Source: a virus
Virus record (IMG/VR): IMGVR_UViG_3300010373_000001
Location: 1 to 64,000 of that record
Length of the DNA stretch: 64,000 nt
Reading direction: 5' to 3' (one strand)
Position numbers and translations under genes: made by a program. Of the stretch, positions 1 through 64,000 are shown piece after piece. The notes beneath the pieces are model-generated. The model made no database searches. It had not been told where the DNA came from and was given only the letters and a program-made list of their open reading frames with translations. Positions within the stretch are counted from its first letter, which is position 1. Each line of letters opens with the position of its first letter.

Positions 1-87
1 AAGATTCCAGATCTCCTGATCTGGCATCTCTTCATTATCCTCGTTCTCACTCATGGGTATGTAGAGAACTGGAACTTCTTTACTCAT
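1..87 (-). CDS. hypothetical protein, 5' part only (runs off the left edge)
   Basis: AGGAGGG RBS then ATG at 87; reads MSKEVPVLYIPMSENEDNEEMPDQEIWNL, open to position 1. Confidence 0.65.
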   Translation of the reverse strand, partial: MSKEVPVLYIPMSENEDNEEMPDQEIWNL

Positions 88-105
88 CTTCTTCCCTCCT
101 AAGAT

Positions 106-142
106 GGATACAGCCCGGCTAGAATCTAGCCGGGCTGTATCC
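106..142. terminator. perfect inverted repeat, probable terminator or RNA stem
   Basis: GGATACAGCCCGGCTAGA-A-TCTAGCCGGGCTGTATCC, 18-nt arms, intergenic, no U tract. Confidence 0.6.
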
Positions 143-149
143 TATGTAA

Positions 150-551
150 TTACTCGTTTGCCGTCCACTCGTACTCTTCCTCTGGATCACCGCTAACAAC
201 ACGGTAATCATCAAGGCTTCCCAGATCTGGTTCCGGAACATAATCTTCCGCTGGCAGTTCTTCCCCGGTAGCAGTAAGACCAAACTCACGGCAAAGAAGC
301 TCAAACTCTTTGTTTGCCTTTACTGCGTCAGCGTCCAGTGCAAGAACCTCTTCATCTGAAGGGTCGGGCTGAACGTCAAGCGGAACTGGAAAAGAAATAA
401 TTTCTGCACTCATCGCCGGTTCCTCCATGTCATCGAGATATTCCTGAATAGCACCTTGCTTGCCTGCTCTTCTGGTTCCCGTTGGATTATGCTTTCCAGC
501 GGCAGAGGATCTGCGCAGTTCCGCTAGGTATCTTCCTGTGTCCGTGCCCAT
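150..551 (-). CDS. acidic hypothetical protein
   Basis: 133 aa ORF colinear with neighbours; start uncertain. Confidence 0.6.
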   Translation of the reverse strand: MGTDTGRYLAELRRSSAAGKHNPTGTRRAGKQGAIQEYLDDMEEPAMSAEIISFPVPLDVQPDPSDEEVLALDADAVKANKEFELLCREFGLTATGEELPAEDYVPEPDLGSLDDYRVVSGDPEEEYEWTANE

Positions 552-799
552 GACGGTGAGTCTAGCACAGCCGGGCCACCGATGTCAACAGAAACATTTC
601 CAGCGTGAGCGATTACCTCAGGCTCTTCCACAACTATTTCTCCCTCGCCATAGCAAGTTTCGCAGTCATAGATTTCGTCCCGGTCAAGTCCGGTTCCTTT
701 GCAATCTGGGCATTCAGTAGTTTCCGCGTCGTTCCATGCTGTGTATGCCTCTGAGTAGTTGCTAAGTACAGAACTTACAGCAGATGTGTTAACCGACAA
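524..799 (-). CDS. DnaJ-type zinc-finger small protein
   Basis: two CxxCxGxG motifs: CPDCKGTG and CETCYGEG. Confidence 0.7.
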   Translation of the reverse strand: MSVNTSAVSSVLSNYSEAYTAWNDAETTECPDCKGTGLDRDEIYDCETCYGEGEIVVEEPEVIAHAGNVSVDIGGPAVLDSPSWARTQEDT

Positions 800-2282
800 T
801 TTCTGCCTCTATTATTTCTCCTAGATCAGAGTCTTTAATAAGATCATCTGCTGTGAGTGGCTTCTCAAGTATCGCTAATTTCTCTCCTGCGCCACTGCCA
901 AACATACGTGAGAAGTAGCCAGGAGCACCATCTGTGCCTGTAGCTTCTATCTTCAGCGAGAATCCTTCACGCTCAGATTCAGCCTTTGACTTGAGCATTC
1001 TCTGAAGCCTGTCCATCTCTGAAGATAGGTTAGGATCGGCGTAACCGCCCTCTATATCCTCTGCTAGCTTCATAAATAGCACTCTCTGGGCCTGCATTTC
1101 AACAAGAGCGGCCTGTAGTGCCCTAAGCTGGTCAGTTGTGCGAACTTCAATAGGAATGTTGTAAGCACAGTTAGCACCGGGCTCAAACGCCACGCATTTT
1201 GATCTGAGGAAACATGTGTTGCATGCTCTCATTGACTCAGAGCGAGTTATGGTGAAGGTTTCAGTTCTCTCTGATTCCTCACCATCAGGATCAGTGTCCT
1301 TAGTGGTTCTGCTAGCGATTCCGATGGTTGGAATCAGTACAGTTTCCCTCTTTTTTGTGAATGCGGGAGTTCTCTCCGTGCCGCTTTCTGAGCCTAGGGT
1401 ATCAACTTCCTTACCCACGTTTTCCGGGATAGACCCTGTTCTGTTCCCCCCACTGCTAGTAACTCTTGATTCGTTAATGTAGTCAACGAACTGATTCCAA
1501 GACCAGATTGACAGTCTCAGAAGCTCAGAAGAGTCATCGTTCTCAATAGCCTCAGCATCAAAGCCAAGATCATTGAGCAGTGTTCTGTGCTGCTTTCTCT
1601 TGCTCTTGTAGTCCTTAGGGAATCTGTGCAGTTCCTTGTCACGCTCAATCCAGAGGATTGTGTCACCGTACATAGATGGTGATAGCCAAGAAGTAGAAGA
1701 TACTGAGTACCAGTAAGGTTCCTTCATTGATTCCTTGCCGGTAATTGCTGCACCGTGGAATCTCACGCTGTACTGACTGATCATAGAGCTAAGCACAGGA
1801 GCCAGATCAGCTTCAGTTGTATCGTGCTGCCTGATACCTACAATGTCGTAGTTGGAGGCCAGTCTTTCCAGTTCATCTCTACCGTACTCGCTGTGCCAGA
1901 CCGGCATAAACTTGTCTGCGGGGAGTGTGTTGTAAAAGTCGTCACGCATGGCCTGAATGTAATCGTAGCCAAGAATCTGTGCATCGAATTCAGACACCAT
2001 ATCGGCAGCCTCAATGTTCTGCTGCACAAACGCCATGTAACGATCAGACAATTCCTTTGCCTCGTCTTGAGTGTAAGAAGCGTCGTCCCTGTTGAGGGTG
2101 AATGCTCCAGAGTCAAGAAAAACTGACTGGGTGCCGGAAAAGTTATCTCCAACTTTCCATTTATCAGCGCCTTTAAGCTTACGTTGTAGTCCAACGTATG
2201 AGAGTGCGACAGCCGGTACATTTTCCTTGGCAAGAAGATCCCTCCATCCTTTCACCTCTGCGCCCGCGAAATAAAGCTTAAT
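789..2282 (-). CDS. TGT/DpdA-like (guanine transglycosylase fold) protein fused to a C-terminal Cys4 Zn domain and helical tail; probable ATT start
   Basis: FLDSGAFT, PVWH, FHG and YSVSSTSW motifs; CNTC..C..C in the C-terminal part; frame extends 9 codons upstream of GTG 2255 to ATT 2282 (IKLYFAGAE). Confidence 0.65.
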   Translation of the reverse strand: MKLYFAGAEVKGWRDLLAKENVPAVALSYVGLQRKLKGADKWKVGDNFSGTQSVFLDSGAFTLNRDDASYTQDEAKELSDRYMAFVQQNIEAADMVSEFDAQILGYDYIQAMRDDFYNTLPADKFMPVWHSEYGRDELERLASNYDIVGIRQHDTTEADLAPVLSSMISQYSVRFHGAAITGKESMKEPYWYSVSSTSWLSPSMYGDTILWIERDKELHRFPKDYKSKRKQHRTLLNDLGFDAEAIENDDSSELLRLSIWSWNQFVDYINESRVTSSGGNRTGSIPENVGKEVDTLGSESGTERTPAFTKKRETVLIPTIGIASRTTKDTDPDGEESERTETFTITRSESMRACNTCFLRSKCVAFEPGANCAYNIPIEVRTTDQLRALQAALVEMQAQRVLFMKLAEDIEGGYADPNLSSEMDRLQRMLKSKAESEREGFSLKIEATGTDGAPGYFSRMFGSGAGEKLAILEKPLTADDLIKDSDLGEIIEAEIVG

Positions 2283-2791
2283 TAGTCGTCTCCAACTTCT
2301 TTATCTTTCTCCTTCAGCCTGGCATCTTCATGCCGTGCTATCTTCTGGAGAGTCACTGCCTCTACCAGATCATCCCATGATCTAGGTACGAATTCGAAAT
2401 CTGGTCGCCACGTAGGATCAGCATATGTTGCGTGGGTAAAGCAGCAAGTATTAAAACCGCTCTTGATAAGCTCAGCACATACGATAGGATCAGGGTCAAA
2501 CACAATATCTACAATGAATCCCCTGTTCCTGAGTTCAGTAACCTGTGTTACTCTTCTCGATGGTCCTAGTGGGGCATAGGAAACAGGGCTTTCTATAATC
2601 AGGTTGTGCTTGCTAAGATTCTCTACCTTGAGCCAGTGATCAAGAGTTTTCTCTTCCTGATCAGTGAGCAATGCTATTGCAGAGGTTGAGGCGAGGCCAT
2701 TGTACAGATTAATCCCAGCCTGTATTGGCCCCGACCCGACTCTCTGCTGCATGATACCTTCAACGGTAATTGCCATGCAGATATTTGCCAT
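2282..2791 (-). CDS. hypothetical protein, possibly a degenerate HAD-like fold
   Basis: 169 aa, tightly packed; alpha/beta pattern but no DxD motif. Confidence 0.55.
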   Translation of the reverse strand: MANICMAITVEGIMQQRVGSGPIQAGINLYNGLASTSAIALLTDQEEKTLDHWLKVENLSKHNLIIESPVSYAPLGPSRRVTQVTELRNRGFIVDIVFDPDPIVCAELIKSGFNTCCFTHATYADPTWRPDFEFVPRSWDDLVEAVTLQKIARHEDARLKEKDKEVGDD

Positions 2792-2792
2792 G

Positions 2793-3161
2793 TTACGTCA
2801 GTTTAAGTCCCTTTAGTGCTTGCTGGCTAAGCTGAGCGTCACGCATTTCAGCCGCCATCTGCATCTGCCTGTTTACCACGAACTGTGCTGCCATTGCCGC
2901 TGACTCCTGATTACGGATGTCTTTCATGACGATTCCGCATGAAGAGTAAACCTCATTGATACTCGGCTGTCTCGCAGAAATAATCGGCGTAGACAGATTA
3001 GGAGTCATAATGACAGTCCCATCGTCCCTGATGAAGATAATGAAAGCTGTCGTAGCCTCAATATAATCTTCGCTAGTACCTGATTGTTCTTTTACTGCTG
3101 CTGTACCACCAGGGTTCTTCTCTTCCTGGTCCGCGCCTGGCCTGATTAGTTCTACTGCCAT
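2793..3161 (-). CDS. hypothetical protein
   Basis: AGGAAAG RBS before ATG 3161; 122 aa. Confidence 0.65.
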   Translation of the reverse strand: MAVELIRPGADQEEKNPGGTAAVKEQSGTSEDYIEATTAFIIFIRDDGTVIMTPNLSTPIISARQPSINEVYSSCGIVMKDIRNQESAAMAAQFVVNRQMQMAAEMRDAQLSQQALKGLKLT

Positions 3162-3375
3162 CTTTCCTGTCCTTTAAAAACTTTGTTCCATCTAGATTCT
3201 GAAGATCTGTTTGATCGATCTTCTCACTTTGCTCAATTAAAGCTGCATTGGCCTTAATATCGTTAACGTAGGCGATAATCCTGTTTCTGATATCGCTCTT
3301 GATAAACGGCAGAGACTTGTGCCCGCCGTCAATAAAGTCAGCTACCAGCCTTAATGTGTCAGTAAATTCACTCAT
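3073..3375 (-). CDS. hypothetical protein
   Basis: ATGA overlap with the upstream stop; 3' end overlaps the next gene by 89 nt. Confidence 0.55.
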   Translation of the reverse strand: MSEFTDTLRLVADFIDGGHKSLPFIKSDIRNRIIAYVNDIKANAALIEQSEKIDQTDLQNLDGTKFLKDRKDGSRTNQARRGPGREEPWWYSSSKRTIRY

Positions 3376-3590
3376 AGATTCTCGATAATGCTCTTAGCTG
3401 CCCACATGGCAGCTTCCTCAGCCCTGGTTATCGCAAGGTTTGTTTCCCTGCACTCAGGGAAAGCTGATTTCAGCAGCATAATGAACGCCGCTCCTGTGCT
3501 CTGTAACTGAGCAGCCAGTGACATTCCTCTATCGCTAAGATTTCCCGTAATTATCTGCTGAGCTACTTCTACTCTTGTGTTTTCATCCAT
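3372..3590 (-). CDS. Acb2/Tad1-like nucleotide-signal sponge (anti-defence), 72 aa
   Basis: TAATG-coupled ATG at 3590; C-terminal FPECRETNLAITRAEEAAMWAAKSI matches the RExSLAxTKLEEAxMWA helix signature. Confidence 0.6.
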   Translation of the reverse strand: MDENTRVEVAQQIITGNLSDRGMSLAAQLQSTGAAFIMLLKSAFPECRETNLAITRAEEAAMWAAKSIIENL

Positions 3591-4111
3591 TAATCTTCTC
3601 CTGGCTGCTTGTCGTACATGTGAGCAGCTTTTCTCTTCTTCTGCATTACGATGCTGTGTACCGGGCAGAACTGGCAAAGGAAAGTACTCGGCCTCTCGCT
3701 CTTACTGGTACTCATACCTTCTGCTTTACGATCACCCTTAGTGTCAGGGTATAGACGCATCTTATCTGTCATGTAATCGCCGCAGTCAGATGTCTTACTG
3801 TGCCTCTTCCAGCACTGCATAGCGTCTAGCTGGTAGTTATCCTTGACATCATAGAATGTCTGACCAAACCCTGTTCCCTCGCCGGGCGGTCTTGTGTGCT
3901 GGGCTACTTCATTAAGAATGCCCTCACGGTAAGTTTTCTTGTCCCAGTCAGCTTTCTTGACTGTGGCCAGATTACCGATATGGTTCTCATGACCAGCTAA
4001 CCTGTGATTCAGGGTGTCATCAAACTCTGGCGGTCCCTCATACATAGGCAGTTCAAATACTGCCCCATCAGTGTGACAGATCAGAATCCTGATCTTCTCT
4101 TCTGTACTCAT
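3590..4111 (-). CDS. Cys/His-containing hypothetical protein
   Basis: 173 aa; CHTD, CWKRH, CGDY, CQFCP. Confidence 0.65.
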   Translation of the reverse strand: MSTEEKIRILICHTDGAVFELPMYEGPPEFDDTLNHRLAGHENHIGNLATVKKADWDKKTYREGILNEVAQHTRPPGEGTGFGQTFYDVKDNYQLDAMQCWKRHSKTSDCGDYMTDKMRLYPDTKGDRKAEGMSTSKSERPSTFLCQFCPVHSIVMQKKRKAAHMYDKQPGED

Positions 4112-4341
4112 ATTTTTGTATTAGCCTGATTTTTTGCGTAAGCCAGATCGTGATCCACGCCAAAATGTGACTTTCCTGGTTCAAGGGTTACGTCATACCA
4201 TGCGTCTCTTGCCTTGACTGCTGCATTGTAAGCGTTCAGGCAATCACGAACGTACTCAGCCAGAAGAAAGTCTGGTGTATTCGATTCGTTCTCAATTGAG
4301 TACCTGTTCATCAGGGCCTCAAGTTCTTCCATGAAACTCAA
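4108..4341 (-). CDS. small helical phage protein (ENESNTPDFLLA type)
   Basis: GGAG 6 nt before TTG 4341 fits better than the track start at 4353. Confidence 0.65.
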   Translation of the reverse strand: MSFMEELEALMNRYSIENESNTPDFLLAEYVRDCLNAYNAAVKARDAWYDVTLEPGKSHFGVDHDLAYAKNQANTKI

Positions 4342-4352
4342 ATTATGCTCCA

Positions 4353-4388
4353 AATGAGGATGGCCCAGACAAAGCTGGGCCTCTCATT
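4353..4388 (-). terminator. stem-loop after the holin gene
   Basis: AATGAG..GGCCCAG-ACAAAG-CTGGGCC..CTCATT inverted repeat. Confidence 0.5.
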
Positions 4389-4397
4389 AATCAATTG

Positions 4398-4658
4398 TCA
4401 GGCGCTAGGGATCTCATTAACCAGCTTCTTGACATACGCGATGATTTCCTCGATACGAGGCTCATACGGAGCAAGATAGCTGCCAAAGAAATGACCTAGC
4501 AGACCTAGCAGAGCGGGAAGCGCTGCTACTACGGCAGGGTCAAGGCTCTTGTGGAAAATCGTGGTAAATACCGCTGTAATAGCAGCTACGATTGTTCCTA
4601 CAGTAAGTCCCTGGGCCACCTTGCGGTCTGGTGTTCTCTTTGCTGTTACGGTTGCCAA
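4398..4658 (-). CDS. putative holin
   Basis: 86 aa, two hydrophobic segments, basic N-terminus, near the endolysin; AAGGA RBS before TTG. Confidence 0.6.
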   Translation of the reverse strand: MATVTAKRTPDRKVAQGLTVGTIVAAITAVFTTIFHKSLDPAVVAALPALLGLLGHFFGSYLAPYEPRIEEIIAYVKKLVNEIPSA

Positions 4659-4687
4659 TTTAGTTCCTTTATTGTTTATCTCTGATA

Positions 4688-5092
4688 TCAGAAGGTTGTA
4701 CCCCAGATATCCTTCATTTCCCCGGCAAGCTTCTCCTCGATCTGCTTGACCCAGGTATGTGCTTCCTCTACCTTTTGCTTGAGGACGATAATCTCATGAT
4801 CAACAGCGTCATCAACCTTAGATGACATGTTAGCTGCCCTCTGACGGGCTACCACAAGTAGCCTCTTAGCTGCATCTTCTGCAATGATAGCATCGTCGTG
4901 CAGCTTGCGCAAGTCTTCTACGGAAAGATTCTCAAGTTTCTTGGCCTCTGGACTGTGGACTACCTTAGCCACTTCTTCCTCAGCCGCATGAGCTACTTTC
5001 TCAACTTCGTCAACAACTTCCTTTTCGACAGCTTCAACCTCAGTTACGATCTTTGAGTGAGCTTTAGGTGCTGCTGGTTTCCTTGGTGCCAT
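4688..5092 (-). CDS. coiled-coil hypothetical protein
   Basis: TAATG-coupled start MAPRKPAAPK; E/K/V-rich helices. Confidence 0.65.
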   Translation of the reverse strand: MAPRKPAAPKAHSKIVTEVEAVEKEVVDEVEKVAHAAEEEVAKVVHSPEAKKLENLSVEDLRKLHDDAIIAEDAAKRLLVVARQRAANMSSKVDDAVDHEIIVLKQKVEEAHTWVKQIEEKLAGEMKDIWGTTF

Positions 5093-5334
5093 TAGTGGTC
5101 CCTGCATTCTGGTCGTACTGATAGATAGTTAGGTGTGCTTACGATTCTTGTGTCTGCCAGAACCTTTGGCTGTACTTCATTGAATCCATGCCATACGCCA
5201 GCCATCTGCCTTCTTGCTGGTGCTGAGCATGGCTCAGGGAAACCGCCCCTGTTAGGTGCGTATTTCTTGAAAGTGCCGTCTGTCATTCCTTCAAACAGAT
5301 CAGCGCTGTAGCTTCTGTATGGTGCGTATGCCAT
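5092..5334 (-). CDS. hypothetical protein
   Basis: AAGGA RBS before ATG 5334 (MAYAPYRS), preferred over the track start at 5460. Confidence 0.65.
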   Translation of the reverse strand: MAYAPYRSYSADLFEGMTDGTFKKYAPNRGGFPEPCSAPARRQMAGVWHGFNEVQPKVLADTRIVSTPNYLSVRPECRDH

Positions 5335-5344
5335 AGCTATTTCC

Positions 5345-5686
5345 TTACCACATTGGTATTGTCGGGATAGAAGTTCCATCCCTTCCGGAAACTTTCCCGG
5401 AGAAATCTGTTGTGTGTGCGTCACCGATATGTGACTGCGGCTGCTGTCCGTACAGAACATCTTCTATAGTCAGCGGCTCTGATTCGTAACCTGTTCTTGG
5501 AGGATCAGCGGGGAGATTCATGTTACGTGCAATCTCCCTGTTGGTAGTCATCGGGTTTGCAGTAATAAGAGCCTGAGCACAGGTTACCTGCTCATATGTC
5601 CCGCCGTAAAAGGTGCGAGCATACTCAACACGATCATTCTGCCAAGAATGAGTAGTGTCATACGTTGTCTCAGGCTGTACTCTCAT
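5345..5686 (-). CDS. hypothetical protein
   Basis: 113 aa; ATGA overlap with the upstream gene. Confidence 0.65.
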   Translation of the reverse strand: MRVQPETTYDTTHSWQNDRVEYARTFYGGTYEQVTCAQALITANPMTTNREIARNMNLPADPPRTGYESEPLTIEDVLYGQQPQSHIGDAHTTDFSGKVSGRDGTSIPTIPMW

Positions 5687-6060
5687 GCTACAGTTCTTCC
5701 GTTGTCTCCCTGGAAGCCTACCAGAGAATGCATTCTCTCAGTCATACCCTCAGTGTGATGATGATAGTATCCATGCTGTCTTTGTGCCGCTCTTGGGGTA
5801 GCGTTACCAGGCTTGCCTGTTCCGCCCTCACCAGAACCATCTGCTTTGGTAGGTGCTTTAGCAGCAGTTACTTTCCCGGCTACTGGTGGCTTAGGTGCCT
5901 TTGCCTGTACTGGCGCTGGTGGCTCTATGCCCTTTGCATGCTTAGGCTGATATGGTGGCTTCTTGTTCTGCCCGATAGCTGAATGAATATCCTTACCAGC
6001 GCTGTATCCGTTGGCGTGCTTGCCAGGATCAATCTTCGGGAATTGCGGTCCTAGTTCCAT
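5683..6060 (-). CDS. basic Pro/Lys-rich protein with N-terminal LGPQF motif
   Basis: begins MELGPQFPK; low-complexity basic body. Confidence 0.65.
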   Translation of the reverse strand: MELGPQFPKIDPGKHANGYSAGKDIHSAIGQNKKPPYQPKHAKGIEPPAPVQAKAPKPPVAGKVTAAKAPTKADGSGEGGTGKPGNATPRAAQRQHGYYHHHTEGMTERMHSLVGFQGDNGRTVA

Positions 6061-6063
6061 GAC

Positions 6064-6855
6064 TCACTTCTTGTAATGAAGCACGACACCCTTAGGTACT
6101 GGTGCGCTCCAGGGTAGTTTGCCGCTGAAAATGCTGTTGATATATGCTGCCTGATGTGCGCTGAACTCATGTGCCTTGTTAGAGTGCTCGCAAGTCAGTC
6201 TAAGTATAGTCGATGGAGCCGTGTCAAGTTCGTGAGCAATTTGCTCCAGGCTCAGATTGCCTAGTGACTTGTACTGCATAAGCTGTGGCTTCTGATGAAG
6301 ATTAGCTAGCAGCTTCCACACTTCTCTTGTGCCGTTGAAAACATCCTTGTCAACGCCCTTCCAGTCATACTGCTGCATCGTCCATATCCTGAACGGATGC
6401 ACGTCGGGAGGGTTACCCTCAGGCCCACCAGGATTAGCAATCCAGAAAGGACGGTCGTAAAGACCTCCTACAATGCCGCGATGAAGGAAATCATAGTTAC
6501 AGTAGATGAATACGTTCTTCTCTGTCAGCCTTGCAACCTCGTTAACAAATTTCCTTACGAGCGAACTTGTCAGCCCTTCGTGCTCCACATCAGCACACAG
6601 AATATCGTCTGCCTCTAATCCGTGCAACTTAACTTTGTTCACGAATACATGTGCCTGGGCGATGGGATCAGAAGTGTTAAGAAAATGATACGCACCGCGC
6701 AGCATCTTATCTTCCTTCATCATCGACCAGAAGGTAGAGAAATCTCCGTCTACGAAACCCGTACCTTCAGAAGCCTTAGCGATTGCGAAATCTACGTTAA
6801 GGCCCTTTAGGCTAATTAGCCCATTGTTATTACTTACATCTACACCTTTAAGCAC
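6064..6855 (-). CDS. endolysin, GH25 muramidase with a possible LysM-like C-terminal domain
   Basis: GVDVS, IAKASEG, RGAYHF, DVE catalytic DxE, QQY, GVDKDVF; AAGGA RBS before GTG 6855. Confidence 0.9.
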   Translation of the reverse strand: MLKGVDVSNNNGLISLKGLNVDFAIAKASEGTGFVDGDFSTFWSMMKEDKMLRGAYHFLNTSDPIAQAHVFVNKVKLHGLEADDILCADVEHEGLTSSLVRKFVNEVARLTEKNVFIYCNYDFLHRGIVGGLYDRPFWIANPGGPEGNPPDVHPFRIWTMQQYDWKGVDKDVFNGTREVWKLLANLHQKPQLMQYKSLGNLSLEQIAHELDTAPSTILRLTCEHSNKAHEFSAHQAAYINSIFSGKLPWSAPVPKGVVLHYKK

Positions 6856-7138
6856 TTGCTGGTCCTTTCCAATGCTCGTTGTTTGATCTTCCCAGATTAC
6901 ATGATCTGCACGCTGGCTGAACGTTATGCCTAGCATAAGGTCCACCAGGCTTAATCCTGTCTGCTTCTACTGTATCAAAAGTTAACGGCTTTGAGCAATG
7001 GGTACACTGCACCTGATGACCCTCAGTTCCCGGAGTTCTCTTAAACTGCGGGCTTGAAAGCATCCAGTTTTTTCTTGCTCTTCTGGCAGCAGCAGATCCT
7101 CTGGGATCAGTTCTGCCCGGAGATCCACCGGCTCTCAT
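6848..7138 (-). CDS. HNH-fold zinc protein (catalytic His apparently replaced)
   Basis: CTHC...EADRIKPGG..HNVQPACRSCN; contains LSSPQF. Confidence 0.75.
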   Translation of the reverse strand: MRAGGSPGRTDPRGSAAARRARKNWMLSSPQFKRTPGTEGHQVQCTHCSKPLTFDTVEADRIKPGGPYARHNVQPACRSCNLGRSNNEHWKGPASA

Positions 7139-7477
7139 TTACTTTACCGTTGACATTGGCCCGCCTTTAGCGTGCCTTCCCATCGCTGTGTCACCTGTTC
7201 TGGCTACTGCTGAAACGTCCTTAGCATGATTATAAGATCCTGCATGGCGTCCCTTTGATGGCCCGCCTACCAGAGTGGTTGAACCTGAGCTATTACCGAA
7301 CTGACTTCCTAGCGCATGTGAAGCATGCTCTCCTGAGCTAGAGCCAAACATAGCTCTGGCCTTCTCTGCCGCTCTTGCTGAAGCTTTGCCGATAGATGAC
7401 TTCTCAAGCGTGCCGCTTCTTATTTTACGTGCTAGGGACTTCTGCTGCCTCCTGCGCTGTAGTGCATTCTGGGCCAT
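7139..7477 (-). CDS. basic low-complexity protein with internal LGSQFG
   Basis: 112 aa, R/K/S/G-rich; AAGGA RBS. Confidence 0.65.
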   Translation of the reverse strand: MAQNALQRRRQQKSLARKIRSGTLEKSSIGKASARAAEKARAMFGSSSGEHASHALGSQFGNSSGSTTLVGGPSKGRHAGSYNHAKDVSAVARTGDTAMGRHAKGGPMSTVK

Positions 7478-7486
7478 GTTTAATCC

Positions 7487-8041
7487 TTACATTGCATAGC
7501 GTGGAAGCATTTTCTGCATTCTCGCTACTCTAGTTGGGTCTTGTATTACAACTGGGTTCTTAGCGACAGAAACACCATACTGTTTAGCTAGCTGTATCTG
7601 CTCGGGCGGCGTCAAACCTGGCTTGCCCAGATGTGAAAGTTTTTCTACGGGATTTCCCGTTGGCTTGTATCTTACTACGTTCATGGTGTTCTCTTCCTGA
7701 ACGTAGCTAGCTTCAGCGCGAATTCTTCTCATAGGATCATATCCTGACGGCCAGAAGTAGTCCTGGTTATCAATCTTAGATCCTTTGTGAACTCCGCGCT
7801 GGTAAGAGCGCTCAGTAAGCTTTTCCTGAACTCTCTCAAGTAGTCTATCCTCGCGGCGGTCAGTAATTGTGCCAAGATAACCATCAGGGTACTCTGCGCC
7901 AGGAATCTTATTCTTAGCAGCGCGGGCAGCGTCCAGCGGTGAACGGTAGTTAATTACCGCAGCGTTACCGCCACCACCTACTGTAGCACCGCCTGGAAAC
8001 GTAGGACCGGGCTGTGTGTCTACCCACCAATTACTAGGCAT
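7487..8041 (-). CDS. hypothetical protein, probably virion-associated
   Basis: 184 aa; AEYPDGYLGTI..RREDRLL..SYQRGVHKG; TAATG coupling. Confidence 0.65.
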   Translation of the reverse strand: MPSNWWVDTQPGPTFPGGATVGGGGNAAVINYRSPLDAARAAKNKIPGAEYPDGYLGTITDRREDRLLERVQEKLTERSYQRGVHKGSKIDNQDYFWPSGYDPMRRIRAEASYVQEENTMNVVRYKPTGNPVEKLSHLGKPGLTPPEQIQLAKQYGVSVAKNPVVIQDPTRVARMQKMLPRYAM

Positions 8042-8316
8042 TAGTTCCTCGCAGCGTATGCTCTCTGCATAGTAGCGTCTTTAGGAGTACGAACTTTTTC
8101 CTTGATAGTCGTAGGGCTGGTCTTGCGTGTCTTTACCATAGCCCTGCTGTGCGTGTTGGAATTATCCAGTTCGCGTTTTCTGTCGGCCTTGCTATTGCTT
8201 TCGTACTGCTCTTTCATGAAATGAAGTTCGCGTTTGGCATGGCTCGTAGCAGAACTAACTAGAGCTTGTGTGCCCTGCGCACCGAACTGAAGCGTGCTGA
8301 TATTCCTGTTGCCCAT
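8041..8316 (-). CDS. basic protein with N-terminal ISTLQFG motif
   Basis: begins MGNRNISTLQFG; TAATG coupling. Confidence 0.65.
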   Translation of the reverse strand: MGNRNISTLQFGAQGTQALVSSATSHAKRELHFMKEQYESNSKADRKRELDNSNTHSRAMVKTRKTSPTTIKEKVRTPKDATMQRAYAARN

Positions 8317-8558
8317 TAGTTCGATGTCCGGTTTCTGTCTGTCGTTCTGGGACTGATCTTTTCCGAGATCCTACCGACATTGTGACTAACATGCTGGGCT
8401 CTCACGTTATCCCACATAGTATTCTTATGAGCAGTTGCGGCACCGTGAAACTCTTCAGATCTAGATGCTTTTCTGTACTCAGCAGAATGAGCCCCCACCA
8501 TACCACGAGCATTTGCTCTCCGCAGCATTTCCTGTGGGCTAGTGGTCATGAGTGCCAT
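8316..8558 (-). CDS. small basic protein
   Basis: 80 aa, Arg-rich, colinear. Confidence 0.6.
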   Translation of the reverse strand: MALMTTSPQEMLRRANARGMVGAHSAEYRKASRSEEFHGAATAHKNTMWDNVRAQHVSHNVGRISEKISPRTTDRNRTSN

Positions 8559-8561
8559 TGG

Positions 8562-8930
8562 TCAGACTCTCTGCCCGTATGCTCTCTTAGACCAGAAGTC
8601 ACCAGCAGAACCAGTGCCATCACTTCTCCTGATAGCAGGAGACATAAGCTTTACGTTTCTTTCTGTGGCCGATGACTCTGCCGCATTCTTCTTGTAAAGG
8701 GTCGCACTGATATGGAACCTTGGTCCCTGTGCTTCCTTAATAAGAGTGCGACCGCGTACATTAGCAGTCTTACCCGGTGCAGTCCCGCCTGCGGTATTCT
8801 TACGCGGAACGCTGATAGTGTTGGCAGATCTCCTGCCACTTGCGTTTACGCAGTGCTTCATCCACTTGTCACCCATTGTAGGGAAACTGCTGGTTGACTT
8901 ACCGCCGTAGGAACGTGTAGAGGTTACCAT
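8562..8930 (-). CDS. small basic protein
   Basis: GAGGA RBS; 122 aa, K/R/S/T-rich. Confidence 0.65.
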   Translation of the reverse strand: MVTSTRSYGGKSTSSFPTMGDKWMKHCVNASGRRSANTISVPRKNTAGGTAPGKTANVRGRTLIKEAQGPRFHISATLYKKNAAESSATERNVKLMSPAIRRSDGTGSAGDFWSKRAYGQRV

Positions 8931-8940
8931 TTAATCCTCA

Positions 8941-9255
8941 TTAATTTGTATTGATCGTGTGGCTGAAATTAGGATTCAGTTGGTTGTATGTGCTGTCTGA
9001 ATAGCCATCATTCTTTGAGGGTAGCTGCCCATTAGGAGTTTGCCTCTGGGCATCAGCATCGCTATTCCCGTTCTGCGGGGATCTTATATTGAAATAAAGA
9101 TCCATAACAGAGTGAGGTCTGCGGGCAGCATCAGATGACTGCTGGTTAAACGCATTAGACGTAGCCTGAAGAGAATACGGGCTGCCAGTTGTGGCACCTG
9201 TTTTAAACTCAGCAGATCTTCCTGGTGCTGTAGTACTTCCTGTTACTGGAAGCAT
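8941..9255 (-). CDS. hypothetical low-complexity protein
   Basis: GAGGA RBS before ATG 9255 (MLPVTG). Confidence 0.6.
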   Translation of the reverse strand: MLPVTGSTTAPGRSAEFKTGATTGSPYSLQATSNAFNQQSSDAARRPHSVMDLYFNIRSPQNGNSDADAQRQTPNGQLPSKNDGYSDSTYNQLNPNFSHTINTN

Positions 9256-9262
9256 AGTTTCC

Positions 9263-9538
9263 TCACGTTGCAAAAATTTTGAATACTATTGCCGTTACCG
9301 TGCCGTCTGGCATGTCAACGTCAGTAAACCCTGGCCTCATTGATAGTGTAAGACCTCTGGCCCCCACATAGCTCTGAGCGATAGCTACAGCCTTGACAGC
9401 CTGATTGACTGCCGCCGCACCTATAGCCCTGAGGATGACTTTTCTTCCGTCATAAATACCGTGTGATATTGCTGAAGCGAGCGCTGGTGCAGAAGAACTG
9501 CCCTTTACTCTCAGTACTGTATCCTGTTCAGTAGACAT
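9263..9538 (-). CDS. spoVS: stage V sporulation protein S family (Alba-like nucleic acid-binding fold)
   Basis: VLRVKGSSSAPALASAI..RAIGAAAVNQAVKAVAIA..PGF; AGGAG RBS. Confidence 0.9.
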   Translation of the reverse strand: MSTEQDTVLRVKGSSSAPALASAISHGIYDGRKVILRAIGAAAVNQAVKAVAIAQSYVGARGLTLSMRPGFTDVDMPDGTVTAIVFKIFAT

Positions 9539-9579
9539 ATAATGCTCCTATAATAGCCTATTATTACATGTCTAGGATA

Positions 9580-9918
9580 TCACAGTTTAAGCGGCTCCAG
9601 CAGCTTGCAGAAATCCTCACCAGTCATGGTGACATACCACTTCATCGGGTCTGTCGTCCCTATTTTCTTGTGCCACACAACCCCTATATCGGCCCCGGCA
9701 TTCTTCTTCTCTGCCTCAGCCTCTTTCAGCCACTCAGACAGTAAAGTCCTTTTCTGATTTTTAACCTCTACAACTACCGCTAGGGGAGACATATCAATGT
9801 CTCCCCTGTCAGCGGCCCCCATAGGGGGATTTCTTTTTGCTGCAAATCCTTTTTCGAGAAGAGCGTTTACTACTGCTGTTTCAGCTTGCGTGCCCTTCTG
9901 CTTACTTCTGTTTACCAC
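9580..9918 (-). CDS. Holliday junction resolvase (Hjc-like PD-(D/E)xK)
   Basis: SKQKGTQAE, RGDID, VEVKN. Confidence 0.8.
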   Translation of the reverse strand: MVNRSKQKGTQAETAVVNALLEKGFAAKRNPPMGAADRGDIDMSPLAVVVEVKNQKRTLLSEWLKEAEAEKKNAGADIGVVWHKKIGTTDPMKWYVTMTGEDFCKLLEPLKL

Positions 9919-10801
9919 CTTTTGCCGCTATCTGTAGTCTGTTTTCCTCTTTTATATCTCCCCTGCGAAGATACGCCATACCTGTGCCCGCGATACTTCC
10001 GATGATGGCTGCAATTGGCACAGCCTCCATAAACGGGGCAAGATGCACAAGCAGGATAAGATTAAAAAATGTGAAGATGGCTGTCCATCGGAACGACATC
10101 GATACCATCGAAGCTTCTCTGACGTGTACTTTATGATCCTCTGTCAGTACTACGTCTTTTGTATCTTCACTGACATACTTCAGCATGTGATTCATGACGA
10201 AATCCAGATGATAGCCCAGTAGATCTTCGTCTGTCCGTCGATCAGCTTCCATGTAGTGTCTGTACCAGGATTCATACATGTCTTGCTCGAATCCTTCAGC
10301 GACATTAACTTTAACAAGCTTGTCGCATACTGAGCATCCTGTAGAAACCATCACCGGAAAAGTGTAGGTAAAGATCGCGGGGGGAATTTCCTGAATGGTG
10401 TTGTTAAACCCACCCTCACGGTACGGTATTACCTCAGATATATAAGTACTTCCCGCACCACCAGCGCCGCCGCCCCAGTTTTCTGTTCTGGTAGTTGATA
10501 TGACTTTCCCTGTACCAGTCAGAATTCCTGTACCAGTCAGCGTTGGGCTAGCTTGCTCGATGATAGCTTTGCTCCATAGCTCCTGAGTAGGAGTTGTCCC
10601 AAACTTCTTTCTTGTTCTCTCGTCAACTACGCCCATATCTATTCCGCTGTCTATGTACTCCAGGCATACCAGATTCTCTACCCCACCGCCGATTTCGTAG
10701 ATGTAGTGATAGTACCCGCCACCGAAATCAGCAGGTTCAAAAATTTCCTTGATTGTCTTGCCTGTTATAGTGCTGTATGATTCCTTAACATGCCTCCGCA
10801 T
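9902..10801 (-). CDS. hypothetical protein with C-terminal membrane segments
   Basis: AGGAGG RBS; CSVC motif; two hydrophobic helices near the C-terminus. Confidence 0.6.
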   Translation of the reverse strand: MRRHVKESYSTITGKTIKEIFEPADFGGGYYHYIYEIGGGVENLVCLEYIDSGIDMGVVDERTRKKFGTTPTQELWSKAIIEQASPTLTGTGILTGTGKVISTTRTENWGGGAGGAGSTYISEVIPYREGGFNNTIQEIPPAIFTYTFPVMVSTGCSVCDKLVKVNVAEGFEQDMYESWYRHYMEADRRTDEDLLGYHLDFVMNHMLKYVSEDTKDVVLTEDHKVHVREASMVSMSFRWTAIFTFFNLILLVHLAPFMEAVPIAAIIGSIAGTGMAYLRRGDIKEENRLQIAAKGGKQK

Positions 10802-10818
10802 TCTGCCCTCCTAAGCTG

Positions 10819-11235
10819 TTAGCTCAGTTTAGCAGCCCACTTCCACCATTCTTTCCTGGGCGGGCCGACTGCTTCCATTTCAGGGAACCTTACAGCAATT
10901 CCCTTTTTAAATGCATACTCACAGCAATCTCTTGTGCCGCGAGAGCTATCCACCGGGAAGCCTAGCACAAGATCAGCACCGCTGTCAACCATTTCGTGAT
11001 TACGAATCGGACCAGCCGCTCTACCGTGCTGATTCCAGTCCGCAATAAATCTTCGGAAGTTAGCCCGCGTAGCTTCCGCGTACATATAGGCGAAGAGATC
11101 GGCCCCCGTTGGGCAGTCCCCGAATTTTAGCATCAGAAGCAGCGGCGGTACTCCAAGATCATTGATCGCATCAAATATCAGTTCCCAGTCATAGTAGTCT
11201 CTGGAACCTGTGATGATAACTGTAGAAGAGTACAT
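10819..11235 (-). CDS. SLOG/DUF2493-family protein
   Basis: IITGSRD, GDCPTGAD, ADWNQHGRAAGPIRN, SRGT. Confidence 0.8.
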   Translation of the reverse strand: MYSSTVIITGSRDYYDWELIFDAINDLGVPPLLLMLKFGDCPTGADLFAYMYAEATRANFRRFIADWNQHGRAAGPIRNHEMVDSGADLVLGFPVDSSRGTRDCCEYAFKKGIAVRFPEMEAVGPPRKEWWKWAAKLS

Positions 11236-11236
11236 C

Positions 11237-11695
11237 TTAGTCCTTGGTGTAGGTTCTTCTGGTCAGTTCCCTTGATACCAGGAACTTAGCTCTGTCCAGC
11301 CTGCGGTAGATTGTCTCGATGACCTTACGGTAGGCATAGGCTGAGCTAACCTTATCTTCCTGCCGCGCATACCCTTCGTCCATCATGACGATAGATTTCA
11401 GTTCAGAGACAGTCTTAGCTTTACCCTTGTTGTCTATCTGAAGTCCTGCCGAAACAATGTCCAGCGCTGTCTGCTCACCCTTCTCGTCAATCTCTGCTGC
11501 TGCTAGCTGTACTTCTACGTATGATAGCCAGGATTCAAACTGCCCGAATAGTACCATTAGCTCTTCAGAATTGATTGCAGTGATATCGGGTGGCAGTTCC
11601 GGGATATTAAACTCCGGCTCGTCCGGAAGAGAAAATCCCTGACCTCTTACCTGCTTGACTGCGGTATGTGATGACATACCAAGTTTGTAGCTCAT
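11237..11695 (-). CDS. helical protein, possibly a UvsY-like recombination mediator
   Basis: 152 aa, all-helical, in the recombination block; function is a guess. Confidence 0.45.
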   Translation of the reverse strand: MSYKLGMSSHTAVKQVRGQGFSLPDEPEFNIPELPPDITAINSEELMVLFGQFESWLSYVEVQLAAAEIDEKGEQTALDIVSAGLQIDNKGKAKTVSELKSIVMMDEGYARQEDKVSSAYAYRKVIETIYRRLDRAKFLVSRELTRRTYTKD

Positions 11696-11940
11696 TCTTC
11701 CCTCTTACATGGGGCGGTCTTAGTTGCCTGGTAAACGATTCGCTTTAGCTGCTCTTCAACCTCAGTCGGTCCTACGTGCTGGTACTTCTCACAGTCTCTC
11801 ACAGCCGCTTCCTTTGTGTCCCTGACATGGATAAGGTGACGATACCCGAAGCCCTCGATAACGTAGGAGATATACTGAGTCTTATATGTAGGTCTATCCT
11901 CGTCTGAGACTGTTTTTCTGTTCTTAAACATCTTTCTCAT
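11692..11940 (-). CDS. hypothetical protein
   Basis: 82 aa, overlaps both neighbours. Confidence 0.55.
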   Translation of the reverse strand: MRKMFKNRKTVSDEDRPTYKTQYISYVIEGFGYRHLIHVRDTKEAAVRDCEKYQHVGPTEVEEQLKRIVYQATKTAPCKREE

Positions 11941-12904
11941 ATGCTCTGCAAAGAGAGCATCCTCCTTTTCCGTGCGGGCACTCAGGAGGTTTCCCTTCTG
12001 TGAGCGCCGATTTTATGGATTCGACATTGACTAGCATAGGCTGGAGGATATCATCTGACGGGTACACAATAAACTCACGAACCTGCTGGTTGGCCTTGAA
12101 TTCGTACAGGAACACGATCTTGTCGAACGGCATACCCATTTCCTTAGCCATCCACAGATAGATGTTGCCCTGCTTAACGTGAGCTAACAGTGGACGGTGA
12201 ATAGATTTCCACATACCCTCAACGTCGTTGATAGTTTTAGTGCCGATTTTCAGCGTGTTATTCTCGAAAATCGTCGGGGCTTCGAACTTCAGTGTGCCTA
12301 TGCCGACTGACTTGATTTCGATCAGGCAATCATGCTTGATCAGGCCACCATCAGCATGCCCGGAAACAGGCAGCGAAGTTGATCTAAGTGTAACCTCACG
12401 ATACTCCCACTCATGTTCGTGACTTGAAGCTGGATAGTTTGGCTGCCAGTTAATGTAGTCAGGAGTAAGCGGGGGCTTTACTGAGTTAGAGATCCTAGTA
12501 TCACACTTCCCGCAGTACCAGTCTCCCCAGAGGAGTCCTGTATCCGATAGCCAATCCTGCCACTTAGAATGAATTCTGTTTCCCTCGGAGAAGACATTCT
12601 CCAGTGTGAATGAATATCTGCCAGGTGGTTCTGGCATTCCTGACATTCTGTAATATGTTGCTCTAGGGCACCAATCGGCTCTAGCCATTTCGGATGGATA
12701 GACAACATTACTTCTTCTCCTGCCTCTTTCCGCATTCTTATGATGACGGGCCAGAAGAACCTTCTTTATCTCCGGCAGTACTAGCCCGGACATAGCTTTT
12801 ATTTCTGAGTAGTCAGCGAAGTCGCCTGTTTTCTCAACTCTTTTTCTCGTCGGTCCCGTCGTATCTTTCTTAAGTTTTGCAAGGCGTCTTGCTCGCTCGT
12901 CCAT
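11924..12904 (-). CDS. Cas4-like/RecB-family exonuclease (solo)
   Basis: PSEM..WCPR, GNRIH, GHADG, IEIKS, QGNIY, C-terminal CPH..CSLC; GGAG before ATG 12904. Confidence 0.8.
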   Translation of the reverse strand: MDERARRLAKLKKDTTGPTRKRVEKTGDFADYSEIKAMSGLVLPEIKKVLLARHHKNAERGRRRSNVVYPSEMARADWCPRATYYRMSGMPEPPGRYSFTLENVFSEGNRIHSKWQDWLSDTGLLWGDWYCGKCDTRISNSVKPPLTPDYINWQPNYPASSHEHEWEYREVTLRSTSLPVSGHADGGLIKHDCLIEIKSVGIGTLKFEAPTIFENNTLKIGTKTINDVEGMWKSIHRPLLAHVKQGNIYLWMAKEMGMPFDKIVFLYEFKANQQVREFIVYPSDDILQPMLVNVESIKSALTEGKPPECPHGKGGCSLCRAYEKDV

Positions 12905-13197
12905 TCCCACTCCGGTCTAGCTTCCCCTTTTTCCGGGGGAAACCTCTTCCTGATTGCTTTCCGCGTTGTTTCACTTGTTCCGCCCCAGACTCCCTCTTTG
13001 CAGTTATTCGTGAGCGCAAAAATGAGGCACTCATGGCGTATAGGGCAGACCACATTATCCGCCGAACCGTTGCAGAACTCAAGAGCCGGAATATTATCTT
13101 CTTCGTCAAAAAAAGGATCATAGTCTCGGGACAGCGGAACGTTCTTGCATTTGGCTTTCGACCAGTCCGGAGGGTTCTGCCTCAAATGTAGTACCAT
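12799..13197 (-). CDS. whiB: WhiB-family Fe-S transcription factor
   Basis: WSKAKC..FF..FC..CPIRHECL..GVWGGTSETTR (four Cys plus GVWGG turn). Confidence 0.9.
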   Translation of the reverse strand: MVLHLRQNPPDWSKAKCKNVPLSRDYDPFFDEEDNIPALEFCNGSADNVVCPIRHECLIFALTNNCKEGVWGGTSETTRKAIRKRFPPEKGEARPEWEWTSEQDALQNLRKIRRDRREKELRKQATSLTTQK

Positions 13198-13200
13198 TAA

Positions 13201-13560
13201 TCATTGTATTTCTCCCTCACTGATATCATAAGACCCTGCGTACTTAGCTATCTGCCTGAACATGATGAAATCTTCCTTGTCAAGCACAACCACGGTCATG
13301 CCGTCCTCAGCAAACTCTACCTCAAATACAGGGGTCTTATTGTCTAATAGTGCGTTGTCCCACAACTTCCTCAGTTCCCTGGAATCCAGAGGGTAGATAG
13401 ATTTCGTGGTTGTTTTCATTTCTATCATTTCAGCGGAAGTTACGATGTCACCTTTAGAGTGCCACTGATTTCCGCTGCCAGGGGTAAGGTGCCCACCATA
13501 CTGACGGGCACCTCGCCTCTCCTGAATTTTACTTCTACGCTGATGTACCGTTCTGGTCAT
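13201..13560 (-). CDS. PD-(D/E)xK nuclease, resolvase-like
   Basis: QERRGA..PGSGNQWHSKGDI..IEMKTT; AGGA RBS before ATG 13560. Confidence 0.7.
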   Translation of the reverse strand: MTRTVHQRRSKIQERRGARQYGGHLTPGSGNQWHSKGDIVTSAEMIEMKTTTKSIYPLDSRELRKLWDNALLDNKTPVFEVEFAEDGMTVVVLDKEDFIMFRQIAKYAGSYDISEGEIQ

Positions 13561-13798
13561 TATTCCTGTACGTTTCGTAAAGGGTTGCCCTGACTTCATC
13601 CTGAACAAACAATTCAGCGAACGCGAGGAATCCAAGAGCCTCGATATTGCTCAGTCCCTTGGAATTCATTACTGAATAAGTTTCGTTGCCCTCGCTATCC
13701 ATCCCCTTAGCAATAACAATTGCTGAGATAGGGGAAATCGTAACTCCCTCTTCGTCTACCCAGTCAAGAGGCAGACCTAGTGCTGTGTAATCATTCAC
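13535..13798 (-). CDS. hypothetical protein
   Basis: 87 aa, colinear. Confidence 0.6.
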   Translation of the reverse strand: MNDYTALGLPLDWVDEEGVTISPISAIVIAKGMDSEGNETYSVMNSKGLSNIEALGFLAFAELFVQDEVRATLYETYRNNDQNGTSA

Positions 13799-14915
13799 TG
13801 CTTAGTGCTCCAATTCCGCGACGGGTTCCGTTATCCGCCGCATTAGCTATGTTCTCAGGCAAGATCTGGTCAACAAGCTTTGGATCACTTGCTGCCTCTA
13901 GAACCTGGACAGCAAGATCTGCTCTCAGTTCGTTATCTGCCTTGATTGCTCCGATTGCGTTTTCCTTGCCCTGCCACTTATGTTCACCGTAGTAGTACCA
14001 GGCACCAGACTTCCTGATTACCCCGAAAAGGACTCCCATGATGAAGTATTCTTTTCCGAGATCGTAATCTCCTCGGTTAAAACCGAGGTAAGGCGCACCT
14101 CTAAAGTAGAAGTCAACGGCAGCAGTTTGCTGAGGAGCGGCCGACTTATTCTTGACAGTTCTGAGACGGATAGCCTGTCCGACTTTAACCGGATCAGGTA
14201 TTCCTGGTCTTTTCTCAGTGATGAAATCATCCCGCGCAACTTCAAGTCGAGCATAGAAGAAATAGTCTTTGCCGTGTCCTCCGGGCGTAGTCTGAGGAAC
14301 CCCATAGCGAGCAAACCCACCGATTTTATCTCGATACTGATTGATAATAATCCCCAGGAGAGGTCGCTCTGTTCCGTCTGATGCACGTTTTGTTGCCTTT
14401 CCTGCTTTCCTGGTGAACTTGTTCATAAGACGAGCACCTACCGCAGTAGTAAACTCGTCCATAGCCTTATCAGCTTCCTCGCCAGGAATCAGGGCAGGAT
14501 AAGAGTCAAGAACAATCATATCCACGCCACGGGATTCTGCTGCCTCAAGCATAAGCTCGAAAGCTAGCTCCATTTCCTGTGTAGGGATGATAGCCACTCT
14601 TGAGTTGTCTACTCCTAGTGCTGTAGCCTGATCAACGTCATAGGCTTCAGCAGCAATCCACAGAACCGCAAAATCTGGATCTGCTGCCTGATTTGCTGCT
14701 ACGGTCTTATAGGCGATAGCAGTTTTACCTGCTGATTCCTTGCCGATAATCTCTACCCACTGACCGGCAGGCCAGCCGCCGCCCAATGCAATATCAAGAG
14801 CCAGGGAGCCTGAGGTAAATCTTTTAGGTACTGCCAGGGCTGATGCCATAAGCATCGTGCCGTCGCCAAACGATTTGTTGATGCTATTCATAAGCATCTG
14901 TGTCTCGGGCCTCAT
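13791..14915 (-). CDS. recA: RecA recombinase
   Basis: SGSLALDIALGGG, GKESAGKT Walker A, IVLDS, INQYRDKIG, TTPGG, KNK, GAWY. Confidence 0.95.
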   Translation of the reverse strand: MRPETQMLMNSINKSFGDGTMLMASALAVPKRFTSGSLALDIALGGGWPAGQWVEIIGKESAGKTAIAYKTVAANQAADPDFAVLWIAAEAYDVDQATALGVDNSRVAIIPTQEMELAFELMLEAAESRGVDMIVLDSYPALIPGEEADKAMDEFTTAVGARLMNKFTRKAGKATKRASDGTERPLLGIIINQYRDKIGGFARYGVPQTTPGGHGKDYFFYARLEVARDDFITEKRPGIPDPVKVGQAIRLRTVKNKSAAPQQTAAVDFYFRGAPYLGFNRGDYDLGKEYFIMGVLFGVIRKSGAWYYYGEHKWQGKENAIGAIKADNELRADLAVQVLEAASDPKLVDQILPENIANAADNGTRRGIGALSSE

Positions 14916-15196
14916 ATAATGCCATCTTCCCTTAGCTCTTCTGTGGCAGCGGCATGTCCTTCTGCGTAGCCCTCTTCATGACCGTACATATGACCATCAT
15001 CGTAGCCTACGTTGTATCCTTCTTCCCTAACTTCCTCTGCTACATCTGAGTTCGCAAACTGCTCGATCAGGTATTCTTCTATCGTGTTAAGGAAATCCTT
15101 CTTTAAGTACTCAATTTCAATTAGATCAAGAACCGATCTTCCCATTTTGTCTATTTCTCTTAGGAGTTCAGTTAGTTCTTTTTCTATATCAATCAT
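14912..15196 (-). CDS. hypothetical protein with GYxxG repeats
   Basis: start MIDIEKEL overlaps the upstream small gene; EGYNVGYDDGHMYGHEEGYAEG. Confidence 0.6.
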   Translation of the reverse strand: MIDIEKELTELLREIDKMGRSVLDLIEIEYLKKDFLNTIEEYLIEQFANSDVAEEVREEGYNVGYDDGHMYGHEEGYAEGHAAATEELREDGII

Positions 15197-15344
15197 CTTC
15201 GCAAAGTTCCTGTATAAAGTCCCATAGGTCACGCTCGGTCGATGTTATCGGGTGAGCATGGCCTCTTCGCTCAACTACTGTGGTATATTCAGATATTTCC
15301 CTTACCTTGATACCAAGTTTTTCTTCAGCGTCTTTTCGTTTCAT
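15189..15344 (-). CDS. 51-aa hypothetical protein missing from the ORF track
   Basis: ATGA overlap with the stop at 15341; MKRKDAEEKLGIKVREISEYTTVVERRGHAHPITSTERDLWDFIQELCEDD fills the gap exactly. Confidence 0.65.
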   Translation of the reverse strand: MKRKDAEEKLGIKVREISEYTTVVERRGHAHPITSTERDLWDFIQELCEDD

Positions 15345-15784
15345 TCACCTACCATTGCCGCATCGGCCGGGTTAGGATGATAGTTATTCAGCATCTTCCC
15401 ACCAGCATTAGTCTGCATAGCCATTTGCGGCGGTCCCTCCATCGTTACTGCCTGTGGCAGAGTTCTGTCATGAACTTCCCTGCCCTCATTGTGACCGCAA
15501 TCCCAGCATCTTCTGCCAACATCAGATCTGGCTTTCATATAATTTCCGCTACCACACATCGGGCAGGTCGCCTGCGATCTTAGATGGTCTGCCTTGCTGT
15601 AGTCGTGACCATCTGCCCCTATATGGCTCTGTGATGGCCCTGGAGCCGTTGGAACGGGATTCTGTGCAGTTGACCCTAGGGTAGTTCCTTGCGCCCACCA
15701 CGGACCATCTGAGCGCGGTGGAGGCTGATTAGCTCTAGCCTCTGCCTCTTGCTGTTCTCTGATACGTTCCCAGAAATTAGGCAT
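15341..15784 (-). CDS. zinc-ribbon protein
   Basis: CPMCGSGNY..RCWDCG. Confidence 0.7.
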   Translation of the reverse strand: MPNFWERIREQQEAEARANQPPPRSDGPWWAQGTTLGSTAQNPVPTAPGPSQSHIGADGHDYSKADHLRSQATCPMCGSGNYMKARSDVGRRCWDCGHNEGREVHDRTLPQAVTMEGPPQMAMQTNAGGKMLNNYHPNPADAAMVGE

Positions 15785-15968
15785 TATTTCCGTCCGGGTA
15801 CTCGTATCTGTACTCAGATTTACTGATCAGCTTTCTCCATGCCGGGCAATGCTTGCAAATCTCAATATAAGTTTGCTCACTATATCTGTCCGTTATAGTT
15901 CCAGAGCCATCAGAAGTCTGGCTATAGCAGTGCCCGCCGATTTTCAGGCACTCTTCTTCTGTAATCAT
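15777..15968 (-). CDS. small Cys/His protein
   Basis: CLKIGGHC..CKHC; ATGA coupling. Confidence 0.6.
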   Translation of the reverse strand: MITEEECLKIGGHCYSQTSDGSGTITDRYSEQTYIEICKHCPAWRKLISKSEYRYEYPDGNNA

Positions 15969-17998
15969 TTAGCTTCCGACCATCTTGTAGCGGCGTTTAC
16001 ATCAATCTTCAGTGGAACCCTCAAACCTAGCTTGTCAACAAGATCCTGTCCTGTCATTGCCTCGGTGAGAATATCCTTAGCCTCCTGAACCCTGTCTACA
16101 GGGCTTATGAGAACCAGTTCGTCATGAACCGTCAAACTCAATCTTATCTCAGGCGGAAGCATCCTGTCAACCCTTACCATGGCATATTTCAGGATATCCG
16201 CTGCACCACCCTGAATGAGAGAATTGAAGATCTGTCTCTCAGCGCCCATCCTGTGACCCTCATTAAGAGATCTCAGTGCGGGTACTCTTCTCTTCCTGCC
16301 GGAAAGAGTTGTGATGTACGGAACTTTCCTCGATCTTGCCTTGTCGATAACTTGCTGCTTAAACAGATGAACCTCAGGAAACATCTGAGCGTGCTTCTTA
16401 AGAAGCGCCTTAGCTGCTCTGACATCAACCTTAGCCATAGAAGCTACCTTGTTAAGACCGGCACCGTAGACCACAGCAAAACCAAGAGTTTTACCTAGAT
16501 CCTGCCTGATAACCTTGGCTTCCTTATCACCAGCCCTTACCCTGGCCGCAAACTCTACCGGGTTCTGGTCAGTAACCATAGCCGCTGTTACCGAGTGAGG
16601 ATCGATACCGTTCATGAAAGCGTCAAACAGACCGCCATGACCGATATAGTGAGCCAGAACAACTAGCTCAATCTGCTCATAATCCGCTACTACCAACTGA
16701 CAGCCATCGTCAGCAATGAAGATTCCCCGGATCAGGTTACCTAGCTCAGTAGACGGTCTGGGGATATTCTGAAGATTCGGCTTTTTGCAGGAAAATCTTC
16801 CTGTCACCGTACCGTACTGCTGGAATCCTGCATGAATTCTCTCATTGAACACCAGCTTGTCAGATTTCCCGTAACCGAGATATGAGTCAACATACGTATT
16901 CAGCAATTTACCGATATCGCCGTATTCCCTCATGGCCGCGCAAACCGGGTTTCCCTCAAACATTTCCAGCACACTGTCATCCGTGCTGTAATCCCTGATG
17001 GTAAGGTTGCCTCCTGACTGCTGATGCTTCTTACCGCCATCTGTCAGCTTGAAAGGCTTTAGCCCCTGACCATCTGGCTTAGGACCGAAGAGGATCTGCT
17101 GTCTTTGCAGAGGAGAGTTGATATTGAACTTTCTCCCGGCTTTCAGGTAAACATCTGCTTCAGCATCTTTCAGCTTGGCAGTCAGATCAACATGAAGTTC
17201 CTCAAGTCTCTCAAGATCAACTCTTGCGCCGGTTATTCTCATTTCACACATAACCTTGAGGATATCCATTTCAAGGCTGTAAACTTCCTCAAGACCCTCA
17301 GACACAATCAGCGGATAAGTGTCCTTATCGAGAAACCATGCATATTTGGCGTCACAGTAAGAATAGTAAGCTACCAGACTGAACGGGTGCTTCTCAACAC
17401 ACGAACCGATGTTCTCGAAGTCATATTTGAAACCGTACTTCTCTTCAGTTATATCTTTCAATCCCCATCGCATGCGATTTTCGTTCAGAAGCCACTGTCC
17501 GGTTTTCGTGCAACGGTATGGCCCCGGTGGCAAAAACCCAAGATAGAGTGAACAGGAAACTAGGTCATATATGACATCGTGACCTATCTTGACAAGATTG
17601 CTCCTGAACAGCGGGGTAAGAATCCGGAACACTGTCCCGCGATCCAGTTGCGCTGGTGGGGCTTCATATACTGGTACAGACTTTCTGTAAGTCTGCCCTA
17701 TTTTCTTTCCTGACTCATACGTAGCCAGAACTTTGTCAGTGCCTATGATGTTGTCGCCAATAGGATGACCGAACGGTATCACACAGGCAAACCCATCGGT
17801 TGCCAGGCTGATCCAAGAGAGGTTAGCCAGATTAGGCATCCCTCTGTTCTCACCCTGAGCCTCAACGTCAAAGGCGAACGCTTCCTTAGTCAGAATGTAC
17901 TCAACAGCGTTCTGAAGATCTTGCTCCGTCAGGATAACAGCAGGTATCACAGTGTTCCCTTCAGGATATGAAGATGGCCCGCCGAAGCGGGCCATCAT
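15965..17998 (-). CDS. polA: DNA polymerase, family A, with 3'-5' exonuclease domain
   Basis: FDVE (ExoI), YCDA (ExoIII), TVTGRFS, NLQNIP, ADYEQIEL (A), KTLGFAVVYG (B), VHDEL (C). Confidence 0.95.
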   Translation of the reverse strand: MMARFGGPSSYPEGNTVIPAVILTEQDLQNAVEYILTKEAFAFDVEAQGENRGMPNLANLSWISLATDGFACVIPFGHPIGDNIIGTDKVLATYESGKKIGQTYRKSVPVYEAPPAQLDRGTVFRILTPLFRSNLVKIGHDVIYDLVSCSLYLGFLPPGPYRCTKTGQWLLNENRMRWGLKDITEEKYGFKYDFENIGSCVEKHPFSLVAYYSYCDAKYAWFLDKDTYPLIVSEGLEEVYSLEMDILKVMCEMRITGARVDLERLEELHVDLTAKLKDAEADVYLKAGRKFNINSPLQRQQILFGPKPDGQGLKPFKLTDGGKKHQQSGGNLTIRDYSTDDSVLEMFEGNPVCAAMREYGDIGKLLNTYVDSYLGYGKSDKLVFNERIHAGFQQYGTVTGRFSCKKPNLQNIPRPSTELGNLIRGIFIADDGCQLVVADYEQIELVVLAHYIGHGGLFDAFMNGIDPHSVTAAMVTDQNPVEFAARVRAGDKEAKVIRQDLGKTLGFAVVYGAGLNKVASMAKVDVRAAKALLKKHAQMFPEVHLFKQQVIDKARSRKVPYITTLSGRKRRVPALRSLNEGHRMGAERQIFNSLIQGGAADILKYAMVRVDRMLPPEIRLSLTVHDELVLISPVDRVQEAKDILTEAMTGQDLVDKLGLRVPLKIDVNAATRWSEAK

Positions 17999-18009
17999 CT
18001 GAACTAACG

Positions 18010-18732
18010 TCAGTCCTTAAGGAACTTAGCTGCCAGAACCTTAAGCTCGTCTCTTGACTTAACCTGATTCTTGGCTACGTCCTTTGTCCACAGCTTACCA
18101 TCGTAGGAAGCAATATCTTCCTTGGTAAGAGGAGATCTTCCCCAGTCATCAGCGAGATCTGATTCCTTCACGACCTCAACGGTGTAACTTGGAACACCAT
18201 TGGTGCCTGCTCTCTTAGAGACTGCAAAGTAAAGATCATCACGATTCAGCGGGGAACTTCTCTTGGAAGCTTTCTTTTCCTTGATTGCCGCTGAAGGATC
18301 TGGCGAAGCCATCCATAGCTTCAGTTCATGCTGCCCATCGGCGTGAAGTTCAATCACGTTGAAATAATCAACTGACTTGGGCCTGTCAACATAAGCGCAA
18401 AGCGGGCAGTCCTTAACAAGACATGCGAACGGCCTCTTACCTACATCAGTGGGAATCCAGTGCTGGTAGAAAGAAGTAAACGGTACTTCCTCAACAAACT
18501 TGATCAGTACTTCTGTTCCGTCATCCGGGACAGTAAATCTGTTTGGCCTGTCTCCCCTTGCGGGTGCGGCCTTATCTGATGACCATCCTGAACTGAGGAT
18601 GGAGTCAATGTCATTTTCCACTTCTTTTGTTACTCTCTGCCTAGGTGCGAATTCCTCGATGGGATCAGTTCCCGCTGAGTTGCCTGCGATTGGCTCTAGT
18701 GTGTCTCTTGGCATTATGCTTCTGTTCTCCAC
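18010..18732 (-). CDS. ssDNA-binding protein, gp32-like
   Basis: IKFVE..FYQHWI..FACLVKDCPLC; directly upstream of the polymerase. Confidence 0.65.
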   Translation of the reverse strand: MENRSIMPRDTLEPIAGNSAGTDPIEEFAPRQRVTKEVENDIDSILSSGWSSDKAAPARGDRPNRFTVPDDGTEVLIKFVEEVPFTSFYQHWIPTDVGKRPFACLVKDCPLCAYVDRPKSVDYFNVIELHADGQHELKLWMASPDPSAAIKEKKASKRSSPLNRDDLYFAVSKRAGTNGVPSYTVEVVKESDLADDWGRSPLTKEDIASYDGKLWTKDVAKNQVKSRDELKVLAAKFLKD

Positions 18733-18953
18733 GATAGGATGTAACTATCTTTTACATTTGTCAGAACTTTTGCTTCTGTTACTTCTTTACTCATGGCATC
18801 TATGAGCATCTGATCTAGCATGTCATAAATATCCTGAAGGGGCATCCCTTCGAATGATGGGCTGCTGGTGTCAACCGACACCGTTGCATGAATCTTAACT
18901 GATTCATAGTTACCCATGTTGATCGTGTGCTCACGACCTCTTGTAATAATCAA
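18714..18953 (-). CDS. hypothetical protein
   Basis: INMGNYES motif; 79 aa. Confidence 0.65.
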   Translation of the reverse strand: MIITRGREHTINMGNYESVKIHATVSVDTSSPSFEGMPLQDIYDMLDQMLIDAMSKEVTEAKVLTNVKDSYILSWRTEA

Positions 18954-19351
18954 CTTTTCTCCAGATCCCTGAACAGGGTTAGTACTCTCTCCCTGAACTC
19001 GGTTCCCTCTATTGACTTCCAGTGACCGTTAGCATTAGTCTCAAGAAGTCCTTCCTCCTGGGCTATCGTCCTGATACCCATGATCTGATCCCTGGTATAC
19101 AATCTTCTGCGGCCTCTTGGATCTGCTGAAGCCCTGATGTAAGTAGGCTTAGGGATAACCCCATCGTGCTCCCACTTCCTGACTGTAACCTGTGATCTGT
19201 TAAGAACGTCTGCCAGTACACCGATAGTGTAGAATCCCGTGCCCTTGAAATCCGGGTAACTGAACTCAAACTCTGAGTCAGGCTTAACTTCAGGCTGATC
19301 AGAATAATTTCTTACCGGCGTCTTGCTGCCGGGATAAAACGCCATCGTCAC
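18950..19351 (-). CDS. MerR-type HTH DNA-binding protein
   Basis: YTIGVLADVLNRSQVTVRKWEHDGVIP..RRLYT. Confidence 0.85.
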   Translation of the reverse strand: MTMAFYPGSKTPVRNYSDQPEVKPDSEFEFSYPDFKGTGFYTIGVLADVLNRSQVTVRKWEHDGVIPKPTYIRASADPRGRRRLYTRDQIMGIRTIAQEEGLLETNANGHWKSIEGTEFRERVLTLFRDLEKS

Positions 19352-19354
19352 TGG

Positions 19355-19621
19355 TTACTCTCCTGATGGAGACTCTACGACCAGCAGCCTGTGTGCTTCA
19401 CCCTTGAGAAGCACTTCGTCTCCCCTGGTTACTTCAACTACCTGATTAACATGAACATCATCCACATCATCAGTTAGGTAGTCGATAACATCGTTGGGAC
19501 TGAAGTCACCTCTCTGAATCAGGTTCAGAATATCTGATCTGTCTACCCCGTCACCATCTAGTCCTGTAGCTTCGTCTATATCGACCTGTAATACTCCGTA
19601 CAGATCCACGATTATTCTCAT
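19355..19621 (-). CDS. acidic hypothetical protein
   Basis: 88 aa; ATGA coupling. Confidence 0.6.
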   Translation of the reverse strand: MRIIVDLYGVLQVDIDEATGLDGDGVDRSDILNLIQRGDFSPNDVIDYLTDDVDDVHVNQVVEVTRGDEVLLKGEAHRLLVVESPSGE

Positions 19622-20049
19622 TGCTTAATCCTTATCAGCGAATATGTTTCGTCTGCTTCAATGATGGAGTCGATCTCGTCATCACTGATGATACCCTCCT
19701 GATTAGCTGCGTAAAGCTCATCAAGATCTAGTTCCTCCACCTGGATAACTTTAATGCACCTGTCACCCAGGCCGTGCCTGCTTATGAGTTCTCTTGCCGT
19801 GTCCTCGTCCACATACTCTGATACACGACGCTGCATCTGCAATCCTGTGTACCACACATTATCGATACACAGGGGCTCTGGAAATTCATAATTGTAGTTA
19901 CCTTTATCATCAGTGTCACCAGACATGATGATTTCCTTAAGATCATTACGGTAATCTTCACGTAATTTCTTAATTTTCGTTTCTTCATTATGACTGTAAA
20001 GATAACCATGGACTAACTTCATAACATGGTCAATAGGCTTTACGGTCAT
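19618..20049 (-). CDS. hypothetical protein, first gene after a strong promoter
   Basis: AAGGGAG RBS; 143 aa. Confidence 0.7.
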   Translation of the reverse strand: MTVKPIDHVMKLVHGYLYSHNEETKIKKLREDYRNDLKEIIMSGDTDDKGNYNYEFPEPLCIDNVWYTGLQMQRRVSEYVDEDTARELISRHGLGDRCIKVIQVEELDLDELYAANQEGIISDDEIDSIIEADETYSLIRIKQ

Positions 20050-20079
20050 TGAAAGTAGATGCTCCCTTAAGTATTATAG

Positions 20080-21633
20080 TTACTCAAGTATACCAGACCG
20101 CAGCGTGCTTGTCAAGAGGCCCCCTAACGAGTCTCCCTCCAAGTCTATCCGCCCGTAATCGTCGTGACCGGCCCCGTCAAGGACCGAGGAAGCTAGTCTG
20201 CGCTTACGCCTAAGGATTCTCAGCTTCCTTTCCTCCACTGATCCCTTAACAATCATGTTCCTAATGAATACCTTACCGAATTCTGATGAAGCTCTTACGT
20301 GCCTGCCGTTTCTCTGATCCGCCTGCCCTGCTGACCAGGGAATGTCATAGTTGATCAGGTAGTTGGCCATCGACATGTCCATTCCGTAAGCACCAGCATT
20401 AGATGACAGGAACACCCTGCACTCAGGATCATCACGGAACACTGTGTACGCCTGGTTTTTAGCCTTGGCATCCATGCCACCATGGAATTTGACGTAGCCG
20501 CAGTTCAGTCTGCTGCCAATTATGTCAAGCATATTACGGTACTCAGAGAATACTATGATCTTGTTGCCTGAAAAGGCCAGGAGATCATCTAGTTTCTCCA
20601 TGAGCACGTCCAGTTTAGGGCAGTTTGTAACACTGTCTATATTTCCTGACTGCCACAGGTTGTAGGCATATCCTGAGCCCTTATCTTCCTCGCCCAGTTC
20701 AAATAGCTGGGCCGAGTAAATGATCAGGTCGGGATGATCCATGAGCATCTGAATGCACATGTACATACCCATGACTTTACCTGACGGTGTGCTTTCGTCG
20801 TAGCCGGAATAGTATTTGTCCAGATCGAAAGACCCTGCCCTCTCCAGCTTGGTTAGTTCGTCAACAATATCTGAGGCAATGGTCTTGTACAATCCTAATG
20901 TATCGTCATCTATACTTATGTACCATTCATCCTCGTCCACTTCAGGCAGATAAGGATAAACCTCAGGACTCAGCCTTGATTTCCTGCACAAAGCAGGTCC
21001 AAGTCTCTGCTTGAGAACGGGAAGATTCTTATACGATACCGGCCACCCATACCTGTTGCGGGTGATGTAGGCACGGTCAAACAGGTCATACCTGCCGAGT
21101 ACAGTTTCATCAACCCACTGCATAATAGAGAATATCTCGTCAGGTCTGTTCTCAATAGGAGTACCTGTCAAGGCAAGTCTGTACGGAGAACGGAGAAGTT
21201 TCTTGATTCTCTTCGTTCTCTTCGCCCGGAAAGTCTTGATAGCGGTGGCTTCATCAAGCACTGTCATGCCTGGCTTAATCCTGGCTACCTGCTCATGATC
21301 ATTGATCACATTGTCATAGCCCATGATAATATAGCTGGCACTGTCCGTGCTGAGTGAGTCGTATTGTTCCTGCCGCTTTTTAGGTGTGCCGTCGATCACA
21401 AGAGGGATGGAGTCTGAGAACTGTTTTATTCTCTCAGCCCACTGGTACTTAAGGGAAGCCGGGCAGACAACAAGGCATAACTTTATAGCACCAGAGTCAA
21501 GTAACCTCTCTGCTGCTGCTATTGCTATTACTGTCTTGCCCAGCCCCATCTCGTATGCGACCAGAAGATTCTTCCTTTCAAGGAAGATCTCTACTGGCTC
21601 AGTCTGATACGGATGCAGTTTCCCCTGAAACAT
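20080..21633 (-). CDS. SNF2-family (SF2) helicase
   Basis: LHPYQ, EMGLGKT, VCPASL, LDEA, ALTGTPIEN, QRNGR; GAGGA before ATG 21633. Confidence 0.9.
   Translation of the reverse strand: MFQGKLHPYQTEPVEIFLERKNLLVAYEMGLGKTVIAIAAAERLLDSGAIKLCLVVCPASLKYQWAERIKQFSDSIPLVIDGTPKKRQEQYDSLSTDSASYIIMGYDNVINDHEQVARIKPGMTVLDEATAIKTFRAKRTKRIKKLLRSPYRLALTGTPIENRPDEIFSIMQWVDETVLGRYDLFDRAYITRNRYGWPVSYKNLPVLKQRLGPALCRKSRLSPEVYPYLPEVDEDEWYISIDDDTLGLYKTIASDIVDELTKLERAGSFDLDKYYSGYDESTPSGKVMGMYMCIQMLMDHPDLIIYSAQLFELGEEDKGSGYAYNLWQSGNIDSVTNCPKLDVLMEKLDDLLAFSGNKIIVFSEYRNMLDIIGSRLNCGYVKFHGGMDAKAKNQAYTVFRDDPECRVFLSSNAGAYGMDMSMANYLINYDIPWSAGQADQRNGRHVRASSEFGKVFIRNMIVKGSVEERKLRILRRKRRLASSVLDGAGHDDYGRIDLEGDSLGGLLTSTLRSGILE
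20087..20115 (-). promoter_or_regulatory. consensus sigma70/SigA promoter driving the SSB-polymerase-RecA block
   Basis: TTGACA-17 nt-TATACT with extended TG. Confidence 0.8.
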
Positions 21634-21826
21634 GTCCTCTTTCAATCAACTGAACGCCACCATCTGCCGCGTCATACGCAAATATCTGCGGTGGGTTCGC
21701 TCTTTCCTCCGCTGTAATTATCACGTTCCCGCCTAGTTTCTTAGTCAATATGGCGATAACGTCCCACAGCCCCCTTGATACTGCCCGACTTTCTGTGTAA
21801 AACTGATTCTGATCTGCTGATTCCAT
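21599..21826 (-). CDS. hypothetical protein
   Basis: AGGA RBS; overlaps both neighbours. Confidence 0.5.
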   Translation of the reverse strand: MESADQNQFYTESRAVSRGLWDVIAILTKKLGGNVIITAEERANPPQIFAYDAADGGVQLIERGHVSGETASVSD

Positions 21827-22676
21827 TTATTAGTTCCTGATCTGTTAATTCTCCGGGATCTTTGCCTCTGCCGTCCCCGTAAAAGAATACGGAGACTGGG
21901 AGCTGTTTGAAATCGCGGCCAATCCTATCTGTCTCTGCCATTCCTGCACGATCATCATCAAGCGCAAGTACAAGATGTTCTGAGACTCTGTGTACAATGG
22001 CGAGCTGGCAATCGCTGACCGATACTCCGTATGAAGAAAGGCCACCTCTGATTCCGGCAGAGCTAAGGCGCACAACATCAAGTGGAGATTCGACAAGTAT
22101 GGCGGTGCCACCATGTTCAAAAGCTGGTAGACCAAAGAGAGTTTTGGATTTTTTAATACCGCCTGGATAATTTCTGTATCGTCTATCAACTGTGCTCTTC
22201 TCCTGCCAGCCCCATAGATCTCCCGTGTAAGGATCTCTTATCGGCAGCACCCATGAAAGCTTCTCAGGATTCCACAGTATTCCGTGAAGTTCCGCAGCCT
22301 CCGGTGTCAGGTTTCTTTTCCTGAGCATTTCCTCCGGAGGCTGAGTGAATCTGTAAAGTTCATGTTCACTTATGCCAAGATACGCTGGCGCGTAGGCAAC
22401 CTCTTCTTTATTGTCCCTCCAAACAGCCAGGCCAGAGTAAGCTGTTCTCTCTGCCACCCACATGTGAGCCTGTGCATACGTTGAGTTTAGCACACGCATT
22501 ACCAGTCCGTCTAGTGACCCCTTAAATCCGCAGGCAAAACAATGATGCAAGCCTGACTTAAGATTGATAGACCATGACGGATGGATTTCCTCATGATTAG
22601 GGCAGAGAGCGACAGCTTCATTACCTGTTACAGCATAGTCAATCTTCAGTTCCCTCAGTACTGCTTCTACCGACAT
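21741..22676 (-). CDS. DNA primase (CHC2 zinc finger plus TOPRIM)
   Basis: CPNH..HHCFACG; VESPLD, ALDDDRAG, KDPGE; start MSVEAVL at 22676. Confidence 0.9.
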   Translation of the reverse strand: MSVEAVLRELKIDYAVTGNEAVALCPNHEEIHPSWSINLKSGLHHCFACGFKGSLDGLVMRVLNSTYAQAHMWVAERTAYSGLAVWRDNKEEVAYAPAYLGISEHELYRFTQPPEEMLRKRNLTPEAAELHGILWNPEKLSWVLPIRDPYTGDLWGWQEKSTVDRRYRNYPGGIKKSKTLFGLPAFEHGGTAILVESPLDVVRLSSAGIRGGLSSYGVSVSDCQLAIVHRVSEHLVLALDDDRAGMAETDRIGRDFKQLPVSVFFYGDGRGKDPGELTDQELINGISRSESVLHRKSGSIKGAVGRYRHID

Positions 22677-22872
22677 TACTACCTGCTGACTTGAACCCCA
22701 TACGAGGGGTACTCTTGTCTTGTTCCTTCTTATCCTTCTCTTCCAGAATCTCAGTGATAAGTTCCGTAAGACTGACCTTGAGGATTTCCTTAGCGCCATC
22801 TTTAGTCAAGGTAGCTTCATCATAAGCATGCTTAACCTTATGGATGACGTGGGCAATAATTCTGTAAATCAT
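22639..22872 (-). CDS. hypothetical protein
   Basis: GGAGG RBS; ATGA coupling to the DnaB stop. Confidence 0.55.
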   Translation of the reverse strand: MIYRIIAHVIHKVKHAYDEATLTKDGAKEILKVSLTELITEILEEKDKKEQDKSTPRMGFKSAGSNVGRSSTEGTED

Positions 22873-24149
22873 ATTGTCTTATCCTCCAGTTCCGGGGCTT
22901 CAATGAACTCGAAAGTCATTGTCTCCCAGTCAATGTCAACTACAACCTTCTCAAAATTCTCGTAGCGGGATAGTACACACGATACAGTGTGCAGATACTC
23001 TGCACGGTCCAGACCTACAACCAGATCAGAAGCCTTCAGCAAACCTGTTCCGCCCTGAATTGTGCGGGCTTCAATGCCATGCTTAGCTGAGTACTGTTTC
23101 TCCTGTACCTGAGTAGAGGCAACAACAACCAGGCTTCTTTCCAGGGCAATCATCTTTAGCTGATTGGCTACGTTCTCATTAGCCTGCCAGTCTTCAGTAG
23201 TTTTGTGCGTCTTCACGTCCTGCATGAAGTTGAATCCGTCAATGTAAACTACATGAGGATCATAGATCTCAATCTCAGCCTCGATATCCTCGAAGGTGAT
23301 CATGGATTTCTTCTTGCTGATATAGAAGTGCCCGTGACTATCACTATTGTCATCGGCTAGCTTAGCATGAAACGATCTGATGCTTGCCTTCTCTGATTCC
23401 CTTAGCTGACCTCTCCTGAATCTTGCCGGGGAAGTATGAGCACCCATAGAATACAATCTCTGCCGCAGCATGTCAGTATCCATTTCAACTGAGAAGAACA
23501 GCACATCATATCCTGCTTCCCATGCTGCTAGTGCCGAGTTAAGCATGAAGGTAGTCTTACCTGCCTTCTGCCTTCCCAGCAGTGAAATCAACTGACCGGG
23601 CTGGAATCCATAGTAATCAGTGTCAATCCTGTCGATTCCCAGCGGAACTCCTGGCTCGATAGTTCTGCTCAGCAATTCCTCAATGTCAAAGGCAGCATCG
23701 TTAAGATCATCTGCCCTGTACTGACGCTGCCTTAGATCAATACCAATACGTGCTGACTCTGACTTCAGGAGAGAGATAGACCTGTCTACCTGTCCCTTGT
23801 CATGAAGATCAATAGCCCTGCCCAGAAGATCTGCTACCAGATAGCCGTTAACTCTCTGCGCCGCCACATCAATGATTTCATTGACTGAAGGTGACATACT
23901 ATTGAGCGGAGTCAGCGGGTAGATAGCAGCCGGGAAATTCTCCCTGAAGATATCAATGGACGGTACGGTATGATGCTTGGCATAATACTTCAGCAGGTAC
24001 TCATAAGCCTGCCTGTCTGTGCCAGTGAAGATTACTTCACTGCCGCCTCCTGTGCTGTTCAGCCATGTGAGAGTGAAACCGTTCCCGATAGGTGTTGTTA
24101 TATCACCCTTGACCAGAACTCTGTTGACAATCTCGTAACCGATGTTCAA
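22869..24149 (-). CDS. dnaB: replicative DnaB-like helicase
   Basis: GRQKAGKT, FFSVEM, YIDG, STQ; AGGAG RBS and TTG start. Confidence 0.9.
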   Translation of the reverse strand: MNIGYEIVNRVLVKGDITTPIGNGFTLTWLNSTGGGSEVIFTGTDRQAYEYLLKYYAKHHTVPSIDIFRENFPAAIYPLTPLNSMSPSVNEIIDVAAQRVNGYLVADLLGRAIDLHDKGQVDRSISLLKSESARIGIDLRQRQYRADDLNDAAFDIEELLSRTIEPGVPLGIDRIDTDYYGFQPGQLISLLGRQKAGKTTFMLNSALAAWEAGYDVLFFSVEMDTDMLRQRLYSMGAHTSPARFRRGQLRESEKASIRSFHAKLADDNSDSHGHFYISKKKSMITFEDIEAEIEIYDPHVVYIDGFNFMQDVKTHKTTEDWQANENVANQLKMIALERSLVVVASTQVQEKQYSAKHGIEARTIQGGTGLLKASDLVVGLDRAEYLHTVSCVLSRYENFEKVVVDIDWETMTFEFIEAPELEDKTI

Positions 24150-24697
24150 GTATTGCTCCTGCTTTTAAACTCTTCCAGCTTAAACTTAAGATCCTGCTCC
24201 GTGTACTTCGCTGTAATTATTCTCATTGCCTCAGTTTCCTCGGGAGTCCTTCTTGCTGCCTGAATCTCCCGTTCCTGCTGTTTAACTCTCACCCCCGTCC
24301 TGACGAGTTCTTCCAAGCCCATTTTGTCCAGCACCCACTGCAAGCAGTAATCGAATCTGTCTGCTGAGCAGAGATGATTGATCGTGTAGTTGCCGTGTGT
24401 ATCCCACCAGAACAAGATGATCATCTGCTCAAGGATATCTATCCATGTGTCAGGATATTTTACCCGCACGCCTGACTCGTTGATGCGGTAGTTAAGTTCC
24501 GTGTAAAGAATAGGCCGCCCGGCAACAGGCATCCTGTCTGTCTCAGCTTCCTGCTCAAAATAGATAGCAAGATGCCAGACATCAAAGTCTACACCATCGG
24601 GCGGCTTGTCTCTGTCATACAGTTTCCTGTTGCCGTTTACGTCTGAGTACCTTGTCTCAGCCGGTCCTTCCTTACGGAGCTTAGATTTAACTCCCAC
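24146..24697 (-). CDS. hypothetical protein in the replication block
   Basis: 183 aa; TAGTG coupling. Confidence 0.65.
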   Translation of the reverse strand: MGVKSKLRKEGPAETRYSDVNGNRKLYDRDKPPDGVDFDVWHLAIYFEQEAETDRMPVAGRPILYTELNYRINESGVRVKYPDTWIDILEQMIILFWWDTHGNYTINHLCSADRFDYCLQWVLDKMGLEELVRTGVRVKQQEREIQAARRTPEETEAMRIITAKYTEQDLKFKLEEFKSRSNT

Positions 24698-25152
24698 TAA
24701 AAAGCTCCTAACTGATTAGGGTCAGTGAGGTACACTCCCTTACCTCCGTACTTAAATGCATGACCAATCTCGGGATCATAAATCCTGGCAATCCTGGGGA
24801 GATACGATGACTCCCTGGCGAGTCTGTCGGGAGTGCTTGACCACACTGAATAGACAGGCACGTTCTCGAAATCAAATCTCTCTGATATTCTCAGTGCCGC
24901 ATCGTCATACTCAGTGCCGTGCCCCATCCATGTGCATATCTCCAGATTGAATCCTTTATTCCACACCAGATCAAGGAACTTTGACAGGTACGGTCTGCTC
25001 AATTGGAACAGATCGACTGCCTCCCACCATCTGTTTCTTGACACAGCCTTATTGTAATCCTTGAGCTTATCTTCTGGCAAGAGGCCCACTGAGCCCTCAA
25101 AAACGATGACAATACTGGGCATTACCTGATTAGATAAATTTCCATGCTGCAT
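24697..25152 (-). CDS. hypothetical protein (degenerate HAD-like pattern)
   Basis: MQHGNLSN..IVIVFEG; 151 aa. Confidence 0.65.
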   Translation of the reverse strand: MQHGNLSNQVMPSIVIVFEGSVGLLPEDKLKDYNKAVSRNRWWEAVDLFQLSRPYLSKFLDLVWNKGFNLEICTWMGHGTEYDDAALRISERFDFENVPVYSVWSSTPDRLARESSYLPRIARIYDPEIGHAFKYGGKGVYLTDPNQLGAF

Positions 25153-25156
25153 ATAC

Positions 25157-25186
25157 TTGACAAGCTTTCGTATCGTGTGCTAACAT
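25157..25186 (+). promoter_or_regulatory. plus-strand sigma70-type promoter
   Basis: TTGACA-18 nt-TAACAT with extended TG; shares CTTGACAAGC with the promoter at 20115. Confidence 0.65.
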
Positions 25187-25191
25187 ATGAA

Positions 25192-25280
25192 ACATACGCG
25201 ATGCTCCCTCCTCATCGCGGCTGTAATGACAAGGACCGGGTTAAGTTGAGTTTATCTCCTTCCCGGTCCTTGTTTATTTT
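25192..25280 (+). ncRNA. candidate small RNA of about 90 nt, two hairpins with CU-rich loops, ending in a U tract
   Basis: stems CGCGATG/CATCGCG and ACAAGGACCGGG/CCCGGTCCTTGT then TTATTTT; promoter directly upstream. Confidence 0.5.
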
Positions 25281-25386
25281 CTCAGAAGTATAGTCGCCCA
25301 TAATATGAACAGTATGACTATAATTACTGCCAGCTCCCCTACTACGATGGGCATCAGCCTGGCAATCTGATACGTCTGCTCTGCTG

Positions 25387-26130
25387 TCATGAAACAATCT
25401 TGTCGGAGACAAGGGCAACCTGCTCAGCAGTCAGTTCTACTTCTTTTTCGCCGGGCTTGATCTTACGGCGTCCCTTACGTCTGTACGTACCCTTAGTTTC
25501 ATCATGGTAGTACGTCTCAGTCTCCTGAGATGCCTCTTCCGGCGTGCTTTCCTCTACTGGTTCATCTTCTTCTTTGACAGACTCCCATGGAACCCCATCG
25601 ATGTATGTTCTAGCGTGATACTCACTCATAATTTCCTCAACTTTTTCAATTAATTCCGCGCCATATCCGGCGTCTCTCAGAGCGCTTCTAACCTCGTCCA
25701 GTGCGGGGGGGTTAGTATCTGTAGCCTGTTTGGCTGGCGTCGCGTCAGCGTTGACTACAGAGCCGCCTAGGGCCATCGTAGCGTCACTGCCGGAGACAGG
25801 AAACAGAGCGCGGGTCAAGTCAAGCACTGGAACGTCAAGAGATCTTGCCCAGTCTATTTCTTCGCTTAGATAATCTGTTCCTGCCACGATCAGCACAGCG
25901 TTGCTGTGATGTTCCTTCAGGCCCTTGAGTACACCTTCTATCTGAACTATCTGATAGTCCTGATGCACCGTATCCATCCAGGCTAGTACCTGACTGACTC
26001 CGGGCTGTTTCTCCGGAAGCTCTGCGACAACTGCAATTTCTGGCTCTCGCGGAAGAAAATCATCAAGAAGCCGGGCAGCGTTTTCGTACTTGATATCTCC
26101 CCAGCCTATGATTCCTACATATAAGTCCAC
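25387..26130 (-). CDS. hypothetical protein
   Basis: AGGAGG RBS before GTG 26130; acidic C-terminal linker plus RRKGRRK. Confidence 0.7.
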   Translation of the reverse strand: MDLYVGIIGWGDIKYENAARLLDDFLPREPEIAVVAELPEKQPGVSQVLAWMDTVHQDYQIVQIEGVLKGLKEHHSNAVLIVAGTDYLSEEIDWARSLDVPVLDLTRALFPVSGSDATMALGGSVVNADATPAKQATDTNPPALDEVRSALRDAGYGAELIEKVEEIMSEYHARTYIDGVPWESVKEEDEPVEESTPEEASQETETYYHDETKGTYRRKGRRKIKPGEKEVELTAEQVALVSDKIVS

Positions 26131-26171
26131 ATGTTCCTCCTGTATTCGGGCGTGTACTGGCCCGTCCGGGC

Positions 26172-26201
26172 AGTATACCACACCGGGAGGGGGTCTGTCT
26201 A
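26172..26201 (-). promoter_or_regulatory. sigma70-type promoter at the structural/replication boundary
   Basis: TAGACA-18 nt-TATACT with TGTGG extension. Confidence 0.6.
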
Positions 26202-26513
26202 TAGGGTGGGAATATAGGATGTTTTAACCGGGGGCTTACGTCTCTTCTTTCTTACCGGCAATCTCGCCCTGATGCTGTCCGGGATTTCCAGCGGCTCTAT
26301 ACCTTCCGCCCCTGATAGTTTGTGCAGCAGAACTACACCAGCAGTAGCAGCAAAAGCTACCAGCAGTGAGCGCTGCATCTCAAAGGTCCAGAGATAAGAG
26401 ATGATGATCACGATAACGGGTGCCAGTCTTACCGGGATTCGGAACCAGGCTAGATACCTGAGAATTTCCCAGCTACTCATGGCAGCGAATGATACGAGTA
26501 CGAATTCAAGCAT
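26199..26513 (-). CDS. small membrane protein (holin-like)
   Basis: three hydrophobic segments and a basic tail; AGGA RBS before ATG 26513. Confidence 0.6.
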   Translation of the reverse strand: MLEFVLVSFAAMSSWEILRYLAWFRIPVRLAPVIVIIISYLWTFEMQRSLLVAFAATAGVVLLHKLSGAEGIEPLEIPDSIRARLPVRKKRRKPPVKTSYIPTL

Positions 26514-26520
26514 TGTGTTC

Positions 26521-28257
26521 CTATTGTGTGTACGGAATATTGTAAACCGGCTGAGCATATGATATACCAAGAGGTACGTGTGCCGCAAGTGTGTTCAGGA
26601 AAGCCTGCTGCTTTACCGCGAACTGATCGTAGTAGTACGAACGTGTCAGTCCTGGTGTGCCGCCAGTCTCCCAGAAATAGTTAGTGCCGAAATCACCGTC
26701 GAAGTAGAAGCTAAGTAGCTGACCCGCTTCTATCAGTACTGCATCCACCCAGAAACTTGTGGGGTATGAAACATCTGATCCAGAGGCACTGATGATTGTG
26801 AAAGTCTGCGTTGATGACGAAGCTGTAAACGTAAAGTTCGGACGGAACCAAACCGTAGTATCAAGATCAGCCGCGTTAGCAGGAACGCCACCGTAAGGTA
26901 TATCACCGTAAGCACCGCCAGTACCATATGGATCGCCAATATCAACACAAGCAGCAGTTCCATTGCCGCAGGCAAGGACAATGTTCTCCAATCCTGGTCC
27001 CGATCTAACGAAAGCACTCAGAATATATTCGTCACCTGTAATCAGGTTGGGAATAGTAATCTGGCAGCCGTCGCTAGCCGCATGCACGGTTACTTTCAGG
27101 CTGCATGTGCCTGAAGTAAATTCGAAGTCATCAAACTCAATGATGTCACCCACTGATACAGTAGTGTCTCGCGTCACTGTTCCCGTGCCTGTTCCTGACC
27201 ACCCTGAGGATGAAACCTCGATGCTTGGGTTAGGGCAGAAGTTAAGACGGTTAGGATGAACTATAGTATTGACTTGCTTAGGTAGCTGGTAGGCAGTAGG
27301 TGCGGGGGTACTTCCTGTTAGCGGCAGAACTTCAGCCTGAATGTTAGCAAGGTTCTGTGTCCCTCCGTGAAGTACGCTAGAGTACTTGAAACCTAGTGCC
27401 ATGTAGGCAGCACGATTCCAGACCGAACTTCCATCTGCTGCTAGCTGGTCTAGCGGAGGATAGAATACACTGTAGATTCTGTTGTAATTGTTAGAAGTAC
27501 CTGACTGAGTACCAGCATTATTCCAGCCGGGATAAGACATGGCAGGATCAGGATCAGTTAGCTCGAAGATACCGAAGCCGGTAAAAGCAGCAAGAGGGTT
27601 CTGTACTCCTGAAAATACAAGATCACCGTGCGACTGGATAGTTCCCTTAGCTACAGTAGCCTGAGATATCTGAGCGATGTCCAGGGCATGAACTATATTA
27701 CCTGCCGAAATAATATTACCAACAGCAGTGACAGGAAACTCAAAGACCTGGATGGACCTGCCGAATGGTAAATCCAGCCACTCACATCCTATCTGATCAC
27801 CATCACAGTAATCATGGGCTGGAGAGTTAGGCTCAATCTGCACACCCGAAATCCAGAACACCGTTGACTGCTTAGTGGTGGTGTAGACAGTCATGAACAG
27901 TTCCTCGCCCGGTGAGGCAGGAATGTCGTTGATGATTATTCTAGTCCACTCGTTCTTCAGGGTAACCGGGAAGGTTGCCTGAAGAGTTCCGCCAGGATCA
28001 ATGGAAACACTGATGTTTATACTGCCTGATCCGATGATGAACAGTGATGCTGAACAGACTGAAGAAGCGGGAATAACACCGCTGATAGTACGGCATCCTT
28101 CACCCGCACTATTTCCAGGGCAGGTTACCCTAAGAGACTGACCGCCGAATAGTGCTTTTGTTTCGTCAAGAAACAGTTCACCGGCAAGAATCTCAGAGTA
28201 ACCCAGAAGCCCCTGCTGGAATGCCGGGTTGGGAATAAGGTTAGTTGTAAATGGCAT
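26521..28257 (-). CDS. baseplate/tail protein with carbohydrate-binding-like jelly-roll domains
   Basis: repeated NLIPNPAF / NFCPNPSIE modules; YCDGD and YFDGD motifs. Confidence 0.7.
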   Translation of the reverse strand: MPFTTNLIPNPAFQQGLLGYSEILAGELFLDETKALFGGQSLRVTCPGNSAGEGCRTISGVIPASSVCSASLFIIGSGSINISVSIDPGGTLQATFPVTLKNEWTRIIINDIPASPGEELFMTVYTTTKQSTVFWISGVQIEPNSPAHDYCDGDQIGCEWLDLPFGRSIQVFEFPVTAVGNIISAGNIVHALDIAQISQATVAKGTIQSHGDLVFSGVQNPLAAFTGFGIFELTDPDPAMSYPGWNNAGTQSGTSNNYNRIYSVFYPPLDQLAADGSSVWNRAAYMALGFKYSSVLHGGTQNLANIQAEVLPLTGSTPAPTAYQLPKQVNTIVHPNRLNFCPNPSIEVSSSGWSGTGTGTVTRDTTVSVGDIIEFDDFEFTSGTCSLKVTVHAASDGCQITIPNLITGDEYILSAFVRSGPGLENIVLACGNGTAACVDIGDPYGTGGAYGDIPYGGVPANAADLDTTVWFRPNFTFTASSSTQTFTIISASGSDVSYPTSFWVDAVLIEAGQLLSFYFDGDFGTNYFWETGGTPGLTRSYYYDQFAVKQQAFLNTLAAHVPLGISYAQPVYNIPYTQ

Positions 28258-30320
28258 CAGGTGTTCTCCACAATTGGTCCGTGGAATGTAGCGCTCTGGT
28301 TGAAGGTGGAAGTGGTAGCCAGAACAGAAGTTCCATTCTTAAGTACAGTGATGGAAGATCCGTTAAGCTGCACCACCATCCTATCACCGGGCGCAAAAGT
28401 TGATGAATAAGTTCCGAGTGTTGTCCAGACTCCACCGTTGTTAGTCCTTAGTGTCGAGTAGTCTGCCCTGATATAGTGTGTGTCATCTGTCCACCGCAAA
28501 GCAAGTCCCTGTGACTGCCCGCCTTCAGGTCCGGTTAGGAATGTGACTCCAACCTGAGTATCACTTACCCCGCTGCTGATCATAGCTGATGTTCTCTGCC
28601 CAACCATACCAGGATAGATGCAGCCATTAGCGAACGGCGAAAGTTTAAAGGTTCCGGCTTCCTGAATCCAGGTAAAGTTACCGTCGTCAGTTGTCCTGCC
28701 GTTAAGATTTGTTCCTGCTTTGTTGCAGAAGGAATCGAATGCCAGTTTGTCAGGTGTTGCTGCTGTTCCTGGTGACGGATTGCGGGCAAACACCCTGGAG
28801 ATAAGATTACCTGTGCTGTCATACCATTCAACGAACGGGGTAACCTGCACGGCTGCTGAGCCGGTTGAGTACTGGCTGATGCAGATAGGATATCTTGGCT
28901 CGGGCGAAACTGGCTGCCAATCAAGGGAAGGTGCCGCGTTATACGGTGGCTGTGATCCCTTTGATGCTCTCAGAGCAATGAAAGGCTGACCGCTGAAGGT
29001 TACTATGTCGTCAGTGTGATAGAACTTAGCAGAGTCCCAGGCAATATCAGGCAGCGAGAAGGGAACAGGAATACCATCAGCAATAACCTGATAGATATCA
29101 GGAGAGTAAGGGGCCGCCACTGAAGTAGCTTCAGCGGAAGTTCTGGAGATGGATCTTACCCATAGATCCTGGCTGCTTGATCCTGCCTGATTGATAATTC
29201 TCAGGCTTGAGGTTCTGAAGAACGCAGAGTTGGACGGTGACGGTACACCTAGCGTCTGCTGAATAGAGTTAGCTATCGGCGTGCCGTTTGTCACGATAGG
29301 GTAGATAACTTCCCAGGTATTAATTCCGCCCGTAACTGAGTTGGCTAGATCAACAGTGTCGTTAACGTTAATAATAGCCTGCCACCATGTATTGCTGGAT
29401 GACGTGCCAGTAGGAGCATTGCCTCTGTTCCCGGCAAGGATGCACTGATACCAGTAGTTCGTGCCGAAGGAAACTCTTTCTCCCACGATGTACTCAGTGT
29501 TGTTAAACCATACTGGGTAGTTAGGATCAGTGAATCCTGACTGATCGTTCTCCAGCATTATATTGTTGCCGATTTGCAGGTCAGAGTTCCATCCTGTCAG
29601 GGCAGAGACTTCTGTCTCGATACCTGTGACAGTCCCGCGCTTCTTATTGATGTCCGCGTTGAAGTAGATAGCCTTGCGCAAAGTGTAAGGATGGATGTCA
29701 GGATTGATATTGATACCAAGTTCCTGAGCTAGAGAGTACAGATCTGTTAGCGGTATCTTCCAGGGATTGTTGATATCCCTGTAAGTTGCGTACTGAGTAC
29801 GTAACAGATCCATACCCCATCCTATGACCTGCATGTACTTCTCAAGGAAAATATTCCCGGTGAAGTCAGCAGTCAGTTCATCGCCTGATGATGCGGCATT
29901 AGTGAAGTAGCCGGGCATCAGGTTAATCATCCACTCAGTTGTGCTGAAGTCAGCAATCGCAAGGCATGCTGTTAACCCAGACCTCACCCATACATTACCC
30001 TCGAAGTCCAGCAGAACATAGATGCCGTAGTAGTGATACGACCCAGGCAGAACTGTATGATCTTTGAAGAAACTGCCAGGATAGTTCTCTGAGTCGAACA
30101 GTATGTCCCCGTCATCCTCGTCAACAGGGTAGCCAAATCTGTTCCTGATCAGTCTGTAAGCAAGGATAGTTCCCTTGGGCTTAGTCCACGTCAGGTAGAT
30201 TGTCTGATAATCTACCGACGCGGAAGTAAACGGCTCAACCCTGTAGTCAGGAGGGGTAGAGAAACCATAGTATCCCTCAGTAGGCTGAGTTCCGTATTTG
30301 GTAACGCCGTAAACAGCCAT
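28257..30320 (-). CDS. baseplate wedge / tail protein I-like with CBM5/12-like repeats
   Basis: LYSLAQELG..KRGTVTGI; WFNNTEYIVGERV and WDSAKFYHTDDIV repeats. Confidence 0.7.
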   Translation of the reverse strand: MAVYGVTKYGTQPTEGYYGFSTPPDYRVEPFTSASVDYQTIYLTWTKPKGTILAYRLIRNRFGYPVDEDDGDILFDSENYPGSFFKDHTVLPGSYHYYGIYVLLDFEGNVWVRSGLTACLAIADFSTTEWMINLMPGYFTNAASSGDELTADFTGNIFLEKYMQVIGWGMDLLRTQYATYRDINNPWKIPLTDLYSLAQELGININPDIHPYTLRKAIYFNADINKKRGTVTGIETEVSALTGWNSDLQIGNNIMLENDQSGFTDPNYPVWFNNTEYIVGERVSFGTNYWYQCILAGNRGNAPTGTSSSNTWWQAIINVNDTVDLANSVTGGINTWEVIYPIVTNGTPIANSIQQTLGVPSPSNSAFFRTSSLRIINQAGSSSQDLWVRSISRTSAEATSVAAPYSPDIYQVIADGIPVPFSLPDIAWDSAKFYHTDDIVTFSGQPFIALRASKGSQPPYNAAPSLDWQPVSPEPRYPICISQYSTGSAAVQVTPFVEWYDSTGNLISRVFARNPSPGTAATPDKLAFDSFCNKAGTNLNGRTTDDGNFTWIQEAGTFKLSPFANGCIYPGMVGQRTSAMISSGVSDTQVGVTFLTGPEGGQSQGLALRWTDDTHYIRADYSTLRTNNGGVWTTLGTYSSTFAPGDRMVVQLNGSSITVLKNGTSVLATTSTFNQSATFHGPIVENT

Positions 30321-30323
30321 GTA

Positions 30324-31028
30324 TCAGCCTGACGTGAAGTTTCCTGTGAATGAACTTACCATGCAAGCCTTGACTGACAGGTTGGTAATGTTCTGGTTAG
30401 CATTAGTCGTGCCGTTTTCTGATACGCCGCTGATTCTGTCTCCCTTGTGTGCTGGACCTTGCCACCATACGGTAGAGTTAAGCGGACGCCTTCCGAATAG
30501 CTGCCATCTGCCGGGAATTCCGCCGAAGATATTATTGCCGGGGAATTCCCAGTTGATCAGGTGATCAGAAAGAATGTTGTTAAGTCCGTTAAGACACAGA
30601 CGGAAGTGAGAAAATCCTATGTCCCACCAGTCCCACGTCTGGGTAGCGGTAACAATCCACCAGCCATCAGCCGGGAAAGTAATGTCAGTACCGTTGTGCA
30701 TCTTGTGCGGATCGAAATCTGGCTTATAGAAATTCAGATTACCGCCAGTGTTATTAGCACAAGTGATCTTCTGCTGTGTCAGTGAGCACACCGGCATCTG
30801 ACGGTTGGTCATAGCGTCAGTGATTCTCTGGCTGACTGTCTGGTATGCAATTGGAGTACCCAGAGGGGGTGATGGTTCTATCTGGGGATTGGTTCCCAGT
30901 GTGCTTTCGATAGCGATAGTCTCTGCCGCGATACTATTCGGGTCGATAGCGAAAACAATATTTTGCTGGTCAATCTTGTCTGTCCAGCTAAAAACCCCGT
31001 TAGGGTAAAGGGCCTGGATTGAACTCAT
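30324..31028 (-). CDS. tail/baseplate-associated protein
   Basis: position after baseplate J; AIESTLGTNP. Confidence 0.6.
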   Translation of the reverse strand: MSSIQALYPNGVFSWTDKIDQQNIVFAIDPNSIAAETIAIESTLGTNPQIEPSPPLGTPIAYQTVSQRITDAMTNRQMPVCSLTQQKITCANNTGGNLNFYKPDFDPHKMHNGTDITFPADGWWIVTATQTWDWWDIGFSHFRLCLNGLNNILSDHLINWEFPGNNIFGGIPGRWQLFGRRPLNSTVWWQGPAHKGDRISGVSENGTTNANQNITNLSVKACMVSSFTGNFTSG

Positions 31029-31035
31029 ATGTTCC

Positions 31036-32556
31036 TCACTCGTTATTGATTCCGCCTGTAGCGGTGATGAAAATAGTTCCAGCTACAGGAACTTCCGAGG
31101 CCCTGAACTGAAGCGGGTTAGTGTTTGACTGAGTGACATCTGTCCTGGTCATGATGTTTACATTAACGTAAGATACACCAGCTACGGCCATGATAGCGGC
31201 GTAAACATCTGACACATTAAGAAGTGTGCCGAACGTGGTTGACGGCGGGCTGATCAGTGCTTGCAAAGCTGTGGTCACATTCGCCACTACTACAGCCTGA
31301 CTGTAGTTGTCCTTAACGTTCAGGGTAATCCCGTTAGATACAGCACCGATATTCACCGGGATAAGTGCGGGTGTTCCAATGGTTACCACTACACCAGCCA
31401 GTGTCTTGTCCTGAAAGTACTCAAGAATATTAGTGCTCAGACCGCTGGAAGGTGCCTGGTAGTTAGGACCAAGAACGTACAGTGTGACAGAAGTAGAGTG
31501 GTTTGAGATAGCAGATGACTTCAGTACTCCCGGCACATTCAGGGCAAGATTAGCAAAGTCCTGAACTGATACCGCTCTCTGCTGGGTAGTATAAGACAGT
31601 GGAGCATTGGCTCTGATCTGATCGTTAGTCTCAGGATCAGACCCTCCTGTCATTGCTGTTGCCTGGTAGAGAGTAGAACCCTCTGATAGTGCGGGAATTG
31701 ATACCCCTGTGATTGGGGTAACCATGATCCCTACTGAACCCATAGGCTGATTACCTGCTGAACCCTGACCGATAGTAAAGGAAGCATAAATAGTCTGCCC
31801 GATACCAGGAATCTCACCGTTAAGGTTGTCACCGAATGTGATGTTAGTTATGTTATTCTCGTCAACGAATAGAGAGTAAACTTGCTCGTCTGCCCCGGAA
31901 TCTACCAGGAAGGTAACCTGATTCCATAGAACAGGAGTAGTCACGGACGAAACGAATACAGAAACAGAACCATCTTCTACAAGTGGCTGCGGAATCTGGA
32001 ATGACTGTCCCGCTGTTCCGTCTGAAACACCTATGATCTGCTGTGTAGTTGTGACTCCCTGCCTTACATCTACGGTTGCTGTTCCTCCTCCTGACGGTAC
32101 GTCAAGATCAGCAAGTGTTTCGTAGATGACTGGGGAATCAGAGTTAAGCTGAAAGCTTGTGGAAAGCTGAGTACCGGCCGGGACAATAACATCTTCAATA
32201 GTAGTAGCATCGGTCTGGAAAGTTACTGTACCTGTAGCGGGAGATCCCTGTGTTGGTATGTAACCTAGAAGCTGAGCGATATTAAGGATGCTTCTTCTCT
32301 GCGTGGCTGTTGCAAGATATGATTCCTGAGTCAGCCTGTCACCGTAGAAGGAAAGGATGTCACCCAGATAGGCAACAAGCTCAACAAGCATGACACCGAA
32401 GTCACCCTCGGAAGTTGTGTCCCATTCTGGCATGATGATTGATGCGTAGGTAAGCATCGAGTTAACGAAGCCTTCCCAGTCCTTTGACGTGTAATCAATA
32501 GAAGAGGGAACCTGAAGTACCGGAAAGAACGCTAGGTTCGGTTGTGTTGTTGCCAT
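31036..32556 (-). CDS. baseplate J / gp6-like wedge protein
   Basis: IDYTSKD, LATATQRRS, FGDNLNG, GGSDPET..IR, QRAVS. Confidence 0.9.
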   Translation of the reverse strand: MATTQPNLAFFPVLQVPSSIDYTSKDWEGFVNSMLTYASIIMPEWDTTSEGDFGVMLVELVAYLGDILSFYGDRLTQESYLATATQRRSILNIAQLLGYIPTQGSPATGTVTFQTDATTIEDVIVPAGTQLSTSFQLNSDSPVIYETLADLDVPSGGGTATVDVRQGVTTTQQIIGVSDGTAGQSFQIPQPLVEDGSVSVFVSSVTTPVLWNQVTFLVDSGADEQVYSLFVDENNITNITFGDNLNGEIPGIGQTIYASFTIGQGSAGNQPMGSVGIMVTPITGVSIPALSEGSTLYQATAMTGGSDPETNDQIRANAPLSYTTQQRAVSVQDFANLALNVPGVLKSSAISNHSTSVTLYVLGPNYQAPSSGLSTNILEYFQDKTLAGVVVTIGTPALIPVNIGAVSNGITLNVKDNYSQAVVVANVTTALQALISPPSTTFGTLLNVSDVYAAIMAVAGVSYVNVNIMTRTDVTQSNTNPLQFRASEVPVAGTIFITATGGINNE

Positions 32557-32951
32557 TATTCATTAACCACCGTGCCACCGACAAGAACGGTAGCTGTAAG
32601 GACAGGAGTGAAAGCCTGATCAGCGGACTGAGTAAACTCGACATCAACATTGACGATGCCAACTTCTGCTTGCGACACGTCAGGAATGACATCAATTACG
32701 TTAATGTTTGGTTCCCATCTAGCTAGTTGTCCTGAAATATCGTTCTTGATTTCTACAGTGGCAGTCTCAACTCCCGGACTGAAAAGATATGCCGGAAGGT
32801 CTACACCGTAGTCACCGAGCATAACTCTTTCCCTAGGTGGAGTCTCAACAATAGACTCGACTCTCTGGAGAGCTATGCGATCAGGGTCAGTCGTAGTAGC
32901 AATTGTGCCCTGAGGTGTCAGAGCGAATGGATTAAGAAAATTTCTGCCCAT
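32556..32951 (-). CDS. gp25/GPW-family baseplate wedge (sheath initiator)
   Basis: TPPRERVMLGDYG..RWEPNI. Confidence 0.85.
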   Translation of the reverse strand: MGRNFLNPFALTPQGTIATTTDPDRIALQRVESIVETPPRERVMLGDYGVDLPAYLFSPGVETATVEIKNDISGQLARWEPNINVIDVIPDVSQAEVGIVNVDVEFTQSADQAFTPVLTATVLVGGTVVNE

Positions 32952-32954
32952 GTT

Positions 32955-33872
32955 TTATGCCGTTGCTGGGATAGTATGATGGAAACTTATTTGTGTGACG
33001 TGCGAATTAACGTTGAGCAGCGAAAGATTTCCGCTTGTATCTATTTTAATGCACGGCTGATTGTAGTTAATGTTCGTTGTCTGAGCGCTTACTGACGAGC
33101 CGGAAACATTAACGTTGCCGTTGTTCAGGGTAAGAGCACCAGAGTTCAGTGTGATATTGGATGCTCCCGCGTTGTTGGAGAACTGCTGACCACCAGGACC
33201 GAACTGGAATGGCAGGGAACCTGAAGTAATCGTGAAGTTACCTGTAGGAATCTGAGTACCTGAGTCAACACTACCATGAATGTTGTTCAGTGTCCCGGTT
33301 GTGTCAGTAAGAGAACCTGATGTACTCGACGTAAATCCTGTCGTGACTGTGTTGGATACAGCAGCAGCACCAGTTACAGCAGTTGCCGGGAAGTAATGAA
33401 CGTGAGCAGGAGTGTTAGTAATCGTGGCAATGACTGTGTTATCTGTAGTCGTACCGCTCTGGATATTACCGATCACTTCTATATCACCAGAGGAAGTCAG
33501 CCTGAACTGTGCTGGTACAGCACCAGATACATTGCTCCATCCACCAGAGAGTGTCATCGTGTTAAACGGTGTGGTTGTGACAATTGGCGGGAAAGATGTG
33601 CCTGCCACATAGTATACCGGCCTGTTTATGTCCCCGCCAATAAATGCACAGGTAATATACTCACCGATGGCAGGTACGCCTTTGGTATGAGGGGGAGACA
33701 TTCTCTCTGCCCAGTTTGAGATGGCTGTACCTAGAACCTGAGGCACGCGCATTTCTATACGTGCTTGCCCTAAGGGATCTCTGTTGTTATAGCAGAGCGC
33801 TCCGTACACACCGAAAAGCCGGTGCTGTGGGTCAGCGCCAACTCTGTCGAGAATTCTTCCTGTGTTAGTCAT
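32955..33872 (-). CDS. baseplate spike (gpV/gp5 OB-fold) with C-terminal extension
   Basis: DPLGQARI..VPQV..WA..PAIGE..FIGGDINRP. Confidence 0.85.
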   Translation of the reverse strand: MTNTGRILDRVGADPQHRLFGVYGALCYNNRDPLGQARIEMRVPQVLGTAISNWAERMSPPHTKGVPAIGEYITCAFIGGDINRPVYYVAGTSFPPIVTTTPFNTMTLSGGWSNVSGAVPAQFRLTSSGDIEVIGNIQSGTTTDNTVIATITNTPAHVHYFPATAVTGAAAVSNTVTTGFTSSTSGSLTDTTGTLNNIHGSVDSGTQIPTGNFTITSGSLPFQFGPGGQQFSNNAGASNITLNSGALTLNNGNVNVSGSSVSAQTTNINYNQPCIKIDTSGNLSLLNVNSHVTQISFHHTIPATA

Positions 33873-35050
33873 CTTGTCACGCCGTCATAAATTACAGCCT
33901 GGTTTGCGCTCACCCATAGATTCTGCTGTAGTTTACAGGTTGTAAACTCCGGTGTTATTTTAGCCGCATTCTTGATTTTAGGGATAGTGCCACCAGTATT
34001 GCGAAGGATTTCCACGCGGGAGATATATCTGTCAGCCACAGAGTATGTTGTGTAAGAAGATTTAAGGACATGTGTTACTGCTCCTACAATCCAGTATCCT
34101 TGTGTGTCTACCGGCATCTGCAAACCCTGTAGCAGAATCATCTTGCCCGGATAGACCAGGGTAGTACCGAAAAGTTCTGCTGTAGCACTGATCCACCACT
34201 GAGACAGTCCTTGCCAGGCATTGATTCTCCTGTGCCCCTCGTTAAGAGAGGTTACATAGTGCTCAGAGGTAATCTCATCAAGGATAGGTGACTGATCTGG
34301 CATGGCCTTAACGTGGAAGATATTTCCTGTGTGTTTATCAAGACCATACAGTGAGCGCTGAGAGATAGTTGCTCCGGGAAGGTTACCGCCCTCATGCAAG
34401 CGGAATTCTCTCATAGTATCTTGCTTGGTGTAAAGCTTGTCCATCCTGTACTGAGGCACAGCTACCTTAGATGCTGAGTCAAGTACAGCGGCAGGATCTA
34501 TGTAGTACAGAGTACCACCGGAAACCCAGAAGCGGTAGCCTACCTTGTTGGCAATTCTTTTCAGGAAGCTGAAGTCAGACTCATTACCCTGAACTTCATA
34601 AGGCAGAACCCAGTCGCTCTTAGTCAGCACGGCTCTCATGCCGTACTCATGAGCAATCTTCTTAGCCAGGTAAGTTGGGGTAACTTCTCCCCATCTTCTG
34701 CTCTTGTCAGTATTCATCGGCTTTGATGTGCCTGTGCATACGTAAGTTATCTGCAAGGCTTTCGAGCCGGAATCGGCGTTGTCATCTACCTTGTGGTGAT
34801 TGACGTAGCCGTACCACGTAGCTATATTAGCAGGTCTTCTGCCCCAGACAATCTCGACAGGAGCATTGTCCTTCCACAGCTTCATGATGTTCAGGTCAGT
34901 CTTGTTCCTGAAGTACTCAATCCTGATGAAGAAAAGATCATGCTCTCCCCACGCCTGGCGTAGTTCTACGTCAAGCGGCTTGTCCTTGATCGGCACACCG
35001 TTAACCTTAATCGAGTAGATTACCGGCCCGACTGGTACTGCTTTTGCCAT
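33869..35050 (-). CDS. baseplate hub (gpD/VgrG-like)
   Basis: QGNESDFSFLKRIANKVGY; YWIV..VTH. Confidence 0.85.
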   Translation of the reverse strand: MAKAVPVGPVIYSIKVNGVPIKDKPLDVELRQAWGEHDLFFIRIEYFRNKTDLNIMKLWKDNAPVEIVWGRRPANIATWYGYVNHHKVDDNADSGSKALQITYVCTGTSKPMNTDKSRRWGEVTPTYLAKKIAHEYGMRAVLTKSDWVLPYEVQGNESDFSFLKRIANKVGYRFWVSGGTLYYIDPAAVLDSASKVAVPQYRMDKLYTKQDTMREFRLHEGGNLPGATISQRSLYGLDKHTGNIFHVKAMPDQSPILDEITSEHYVTSLNEGHRRINAWQGLSQWWISATAELFGTTLVYPGKMILLQGLQMPVDTQGYWIVGAVTHVLKSSYTTYSVADRYISRVEILRNTGGTIPKIKNAAKITPEFTTCKLQQNLWVSANQAVIYDGVTR

Positions 35051-35322
35051 TAGATGTTAGGGATTCTGATAATAGTTCCTGCGGTCAGAACTGTCCAGTC
35101 CATGATTTCCGGATTGGCGTCAGCAATTCTCCACCATACCTTAGAGTCTCCGTAAAAAGCATGAGAGATCAGATCTACTCTGTCCAGTCCCTTGACCATG
35201 TAGTTAATGTAATTGAACGTATAGCTGGAAGGATCTCCGGGCACAATGACAATCCTGTCTCCCGTTTTTGTACTTACGGTAACAAGATCAGAGTCAGAGT
35301 ACCTTGACTCGTCAGATATCAT
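35050..35322 (-). CDS. LysM/gpX-like tail protein
   Basis: DRVDLISHAFYGDSKVWWRIADANP..GTIIRIP. Confidence 0.85.
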   Translation of the reverse strand: MISDESRYSDSDLVTVSTKTGDRIVIVPGDPSSYTFNYINYMVKGLDRVDLISHAFYGDSKVWWRIADANPEIMDWTVLTAGTIIRIPNI

Positions 35323-36098
35323 CTGCCAGACCTTCCTGAGTTTGTAGTAGGGGGTGTTACGCCTGGATGAAGAACAGGACCACCACCGGGCCTAGGATTA
35401 GTGACAGGACCACTGCCGAATCCTTTACCTGGATCTGCTGTCTGTTCTTTCGGCGGAAGCATGGTGAAGGAAATATCCATAACACATCTCATGGGAATCA
35501 TCTTCTGGGTGAAGTGCGTAACAGTCACGTCCCACTCAGAAACATAACCAAAGTAAGCAAGTACCGCACCATCACCGAAATAAACGTAAGCCGGGATAAG
35601 CTGCATGATTCCCTGATGTCCAGCAAAACTTGATGAACTGATAGTGTTGGTTACTTTACCACTGGTTGTGTATCCCATAGTCATGCCAGTGAACTGCTGC
35701 ATTGCAAAGATGTCAGCCATCACGCCAACTACTGAAGGATCGCTAGTGCTGCTCCCATTCTTAGCTGTTCCGTTAGCTGTGTACGATCCCCACAGTTCAT
35801 AGGTTCTATCGTAGAGCAGTGACCATGATACAGTCTGGCTCAGCGGAACCCTTAGGTCTGATGTATCTCCCGGCACGGGGAACTGCAATGTTGCCCCGAA
35901 GTTTTGGTTGATAGAGTAGCTTGCCTCTACTGTTGCCGGATTATACAGGAAGTTAACTCTAGCCTTGCCGCCGAGATTAGGATTAGATGATTCCCAGACC
36001 ATCGTGCCTCTCTTGAGCTTGCCAAACTCTCTTCCCTCAAGAGGGAACTGAAGAGTCTTGATCCTGTCATCAAAATCCGGCTGAATATAAACCGTCAT
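35319..36098 (-). CDS. tail tube initiator-like protein
   Basis: FLYNP, LLYDRT, THFTQKMIPMRC; follows the tape measure. Confidence 0.7.
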   Translation of the reverse strand: MTVYIQPDFDDRIKTLQFPLEGREFGKLKRGTMVWESSNPNLGGKARVNFLYNPATVEASYSINQNFGATLQFPVPGDTSDLRVPLSQTVSWSLLYDRTYELWGSYTANGTAKNGSSTSDPSVVGVMADIFAMQQFTGMTMGYTTSGKVTNTISSSSFAGHQGIMQLIPAYVYFGDGAVLAYFGYVSEWDVTVTHFTQKMIPMRCVMDISFTMLPPKEQTADPGKGFGSGPVTNPRPGGGPVLHPGVTPPTTNSGRSGR

Positions 36099-39000
36099 AG
36101 CTTCCTGCCTGTACCGATTGACTTCAGCACATCTTCTGACGACAGATGCCTGACAATCTGGTCAGCTATCATGCGACCCGACTTGGATGCATCAAACTCG
36201 CCACCATGATCAACGTTAACAACGATAGCACTTGCCCCAAAGTTAAGGTGGATATTCATTCCTCTTGAACTGAACTTATCGTGAACGATATCTCTTTCGC
36301 CCGGTATTCTCCACGGGTTCTGTGCGGGCAGTGCGTGCTGCCCCTTAAGAAGATGCATAGTATCCGCATTGCTTCTTACCTGAGCGTCCTTGCCAAAGTT
36401 AACTAGCTCGGGTCCACGGTCACCTACAACTCCCCAGCTACCGGCTTTAGGATCTCCACCACCTGAGTACCAGTTGTGTGCTAGATGGAATGCTTTAGCA
36501 CCAGAAGGTGTCTTGTACCTTCCAGCTACATAGTTAAGCATCCATAGTTCCTGAGTCTTAGGGTCAGCATTGCCGCCCATTGAAACAGGTCGTCCAGCTT
36601 GCGGATACTTAGAAGCAGGGAGAGCCTGGGCAATTCCGAAAGCACCAGATGATCCTGGTCCCGGATTCATTCCGGTAGAACCACCTTCCCAAACCAGATT
36701 GTTATAACCTGATTCAGCCATAACAAGCCAGTCCAGTGCATCCCATTGAGGACCACTGCCCCAGCCATATGCACCAGCAAGCTTCTTCATCAGCGTTTTG
36801 TTCTGACCTATAGTGCCGCCGCCAATGATACCGCCTGTCGGACTGTGACCAGTCCGACCGCGATTTTTTCTGTTACCGCCAGCAGATAGGGGACTAGCTG
36901 AGCCCATTAGCTGAGCCGCAGCACCACCACCTCCACCAGCACCAGCTAGCGCGGCAAGTTCACCGATATTACTTGCGGCCCCAGCTTCACTGAAGTTGAT
37001 ACCCGAAGATGCTGCACCACCTATAGATGATCCTGAGTCACCAGTGTTACCAGTAATAGTATTACCTGGGCCACCGCCTATAGGCTGAGACATACCACCG
37101 CCGAGGCCACCTTTAACTCTGGCAGCGTGTGCCCATTCACCGGGATTGTATCCACGGATTGTTACATCAGCACCAGTATGAGGAGCTTCGATGATCTGCC
37201 TGTTGTTAATCATCATGGCTTCGTGGCCAGGATTGTTGGGTGTACCGAATGAGCCAGCGGCAAACAGAATGTCACCAGCCTGAACAGAATTTCTTGCTAC
37301 CGCTCTCTTGCTAAGGAACTGCCACTGCTCTTCAGATGTTCTGGGTAGCCTGACACCAGCCTGAGCATAAGCGTACTCAATAAGACCAGAGCAATCGAAA
37401 CCTGTCTGCGGAGAATCCCCGCCCCATACATAAGGTGTACCTACAAATTGCTCAGCAATCTTAACAGCATTCAGTGCGGAAGCAGATGCCCCGCCTGTAG
37501 CTGATCCCTTATTGCCTTGCTTCTGGCTGGACTGTGGCACTGAACCACCAGCACCACCAGAACGGTTAGGCTGCATGTTACCAAATCTTGCATTGAAAGC
37601 AGCTTGACCACCGCCCCCACCACTGAAGAGGCCACCTATATCATGTAGTAATGTGCCCCAGCTATTCCATGCGGAATTAGGTCCACCTGGACCTTGCTGA
37701 AGCATTGTGGTCCCGTTCTTATTGTGCATAGAGTTAAGACCAAGAAGAAGGGCACCGACCCCAGCAGTACCTACGGCACCACCTAAAGTCAATCCTCCAA
37801 GTCCAAGCTTAGCCAGCATACCGCCTTCTGCTGCGCCTGTTCCGCCAGCTACCAATGAACTAGCAGCACCACCTGTCAGCATTCTTCTCATGATAAGACC
37901 CTGAACCATGCCACCGCCAATTGTGTTGGCTAGATGACTGGCAGCACCTCCACCCAGAGAACCAGCAAATCCCCCGGCGAATCCACCTGGGCCTGACAAT
38001 CCCATTGTGTTCATCAGGCTTGTCAAAGCTGAGTTGAATGACTCAAGAGTTCCTGTAGCGGCAGTCAATCCGGCATTAAAACCGTTAGCTATATCAGCTT
38101 GCCTTGAAGTTCCGATAGCCTGGTTGTTCTTGATCTTCTGAATGTCTGTAGTAGACACACCAAGGTCAGACAGTCTTTGCTGGGCAGCTTTCATGCTACC
38201 GACTGTTCCTTGAGAAGCCTGATTGATAAGAGACTGAGCCTGATTAGTATTCAGTCCGCGCTGGAAAAGCTGGTTGTATGCCTGAAGGAAAGGTGTCATC
38301 TGTGTTGGGTTCAGACCAAGAGCCTGAATAGATGCGTTAGCCCTTCCTCCCATTCCCAGTCCTTTATCAAGGGCCGATGATGAAACAGATCTTCTGCCAC
38401 CATACAATCCCTGAATAAGAGACTGAGCAATCATAGCTGAGGATGCGGGAGGCCCGCCACCCAATCCCCTAGGTGTTACGGGGAAACCCATAGCCATCAT
38501 TCTCTGGCTAAGGGTTGGGCTGTAAAGCTGCTGAGCTAGTGCTGATGACTGCTGCATTGACAGCATAGGATTAGAAATCCCGAATGCTGCTGTAGCGCCA
38601 AAACCTGCACGTCCAAGCGAAGTAGACATGAAGCTAGGGCTTCCGCCTAGATACTGCAATTGCTGAGCACCAGCTATAGCATCAAGCGGACTGGCAGCAA
38701 GAGCGTTAAGGTTAGTGTTGTTAACACCGAATGCCTGACGGAAACTCATAGACTGTGCGGCCTGATAGCCGTTGCCTATGTTCATTCCCAGTCTGGACAT
38801 ACTAGCGTAAGCATTCATGCCAAGCTGAGTACGCATCATAGAGCTTCCCATGCGGGAAAATGCTCCGTAAACTACTGAACCTGTACCACCTGAAGGAAGA
38901 GGATTCATACCTCCACCGCCGCCAGTGGTAGCACTTAGCATACCGAATGTCATAGGCGGTCTTACATTACCTGCACCACCAGGACCACCGCCACCTATTC

Positions 39001-39271
39001 CTGGCGGGATATTCTGCAATGCGAAAGGATTATACGGTCTTGCAAAACCCTGAGTCATACCGCCTTGCTGCTGTGCGGTAGGCAAGCTGCCGCCACCAAT
39101 CCCGCCGCTAAGATTCAGTCTTCCTATTGCATCAGTCAGTTTAGTAACAGACTGGTTAAGGGTATCTACTGATTCTTGCAGGTGATTGGCACCAGCGCCA
39201 TTAAAGAGAGTGCCACTAGCACCACCGAGGTTTCCCTCTGGTACTGGCCATCCCCCTTCATCAGTTGCCAT
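36095..39271 (-). CDS. tape measure protein with NlpC/P60 peptidase and lytic transglycosylase-like domains
   Basis: 1058 aa, G/A-rich; GTPYVWGG..FDCSG..GH; AESGYN..GAFGIAQ; GDRGPELV. Confidence 0.85.
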   Translation of the reverse strand: MATDEGGWPVPEGNLGGASGTLFNGAGANHLQESVDTLNQSVTKLTDAIGRLNLSGGIGGGSLPTAQQQGGMTQGFARPYNPFALQNIPPGIGGGGPGGAGNVRPPMTFGMLSATTGGGGGMNPLPSGGTGSVVYGAFSRMGSSMMRTQLGMNAYASMSRLGMNIGNGYQAAQSMSFRQAFGVNNTNLNALAASPLDAIAGAQQLQYLGGSPSFMSTSLGRAGFGATAAFGISNPMLSMQQSSALAQQLYSPTLSQRMMAMGFPVTPRGLGGGPPASSAMIAQSLIQGLYGGRRSVSSSALDKGLGMGGRANASIQALGLNPTQMTPFLQAYNQLFQRGLNTNQAQSLINQASQGTVGSMKAAQQRLSDLGVSTTDIQKIKNNQAIGTSRQADIANGFNAGLTAATGTLESFNSALTSLMNTMGLSGPGGFAGGFAGSLGGGAASHLANTIGGGMVQGLIMRRMLTGGAASSLVAGGTGAAEGGMLAKLGLGGLTLGGAVGTAGVGALLLGLNSMHNKNGTTMLQQGPGGPNSAWNSWGTLLHDIGGLFSGGGGGQAAFNARFGNMQPNRSGGAGGSVPQSSQKQGNKGSATGGASASALNAVKIAEQFVGTPYVWGGDSPQTGFDCSGLIEYAYAQAGVRLPRTSEEQWQFLSKRAVARNSVQAGDILFAAGSFGTPNNPGHEAMMINNRQIIEAPHTGADVTIRGYNPGEWAHAARVKGGLGGGMSQPIGGGPGNTITGNTGDSGSSIGGAASSGINFSEAGAASNIGELAALAGAGGGGGAAAQLMGSASPLSAGGNRKNRGRTGHSPTGGIIGGGTIGQNKTLMKKLAGAYGWGSGPQWDALDWLVMAESGYNNLVWEGGSTGMNPGPGSSGAFGIAQALPASKYPQAGRPVSMGGNADPKTQELWMLNYVAGRYKTPSGAKAFHLAHNWYSGGGDPKAGSWGVVGDRGPELVNFGKDAQVRSNADTMHLLKGQHALPAQNPWRIPGERDIVHDKFSSRGMNIHLNFGASAIVVNVDHGGEFDASKSGRMIADQIVRHLSSEDVLKSIGTGRKL

Positions 39272-39443
39272 TCGACTGTCTTTCTGCTTTGACTTTAGCT
39301 TTCTTGTACCAGTATTTTCTCTCTCTGACAGAGAGGTTCTTTATACTTTCCAGACCGAGGAAAGGGAACTGATCGAAAATGTTCTCTATCTCTGTGTATG
39401 TCTGGTAGTAGTTCAGACCTTTTTCCCCATCAGATGTGGAGAA
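39261..39443 (-). CDS. C-terminal extension of the tail assembly chaperone, probably reached by a +1 frameshift
   Basis: no RBS or start of its own; IKNLSVRERKYW; lies between chaperone and tape measure. Confidence 0.55.
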   Translation of the reverse strand, partial: FSTSDGEKGLNYYQTYTEIENIFDQFPFLGLESIKNLSVRERKYWYKKAKVKAERQSNGN

Positions 39444-40335
39444 ACAAATTACCCAGTCCCACGGCGACATTCACATCCTCGCCGCAGGCAGCACACTTAT
39501 GCTTAATCTGGTCGTACTTAGGGCCAGGCTGACCATCACTAAGAGCGTCAAGGATCTTGTGCCTGTCCACCATTCCCATTGTCCTGATCATTGAGGGGAA
39601 CGCTGCGATAGTATGAACTGTCCCGGATGAATCCGTGATAGCCTCTACACATTTCTCCAGCAAAACTGACTGACGTTCTGCCATCGTAAGTTCTGAATCT
39701 TCGTAGACAGTAATCTGGTCATTGCCGCTGGCTAGTCTTACGTGGGCAGTCCTTCCCTTGCGCAATTCGATATCAAACTCAATCTTGTTAGCCGGATCGT
39801 CCAGCTTGACAGACGGAATGTCATCGATCGTAAAGGTAAGCTTTGCTTTTACCCCGCAGCTAGGACAGTTCCAGGGATCAATCTCAATATCCTCACCGTA
39901 AGTAGACTTACGGATTCCAAGGATAAGCTGTTCCCTGTCACCGATAAGAAGTTCACCTAGCAGCTTCTCAGTGAGACTGACTGGATACTCACCGATTCTG
40001 AGAACGCCCAGCTTAAGAAGCCTGTCAACAAAATGAAACTGGTTAAGAGACTGTGCGGCCCTGGAAAGAGCTTCCTCGTCTGAGCCGTTTAGTTCCTTAA
40101 CTAGTACAGTCCTGGTTACCTTACCATCTTTCAGCAGACCTCCCGGCAGATTCACAAGGTCATCTGCCGGGAGGGTTATAACCGGGATCTCTGCTGTACT
40201 GGCTTCAGTTATTAGTGCGGCAATTTCTGCATTAGCCTTGTCTGGATCTTTCATAGGATCAATCCAGTCGGCTGGTGGATCGGATACGATAACCGGGTCA
40301 GACTTAACTGCTTTGGTTCTCGTTCTTGTCTCCAT
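39430..40335 (-). CDS. tail assembly chaperone (gp26-like, Zn-binding)
   Basis: VKELNGSDEE, LLIGDR, CPSCG, CAACG; follows the tube gene. Confidence 0.75.
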   Translation of the reverse strand: METRTRTKAVKSDPVIVSDPPADWIDPMKDPDKANAEIAALITEASTAEIPVITLPADDLVNLPGGLLKDGKVTRTVLVKELNGSDEEALSRAAQSLNQFHFVDRLLKLGVLRIGEYPVSLTEKLLGELLIGDREQLILGIRKSTYGEDIEIDPWNCPSCGVKAKLTFTIDDIPSVKLDDPANKIEFDIELRKGRTAHVRLASGNDQITVYEDSELTMAERQSVLLEKCVEAITDSSGTVHTIAAFPSMIRTMGMVDRHKILDALSDGQPGPKYDQIKHKCAACGEDVNVAVGLGNLFLHI

Positions 40336-40359
40336 TTATTTCTCCGTATGTTAGTTTAA

Positions 40360-40929
40360 TCAGATGCTATTTCCAGTTGGAGGAGGAGCATCAACATTAC
40401 CGATAGCCTTGGCAACCGTGTAGTCAAAACCTTCATGAGCCAGAACTAGCTGGCTGATGAATAGCTGGTTAGCACCAGCGTCAAGGTCTGACCAGGCTAC
40501 TGAAGTAGGCCATGCATTATAAATTCTGAACTGTGCTTTTACCGGCACAGAAGCGGCTGTAACGGGATGGTCTAGGATCTGCACGTCAATGGTACGACGG
40601 AAGTCCTGACCTGCCTGCTGAGTACCAGAACCCTGCATAACTGTGAATAGCTGAGCCATCCACGCAATACTCTGATCAGTACCCACAGCTACACCCTTTG
40701 ACAGAGTGATTGGCGAGAAGTCTGCCTGACCGGGCATTTTCTGAGTAGTCGTGTTGTAGCCACCCTCACGGTAGGCGATAACATCGACAGTAATGTTCAG
40801 ACCTGAGACTGACATGAAACCAATGTTGATAGCCTTGCCATTCGGCGGGCTGATAGACACAAGGAACTTGAAGTTACGCAGAGGGTCTGTGCTTAGGTGA
40901 GCAATAGATGATTGCTGCTGTACGGCCAC
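40360..40929 (-). CDS. tail tube protein (T4 gp19-like)
   Basis: DPLRNFKF, YREGG, KMPG..ITLSKG, NAWP..SDLDA, LAHEG. Confidence 0.95.
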   Translation of the reverse strand: MAVQQQSSIAHLSTDPLRNFKFLVSISPPNGKAINIGFMSVSGLNITVDVIAYREGGYNTTTQKMPGQADFSPITLSKGVAVGTDQSIAWMAQLFTVMQGSGTQQAGQDFRRTIDVQILDHPVTAASVPVKAQFRIYNAWPTSVAWSDLDAGANQLFISQLVLAHEGFDYTVAKAIGNVDAPPPTGNSI

Positions 40930-40938
40930 GTCAACCTC

Positions 40939-42492
40939 TCACGCTGTAGTAGTTGTGGTAGTAGTTCCGGTGTTCTGGAACTGGCTAATGGTGATCAGGA
41001 TGAATTCCGCAGGGCTTAGCAATGACACAGCAACTTGGCAATTAACGATACCGGCCTGCGCTGTAGCAGGAGTGTTGTTTGTGTCGTCGCAGATAACTGC
41101 GAAAGAATCAGCCGGAGTTGAACCACCGAATACACCAGCCTGTAGCTGCTGAGTCAGATAGTTCGTGATCACAAGAGTAATCTGCTTCCATAGTGCAGGG
41201 TTGTTTGGCTCGAATAGAGCAAACTGAAGCAGGAAGGTAAGGTCATGCTCAAGCTTGATAAGCTCGCGCCTTACCGCAACGTATCTGTCAGGGTAGCCCT
41301 GTTCCAGAGTACGGGCACCCATGATAGCCGGGAAATATCCTGGCACGAATCTTAGGGCATTAATGTTGTTCGCATTCAGAGTGTCAAGGTCATCGTTAGT
41401 GAACCTTGCTTCGAAGTCGATAACGTTAATAGCACCAAAAGATACACCAGCGGGTGACTGATGCGGACCCTTAGCTGCGTCTGTTCTTGACCAGATTCCC
41501 AGCACGGAACCACCAGGCGGAAGCCATACGGTAGCACCAGGCAGTGAGGAAGCCGGGTCAGATACAAGAATGAATGGTGCGTAGATCGTTGCGTAGGTAG
41601 AAGCGGTGATAGAAGATCCACCAGTTACCATGTTCAGGTATCTCTGAACAACGTCAGCACTTGTCTCAGGCGGGTTAGGTACAGGACCATCAATAACAAG
41701 CATGATGTCCCCGCGTCCCTCAGCCCATGCAATAAGATCATTCAGGATTGTTACGTCAGTAAGACCAGGAATGTTAAGGTTAAGCGCCTGACCCTGAAGA
41801 GTGTCGAAAGCAACGGGGATAAGAGTTGCGATACTTGGTGAGGTTACACCATCTGATCCACCAGCAAGAGGGGTAGCTGAGATCAGTGCCGGGTCATTAA
41901 CGCCCGGCTGGTATGAACCAGAAATAGTAGGAACAACCTTGACGAACTTGGAACCTGAAACGTTAGAGTTAACGATTGATACCACATTACGGTTGTCGGC
42001 CGGGTTAATGCTCAGGTCAATGAATCTCTCGACCAGATTAACCGGGGCTGTACCGTTGTAGTAGATGTCAACGTTGAAACGTCCCGCGTTTCCAGCGGTA
42101 GTAATAGCAACGTAAACGTTGTTAGCCCACGCTCCGGGTGAATAAGCATTAACCGTCAGCACATTATCTGGCGGGCTATTCACATCCTGAAGGTTCAGTG
42201 ATGCACTGGTGGCATCAGAGTTAGGGATTCTCAGCACGAAGCAGCCGGTTCCGCCGTTAAGGAAGAACTCATACACAGCATAGTGCAGCGGACTGCCATT
42301 AGCTGTAGCAAAGCCTCCGTAAAGCTTAACGAACTGGCTCCATGACTTTACAAAAGTAGGAACAGTTGGACCCTGATTGAATACTGCCGCAAATGCACCG
42401 ACAGCTTCTCCGGGAATAAAGCCGTTCCCAGTCAGGGGCTCAAGAATTTCCTTGATGAAAATTCCTGGGCGACCTGTAGTTGGTGTAGACAT
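40939..42492 (-). CDS. tail sheath protein
   Basis: RPGIFI, FFLNGG, PPGG..SPAG, GARTL, YVAVRR, FEPN, PAEFI. Confidence 0.95.
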   Translation of the reverse strand: MSTPTTGRPGIFIKEILEPLTGNGFIPGEAVGAFAAVFNQGPTVPTFVKSWSQFVKLYGGFATANGSPLHYAVYEFFLNGGTGCFVLRIPNSDATSASLNLQDVNSPPDNVLTVNAYSPGAWANNVYVAITTAGNAGRFNVDIYYNGTAPVNLVERFIDLSINPADNRNVVSIVNSNVSGSKFVKVVPTISGSYQPGVNDPALISATPLAGGSDGVTSPSIATLIPVAFDTLQGQALNLNIPGLTDVTILNDLIAWAEGRGDIMLVIDGPVPNPPETSADVVQRYLNMVTGGSSITASTYATIYAPFILVSDPASSLPGATVWLPPGGSVLGIWSRTDAAKGPHQSPAGVSFGAINVIDFEARFTNDDLDTLNANNINALRFVPGYFPAIMGARTLEQGYPDRYVAVRRELIKLEHDLTFLLQFALFEPNNPALWKQITLVITNYLTQQLQAGVFGGSTPADSFAVICDDTNNTPATAQAGIVNCQVAVSLLSPAEFILITISQFQNTGTTTTTTTA

Positions 42493-42495
42493 ATA

Positions 42496-43227
42496 TTATT
42501 CCTCAAAATTTAGCTGAGCGACACTCCACTCAATCGGGACACCAACACTGAGAAGAGTTTTGCTCTCGATAAGATGATTGGCGGTGATATCGGTAGTGCT
42601 TGAGTATTCACTCAGATCAACATTAATCTCCTTGACAGGAGGGTATGTATATATTGTGGGCAGAAGCTCAGAGAAAACCCTGACCTTATAGTCCACCCAG
42701 AATATTCTTTTTCCGTTGTTGTCAGTTCCGGACCTTAGATCGGGACCGCCAATTAGTTGCATCGTTCTCTTTGTCCCGTCTTGCGGGATGTCAAGGAATC
42801 CGTATTTAGGATGAAGTCGTTCGTATTGTGCTAGTGCGGAAACCAACGGAATAGTATGCTCGTGCATGAAACGCGAGTAAACTGTGACCTGATAGTCGAA
42901 GTTGTACGGTATCGGGAAGTACGAGTAGTACGGACCAGCTAACGGGTCGAATGTAGTAGTGTCAGGACCAGTGTCCTTCCACCATGGAGCAAAGCCTTCC
43001 GGCGCATAAGGGAGAGTAGTGAAGCCATCATGCATTCTCTCTGGCGCTGGATACCATCCCTGGTGAGTAATAATAACTATAGGGAAAGTAAGATCAGCTA
43101 CTTCTGATTCGGGCAGCCTGAAGCGGACAGGCACGGGCCTGCCGCTTACAGGAGAATTTGCGTCAAAAACTCTTAGCCCCTGAAGCTTGAGCTTCAGTGC
43201 GCCATCTTCATTAAGAAGCCAGGGCAT
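42496..43227 (-). CDS. tail terminator / completion protein
   Basis: GGAGG RBS before MPWLLNED; directly before the sheath. Confidence 0.65.
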   Translation of the reverse strand: MPWLLNEDGALKLKLQGLRVFDANSPVSGRPVPVRFRLPESEVADLTFPIVIITHQGWYPAPERMHDGFTTLPYAPEGFAPWWKDTGPDTTTFDPLAGPYYSYFPIPYNFDYQVTVYSRFMHEHTIPLVSALAQYERLHPKYGFLDIPQDGTKRTMQLIGGPDLRSGTDNNGKRIFWVDYKVRVFSELLPTIYTYPPVKEINVDLSEYSSTTDITANHLIESKTLLSVGVPIEWSVAQLNFEE

Positions 43228-43250
43228 TATATCCTCCCCCTGACATAGCG

Positions 43251-43308
43251 CATACAAACTGGCTGCAAGAAGGCAGCGTTAAGAACATAGGTAACTCCAG
43301 TCTGTATG
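43251..43308 (-). ncRNA. candidate three-way-junction leader RNA before the tail operon
   Basis: 12-bp closing stem CATACAGACTGG/CCAGTTTGTATG (one G-U) enclosing two short hairpins; TACAAT 4 nt upstream. Confidence 0.4.
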
Positions 43309-43342
43309 AGCAATTGTATTTCGCATGATCAGTATATCAGAA

Positions 43343-44425
43343 TCAGGCGAACGAGTTACCTGCCTCTGCATGCTGATTCCAGAATGTAGTCAGCAAATTA
43401 TTTGCAAGAGGCGCGACAGTATATGCTCCAACTGTAGTCACAGGACCATGAGTAAATCCTGTAGCGTGAAGGTCGGAACCTGCCACTGCACCATAGCAGT
43501 TGTTAGTGAACGTAGTAGAGTCCACTCCCAGATGGTGCATTGATACAGCCTGGCAGACTGCATTATTATACAGGCTGTTAGCCAGGCCAGCTAGGGTCGT
43601 TGAAATGCTTGAACTATTCAGGCGGCAAGCCGGAACAGTAGGGTGGAAGAAGTTTGATCCGATGCCGGTGAAGTGGATATGCTCCATCTTAACTACCTTG
43701 CATCCGTTAAGCTCAATAGCGCAGTTGTTGAATACGCTGTTGATAATCATGTCCTTCAGGGTAAGCTTAGTTACCTGAATGAAGAACATGGCGGTGCATC
43801 CTGCGGTCAGGCTTCCTATACCTACGGTGTCCCATCTTCCACCGGATACCATGATGTTTTGCTGACCAGGAGTGTTGTTAGTACCGAAGCGGCAATTAGT
43901 CAGAAGAAACTGTGGTGTAGATAGTCCTACGATTCTTCTCATCCATGCGCCCTCGGCAAGATGAAGCCATGTGTTAGATCCGATGACAACATAATCAGCT
44001 AGCGAATAAACTCCAGCCGGAACCCATACCTCACCACCACCAGCAGCAGCAGCGTCATCCAGTGCCCTCTGTATGGCCGCAGAAGCGTCCTGGCCGTTGT
44101 TTCTTGGTGCGCCGTAGGTTGCCACTACATCATAAACGTTAGTGAACGTACCGCCGACTGAGCCAGGCTGAGCGATAAGCTGTGGTGGGATAGTACCATC
44201 ACTGTTTAGCTGTACTAGACCATTAGGAAGATTTACCCCAGCCAGAAGAGGGCTGACAAGACTGTTAGCAAATGCCCTGTCGCCATGAGGATCAGAAGGG
44301 AAGTTGGCTGAGTGCTGATCGATAGTATGCTGAGCATTAGCGGCGTCAGCTTCTACCTGATTGATAGCAGTGTTTAGCTCGTCGCCCCAGTCAAGCTGAC
44401 CGTCTACCGGAAGTGTGATTGGCAT
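43343..44425 (-). CDS. pectate-lyase-like beta-helix protein (putative depolymerase/tailspike)
   Basis: YGAPRNNGQDASAAIQRALD..GGGEVWVPAGVY; N-terminal WGDELN; start MPITLP. Confidence 0.75.
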   Translation of the reverse strand: MPITLPVDGQLDWGDELNTAINQVEADAANAQHTIDQHSANFPSDPHGDRAFANSLVSPLLAGVNLPNGLVQLNSDGTIPPQLIAQPGSVGGTFTNVYDVVATYGAPRNNGQDASAAIQRALDDAAAAGGGEVWVPAGVYSLADYVVIGSNTWLHLAEGAWMRRIVGLSTPQFLLTNCRFGTNNTPGQQNIMVSGGRWDTVGIGSLTAGCTAMFFIQVTKLTLKDMIINSVFNNCAIELNGCKVVKMEHIHFTGIGSNFFHPTVPACRLNSSSISTTLAGLANSLYNNAVCQAVSMHHLGVDSTTFTNNCYGAVAGSDLHATGFTHGPVTTVGAYTVAPLANNLLTTFWNQHAEAGNSFA

Positions 44426-44426
44426 T

Positions 44427-44939
44427 TTAAGGTTGGCTCCATTGTGCGAATAGTTGATCATCTACCAGTTCGTCTGGCTTCATCTGTGTTGCTTCAAGTC
44501 CTACGATGATGTCTCTCTGCTGAATCTGCCCGCGAATTGCCAGGGCCAGAACACGGAAGATCTTCTGATCGTAGTAAAGTCTGTCGTTAATATAGTTACC
44601 AGTCTGAATATCAGCATAGGTCATACCCACACCTACAAACTGATCGAAAGCAATAGAAGCTGTCAGGGTGTCATTGTAGTAGAAACCCATGTCAGTGTTC
44701 TCATTCTCGCCCTCAAGGTGAGTCACATGAAGGCAGGGAACTCTAACCGCAGGCTTGTAAACACGGCCAATGCCAGTAGCTTCGTCATAGATAGGGTCTA
44801 CTATAGTAGCGTCCTGATCTAGCCTGAAGTAGTCTATCCAGTCTCCTGAGACATCTCTCCAGCCGCGCATTCCCTTGAAGATACGGTCAGTTTCCTGATC
44901 AGCAGACCAGCGGCCTTTCTTCCAGTCCAGCTTACCCAT
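44427..44939 (-). CDS. head closure / neck protein
   Basis: VDPIYDE, GFYYNDTL; position between adaptor and terminator. Confidence 0.6.
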   Translation of the reverse strand: MGKLDWKKGRWSADQETDRIFKGMRGWRDVSGDWIDYFRLDQDATIVDPIYDEATGIGRVYKPAVRVPCLHVTHLEGENENTDMGFYYNDTLTASIAFDQFVGVGMTYADIQTGNYINDRLYYDQKIFRVLALAIRGQIQQRDIIVGLEATQMKPDELVDDQLFAQWSQP

Positions 44940-45262
44940 CAGATACCGCGCTTCTTCAGGGCACTGACGAACTTCTTACCGTCAGCAGTAAGATTCTTAG
45001 AGTGCTGAACCGTAGGATCAAACTGCTGAGCCTGCTGAAACAGATGCATGGCAAGTCCCTGACCCTGGAATTGTTTTCCTACGTCAAGGCGTGTTACACC
45101 GCCAACTGGCTCACTCCTATAAGCAGGATCAGTGTTCCAGTAGATCTGTCCCACTAATCCGTGGTCAGGATGATGAGCTTCAATGCTTCCCATTCCGCCA
45201 CTGATATCTTTCTCAAGATTCAGATCACCGAATTGCAACGGCTGCAAAACTCTTCTTGCCAT
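44939..45262 (-). CDS. GNAT-family acetyltransferase with N-terminal LQPLQFG motif
   Basis: LDVGKQFQGQGLA (acetyl-CoA motif A); HS..LTADGKKF. Confidence 0.75.
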   Translation of the reverse strand: MARRVLQPLQFGDLNLEKDISGGMGSIEAHHPDHGLVGQIYWNTDPAYRSEPVGGVTRLDVGKQFQGQGLAMHLFQQAQQFDPTVQHSKNLTADGKKFVSALKKRGI

Positions 45263-45477
45263 TATGCACCCTGACCATTCTTGAAGTTCTCTGTTCTGCT
45301 GGCTTCAAATTTATTATTGCAGCCTGGGCAGATGGGACGAACCTTAGAGTCTACCTTATTGTCTGCGGCACTATATTTAGCCATCATCTTGCAATCTTTA
45401 CCGCAAAGAGTAGTTTTTCTGTCTGCGGTAAGATGTTCCTGCCTTCCGCCCGGTGATCTTGCATATAGATGTCCCAC
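45262..45477 (-). CDS. small zinc-binding protein
   Basis: H..LCGKDC..CPGC; TAGTG coupling. Confidence 0.55.
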   Translation of the reverse strand: MGHLYARSPGGRQEHLTADRKTTLCGKDCKMMAKYSAADNKVDSKVRPICPGCNNKFEASRTENFKNGQGA

Positions 45478-46289
45478 TACATACCCTGACCATTCCAGAT
45501 CGGTGAAGGAATACCGCTATCGTCAACCCAGTGCTTGTCAATTGGCGGGTTCTCACGCTCTGGCCAGATATGGTCATCGTACTCACGATCAACGAAAATC
45601 GGAACAAGTCTGCCAGTAGTGCGGGAAACTCTTCTAAGCTTTAGTGTTTCAGTACGGTACATACCAACGTTTAGCTGAGCACACATTCTTTCGTATCGCT
45701 CTTGCAGGTCATTGATATGTCCCATAAGCTGAGCATAACGAGCGGTACGGTTAATGTTCGTACCCTCTGCGGTCTGAATGTCGGCATCAGTAGCAGCGTC
45801 GTTAGCTAGTACCCATAGCGTGTTGATAGTAGCCAGGGTTACCAGCATCGGCTCTTCAATAGCAGGCAGATTGTCCAGAGTCATAGGAGTTCTGCGATAG
45901 CTAATGAATCCTTGCCTGGTATGCATTCTCTCAGTGATTGTCCTACCATGAGTATGCTGATGCAGAGAGTCGTTAATTTGGGTAGTCAGATCGTTATCAG
46001 TGAACATTCCCCACGCATAGCCCTGAGTCAGAACAGTCGCACCGTTGGCAACCTTGTCATTCAGCGTGATAAATCCAAGCTCTTCGTCCAGAACGTAGTC
46101 AGTTGTAGAACTAAGCAGGGTTGTCTGGGCGCCGTTGATGATAGTTACCTGAAGAGTATTAGGATCTATATTCTGCTTAGGCAGGTCGTATAGCTGAGTC
46201 ATGCCATCACCCAGGGATGAAGTCATGAAAGGCTGGAGCGGGTCACCAATCTCGTTCCTCACTCTGGCTATCATGTCTGACATTTGCAT
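45477..46289 (-). CDS. head-to-tail adaptor
   Basis: RVRNEIGD, FTDNDL, LRRVSRTTGRLVP. Confidence 0.65.
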   Translation of the reverse strand: MQMSDMIARVRNEIGDPLQPFMTSSLGDGMTQLYDLPKQNIDPNTLQVTIINGAQTTLLSSTTDYVLDEELGFITLNDKVANGATVLTQGYAWGMFTDNDLTTQINDSLHQHTHGRTITERMHTRQGFISYRRTPMTLDNLPAIEEPMLVTLATINTLWVLANDAATDADIQTAEGTNINRTARYAQLMGHINDLQERYERMCAQLNVGMYRTETLKLRRVSRTTGRLVPIFVDREYDDHIWPERENPPIDKHWVDDSGIPSPIWNGQGM

Positions 46290-46299
46290 TAGCTATTCC

Positions 46300-48600
46300 T
46301 TAGTAAGCAAAATCTTCGCGGACTATCGAAGTCTGGGTTATTCTCTGGGATACTACTTCCCCTACATTCCACTCTATTATATCCTGCTTAGTGCGGGAAA
46401 CAATGGTGTTGAATACGGTCTGCTGCTGCCTGTTAGTACGCTGAATATCATTCCAGTTGCCCGCCCTGAAAGCTGACACCCTTTTCCTGCTATTCCAGGT
46501 CGTAGACTTCTGCGTGGTTACCTCGAAGATAAAGTTCCACGTACTAGTCTTAGCCGGGGCGAAAGCTGGGGCGAAAGTAATCGGGTGCATAGTTGACTGA
46601 AGAACCCTGGCATTAAACTTGAATGTTCCTGGGATCTCAGTCAGGTGATATCTGTACCTGACCTTGAATGACGTATTCAGGAAGGCTTTCCTGGCCACAC
46701 GTACTCTGAAGCTTACAACCTTCTGGGTTACAACATGCTTCTCTGCTCTCCAGGCAGTAGCTTTCTGGGTGATCTTGTTGTTCAGAGTTTCCCAGTGAAT
46801 AGACTTCTGCTTTGTCAGCGCGAAGTTATCCATGTAACGAACAGCAGCCTTACGCGGAATCCTTAGCTTCAGGGTCCAAGCTGTTCCAGCGCTACGGGAT
46901 CTTCTCTGGTTAGTCTTCCAGGTAGTAGCCTTCTGCTTAACTACAGGAGTAGCCTTAGCGTTCCACCATACTGCGTTCTTCTTAACCCCGGAGTTAAGAG
47001 CGTTGTACTTGACCGCTCTGTGTACCTTCAGGCTCGTATCGATGTTCCACTTTATAGCCACCGTAGAGGGCAGCAAAGTATCAGCAGCAATAGGATGGGT
47101 TACCGGCTGCTCGATACCGTAGTATCTCGTTCTCGCGTCAGTTGGGATAAAGATACGAAGCAGGGTGTTAAATCTAGTGCGCCTGAATGTGGAAGCGCTC
47201 GTGTTGAGCATCCACAATGTACGCTTAGTGGTTACTCTCTGGCTGAGAACGTTCCAGGTAACATCAGAAGTTGCGGCTCTTCTTACATCATTCTGCCAGG
47301 CAACCTGATTGTCATCGTAGCGCCAGTCTACGGGATGAACTACTACATTCGGCAGGCCAAACTTATAGCCCATACTGATCTTGTGGCGTCTGTAATAGTT
47401 ATCCCACTGAGTTTGCCCCAGCGTAGTAATCTGCTGCTCGGTAATCTTCCAGGCAGCCGCAGCGCGTGAAGCTTCAGTGGTGAATGTCGTCCATCTTACT
47501 ACGCCGACAGTTGATGTTCTCTTAATGCCGTAATAGATAGGAGATACTACTGGGCGCAGAATTGTCGGGTAGAATACCGACAGCGGAGTGATAGGGGGAG
47601 CCTCAAAGGCAGTGACGTTAGCTGTTTCCATGAAGGAACCAGAGTCACTGTCGATGATACCAGTCAGCGCATTAGCGGAAGTCTCGGTGAAGGTTCCTGA
47701 ATCAGAGCTAACAATCAGAATACTAACCGATCCGGCTTCCGAACTTGCGGTGAAGAAATCGGTATCGGAAAGACTAGCATGAACTGAACCAGTCTCATTG
47801 AAAGTTCCGGAGTCAGAAACAACTACATCAAAACCAGGAGTGTTCTCAGTAAAGGTTCCTGTATCAGTTCCCCTGATTTGGATCTGCACGTTAGCAGACT
47901 CACTGAAGGAACCTGTGTCTGATCCAGTCTTAGTAGTTCCAGCGCCAAAAGTTAGCTGAACCTGTCCAGCATGACCAGCACCACCAGCAGAACCGAAACC
48001 ACCACCTCCACCACCACCAGGACCAGTTGAAGGAGTATTACCTACACCAGCACCAGAACCATTACCACCAGGACCACCGCCTGTTACAGCGGTTGCACCA
48101 GCACCAGGACCAGAGTTAGTAGCGTTAACTCCATTGTTTCCGGCTGATGCTGATCCGCCAGAACCACCACCACCAGATCCCCCATCAACTTTGGAGTTAT
48201 TAACGCCTCCACCAGCACCACCGTCAAAGTGAATACTATTGGTAGACCCAGTTCCTCCTGCTCCACCAGTAGCATTAGAGGTATTAGACGAGGTAGCACC
48301 AAAACCGTTATGGGCTACGACACCACCATGCGAAATATCAAAGGCAGAGTTAGTTCCAGCAGTACCGGCAGAACTTCCACCACCGCCGCCAGAGCCAACT
48401 ATAATTGCATAGTTAGTACCTGGAACAACTGTGTAAGCTGCTTCAGCGGCGTATTCTCCACCGCCTCCACCGCCTCCAGCGTTAGAAGATCCTCCTGTAC
48501 CTCCACCGCCACCGCCCCAGCATTCAACAAATACTGAAGTAACACCAGCGGGTGCAGTCCATGAAGTAGAGCCAGCGGTAGTAAATGTCGTTGTAGTCAT
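46300..48600 (-). CDS. fibre protein: Gly-rich domain, acidic SDSGTF repeats and basic 14-aa repeats
   Basis: FTTAGSTSWTAPAGVTSVFVECWGGGG; periodic repeats visible in the translation. Confidence 0.75.
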   Translation of the reverse strand: MTTTTFTTAGSTSWTAPAGVTSVFVECWGGGGGGTGGSSNAGGGGGGGEYAAEAAYTVVPGTNYAIIVGSGGGGGSSAGTAGTNSAFDISHGGVVAHNGFGATSSNTSNATGGAGGTGSTNSIHFDGGAGGGVNNSKVDGGSGGGGSGGSASAGNNGVNATNSGPGAGATAVTGGGPGGNGSGAGVGNTPSTGPGGGGGGGFGSAGGAGHAGQVQLTFGAGTTKTGSDTGSFSESANVQIQIRGTDTGTFTENTPGFDVVVSDSGTFNETGSVHASLSDTDFFTASSEAGSVSILIVSSDSGTFTETSANALTGIIDSDSGSFMETANVTAFEAPPITPLSVFYPTILRPVVSPIYYGIKRTSTVGVVRWTTFTTEASRAAAAWKITEQQITTLGQTQWDNYYRRHKISMGYKFGLPNVVVHPVDWRYDDNQVAWQNDVRRAATSDVTWNVLSQRVTTKRTLWMLNTSASTFRRTRFNTLLRIFIPTDARTRYYGIEQPVTHPIAADTLLPSTVAIKWNIDTSLKVHRAVKYNALNSGVKKNAVWWNAKATPVVKQKATTWKTNQRRSRSAGTAWTLKLRIPRKAAVRYMDNFALTKQKSIHWETLNNKITQKATAWRAEKHVVTQKVVSFRVRVARKAFLNTSFKVRYRYHLTEIPGTFKFNARVLQSTMHPITFAPAFAPAKTSTWNFIFEVTTQKSTTWNSRKRVSAFRAGNWNDIQRTNRQQQTVFNTIVSRTKQDIIEWNVGEVVSQRITQTSIVREDFAY

Positions 48601-48930
48601 TTACTCCTCAGTTCTGTCTGGCCACGCAGTTATCTCGCCGGTTTTAAGAAACTCTTCTTCACGTTCTTTACAGCAACCTGAAGGCTTATGAGTCTGAGCT
48701 ACCCTGTAGGCATGCTCGATGCCCCGGTCAGTGTTCACCTGGAACATATGAGTACAGCAACCGGGGCACCAGAAGTTTATATACTGGCCATCATTTACCA
48801 GAACACCTAGCCAGCCACCTTCATCTAGAACATGCTGGAAACCCGCTTCAGACTGCTCTTCTTTGTGTGACGGAAACGGGTCTTTATTTCTCCAGCGCTC
48901 AGCTAGAACCGCTGAGTGGACATGAGCCAT
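48601..48930 (-). CDS. Cys-rich hypothetical protein
   Basis: CPGCCTH, GCC; AGGA RBS. Confidence 0.6.
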   Translation of the reverse strand: MAHVHSAVLAERWRNKDPFPSHKEEQSEAGFQHVLDEGGWLGVLVNDGQYINFWCPGCCTHMFQVNTDRGIEHAYRVAQTHKPSGCCKEREEEFLKTGEITAWPDRTEE

Positions 48931-48946
48931 TCGGAATCCTGTAGGA

Positions 48947-49534
48947 TCAGGTAAGCGTTACCGATGTCTGGAACACCCAGATAGCGCCAGATCCCTTAGT
49001 CCCAAATGAGGCAACCTTATGATTAAGCATAACTGGGCTTGTTCCAGTACCGGCAAAGGTATCAGAGTTAGCTGGTGAAGCTGCAATTACCCAGCCCCAT
49101 TCCTGCCATGCGAAGTTGCCATCAGAAGATCCGTATGTTGACTGTCCTGATATCAGTCCGTTGGACTGAGTTGGGAAAGATGCATCCATAACAATGTAAC
49201 GGCTGTTACCTGTTGAGTTAGCAGTTAGATGTGTGTCAGCCACAGTAGCGGCAGTCGTAGAGTTTCCTACCCCAGTCAGAGCATTAGCGTTAGCGAAAGA
49301 TGTTCCGCCGCCGCCAATGATAAGTGATGTGATCCTGTTAAGGCCGAGAGTAGTCAGAAGGTTTCCTGACTGCTCTACGATCCCATCCTCAGGGCTATCG
49401 AATAGCCCGATCATGAAATCACCAGTAGGATCTGGGTAGTATCTCTGGGCATACCTAGCCTGATCCAGACTGTATTTCAGCACACGGGCATGTGCGTTCC
49501 AGGTAATGCCGTCGTTGTGCAAAATATTTTCCAT
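48947..49534 (-). CDS. virion structural protein
   Basis: NLLTTLG, GVGNST, GNFAWQEWG, LNHKV..GTK. Confidence 0.65.
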   Translation of the reverse strand: MENILHNDGITWNAHARVLKYSLDQARYAQRYYPDPTGDFMIGLFDSPEDGIVEQSGNLLTTLGLNRITSLIIGGGGTSFANANALTGVGNSTTAATVADTHLTANSTGNSRYIVMDASFPTQSNGLISGQSTYGSSDGNFAWQEWGWVIAASPANSDTFAGTGTSPVMLNHKVASFGTKGSGAIWVFQTSVTLT

Positions 49535-49540
49535 TGTTCC

Positions 49541-51037
49541 TCAGGTTACGTATGCGTAGAAGTTGTATCCAACTGTGCCAGTAATGGCTGTCAGAGTAGT
49601 TGACAGTGAGGGAGGAGTAGTCTGGCCAGTGTTAGACACACCATAAAGAATAGGTGCCGCTGACACTAGAGCAACGTTAACGGGATCGGCCGTAACCATG
49701 AAGGTTGGCATTGTTCCTGAAGTCTCTGCGATCATAACACCAATGTAGTACAGACCCTCAGAAGGAACCACATAAGGTGTTCCAACTGCTAGAGACTGTA
49801 CCGCATTTGCTGTGTGGAATGTGGTAGCAGCGTCGGTCTGGTCTGCTGTAACCGCAACAACTGATCTAGCTGAGTTAGCCAGAACGTACCATCCGTGAGT
49901 ACCGCCAGTCTTAACTGTGCTAGATAGCCACATGTTGATGTTGGTTACAGTAATACCCTTAGGGAGATAGATACCTGTTAGGTAAAGTGATCCTGATGCC
50001 AGAGCGGCAGAAGTAGCTGTAGCTCTCTGCCTCTCAAATGTCTGAGCTAGTGTTCCCGTAGGAGCTAGTGCCAGTCCACCAGTGCTGGTGTTAGTCAGGG
50101 AAAGAGTATTACCTGTCTTGGTAAGACCTGTTCCTGCTGTGATTTCTCCTGCGCCTGAAAACTGGGTCCAGTTAACAGCAGTAGTTCCTACTGTGAAAGG
50201 ACCGGCTGAAGCTACAGTGAAACCCGAACCAGCATTGACTGTGCCGATTTCCACGAATACATATGCACCGGGGAATTCAGCAGCCTGATCCATGTCAAGT
50301 GCTCTGGTAAGAACGTAAGCCACACCAACAGCACCAGCAGTTGATACGAAGTAGATACCGTTATTAGCGGCGGTTGCCTCGTTCTGTACCAGGATTCTTT
50401 CGCTAGCGGCCATTGTATGACCGTCAACGATAAGTGCTCCCGTAGAAGATGCTGTAAGAGTAGCGCCTACTCCGGCTGTGCCGTTAGAATATGTGTTAGC
50501 TGGCAGAGTAGTTGTGGTAGCCACAACTACTGAAGGCTTTGTGCTTAGACCCTGTGCTGTTGAGTCAACGTAAGTCTTGTTCGCTGCATCAGTTGGATTA
50601 ACTGGCGTAGGAGTAGTAACCGTTCCTGTAAAGGTTGGGCTAGTCAGACTCTTATTGGTAAGAGTCTGGCTGTCCGTTGTTCCTACTACAGCGCCAGTGA
50701 TACCATGTACAGCAGTTGATGCCGCAATGTGGACCTGAGGTTCATTATAATCCTGAGCCGAAACACCGTGAACAACTACAGCGCCCTGCGAATGCGCTTG
50801 TGCTGAAGTTCCGTCGATGCCTCTGGTGCAAGGAAGTGTGTAAGGTCCAGTACCAGTCGGTGCTGAGGTTACTGAGATAGCTTCCTGAGTTGAAAGACCC
50901 CAGTCAATAAGCACAGTGAAAGGATAAGAAGTTGGAAGTCCCGTAATGCTGTTAACAGAGGGGTTACCTGAAGAGGCTACAGATGAAGCAAGAGCCGTAG
51001 GTGCAGCAGTAGAACTGTAGAACCTGTTCTGAGTCAT
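49541..51037 (-). CDS. fibre protein
   Basis: RGIDGT, DAANKTYVD, RILVQNE..NNGIY, QFSGAG..AGTGLTKTGNTL. Confidence 0.75.
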   Translation of the reverse strand: MTQNRFYSSTAAPTALASSVASSGNPSVNSITGLPTSYPFTVLIDWGLSTQEAISVTSAPTGTGPYTLPCTRGIDGTSAQAHSQGAVVVHGVSAQDYNEPQVHIAASTAVHGITGAVVGTTDSQTLTNKSLTSPTFTGTVTTPTPVNPTDAANKTYVDSTAQGLSTKPSVVVATTTTLPANTYSNGTAGVGATLTASSTGALIVDGHTMAASERILVQNEATAANNGIYFVSTAGAVGVAYVLTRALDMDQAAEFPGAYVFVEIGTVNAGSGFTVASAGPFTVGTTAVNWTQFSGAGEITAGTGLTKTGNTLSLTNTSTGGLALAPTGTLAQTFERQRATATSAALASGSLYLTGIYLPKGITVTNINMWLSSTVKTGGTHGWYVLANSARSVVAVTADQTDAATTFHTANAVQSLAVGTPYVVPSEGLYYIGVMIAETSGTMPTFMVTADPVNVALVSAAPILYGVSNTGQTTPPSLSTTLTAITGTVGYNFYAYVT

Positions 51038-51043
51038 TGGTTA

Positions 51044-51619
51044 TCAGCCCTGTGTATCGAAGTCAACTTCGAAAGTGAATCCATCGTTGTTAACTGGAGC
51101 GGAGTTCGTTGCTGTCCTTCTTACCCAGATTGCCGCACAGAAGTTAGGTGCGATAGTTCCTAGCTGGATACCATTCGTGTATGAAGGGGAAACAGGTGCC
51201 GATACTGAAGGCCCTACCCATCCTGATACACCAACGGGTGCGTTTGTTGCTGCGGTAATCTTCACGGCCTGTTGTGAGGAAGAGCCTTTAGTAGAAGCAC
51301 CAGTAGGGTCAGCCGCAATTGATACGGTTGCGCCGCCAGGAACGAATAGCGAGTTAGGAAGCCACACTACTGTATTTAGCATAGAGTTTCCGCTACCTGT
51401 GTTATTTAGAATGAACACACAAGCGTAGTCTACCTGATCAGCCGCGTTCTGGGCACCAGTAATGTCGGGGAAAAGATTGTTTAGAGGGGTCGATGACATC
51501 TGTGTGGTGGAAATATAATTTCCCCAGGAATCACCGGGAGCACCTGTTACTGAATTACCTGACGTAGCGCCCGGTGCAGACAGCATGAACAGGACATCTG
51601 TGCTAGCAATAGCTGTCAT
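51044..51619 (-). CDS. virion structural protein
   Basis: NNLFPDITG, YACVFI, AIWVRR. Confidence 0.65.
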   Translation of the reverse strand: MTAIASTDVLFMLSAPGATSGNSVTGAPGDSWGNYISTTQMSSTPLNNLFPDITGAQNAADQVDYACVFILNNTGSGNSMLNTVVWLPNSLFVPGGATVSIAADPTGASTKGSSSQQAVKITAATNAPVGVSGWVGPSVSAPVSPSYTNGIQLGTIAPNFCAAIWVRRTATNSAPVNNDGFTFEVDFDTQG

Positions 51620-51632
51620 ATTGAATCCTATA

Positions 51633-52145
51633 TCATGATTGATTAGTTGTTATTGCATCAGCAGCTATAGCGATTTCCTGTGTGGCAAGTACCTGTTGCG
51701 GTGCATCAAGAGTCCAGGTATAGGCAAGATTGCCAACTGTTCCTGATGCGACTGTAACCAGAGCTAGCCACTGGGCAGCCAAAGTCATATTTGCAGAGAC
51801 AGGCCCGAAAATAAGCAAGCCGTTATTGGTGCTTACTGACGGCAATGTATCTGTCGCCGGGTTGAATGTTACTGCAATACGGGAGTAACCTGCTGTTGTT
51901 ACTTCCTGAAGATCGGATATAAAGACAGCACTGCTAGGATCTGCTGTGCAAAGAGCAAGATATCTTGATCCGGCCGCTACCCACGCGGTTCCATTGAACT
52001 CGTTTACAACGTAGCTGGCTGAAGAATTAATCCAGTACTGACCTGGAATTGGAGTTGATGGTGCAGTACCGGCAACAACAGGAGTCGTTAGACCAAGCAG
52101 CGAGTTAAGCTGTACCTGTGCCCCCCATGGTGCAATGCCCGTCAT
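51633..52145 (-). CDS. virion structural protein (fibre anchor-like)
   Basis: YLALCTADP..EVTTAGYSR. Confidence 0.65.
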   Translation of the reverse strand: MTGIAPWGAQVQLNSLLGLTTPVVAGTAPSTPIPGQYWINSSASYVVNEFNGTAWVAAGSRYLALCTADPSSAVFISDLQEVTTAGYSRIAVTFNPATDTLPSVSTNNGLLIFGPVSANMTLAAQWLALVTVASGTVGNLAYTWTLDAPQQVLATQEIAIAADAITTNQS

Positions 52146-52583
52146 TTACTGTCCTATATAAGCTAGTCGGCCCTGAGCCTCTAGGTGCTTTGCCAGATCT
52201 ACTGGAACTTTATATGAGAAGCCAACCTTGAATGAAAAAGTATTCAGTGAGCCCATTACTGCGGGTCTTCCTGTATCCGGATCACCTGGATCGACTACTT
52301 GCCTGCCGAAAGTCATATCTGTGATGTCAGAATTAACTCTAATTGTCCTAATAGGACTATTGATTTCGACTGGCGCTTTCTCGATACTCTCGTCTAGAGG
52401 AACGTCCGCTCCTGTGTAGTCGATAACGGTATCGTAATCTTCTTCTCTTTGTGCATTGACCATAGCAAGATGTTGTGCTTGCTCTTTTAGTTCTTCTTTG
52501 TGTGCTTCAGCTAGTCTCTGAGTAGTAATCCCAGTAAAGTCTGCGGGGCTCTTGCCCGAAGTTCTGGTCTTTGGTGCTGTCAT
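52146..52583 (-). CDS. head-associated hypothetical protein
   Basis: follows the capsid gene; YKVPVDLAKHLE. Confidence 0.65.
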   Translation of the reverse strand: MTAPKTRTSGKSPADFTGITTQRLAEAHKEELKEQAQHLAMVNAQREEDYDTVIDYTGADVPLDESIEKAPVEINSPIRTIRVNSDITDMTFGRQVVDPGDPDTGRPAVMGSLNTFSFKVGFSYKVPVDLAKHLEAQGRLAYIGQ

Positions 52584-52619
52584 TTTTATCCCTAATTACT
52601 TGTTCGAAATTTGATTGTA

Positions 52620-52642
52620 TCCCCCTCCATATCGGAGGGGGA
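52620..52642 (-). terminator. stem-loop after the major capsid gene
   Basis: TCCCCCTCC-ATATC-GGAGGGGGA. Confidence 0.6.
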
Positions 52643-52661
52643 CAACAGTCACGTAATAAAA

Positions 52662-53663
52662 TCAGTTAGTCTCTGCGATCAGAACTGCCTGATCGGTGAT
52701 AAGACCAAGACCCCAGATCGCGTACCATGCTAGAGCATGCTCACGACCGAAGTCCAGAATACCACCGTCTCGTAGCTCTACAGGCAGCGAGATAGCATGC
52801 CCGAAAGCGTTGTCACCAATGAAGATGGCATCGTACAGAAGAGGACCGGATGAACCCTGTACGTAGTTATTGAATACCTGAGTGGTTTCAATGAAAACTA
52901 CGTCATTCAGACGGCCAATTTCACCCAGAAGGAAGTTGCCAGGTGCGGCATACTTAGTCACTTCAATAAACTCAGGGTCATCCCTAAGCTGACGTGACTG
53001 GTGAGGGTGAATGAAGCAGACGTAAGTCTCGCCTAGCCTCGGCACGTTCTTGGTAGCAAGTGTCTCCTGTGCGTCCTTAACTACAGCAGTTGTGAAGCTG
53101 AAGTTACCTGCTGAAAGCGCAGAAGATGAAGTTGCCGCAGAACCGTGGTCATAAGGCGAAAGCGGAGTACGAACAGCAGTTGACAGAGCAAACTTGTTGT
53201 ATCCCCAGATCTTTGAGGATGCCTGCATCAGTGTGTCTCTTGCACTGCCGTCAAGATAAAGGGCCATGTTACGGCCAAGCAGACGTGAACCAGATGCCAT
53301 AACGTCATCAAATGATGCGTTCAGCAGCAGTTCTGATACTGCAATAGCGAAGCCCTGCTCAGCTACGGTGATGTCAAACTGAGAAGCTGTAAGAGGGTTA
53401 GTAGCCATACGCACACCTTCAACAAGCTGTGAAGCTGCACCTAGGTTGTTGTACCTCATGAAATGAATGGTCAATCCCGGCTGTACGTTTAGTTCAGTCT
53501 TCTTTACAGCAAACTGCTCAAAACGCAAAATCGGCATTGCCTGGAACAAAATTTCTTTCGACCAGATTGTCTGGACCGCTGGGGTAAGCTGTGAACCTCC
53601 ACCAGCATAAGCTGTTGGTGATGCGCTCAGAAAGCTAGTACCAGTGATAGCACTTCCTGCCAT
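52662..53663 (-). CDS. major capsid protein, N4-gp56 family
   Basis: LRFEQFA, GLTIHFMRY, LVEG, YVCFIHP, GEIGRL..FIET. Confidence 0.9.
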   Translation of the reverse strand: MAGSAITGTSFLSASPTAYAGGGSQLTPAVQTIWSKEILFQAMPILRFEQFAVKKTELNVQPGLTIHFMRYNNLGAASQLVEGVRMATNPLTASQFDITVAEQGFAIAVSELLLNASFDDVMASGSRLLGRNMALYLDGSARDTLMQASSKIWGYNKFALSTAVRTPLSPYDHGSAATSSSALSAGNFSFTTAVVKDAQETLATKNVPRLGETYVCFIHPHQSRQLRDDPEFIEVTKYAAPGNFLLGEIGRLNDVVFIETTQVFNNYVQGSSGPLLYDAIFIGDNAFGHAISLPVELRDGGILDFGREHALAWYAIWGLGLITDQAVLIAETN

Positions 53664-53690
53664 AGCAGAGTACCTTTCGTGTAAGTTATT

Positions 53691-54557
53691 TTAATTTAAT
53701 AGACCCTTGTTTTGCCCTGCTTTATCCAAGCCCGACTGCTTTCTGTACGCCGCGAATTCCTCCATGCTCATCGCATTGATCTGTTCTGCGGTGTAAGTTC
53801 TCTGCCCTGTTAGATTGTCCAATGGCCCAGATGGACCGAAACCTGTTGGCGCGACCCCGGTTGGCCTGCCTTGTCCTGGGTTTACCGGAGTTTGTCCGGT
53901 CATGCTAGCTACTATATTAGCAGTTTTCTGAATTGCTTTGGTTAGGCTAGCATCAATTTCTTCTTTTGTATTGCCGCCAATGTAATCAACAAAATCCTCG
54001 GCTAGCTGCTGGTTAGCAATAGCCTGGGCAACTACCTGCTGAGTATAAGCCTGAAGTTCGAAGAGCTGCCTCTCCTTATTCATGAAAGCTCTCTCAGCTT
54101 CCATGTCCTTCTTAAACTGTTCTTTCTCAGCGTCCCACTCTGCGGCTCTTTTAGTAATCAGCTCTTCTGCTGATAGCTTAGCCTCAGCGGCTTTCCTGGC
54201 TACTTCGTCTGCTTCTTCTCGCTGCTGTTTTGCAGCAGCTTCTCTGGCATTCTCAGCTTCAGATAGTCTCTTTAGTTCCTGCTGGAATTCAGCAGCCTGA
54301 TCCTCAGCCTTCTTCAGCCTGTCATATACCTTGTCCTTTTCCTGCTTTCTTGCAGCTTCAAGCTGTTCTGCTGTGAAATACTGCTGTCCGGGAGGAGGGT
54401 TATTAACAGTGATATTCAAGGGTGAAGCATCAGCCGGTGGTACGGGGGGATTAACCGGAGGCTCGGTTGGCGTACTTCCGCCAGCCTGCAATCTGATTGG
54501 ACCTCTTTTACCGTAGCCGATGATCTGGCCGGGCATGTTTGTGTTCGGCATATACAT
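53691..54557 (-). CDS. capsid scaffolding protein
   Basis: coiled coil between portal and capsid; ARKQEKDKVY; INAMSMEEFAAYR. Confidence 0.8.
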   Translation of the reverse strand: MYMPNTNMPGQIIGYGKRGPIRLQAGGSTPTEPPVNPPVPPADASPLNITVNNPPPGQQYFTAEQLEAARKQEKDKVYDRLKKAEDQAAEFQQELKRLSEAENAREAAAKQQREEADEVARKAAEAKLSAEELITKRAAEWDAEKEQFKKDMEAERAFMNKERQLFELQAYTQQVVAQAIANQQLAEDFVDYIGGNTKEEIDASLTKAIQKTANIVASMTGQTPVNPGQGRPTGVAPTGFGPSGPLDNLTGQRTYTAEQINAMSMEEFAAYRKQSGLDKAGQNKGLLN

Positions 54558-54599
54558 TATCTCTTTCAGTTAACTTACAGTTTTCCGTTTAAACCACGA

Positions 54600-56318
54600 T
54601 TAAGAATTATCTGTGTTATTTATATTTCTTCTCTGCGGCAGTTTAGTGCCGTATGCCATTGTCACGATGTCTTCCATCGTGTTATCTCCAGCCAACCCTG
54701 TGATATCTCCCAGTGATGGAAGATCAGGCAATGGCTGGTTGTCAATGGCAGCATCAGGCTTTCCAGGTTCGCCTTCCTTTGGCTTATCATCCTGCTCGGC
54801 GTAACCTTCAGGTACTAGCCCTGTCAATTTCATAATTATAGCACTGATATGTGCTTTTAGAACCTGCATAGCAGCTTCCTGCTTTGCGTCTACTATTCTT
54901 TCCTCGAACAGCTCAGCCAGTTTCTCGTCTGGGAATTCTTCACCCAGTTCACGAAGAGCACCGACTTTAGACTCAAGCCCAAGAGCCTGCTTTACCTGGA
55001 TTTCTGACAGCTTAATTGTCTCGTCAACCGGCAGTGGTGGTGGCCACACAATGCTGACATTGTAAATGTCGTCATCACCTGGATTAAGGATTAAAGGCTG
55101 TTCCTCTGTTTCCTTGATACCATCGGTTTCCGGATCGTACATCAGAGTCTCTGGCTCAAACAGGAACAATGTCTTGAGAGCCATCCTGCTTATTTCCTTA
55201 AGACCAACTTCGTACTGAGTTCTCTTCTGGTCATAGGCAAGCATAGTAGGCATGTACTGGATAGCCAGTGCCACGCCTGATGTACTAGAGATAGACTGAG
55301 CTTCACCCAGAGCCGTTTGCGGGATGCCGATCATCTCGTGCATTCCCAGCTTTAGCATCTGAAGGAACTCAATAGCGGCAGGAAGTCCCTCAGCACCACC
55401 GCTTAGGTTAGTGATCTTGGCATCTTTAGACGCAAGAGCCCAGATCTTATTTGCTCCCTGCTCAAGATTAGAAGCTTTTCCTCCGGTGATAACTGTCACG
55501 GGTGCCGTGTGATAGTTAATGATGTCAGAAACGTCAGTTGCTTTTTCGTTAAAGTCCCTGTTCAGAGGTATAACGTCCATGACATCTGATAGACCCCATG
55601 GAGAAGCAGAGGCAATACGGTTAGCAACATGAACAACCGGAATGAATCCTAGCGGATTCTCCCTGCGGTCAATCAGTTCGTCGTTAACGTATTCCTCAAT
55701 GGTGTCATCAGTAAGAATTTCAACGTAGGTGAATACCTGACGTGTTCCCTCCGGTGCTGTGCCCCAGAAACGGTACTTGATCTTAAACCTGATCAGGCGA
55801 TCCCTGTCATGAGGATGCCATTCCGGGAAACAGAAGCTTGCGTTAATGGGCAGGATTCTTACCTTGCCCTTATGTACTGAACCTACTGCATCTGTGTAAG
55901 GAGGTTCCCATGCAACCTTAACGAAAGAGTCTCCCTGAACACTTCCCTGGTTGCCGATTTCCCATAGTAGCTGCTGCTTGTTATTGTCCTTCATCCAGAT
56001 ACGGTCAAGCAGAGCGGGGATAATGTGCTGGAATTTCTTAGGTGACTGGAATGTAACTCCGCGAGAGAAGGTAAAGTTTACCATCCAGTCTGATAATGCA
56101 CGCACATAGTTGAAAGTTATCTGCGGCTCTCCTGGCTCTCTTCTGTAAGCCCAGTGATGCCCAAGATAGAATGCCCAAGCTTGAGCATAGCGGTTAAGTC
56201 TGGGTCCATGAACCTCAAACTCTTCGTCAGCTAGCTCGACCAGACCTAGAGGAGAGATAGCAACAGTAAGGTCGCTACCAGCAGCCCTCATGGATGGGCT
56301 TACAAAATCAATGCTCAT
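54600..56318 (-). CDS. portal protein (SPP1 gp6-like)
   Basis: FYLGHH, GDSFVKV, NPLGFIPVVH, WGLSD, SGVAL. Confidence 0.9.
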   Translation of the reverse strand: MSIDFVSPSMRAAGSDLTVAISPLGLVELADEEFEVHGPRLNRYAQAWAFYLGHHWAYRREPGEPQITFNYVRALSDWMVNFTFSRGVTFQSPKKFQHIIPALLDRIWMKDNNKQQLLWEIGNQGSVQGDSFVKVAWEPPYTDAVGSVHKGKVRILPINASFCFPEWHPHDRDRLIRFKIKYRFWGTAPEGTRQVFTYVEILTDDTIEEYVNDELIDRRENPLGFIPVVHVANRIASASPWGLSDVMDVIPLNRDFNEKATDVSDIINYHTAPVTVITGGKASNLEQGANKIWALASKDAKITNLSGGAEGLPAAIEFLQMLKLGMHEMIGIPQTALGEAQSISSTSGVALAIQYMPTMLAYDQKRTQYEVGLKEISRMALKTLFLFEPETLMYDPETDGIKETEEQPLILNPGDDDIYNVSIVWPPPLPVDETIKLSEIQVKQALGLESKVGALRELGEEFPDEKLAELFEERIVDAKQEAAMQVLKAHISAIIMKLTGLVPEGYAEQDDKPKEGEPGKPDAAIDNQPLPDLPSLGDITGLAGDNTMEDIVTMAYGTKLPQRRNINNTDNS

Positions 56319-56374
56319 TTGCTACTTTCTCTGCCATTTAAGTGTCCCGTATTAGTTGTTCTTAAACCTGAGGA

Positions 56375-56405
56375 TGCCGGGAGTACTTTTTGAGTACTCC
56401 CGGCA
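56375..56405 (-). terminator. stem-loop before the portal gene
   Basis: TGCCGGGAGTACT-TTTTG-AGTACTCCCGGCA, 13-bp stem. Confidence 0.6.
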
Positions 56406-56411
56406 GAAGAT

Positions 56412-56636
56412 TTAGCCTCTTCTTACCCTCGGTTTTGGTGCGTGCAGTACATATGTTCCGGGTCTTCTAACATCAGTTCCCGGCTTCTTAAGAGGTGATT
56501 TTCTCTTAGCACCCAGCCTTGTTTCCGGCCTGTACCCTACCAGAGTTCTTCTGTGATGAAACTCTGGTACAACGGTATGACCTTTCGTGTGCCGGGTTGG
56601 CTTTTTGAACTGCCCCGGATTTAGCGGCGCAGACAT
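56412..56636 (-). CDS. very basic small protein with N-terminal LNPGQF motif
   Basis: begins MSAPLNPGQFKK; K/R/P-rich. Confidence 0.65.
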   Translation of the reverse strand: MSAPLNPGQFKKPTRHTKGHTVVPEFHHRRTLVGYRPETRLGAKRKSPLKKPGTDVRRPGTYVLHAPKPRVRRG

Positions 56637-56640
56637 AAGC

Positions 56641-57099
56641 TTAGTCCATTACTTCCGCAGGGTTACGACGCTCGTAACGCTTGCCTGAAGGGTTAGGAGC
56701 ACCACGGTTAACCTGCTCGTACTTCCTTTCGGCAGTAGCGTAGTCTGCACCATGAGAGAACTCACCAAGATATGTTGGTGCCTCTACCCATGCGGCAGAA
56801 CCTACGTGAGCACGTTCCCTCATTGTTTCCGCTGGCCACTTCTCATATACATTCATGTTATGATTCGGGCGGCCCGGTGCGGGAACGTATCCCTGCCTGA
56901 TACCGTTTTCAAACTCATTGGGAAGGTCGGTGTCAGTTGCCAGACCTTCCTCGAAACGCAATGGGCCAACCTGTCCTGACTGGTTTGGTCCCGACTTTAC
57001 CTCATAAATAGTCCCCGGACGCTCTGGGTAGTGATCTACCGGAGCAAGAGGTGACCTGTTTGGAGTGGCCTGAGTGTAGCCAAAATCCTTATTTGCCAT
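56641..57099 (-). CDS. hypothetical virion-associated protein
   Basis: GPLRFEEGLATDTD..ETMRERAHVGSAAWVEAP; AAGGA RBS. Confidence 0.7.
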   Translation of the reverse strand: MANKDFGYTQATPNRSPLAPVDHYPERPGTIYEVKSGPNQSGQVGPLRFEEGLATDTDLPNEFENGIRQGYVPAPGRPNHNMNVYEKWPAETMRERAHVGSAAWVEAPTYLGEFSHGADYATAERKYEQVNRGAPNPSGKRYERRNPAEVMD

Positions 57100-57116
57100 T
57101 TTATCTTCTTTCCTTA

Positions 57117-57527
57117 TCAGCCAGTGCCGGTTACGGTGTAACCCATTGTCTGTGCTGAGATAAGTTTAACTGTAGTTCCGGGGCTAGCGATACCGCCTGC
57201 TATAGATGATCCCATAGGGGTTACAGTCTGGGGGATCGTTGTTATCAGTGTTCCTGCCGGAACATTCATCAGACCTTGTGTCCAGTATGGTTCTGCATTA
57301 TCAAGTATAACCGTCTGATTGGGCGCAATTTGCTCGTCATCCTGGCCACCGACAGTTGGTGTAGTTCCATCCACTGTAGCGTAAATAGGAGCCGGGGTTG
57401 TGCCACTCTCATTAGTAATTTCAACAGCACCATAACGGATAGGAACAGAGCCCGATCCGAATGTAATAGTTGTGACAGTGTTCGCTACAAGAGTACCGTT
57501 TGCTGTCTCTACTGCTGTGAATGGCAT
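57117..57527 (-). CDS. virion structural protein
   Basis: T/G-rich beta protein. Confidence 0.6.
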   Translation of the reverse strand: MPFTAVETANGTLVANTVTTITFGSGSVPIRYGAVEITNESGTTPAPIYATVDGTTPTVGGQDDEQIAPNQTVILDNAEPYWTQGLMNVPAGTLITTIPQTVTPMGSSIAGGIASPGTTVKLISAQTMGYTVTGTG

Positions 57528-57528
57528 A

Positions 57529-58158
57529 TCAGGCCCTTAGTCCTGCCCATACTTTTGAAGCGTACCCGATCTGACCTGAAAGAGTCAGGGAAGCAGGAAG
57601 AGTTGCCTGCACGCCATAGTCAGAGGTAATCGGCGCAGACGCCAGAGTTACACCAGCGTTACCGAATGCGATAGCACCACCAGAACCGCCTGTTGGGTAA
57701 GTTACACCAGCAAGCACGGGCTGTACTGACCAAGTAATTGTAGTGAACAAGTAGTAGTAGTTACCGCCAACAAGGTTAGCTGAAGCGGCAAACGCTACGG
57801 GGGTCAGAGCGGTGTTCACAATAGCTGCGTGAGCATCTACTGATGTGGCTAGCTGTGCCCCTGTGGCTGAGTAAAGCCCGGAAAGGAAAACAGTAGTTGT
57901 TCCTGTAGTTGTGAAGTAATAGTCAACGTGGCCTACAGTGCAGTTAGCCGGAACATAAATTCTGGTTAGCAGACCGTGAGTTGAGGCCGGAAAGTTAACT
58001 GTAGCAGTGGCGTCATCTAGTTCAAGGCTCCAGGCATTGTACCCATTCTGGAGAGACGGCACGAAAAGAGTTGAGCTTGCGTTGGCATAGCTCTCAAGAG
58101 AAGCTAGCTGCTGGTCTGTCCAACCAGTAGTGTTCTCGATTCCTAGGGACGTAGCCAT
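57529..58158 (-). CDS. virion structural protein (fibre tip-like)
   Basis: LTRIYVPANCTV resembles the C-terminal domain of 49541..51037. Confidence 0.6.
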   Translation of the reverse strand: MATSLGIENTTGWTDQQLASLESYANASSTLFVPSLQNGYNAWSLELDDATATVNFPASTHGLLTRIYVPANCTVGHVDYYFTTTGTTTVFLSGLYSATGAQLATSVDAHAAIVNTALTPVAFAASANLVGGNYYYLFTTITWSVQPVLAGVTYPTGGSGGAIAFGNAGVTLASAPITSDYGVQATLPASLTLSGQIGYASKVWAGLRA

Positions 58159-58205
58159 AGTGTTAGTCCTAACATGGATGTAAATATTTACAGTCTTATT
58201 GTATC

Positions 58206-60209
58206 TTACCTAGAATGCCTCTTGTAAACAGGTATTCTCAATTTAGCCATCCAGTCTCTAGGACCGAGAATGGCAGCAATTACTATCTGACCTGCGTGAC
58301 CAGCAAAAGCTTTAACGGAAGTATTAGATGAAGGTCCAGGGATATTCAGGTTTACTGTTCCTGCACGGGCTGAAACTGATGAAGCTGAAGCAGTTCCAGG
58401 TACAGTAACCTTTACCGTTCCCGTCTTTGCCGATACTGCTACAGTAGCAGTGATTCCGTGAACAACAGCGTCAGCGCTTACTATACCCGGCGTTGCTGAA
58501 ATAGTTACATGAGCAGTTGTGCCCTGTACTGTTTCAGAAACAGTACCAGGAATAGCAGCCACAGTTGCGGTTGCTGTTACTCCTGTGATAGTTACATTTA
58601 CAGTCCCCGGATTTGCGTGGGCCGTAGCCTGAGCAACAGATCCGGAAATAGTTTCAACGATTGTTCCTGCAATAGCCGCGACGGTTGCCGTAGCTGTGAC
58701 ACCAGGAACATTAGCTGATAGCTGCAATCCTCCAGGGTTGGCTACTACAGTTACCGTACTGGTAATGCCGCCAACAACAGTTGCCTGACCAACTACACCA
58801 TCAGGAGCAAATGCATTGACATTACCAGAAGTTCCGTTAATATCAATCTCAATATTACCGGCAACAGCCTGTACAGGAGAGTTAACAACAGTTCCGGGAG
58901 CGGAAATCGTAACTGTTCCGGCTATGGCTGCTACGGATGCTGTAGCAGTAACACCGCTAACTGTTACCGCAGCAGTTACAGTTCCGGGATTAGCAACCAC
59001 ATTTACATTAGAGGCTACGCCAGGAGTGGTTACATTAACTGTACCGGCTATAGCTGTAGCTGTTACTGTTGCTGCTGTGCCAGGAATGTTTACTACAGCA
59101 GTACCATTATTCGCTGCTGCATTAACATTTGAAACTGTTCCCTGCGGATTTACTTTTACTGTACCGGCTTGAGCCGCAACTGTATCTGTAGCAGTTGTCC
59201 CGGTAATAGTCTCAACAACTGTGCCCGCGATAGGTGTAACAGTAACAGCAGAAGCTACCCCCGCTGGGGAAATTGTTACTGTTCCTGCAACTGCGGAAAC
59301 TGTAACTGTGCCAGTAGGACCAGTAACACCAGTTGATCCAGCACCGCCAGGATTAGCTGTGACAGTTACAGCAGCAGCCACTCCTGGTATAGATTCAGTT
59401 ACCGTTCCTGCTACTGCGGCAGCAGCTACAGTAGAAACTGTTCCCGGAATAGCTTCTGTTACTGTTCCGTTTACAGCAGCTACAGTTACGGTTGCCGTAA
59501 CACCAGTGACATTTACCGGAACTCCGGAGGTAACAGGCAGCAGTTCAACTGCTACCATTCCCCACCAGTCAGCACCAGCGCTGTTTGTCCAAGATAGGAG
59601 AGTGGTTTTGCCGGTGCCTAGCGACGCCTGATCTTCAAACATACCGTTGCCAGCAGCATCGGTATTATTGATATCTTCTTGCCAGCGGATTGTAGATGAC
59701 GGACCAGCGGTGAAAGTTCCCCCGCCGTTATTTCCGCCGTAGGAAGTAGCAGCAACTATAAGGCTACTTGCTGTCGTGTTAGCTACAGCGATAATTCCAG
59801 ATGAACTATTACCAAATGCGGTTACTGCTGTCCCGATACTTGATACACCACCGTAGGTGGTTGCACCAGCCCATATTGGGGGGCCACCAGTAACGGTAAC
59901 AGTATTAGATCCTGTAGGCAAGCTGCCAAGCTTGCCGTACATAGCCACGCCACCAGATGTCCCATTATTGCTTGGGATAAATCCGATAAGTGAAAGTGTT
60001 GCTGCACCATAAGTAACATTAGTTATGGTGTTAGTTCCGCCATTGGTTTTAGCAGCAACGATAATGCAGTTACCAGCATTACCATTAACCAGTGCTCCTG
60101 AAGCCCCCGCGTATCCAGCAGTGGCATCAAGCGTTACCGTTGTTTGAGGCTGTGGCGCGGTTGGCAGAATCTTTGGCGGTATGGGAAAGCCGCGACCTAG
60201 AATAGCCAT
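58206..60209 (-). CDS. long fibre protein with approximately 20-aa V/T/A/G repeats
   Basis: repeated GVTATxxVxAxxGTVxxxI units. Confidence 0.75.
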   Translation of the reverse strand: MAILGRGFPIPPKILPTAPQPQTTVTLDATAGYAGASGALVNGNAGNCIIVAAKTNGGTNTITNVTYGAATLSLIGFIPSNNGTSGGVAMYGKLGSLPTGSNTVTVTGGPPIWAGATTYGGVSSIGTAVTAFGNSSSGIIAVANTTASSLIVAATSYGGNNGGGTFTAGPSSTIRWQEDINNTDAAGNGMFEDQASLGTGKTTLLSWTNSAGADWWGMVAVELLPVTSGVPVNVTGVTATVTVAAVNGTVTEAIPGTVSTVAAAAVAGTVTESIPGVAAAVTVTANPGGAGSTGVTGPTGTVTVSAVAGTVTISPAGVASAVTVTPIAGTVVETITGTTATDTVAAQAGTVKVNPQGTVSNVNAAANNGTAVVNIPGTAATVTATAIAGTVNVTTPGVASNVNVVANPGTVTAAVTVSGVTATASVAAIAGTVTISAPGTVVNSPVQAVAGNIEIDINGTSGNVNAFAPDGVVGQATVVGGITSTVTVVANPGGLQLSANVPGVTATATVAAIAGTIVETISGSVAQATAHANPGTVNVTITGVTATATVAAIPGTVSETVQGTTAHVTISATPGIVSADAVVHGITATVAVSAKTGTVKVTVPGTASASSVSARAGTVNLNIPGPSSNTSVKAFAGHAGQIVIAAILGPRDWMAKLRIPVYKRHSR

Positions 60210-60226
60210 GGGTTAATTAATTCTTT

Positions 60227-60967
60227 TCACCACAGAGATGCATCATGTACTGGTACTCCGGGAGGCTGAATTACTGGTGGAGTTATTGTCCAGATAAGAA
60301 TAACCTGACCGGCAAAACCAGCACCACCAACACGGTTAGTAGTAGCAGTTCCGGATTCTCCGCCTCCACCGCCTCCACCTGGGCCTGAGACTGGAGCATT
60401 TCCTACACCACCAGCGGAACCTGTTCCTCCAACACCACCGATACCTCCACCAGTAGGAGGAGTTCCGGCAGCATTAACGCCACCAGCACCACCAACTGAT
60501 CCTGTACCGGCAGAAGATCCTCCACCGCCGCCAAGATGTGTTGAACCTGCTCCTGTTCCGCCTAGACCACCATCAAAGTGAACAGTGTTAGTTGACCCTG
60601 TTCCTCCAGCACCACCAGCACCGTTAGCTGTACCGCCAACGCCAAGAGAACCACCATGAGCGGTAACTGTGGTGAACCCGGTCATAGTAAAAGTTGAGCT
60701 ATTACCATTACCACCATTACCTGATGAACCAGCAGAACCAGCAGCCCCTACTACAGCAGTAAAAGCAGTACCAGGAATAATACTTCCTGTTTCCTGGGCA
60801 AACTCTCCACCACCGCCACCACCAGAACCGTGAACGGTAACAGCACCAGATCCGCCACCGCCACCGCCACTTCCCCAACATTGTGCTATTAGGGAAGTGG
60901 CGTTGGGCGGAACGGTGCCGTTGTTTGTTCCGGCAGAAGAGAAAGTCTGAGTGAAAGTGTAAGACAC
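60227..60967 (-). CDS. glycine-rich virion protein
   Basis: QCWGSGGGG..GEFAQE..GSTNTVHFDGG; paralogous to the N-terminus of 46300..48600. Confidence 0.75.
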   Translation of the reverse strand: MSYTFTQTFSSAGTNNGTVPPNATSLIAQCWGSGGGGGGSGAVTVHGSGGGGGGEFAQETGSIIPGTAFTAVVGAAGSAGSSGNGGNGNSSTFTMTGFTTVTAHGGSLGVGGTANGAGGAGGTGSTNTVHFDGGLGGTGAGSTHLGGGGGSSAGTGSVGGAGGVNAAGTPPTGGGIGGVGGTGSAGGVGNAPVSGPGGGGGGGESGTATTNRVGGAGFAGQVILIWTITPPVIQPPGVPVHDASLW

Positions 60968-60976
60968 TCTTTTACT

Positions 60977-61486
60977 CTATTCTCTCCAGGTAATGTAGCA
61001 GATAGCGTTTACCGCAGATGCCGCAGTAACCCTGATACGAAGAGCGTCACCAGCTTTAATCATTGGCTCTCTTCCTAGCGGCCATTGCTTGATATAAGTG
61101 TTGGTAGACAACACCTGATAGTCATAAAGCTGAGTAGAAGTAATAGTACCTTCTGCCGATGCAGTAAATCCTGAAGCACCTGTTCCGATAGTTAGCTGTG
61201 ATGCCTGTTGTCCGGGGTTAGTTACATTTGTTATGTCTACTGCGGCAGAAGTGTATGCCGTAACGGTAGCGAAAACTGTTCCCGTGTCGATTAGTTCAGT
61301 TCTAATAGCGGCAGGGGAACCGTCGAATGAGATTCCCCATTCAACGATATTGATATTACGGCCTGATGGGGGTGCCAACTGCATGAGTGTTTTAACTGTA
61401 GCTCCTGTGGTTACCGGAGTTATAGCTGCTGTCGCACCTGAAGTTGGTATATGACCATTGTAGGCCGAGTAGATATTTTCAGCCAT
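60977..61486 (-). CDS. virion structural protein
   Basis: KTLMQL, EWGISFDG, QWPLGREP. Confidence 0.65.
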   Translation of the reverse strand: MAENIYSAYNGHIPTSGATAAITPVTTGATVKTLMQLAPPSGRNINIVEWGISFDGSPAAIRTELIDTGTVFATVTAYTSAAVDITNVTNPGQQASQLTIGTGASGFTASAEGTITSTQLYDYQVLSTNTYIKQWPLGREPMIKAGDALRIRVTAASAVNAICYITWRE

Positions 61487-61488
61487 AA

Positions 61489-61839
61489 TTACACCAGTTC
61501 ACAAATAAGATCTACTGAGCAAAGCTGGTCCGATCCAGTGGTGTTAGTAGTGAATATATCAAAAACCGGAGAGTTACCGCTGTGTCCCATGTGGAAGGTA
61601 GGAATATCAATAGTTACACCAGCGGGCACATTAAATAGAAAACCGATTATATGAACATCTTCTGGTAGTTGCGTGCGCCACGGAAAAGGGCTGAGCATGT
61701 TCAATTGAAAATTAGAGTCCGTAGACTCTGATGTCCATGAAACTGTTAGCTCAAATGGACTTGATCCATCAATGCGTGTATTGAGAAGTGTATATAGAAC
61801 GCTTGCTTGATACGAAGCATCGTCGTGAATAAAAGCCAT
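61489..61839 (-). CDS. hypothetical protein
   Basis: TGATG-coupled start MAFIHDD at 61839, preferred over the track start at 61935. Confidence 0.6.
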   Translation of the reverse strand: MAFIHDDASYQASVLYTLLNTRIDGSSPFELTVSWTSESTDSNFQLNMLSPFPWRTQLPEDVHIIGFLFNVPAGVTIDIPTFHMGHSGNSPVFDIFTTNTTGSDQLCSVDLICELV

Positions 61840-62309
61840 CAGCTTGAAGTCCAAGTGATCAGGCCAGATCCACTGATAGTAAGAGTGAATGTGGCAGCGG
61901 TTGTTGCCTGTGTTCCGCCGAAATCCCAGTAGCACATCAGAAGCCTGGTTGTGTCGTTGGTGTCAACAGCAGCGTCATAGAAGAATGCGTACTTGTCTGA
62001 GAAGGTTGCGGAAGTCCATGAAGGATTAGCACAGGTAAGAGTGTTAACCAGACCAGACTGAGAGAAGCTTACTGAGGTTAGTGTCTGGCGGGAATATCCA
62101 GCGCCAGCCTCTTCAGTAAGAGCGCCACCGCCACCTGAACCAGAGTTGGCAAGGAACTGGGAAACAGTTGTGTATGCCTCAGTTGCGGCAACCCAGTTAA
62201 AGGTTCCTGTTGCCAGTCCTACCTTAAGAGTGTCTACGTTGTTCAGGGAGAATGTCTTAGTTCCCATTCCCTGAGTGAAGCCGGGGAAAACGTGTGCTGT
62301 AACGGCCAT
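61839..62309 (-). CDS. virion structural protein (fibre anchor-like)
   Basis: DTLKVGL..EEAGAGYSR..YWDFG; AAGGA RBS. Confidence 0.65.
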   Translation of the reverse strand: MAVTAHVFPGFTQGMGTKTFSLNNVDTLKVGLATGTFNWVAATEAYTTVSQFLANSGSGGGGALTEEAGAGYSRQTLTSVSFSQSGLVNTLTCANPSWTSATFSDKYAFFYDAAVDTNDTTRLLMCYWDFGGTQATTAATFTLTISGSGLITWTSS

Positions 62310-62319
62310 AATATGTCCT

Positions 62320-63162
62320 TTAGAAAATAACTAGTGTTCCGACTGATATGACCGGAACCTGAGATGATGTAATAACTCTGACCCAGATCTGGTAAGCACC
62401 AACGGCCAGAACTAGCCCGCCATTTGCGGGGCCAACAAGAATCTGGGCAACGTATGGAGGATTATCTGAAGCCCACGCACCATTATGCCAGTCTCCTGAT
62501 TGTGGCTCAGCACCGCTTGGGATGAAAGCAAACTGCACAGGGAAATCTGTAGGATTGATTCCCAGGCTGCCGATCATTGCGGTAATGTCAGATGACACAA
62601 ACTCAGTGGAAACCGCAGCGATTCTCAGCACGTCATCCTGTTCCATGTTATTGATAGAGCCGGGAATAATCAGGGATTCCAGATGCACTGGAACCGAGGA
62701 AGCTTTGGGAACCGTGATATCGTACTCAAGCCCATCGAGAAAATGTTCTTTAACGTGGTAGGTAAATGAGGTTGGCGTGGTACTGGCGTTATCTGTTGCT
62801 AGTAATGCTACAAATAGCTTACCGTAATACAGATGAATTTTCCCGTTGCCAAATTCATTCAGTCCCACGGGGCTAAGATTCTGCCCGGCGAATCTCTGAG
62901 GGAATGTAGCTGTGGTTGTCCCGTCCGTTACCGTGATAGATGAACTGGGAAAGAAGGTAAAGAATCCTGATAGCGGATTCCCATCGAAATCAAACCTGTT
63001 AGTGAAGACCTGAACGTAAGTAAGACCAGTAGGAAACCCTGGCTCAGAGAACGGATTAGGCGGTGTTAAATTGTAAGACTGGTTTTGAGCAGTCCATGCA
63101 GGAGTCCACCAGGCATCAATAAGAGGCTGGCCCTGATAGTCAATTCCTGTCTGAGCGGTCAT
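62320..63162 (-). CDS. virion structural protein
   Basis: DGNPLSG..LLATDN..FTYHVKE..GAYQIWVRV. Confidence 0.65.
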   Translation of the reverse strand: MTAQTGIDYQGQPLIDAWWTPAWTAQNQSYNLTPPNPFSEPGFPTGLTYVQVFTNRFDFDGNPLSGFFTFFPSSSITVTDGTTTATFPQRFAGQNLSPVGLNEFGNGKIHLYYGKLFVALLATDNASTTPTSFTYHVKEHFLDGLEYDITVPKASSVPVHLESLIIPGSINNMEQDDVLRIAAVSTEFVSSDITAMIGSLGINPTDFPVQFAFIPSGAEPQSGDWHNGAWASDNPPYVAQILVGPANGGLVLAVGAYQIWVRVITSSQVPVISVGTLVIF

Positions 63163-63203
63163 TACTCACCGTAATTTCATTAATTGCTGACAGACCCATT
63201 TTA

Positions 63204-64000
63204 TCATCTGCGCCTTCTCTGATAGAGGATGTTCTGGTATACTTCCGCTTCCTCTGCTTCCTCGTAATCCATCTTGGTAAGAATGCAGGCCATTGACAAT
63301 GAATCCGGGTAGTCATCGTGTGCGTTAGCAGCTTTAGGAGCCTTGGCTATAAAGTACGGACCCTTGTACTCTGATTCAAGATCTTCCATTTCCTGATAGA
63401 ATCTCTGGAACTTACGAAGTCTCTTAACTTTAGAACCTGCTGGCCAGGAAATCTGCTTGCGGTCCATCAGGTTTCTTAGGTGAGCCCATCTTACTGTCTG
63501 CTCTGACTGCGCTGAGCCAAGCTCAACAAATTCTATATGCGGATTAAGAACCTGAAGCCTCTGGCAGACTGTATCTCCCAGGCCGCCGATATCTATACCG
63601 ACTTTCCATACACGGTAGTTAGCCAGGAACTCAGTGATCCTGAAGTACTGCTCTTCCCAGTCCATACCTTCAAGGTCAAGCCAATTCAGTACGCGGTGAT
63701 GATATAGCCCGAAAGGATCAGGATTATCCCAGTCAACAAAGACAACAGTAACAATTGTACGATCCTGTTTTCTTGCACAGTCGATACCGACGACAACTGG
63801 GGTTTTGTGATAGGCGTGTACCACTGACTGCATCGAAATGTCCCCAAGTTCATCCAGCTTCTCGCTGGTGGTGAACATACCCTTGTCGAGAATCCACATA
63901 ACCCTGTAGGAAAGCTTGAACTCGTCCGAATCTTCTCCAAGCCTGTCACGCTCTTTAGTTGCCCTCTTAAGATAATCAGGGTTATACTTGCCGACTGTTT
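63204..64000 (-). CDS. terL: terminase large subunit, C-terminal nuclease domain (5' end outside the window)
   Basis: VGIDCAR..DRT, GIDIGGLGD, AHDDYPDS; frame is open to the window edge (TVGKYNPDY..SDEFKLSY). Confidence 0.9.
   Translation of the reverse strand, partial: TVGKYNPDYLKRATKERDRLGEDSDEFKLSYRVMWILDKGMFTTSEKLDELGDISMQSVVHAYHKTPVVVGIDCARKQDRTIVTVVFVDWDNPDPFGLYHHRVLNWLDLEGMDWEEQYFRITEFLANYRVWKVGIDIGGLGDTVCQRLQVLNPHIEFVELGSAQSEQTVRWAHLRNLMDRKQISWPAGSKVKRLRKFQRFYQEMEDLESEYKGPYFIAKAPKAANAHDDYPDSLSMACILTKMDYEEAEEAEVYQNILYQRRRR

Follow-up and report, generated by a model that had tools for sequence, protein, structure and literature searches.

In encapsulins, which are not viruses, a short terminal peptide docks unrelated enzymes inside an HK97-fold shell, and this cargo-loading peptide is usually C-terminal. 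In phage T4, the capsid targeting sequence (CTS) of IPI-III and Alt is presented as a short N-terminal peptide in the accounts of PMC3012670 and of Mullaney and Black 1996 (via PMC9024508). For DarB of phage P1, targeting of the protein to the capsid by an N-terminal signal has been experimentally proven (PMC9024508). The capsid and scaffold proteins of Staphylococcus phage 80alpha have the L27/Prp N-terminal cleavage motif in common (PMC5744158, PMC9405229). The Prp-type motif, MLxx(D/N)LQ(F/L)F'A(S/H)KK, is cut between F and A (PMC9405229).

Here we describe an N-terminal QF tag on small proteins of a soil phage, for which no description was found in the literature searched. The window is a stretch of 64,000 nt within the complete genome of 115.6 kb. 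A sequence-only reading of the window had pointed to an [LI]-x2-3-Q-F peptide on six small proteins with unrelated cargo parts and had proposed that it loads them into the head. All six peptides are present as written and lie on the minus strand, as do all the window genes given below with coordinates.

Results

The QF tag follows the consensus hydrophobic-[S/N]-[P/x]-x-Q-F and ends at residues 7–12; a shorter variant is L-G-P-Q-F. The genuine element occurs at N-termini only. QF is followed by a variable residue (K, G, S, P, R or E), and some tags read ..TLQFG or ..PLQFG. As the sequence-only reading had held, the likeness is at the protein level and not at the DNA level. The tag codons vary (CAA/CAG, TTC/TTT), the tagged genes have no nucleotide context in common, and no DNA-level repeat was found. 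The upstream DNA is at random identity, and coding identity between tagged genes goes no further than the shared peptide demands.

In the statistics of this genome by itself, the motif is indistinguishable from chance. Four N-terminal matches were counted versus about 0.28 expected (nominal P ~2e-4), QF was only the 3rd to 6th of 400 N-terminal dipeptides, and in 91–100% of shuffled proteomes some motif of this form was enriched as strongly. The in-window count therefore proves nothing by itself. This single-genome statistic was underpowered, and the chance reading drawn from it was rejected after data from the relatives. Among 1,010 protein families of related phages (relatives only, one representative per family), [LI]-x2-3-QF fell within the first 12 residues in about 16.6 families versus 1.46 expected (P ~4e-13), which bears out the suspected N-terminal enrichment over background. 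In the relatives, QF is the top-ranked N-terminal dipeptide. QF density is raised 2.6-fold at residues 5–12 versus 1.0–1.3-fold elsewhere. The tag is carried by 32 unrelated protein bodies in these phages, and the cargo parts are interchangeable, as had been claimed. A PSSM trained on the relatives only, and thus independent of the window proteins, places three N-termini of the window 1st, 3rd and 5th among the 56 QF sites of the genome. The case shows that relatives can establish a motif that fails when one genome is tested by itself.

The best PSSM score among the QF sites of the genome (8.0) belongs to the tag MARRVLQPLQF (codons 45230–45262) of a minimal GNAT acetyltransferase of 107 aa (44939–45262). 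L6, P8, Q10 and F11 are invariant in its 12 homologues, down to 55% identity. The GNAT assignment of this truncated form holds: the homologues carry PF00583/PF13508, and the top PDB fold matches are all acetyltransferases (prob 0.98–1.0, TM ~0.5), while Pfam gave no match at E<=0.01 for the window protein itself. In its AlphaFold model (pLDDT 82.8), residues 1–10, the tag, form a low-confidence coil.

Directly upstream of the portal gene lies a small, very basic protein of 74 aa (56412–56636; tag MSAPLNPGQF, codons 56607–56636, PSSM 4.0). Its counterparts are the 70–74 aa proteins before the portal in L009–L013, recognised in the relatives by position only, and two database homologues. L-x3-QF is kept in 7 of 8 while the body drops to about 20% identity, which leaves the tag as the sole conserved part. 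A basic protein of 91 aa (8041–8316; tag MGNRNISTLQF, codons 8284–8316, PSSM 5.1) has no homologue among 5.8 billion proteins; its first 11 residues match peptides of two further proteins in relative L009, MTNRNISSSQF and MANRNIQPLQF. The variant tag MELGPQF (codons 6040–6060) begins a His/Lys/Pro-rich protein of 125 aa just downstream of the endolysin gene (5683–6060). LGPQFP is invariant in the 5 members of this family, down to 47% identity, where conservation also extends over the first ~35 residues and the C-terminus; in G001 and G003, too, L-G-P-Q-F is present on proteins that are unrelated. No orthologues of the six proteins were found by tblastn in phage GiJojo, in BRock 1–50 kb or in 80 portal loci.

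These four proteins are the true N-terminal carriers in the window, and a fifth is possible. Two of the six listed proteins fared differently. The HNH endonuclease ORF (6848–7138) is confirmed in its identity by PHROG HNH (1.9e-15, aligned from residue 8 of the long form), and it scores 19–20 bits against Pfam HNH, slightly below the cut-off of 21.4. In the 96-aa long form QF is internal, and MLSSPQFK becomes N-terminal only if the start is ATG 7063. When the genome was scanned independently of gene starts, this short form, which keeps the whole HNH domain, had the best score (9.9). As a tag carrier, the HNH gene is thus ambiguous and start-dependent. The basic low-complexity ORF of 112 aa (7139–7477), with HALGSQFG internally at residue 59, was rejected as a tag member, since its score of -1.2 is at background level for the 56 QF sites of the genome. 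Both QF sites of the major capsid protein are likewise internal and score below 0. Upstream of the small basic gene, a universal protein of 152 aa (56641–57099) carries a related N-terminal element, SPLAPVDHYPER. In its 63 orthologues, the N-terminal region contains [LI]-[AGS]-P-x-P-x-[FY]-P-E-R with a variable Q position, and the GiJojo orthologue keeps DLAPNPQFAEK. This cluster-11 protein matched nothing in Pfam, PHROGs, PDB sequences or Atlas.

The setting of the tagged genes in head/neck and lysis-side regions was confirmed. The portal protein (54600–56318) matches Pfam SPP1_portal (1.2e-18) and PHROG portal (6.7e-39), the major capsid protein (52662–53663) matches PHROG major head protein (1e-59), and the GH25 endolysin (6064–6945) matches Pfam Glyco_hydro_25 (6e-23). 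The gene at the scaffolding-protein position (53691–54557) has no family match, and its GiJojo orthologue is annotated as scaffolding protein. Tagged genes fill variable slots in the head/neck module, and others lie close to the genome end. One slot is bounded upstream by a conserved structural-module gene (45477–46289) with orthologues in all relatives and downstream by another one (44427–44939); it is occupied by the GNAT in this phage, by two other tagged genes in L009 and by two in G002, and it is free of tagged genes in L013. Tagged genes also occur before the portal gene, and between portal and scaffold in L041, L062 and L069. Tandem clusters are present in G003, G005 and G002, with more in G307 and G308, and the largest clusters are found away from the structural module, next to HAD-like and DpdA-like genes. 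The latter is represented in the window by 789–2255, an orthologue of the GiJojo gene annotated as dpdA-like transglycosylase, which flanks the clusters in G003 and G005.

The HAD-fold protein found beside tagged clusters in relatives corresponds to 2282–2791. It was the only gene to fit in phylogenetic profiling for a tag partner, and extra genomes weakened the link: tags are present in 7 of 9 HAD-positive genomes and in neither of 2 HAD-negative ones, which is not significant (Fisher ~0.11). It may be regarded as a weak lead for the partner. It was rejected as a protease because the HAD fold lacks the nucleophile Asp.

Tagged cargo includes GNATs in three genomes, HNH, basic proteins and weak hints of ADP-ribosyltransferases, and most cargo bodies have no recognisable family. 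The sequence-only reading had assigned the tag to 'this phage group'. That scope is too wide, since GiJojo, a cultured relative of BRock type with portal, scaffold and capsid in common with this phage, carries no tagged cargo. The tag-bearing group consists of soil myophages, probably of actinobacteria. A cultured carrier was also sought through the GNAT bodies, and the matches in mycobacteriophages Tonenili and Phabba were to untagged genes. Scans of IMG/VR and metagenomes with single proteins and family alignments gave only spurious pattern matches (L005, L006, L007), and a SpoVS gene was rejected as a host clue for its too wide distribution.

No match to prohead protease S78 or S77, ClpP or S49 was found anywhere in the complete 115.6-kb genome, so that the absence of a phage prohead protease, first noticed in the window, holds beyond it. 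The cysteine protease Prp (PF04327) was likewise absent from the complete genome. Prp was above cut-off in 0 of 301 sampled genomes, with positive controls; the sample is the phylum of an Adlercreutzia genome, taken as the likely host phylum.

Discussion

Because the relatives carry the peptide on dozens of unrelated proteins, the QF tag can be taken as real and of an address type, and it is very likely a modular N-terminal leader on many unrelated small proteins of this set of phages. That the similarity has no function, arising by chance or as a by-product of shared descent or of cassette recombination at gene 5' ends, is highly improbable. Such an origin would suit the statistics of this genome alone and the background site in 7139–7477, but not the enrichment in the relatives, the 32 unrelated bodies, or a tag that stays invariant within the GNAT, 5683–6060 and portal-proximal families while the bodies diverge. 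Recombination at gene starts also fits poorly with upstream DNA at random identity and with coding identity that goes only as far as the peptide requires.

Our leading guess for the function, held tentatively, is capsid loading. The floppy leader would be a short linear motif recognised by a single shared partner. Through it, accessory proteins would dock in the head under assembly or in the portal region, from where they would travel with the DNA, as with the T4 and P1 capsid-targeting sequences. It would act as a docking signal and not as a phage-cleaved one, because no phage prohead protease is encoded. This putative function is favored by the variable slots inside the head/neck module, by the portal-proximal basic protein that keeps the tag only, by cargo consisting of small enzymes and basic proteins, and by the low-confidence coil of the tag in the GNAT model. 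Against it, many tagged genes are far from the head genes, near the genome end by HAD-like and DpdA-like genes; GiJojo has the same head genes and no tagged cargo; the capsid, scaffold and portal proteins of this phage have no tag; and most cargo belongs to no recognisable family. A bolder and more doubtful version is that the leader might be the protease-independent address tag of a plug-and-play delivery system in actinobacterial phages, in which any small protein with a leader of about 10 residues would be docked in the head and injected with the DNA. The receptor could then be the HAD-fold pseudo-enzyme or the universal portal-proximal protein.

Alternatively, the leader may be recognised by some host or phage factor that has nothing to do with the virion. 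It might then act as a degron that shortens the life of toxic enzymes, or as a peptide that docks onto a hub protein of the host or an adaptor of the phage. With the largest clusters outside the structural module, enzyme-like cargo, and a HAD-like pseudo-enzyme that tends to co-occur with the tags, this is possible but somewhat unlikely. The co-occurrence is not significant, and the slots inside the head/neck module and the portal-proximal basic protein are left unexplained. The QF tag is not known to match clamp-binding or ClpX N-motif patterns, which also counts against it. It is less probable still that the leader is a propeptide cut by an unrecognised host or phage protease, like the L27/Prp motif; such cleavage would possibly keep enzymes inactive or coordinate assembly, and it may coexist with capsid loading. 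Host Prp indeed cuts phage proteins that are not homologous to each other at an N-terminal ..L-Q-F.. motif (PMC5744158), tags such as ..TLQFG and ..PLQFG look similar, and the N-terminus of the GNAT model is flexible. However, the F'A cleavage dipeptide is absent and the residue after QF varies, the capsid and scaffold have no tag, and this phage encodes none of Prp, S78, S77, ClpP and S49. The Prp version was rejected, with a different motif and no Prp in the phage or above cut-off in the sampled phylum.

Should the tag prove to be a loading signal, it would mark the proteins delivered into hosts by a large group of uncultured soil phages, namely acetyltransferases, nucleases and basic proteins of DNA-binding type. 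Dozens of 'hypothetical' genes would become one defined functional class, and a short portable peptide would be at hand to package foreign proteins into actinobacterial phages, comparable to the T4 and P1 signals for E. coli phages. A cleavage or degradation signal would instead point to an unrecognised protease or adaptor.

Compared with known systems, the L27/Prp motif of 80alpha is alike in being an N-terminal leader of about 10–14 residues with L-Q-F, on non-homologous proteins, in phages without their own prohead protease. In contrast, the tag described here has a single F followed by a variable residue, no F'A site, and is absent from the capsid and scaffold N-termini. Encapsulin cargo peptides and the QF tag are both short terminal peptides on unrelated proteins; their sequences differ, and docking to the capsid is only putative here. 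In P1 DarB, as proposed for the QF tag, an N-terminal signal in the first ~10–30 residues sends an accessory protein into a myophage head, although in P1 the signal is described for one protein, with experimental proof, whereas here a different sequence heads dozens of proteins. In sequence, the QF tag is unrelated to the T4 CTS. The prohead protease gp21 (Peptidase_S77) cuts the cargo of T4, whereas this genome has neither an S77 nor another such protease, and encapsidation has been shown for T4 while the QF tag is known from its genes. In both, a short N-terminal peptide is the only common part of diverse small enzymes and basic proteins, and the cargo behind it is interchangeable.

The QF leader in relatives

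The N-terminal QF peptide is selected, modular and flexible. In its PSSM consensus, position -4 is L or I, position -3 S or N and position -2 often P; x-Q-F comes next, and after it K, G, S, P or R. A variant shorter by one residue reads L-G-P-Q-F. L6, P8, Q10 and F11 are invariant in the GNAT family down to 55% identity. LGPQFP is likewise invariant in the family of 5683-6060. Across 80 loci of relatives anchored on the portal, QF at the N-terminus is about 3-fold over expectation, and the wordings NRNIS..QF, LNP.QF and VLSQ.QF recur on different proteins. Tandem clusters in which every adjacent gene starts with the peptide were seen in five complete relatives (for example G003, 92.4-94.9 kb, and G005, 25.4-28.0 kb), with the leaders MSASDHLNSQQF, MSATEHLGPQF, MSHRALSPEQF, MSREALNDNQF and MNRNLLSPLQF. 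Further tagged clusters are present in relatives G307 and G308. The head gene of the G003 cluster (94858-95247, L104:14858-15247, minus strand) begins with MSAPEHLGAQW, a leader with Trp for Phe, so the last position may accept other aromatics. No description of the motif was found in the papers searched.

With one representative per family, and with families taken from relatives alone (among them GiJojo and G004), the exact motif proposed from sequence alone, [LI]-x2-3-Q-F, was found in 16.6 of 1,010 families versus 1.46 expected (P ~4e-13), which bears out its enrichment in relatives. QF alone gave 25.1 versus 9.7 expected and ranked first among N-terminal dipeptides when counted by family; its density was 2.6-fold over expectation at residues 5-12 and 1.0-1.3-fold elsewhere. 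The genes and starts of relatives came from our own simple gene caller, and the N-terminal result was robust to longest-ORF starts, RBS-chosen starts and a start-independent scan. A relatives-only PSSM ranked the N-termini of the GNAT, 8041-8316 and 56412-56636 proteins 1st, 3rd and 5th among the 56 QF sites of the window phage (hypergeometric estimate ~0.001).

The cargo was indeed unrelated: without the leader, 67 tagged proteins fell into 32 unrelated body families, and one GNAT body was found behind leaders of different wording. The similarity also proved to be at protein level. Coding identity follows the peptide only and upstream DNA is at random identity, therefore neither a repeat nor a scar left by a cassette explains the tag.

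Tagged proteins in the window phage

The phage genome is complete (115,610 bp, direct terminal repeats), the window being its first 64 kb, with nearly all genes on the minus strand. Its closest cultured relatives are the Streptomyces myophages BRock, GiJojo, LuckySocke, Alone3 and pSt2308 (~112-116 kb, capsid identity ~72%), and IMG/VR holds 287 related portal loci. The portal, capsid, GH25 endolysin and HNH assignments of the sequence-only reading were all confirmed.

All six peptides were found as written. The proteins of 56412-56636, 44939-45262 and 8041-8316 carry the canonical tag and that of 5683-6060 the short L-G-P-Q-F variant. The 44939-45262 product is, as claimed, an acetyltransferase: a 107-aa truncated GNAT, with acetyltransferase domains in its homologues and a model matching acetyltransferases only. 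The HNH ORF at 6848-7138, taken as an internal carrier, is ambiguous. A start at ATG 7063 would give an N-terminal MLSSPQFK, the highest tag score in the genome, with the HNH domain still entire; against this short form, PHROG alignments cover the long form from its residue 8 onwards. The other supposed internal carrier, 7139-7477, drops out, its site scoring at background. The remaining 51 kb of the genome contained no canonical tag, and none of the six proteins had an orthologue in GiJojo (0/6).

The replication genes and the endolysin are separated by window 7139-9538, where a series of small ORFs rich in Ser, Thr, Gly, Lys and Arg (8941-9273, 8562-8930, 8316-8558, 8041-8316 and 7139-7477) encodes probably disordered proteins; orthologues in relatives were found in this region for 8562-8930 and 7487-8041 only. 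A SpoVS-like protein at 9263-9538 (Pfam SpoVS, 9.5e-23) is kept in G001-G003 and GiJojo, and its bacterial homologues (<=49% identity) are scattered over Chloroflexota, Bacillota and others.

In this genome, 5-6 proteins have QF within their first 12 residues versus 1.5-1.9 expected (nominal p ~0.015), the dipeptide ranking only 3rd-6th among 400 dipeptides, and the full motif occurs 4 times versus 0.28 expected. The motif failed against shuffled controls from this genome alone: with all anchor-gap-dipeptide motifs allowed, 91-100% of shuffled proteomes held an equally strong one, and the real proteome also contains nonsense motifs of equal 'significance'. On their own, the single-genome data look like a post-hoc pattern; the family conservation, the excess in the portal-anchored loci and the clusters of relatives change that reading. 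GiJojo showed no N-terminal QF enrichment. Apart from the N-terminal tag, QF is mildly over-represented across the proteomes of the window phage (51 versus 38.6 expected) and GiJojo (60 versus 42).

Genomic slots

Tagged genes sit in variable slots. The slot between the conserved 45477-46289 and 44427-44939 holds the GNAT in the window, two other tagged genes in L009, two in G002 and none in L013. Ahead of the portal, a basic 70-74-aa protein is conserved in position, the leader being its sole recognisable part. A tagged 309-323-aa protein of unknown family lies between portal and scaffold in L041 (11761-12732), L062 (4078-5016) and L069 (5870-6799) and elsewhere in L009 (11895-12824) and L064. 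Its slots differ among relatives (portal-scaffold gap, upstream of portal or neck slot), in the manner of a mobile cargo gene. A related element, L-A-P-x-P-x-F-P-E-R, is present at the N-terminus of the universal 56641-57099 protein, with F conserved and the Q position variable; this type of element is retained even in GiJojo.

The other location of tagged genes lies near the genome end, upstream of the HAD-like and DpdA-like genes, which adjoin each other. The HAD-like gene stands beside or flanks the tagged clusters of G003, G005 and G308. The HAD-like gene (2282-2791) was the only gene whose distribution at first tracked the tag, being present in 7/7 tag-bearing genomes examined. It is also present in two further, incomplete genomes without tags, therefore the link is not significant. 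The 169-aa product has a HAD-phosphatase fold closest to the T4 Pnkp 3'-phosphatase domain and MDP-1, with Tim50 among the matches, and its motif-I nucleophile Asp is replaced (xVEG versus DxDG). The 488-aa product of 789-2255 is an orthologue of a GiJojo gene annotated as dpdA-like tRNA-guanine transglycosylase, with no Pfam match of its own.

Possible functions of the leader

The leading proposal is that the leader loads cargo into the capsid or portal region, for which T4 (PMC3012670) and P1 (PMC9024508) provide precedents. Such loading is consistent with the enzyme cargo, with slots within the head module and with the basic protein next to the portal. However, many carriers are far from head genes, and tagged cargo is missing from GiJojo, whose head genes are the same. 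The leader may also be a degron or a host-docking signal.

A further possible role, beside loading and these signals, is that of a cleaved propeptide of the 80alpha Prp type. The defining F'A site of that system is absent from the QF leader, and so are capsid or scaffold carriers as in 80alpha. Its protease is absent as well: no Prp was found in the complete genome, which also lacks S78, S77, ClpP and S49, extending the earlier observation that the window has no prohead protease gene. As an N-terminal leader, the QF peptide is nevertheless alike in kind to the cleaved leader of the 80alpha Prp type (PMC5744158, PMC9405229).
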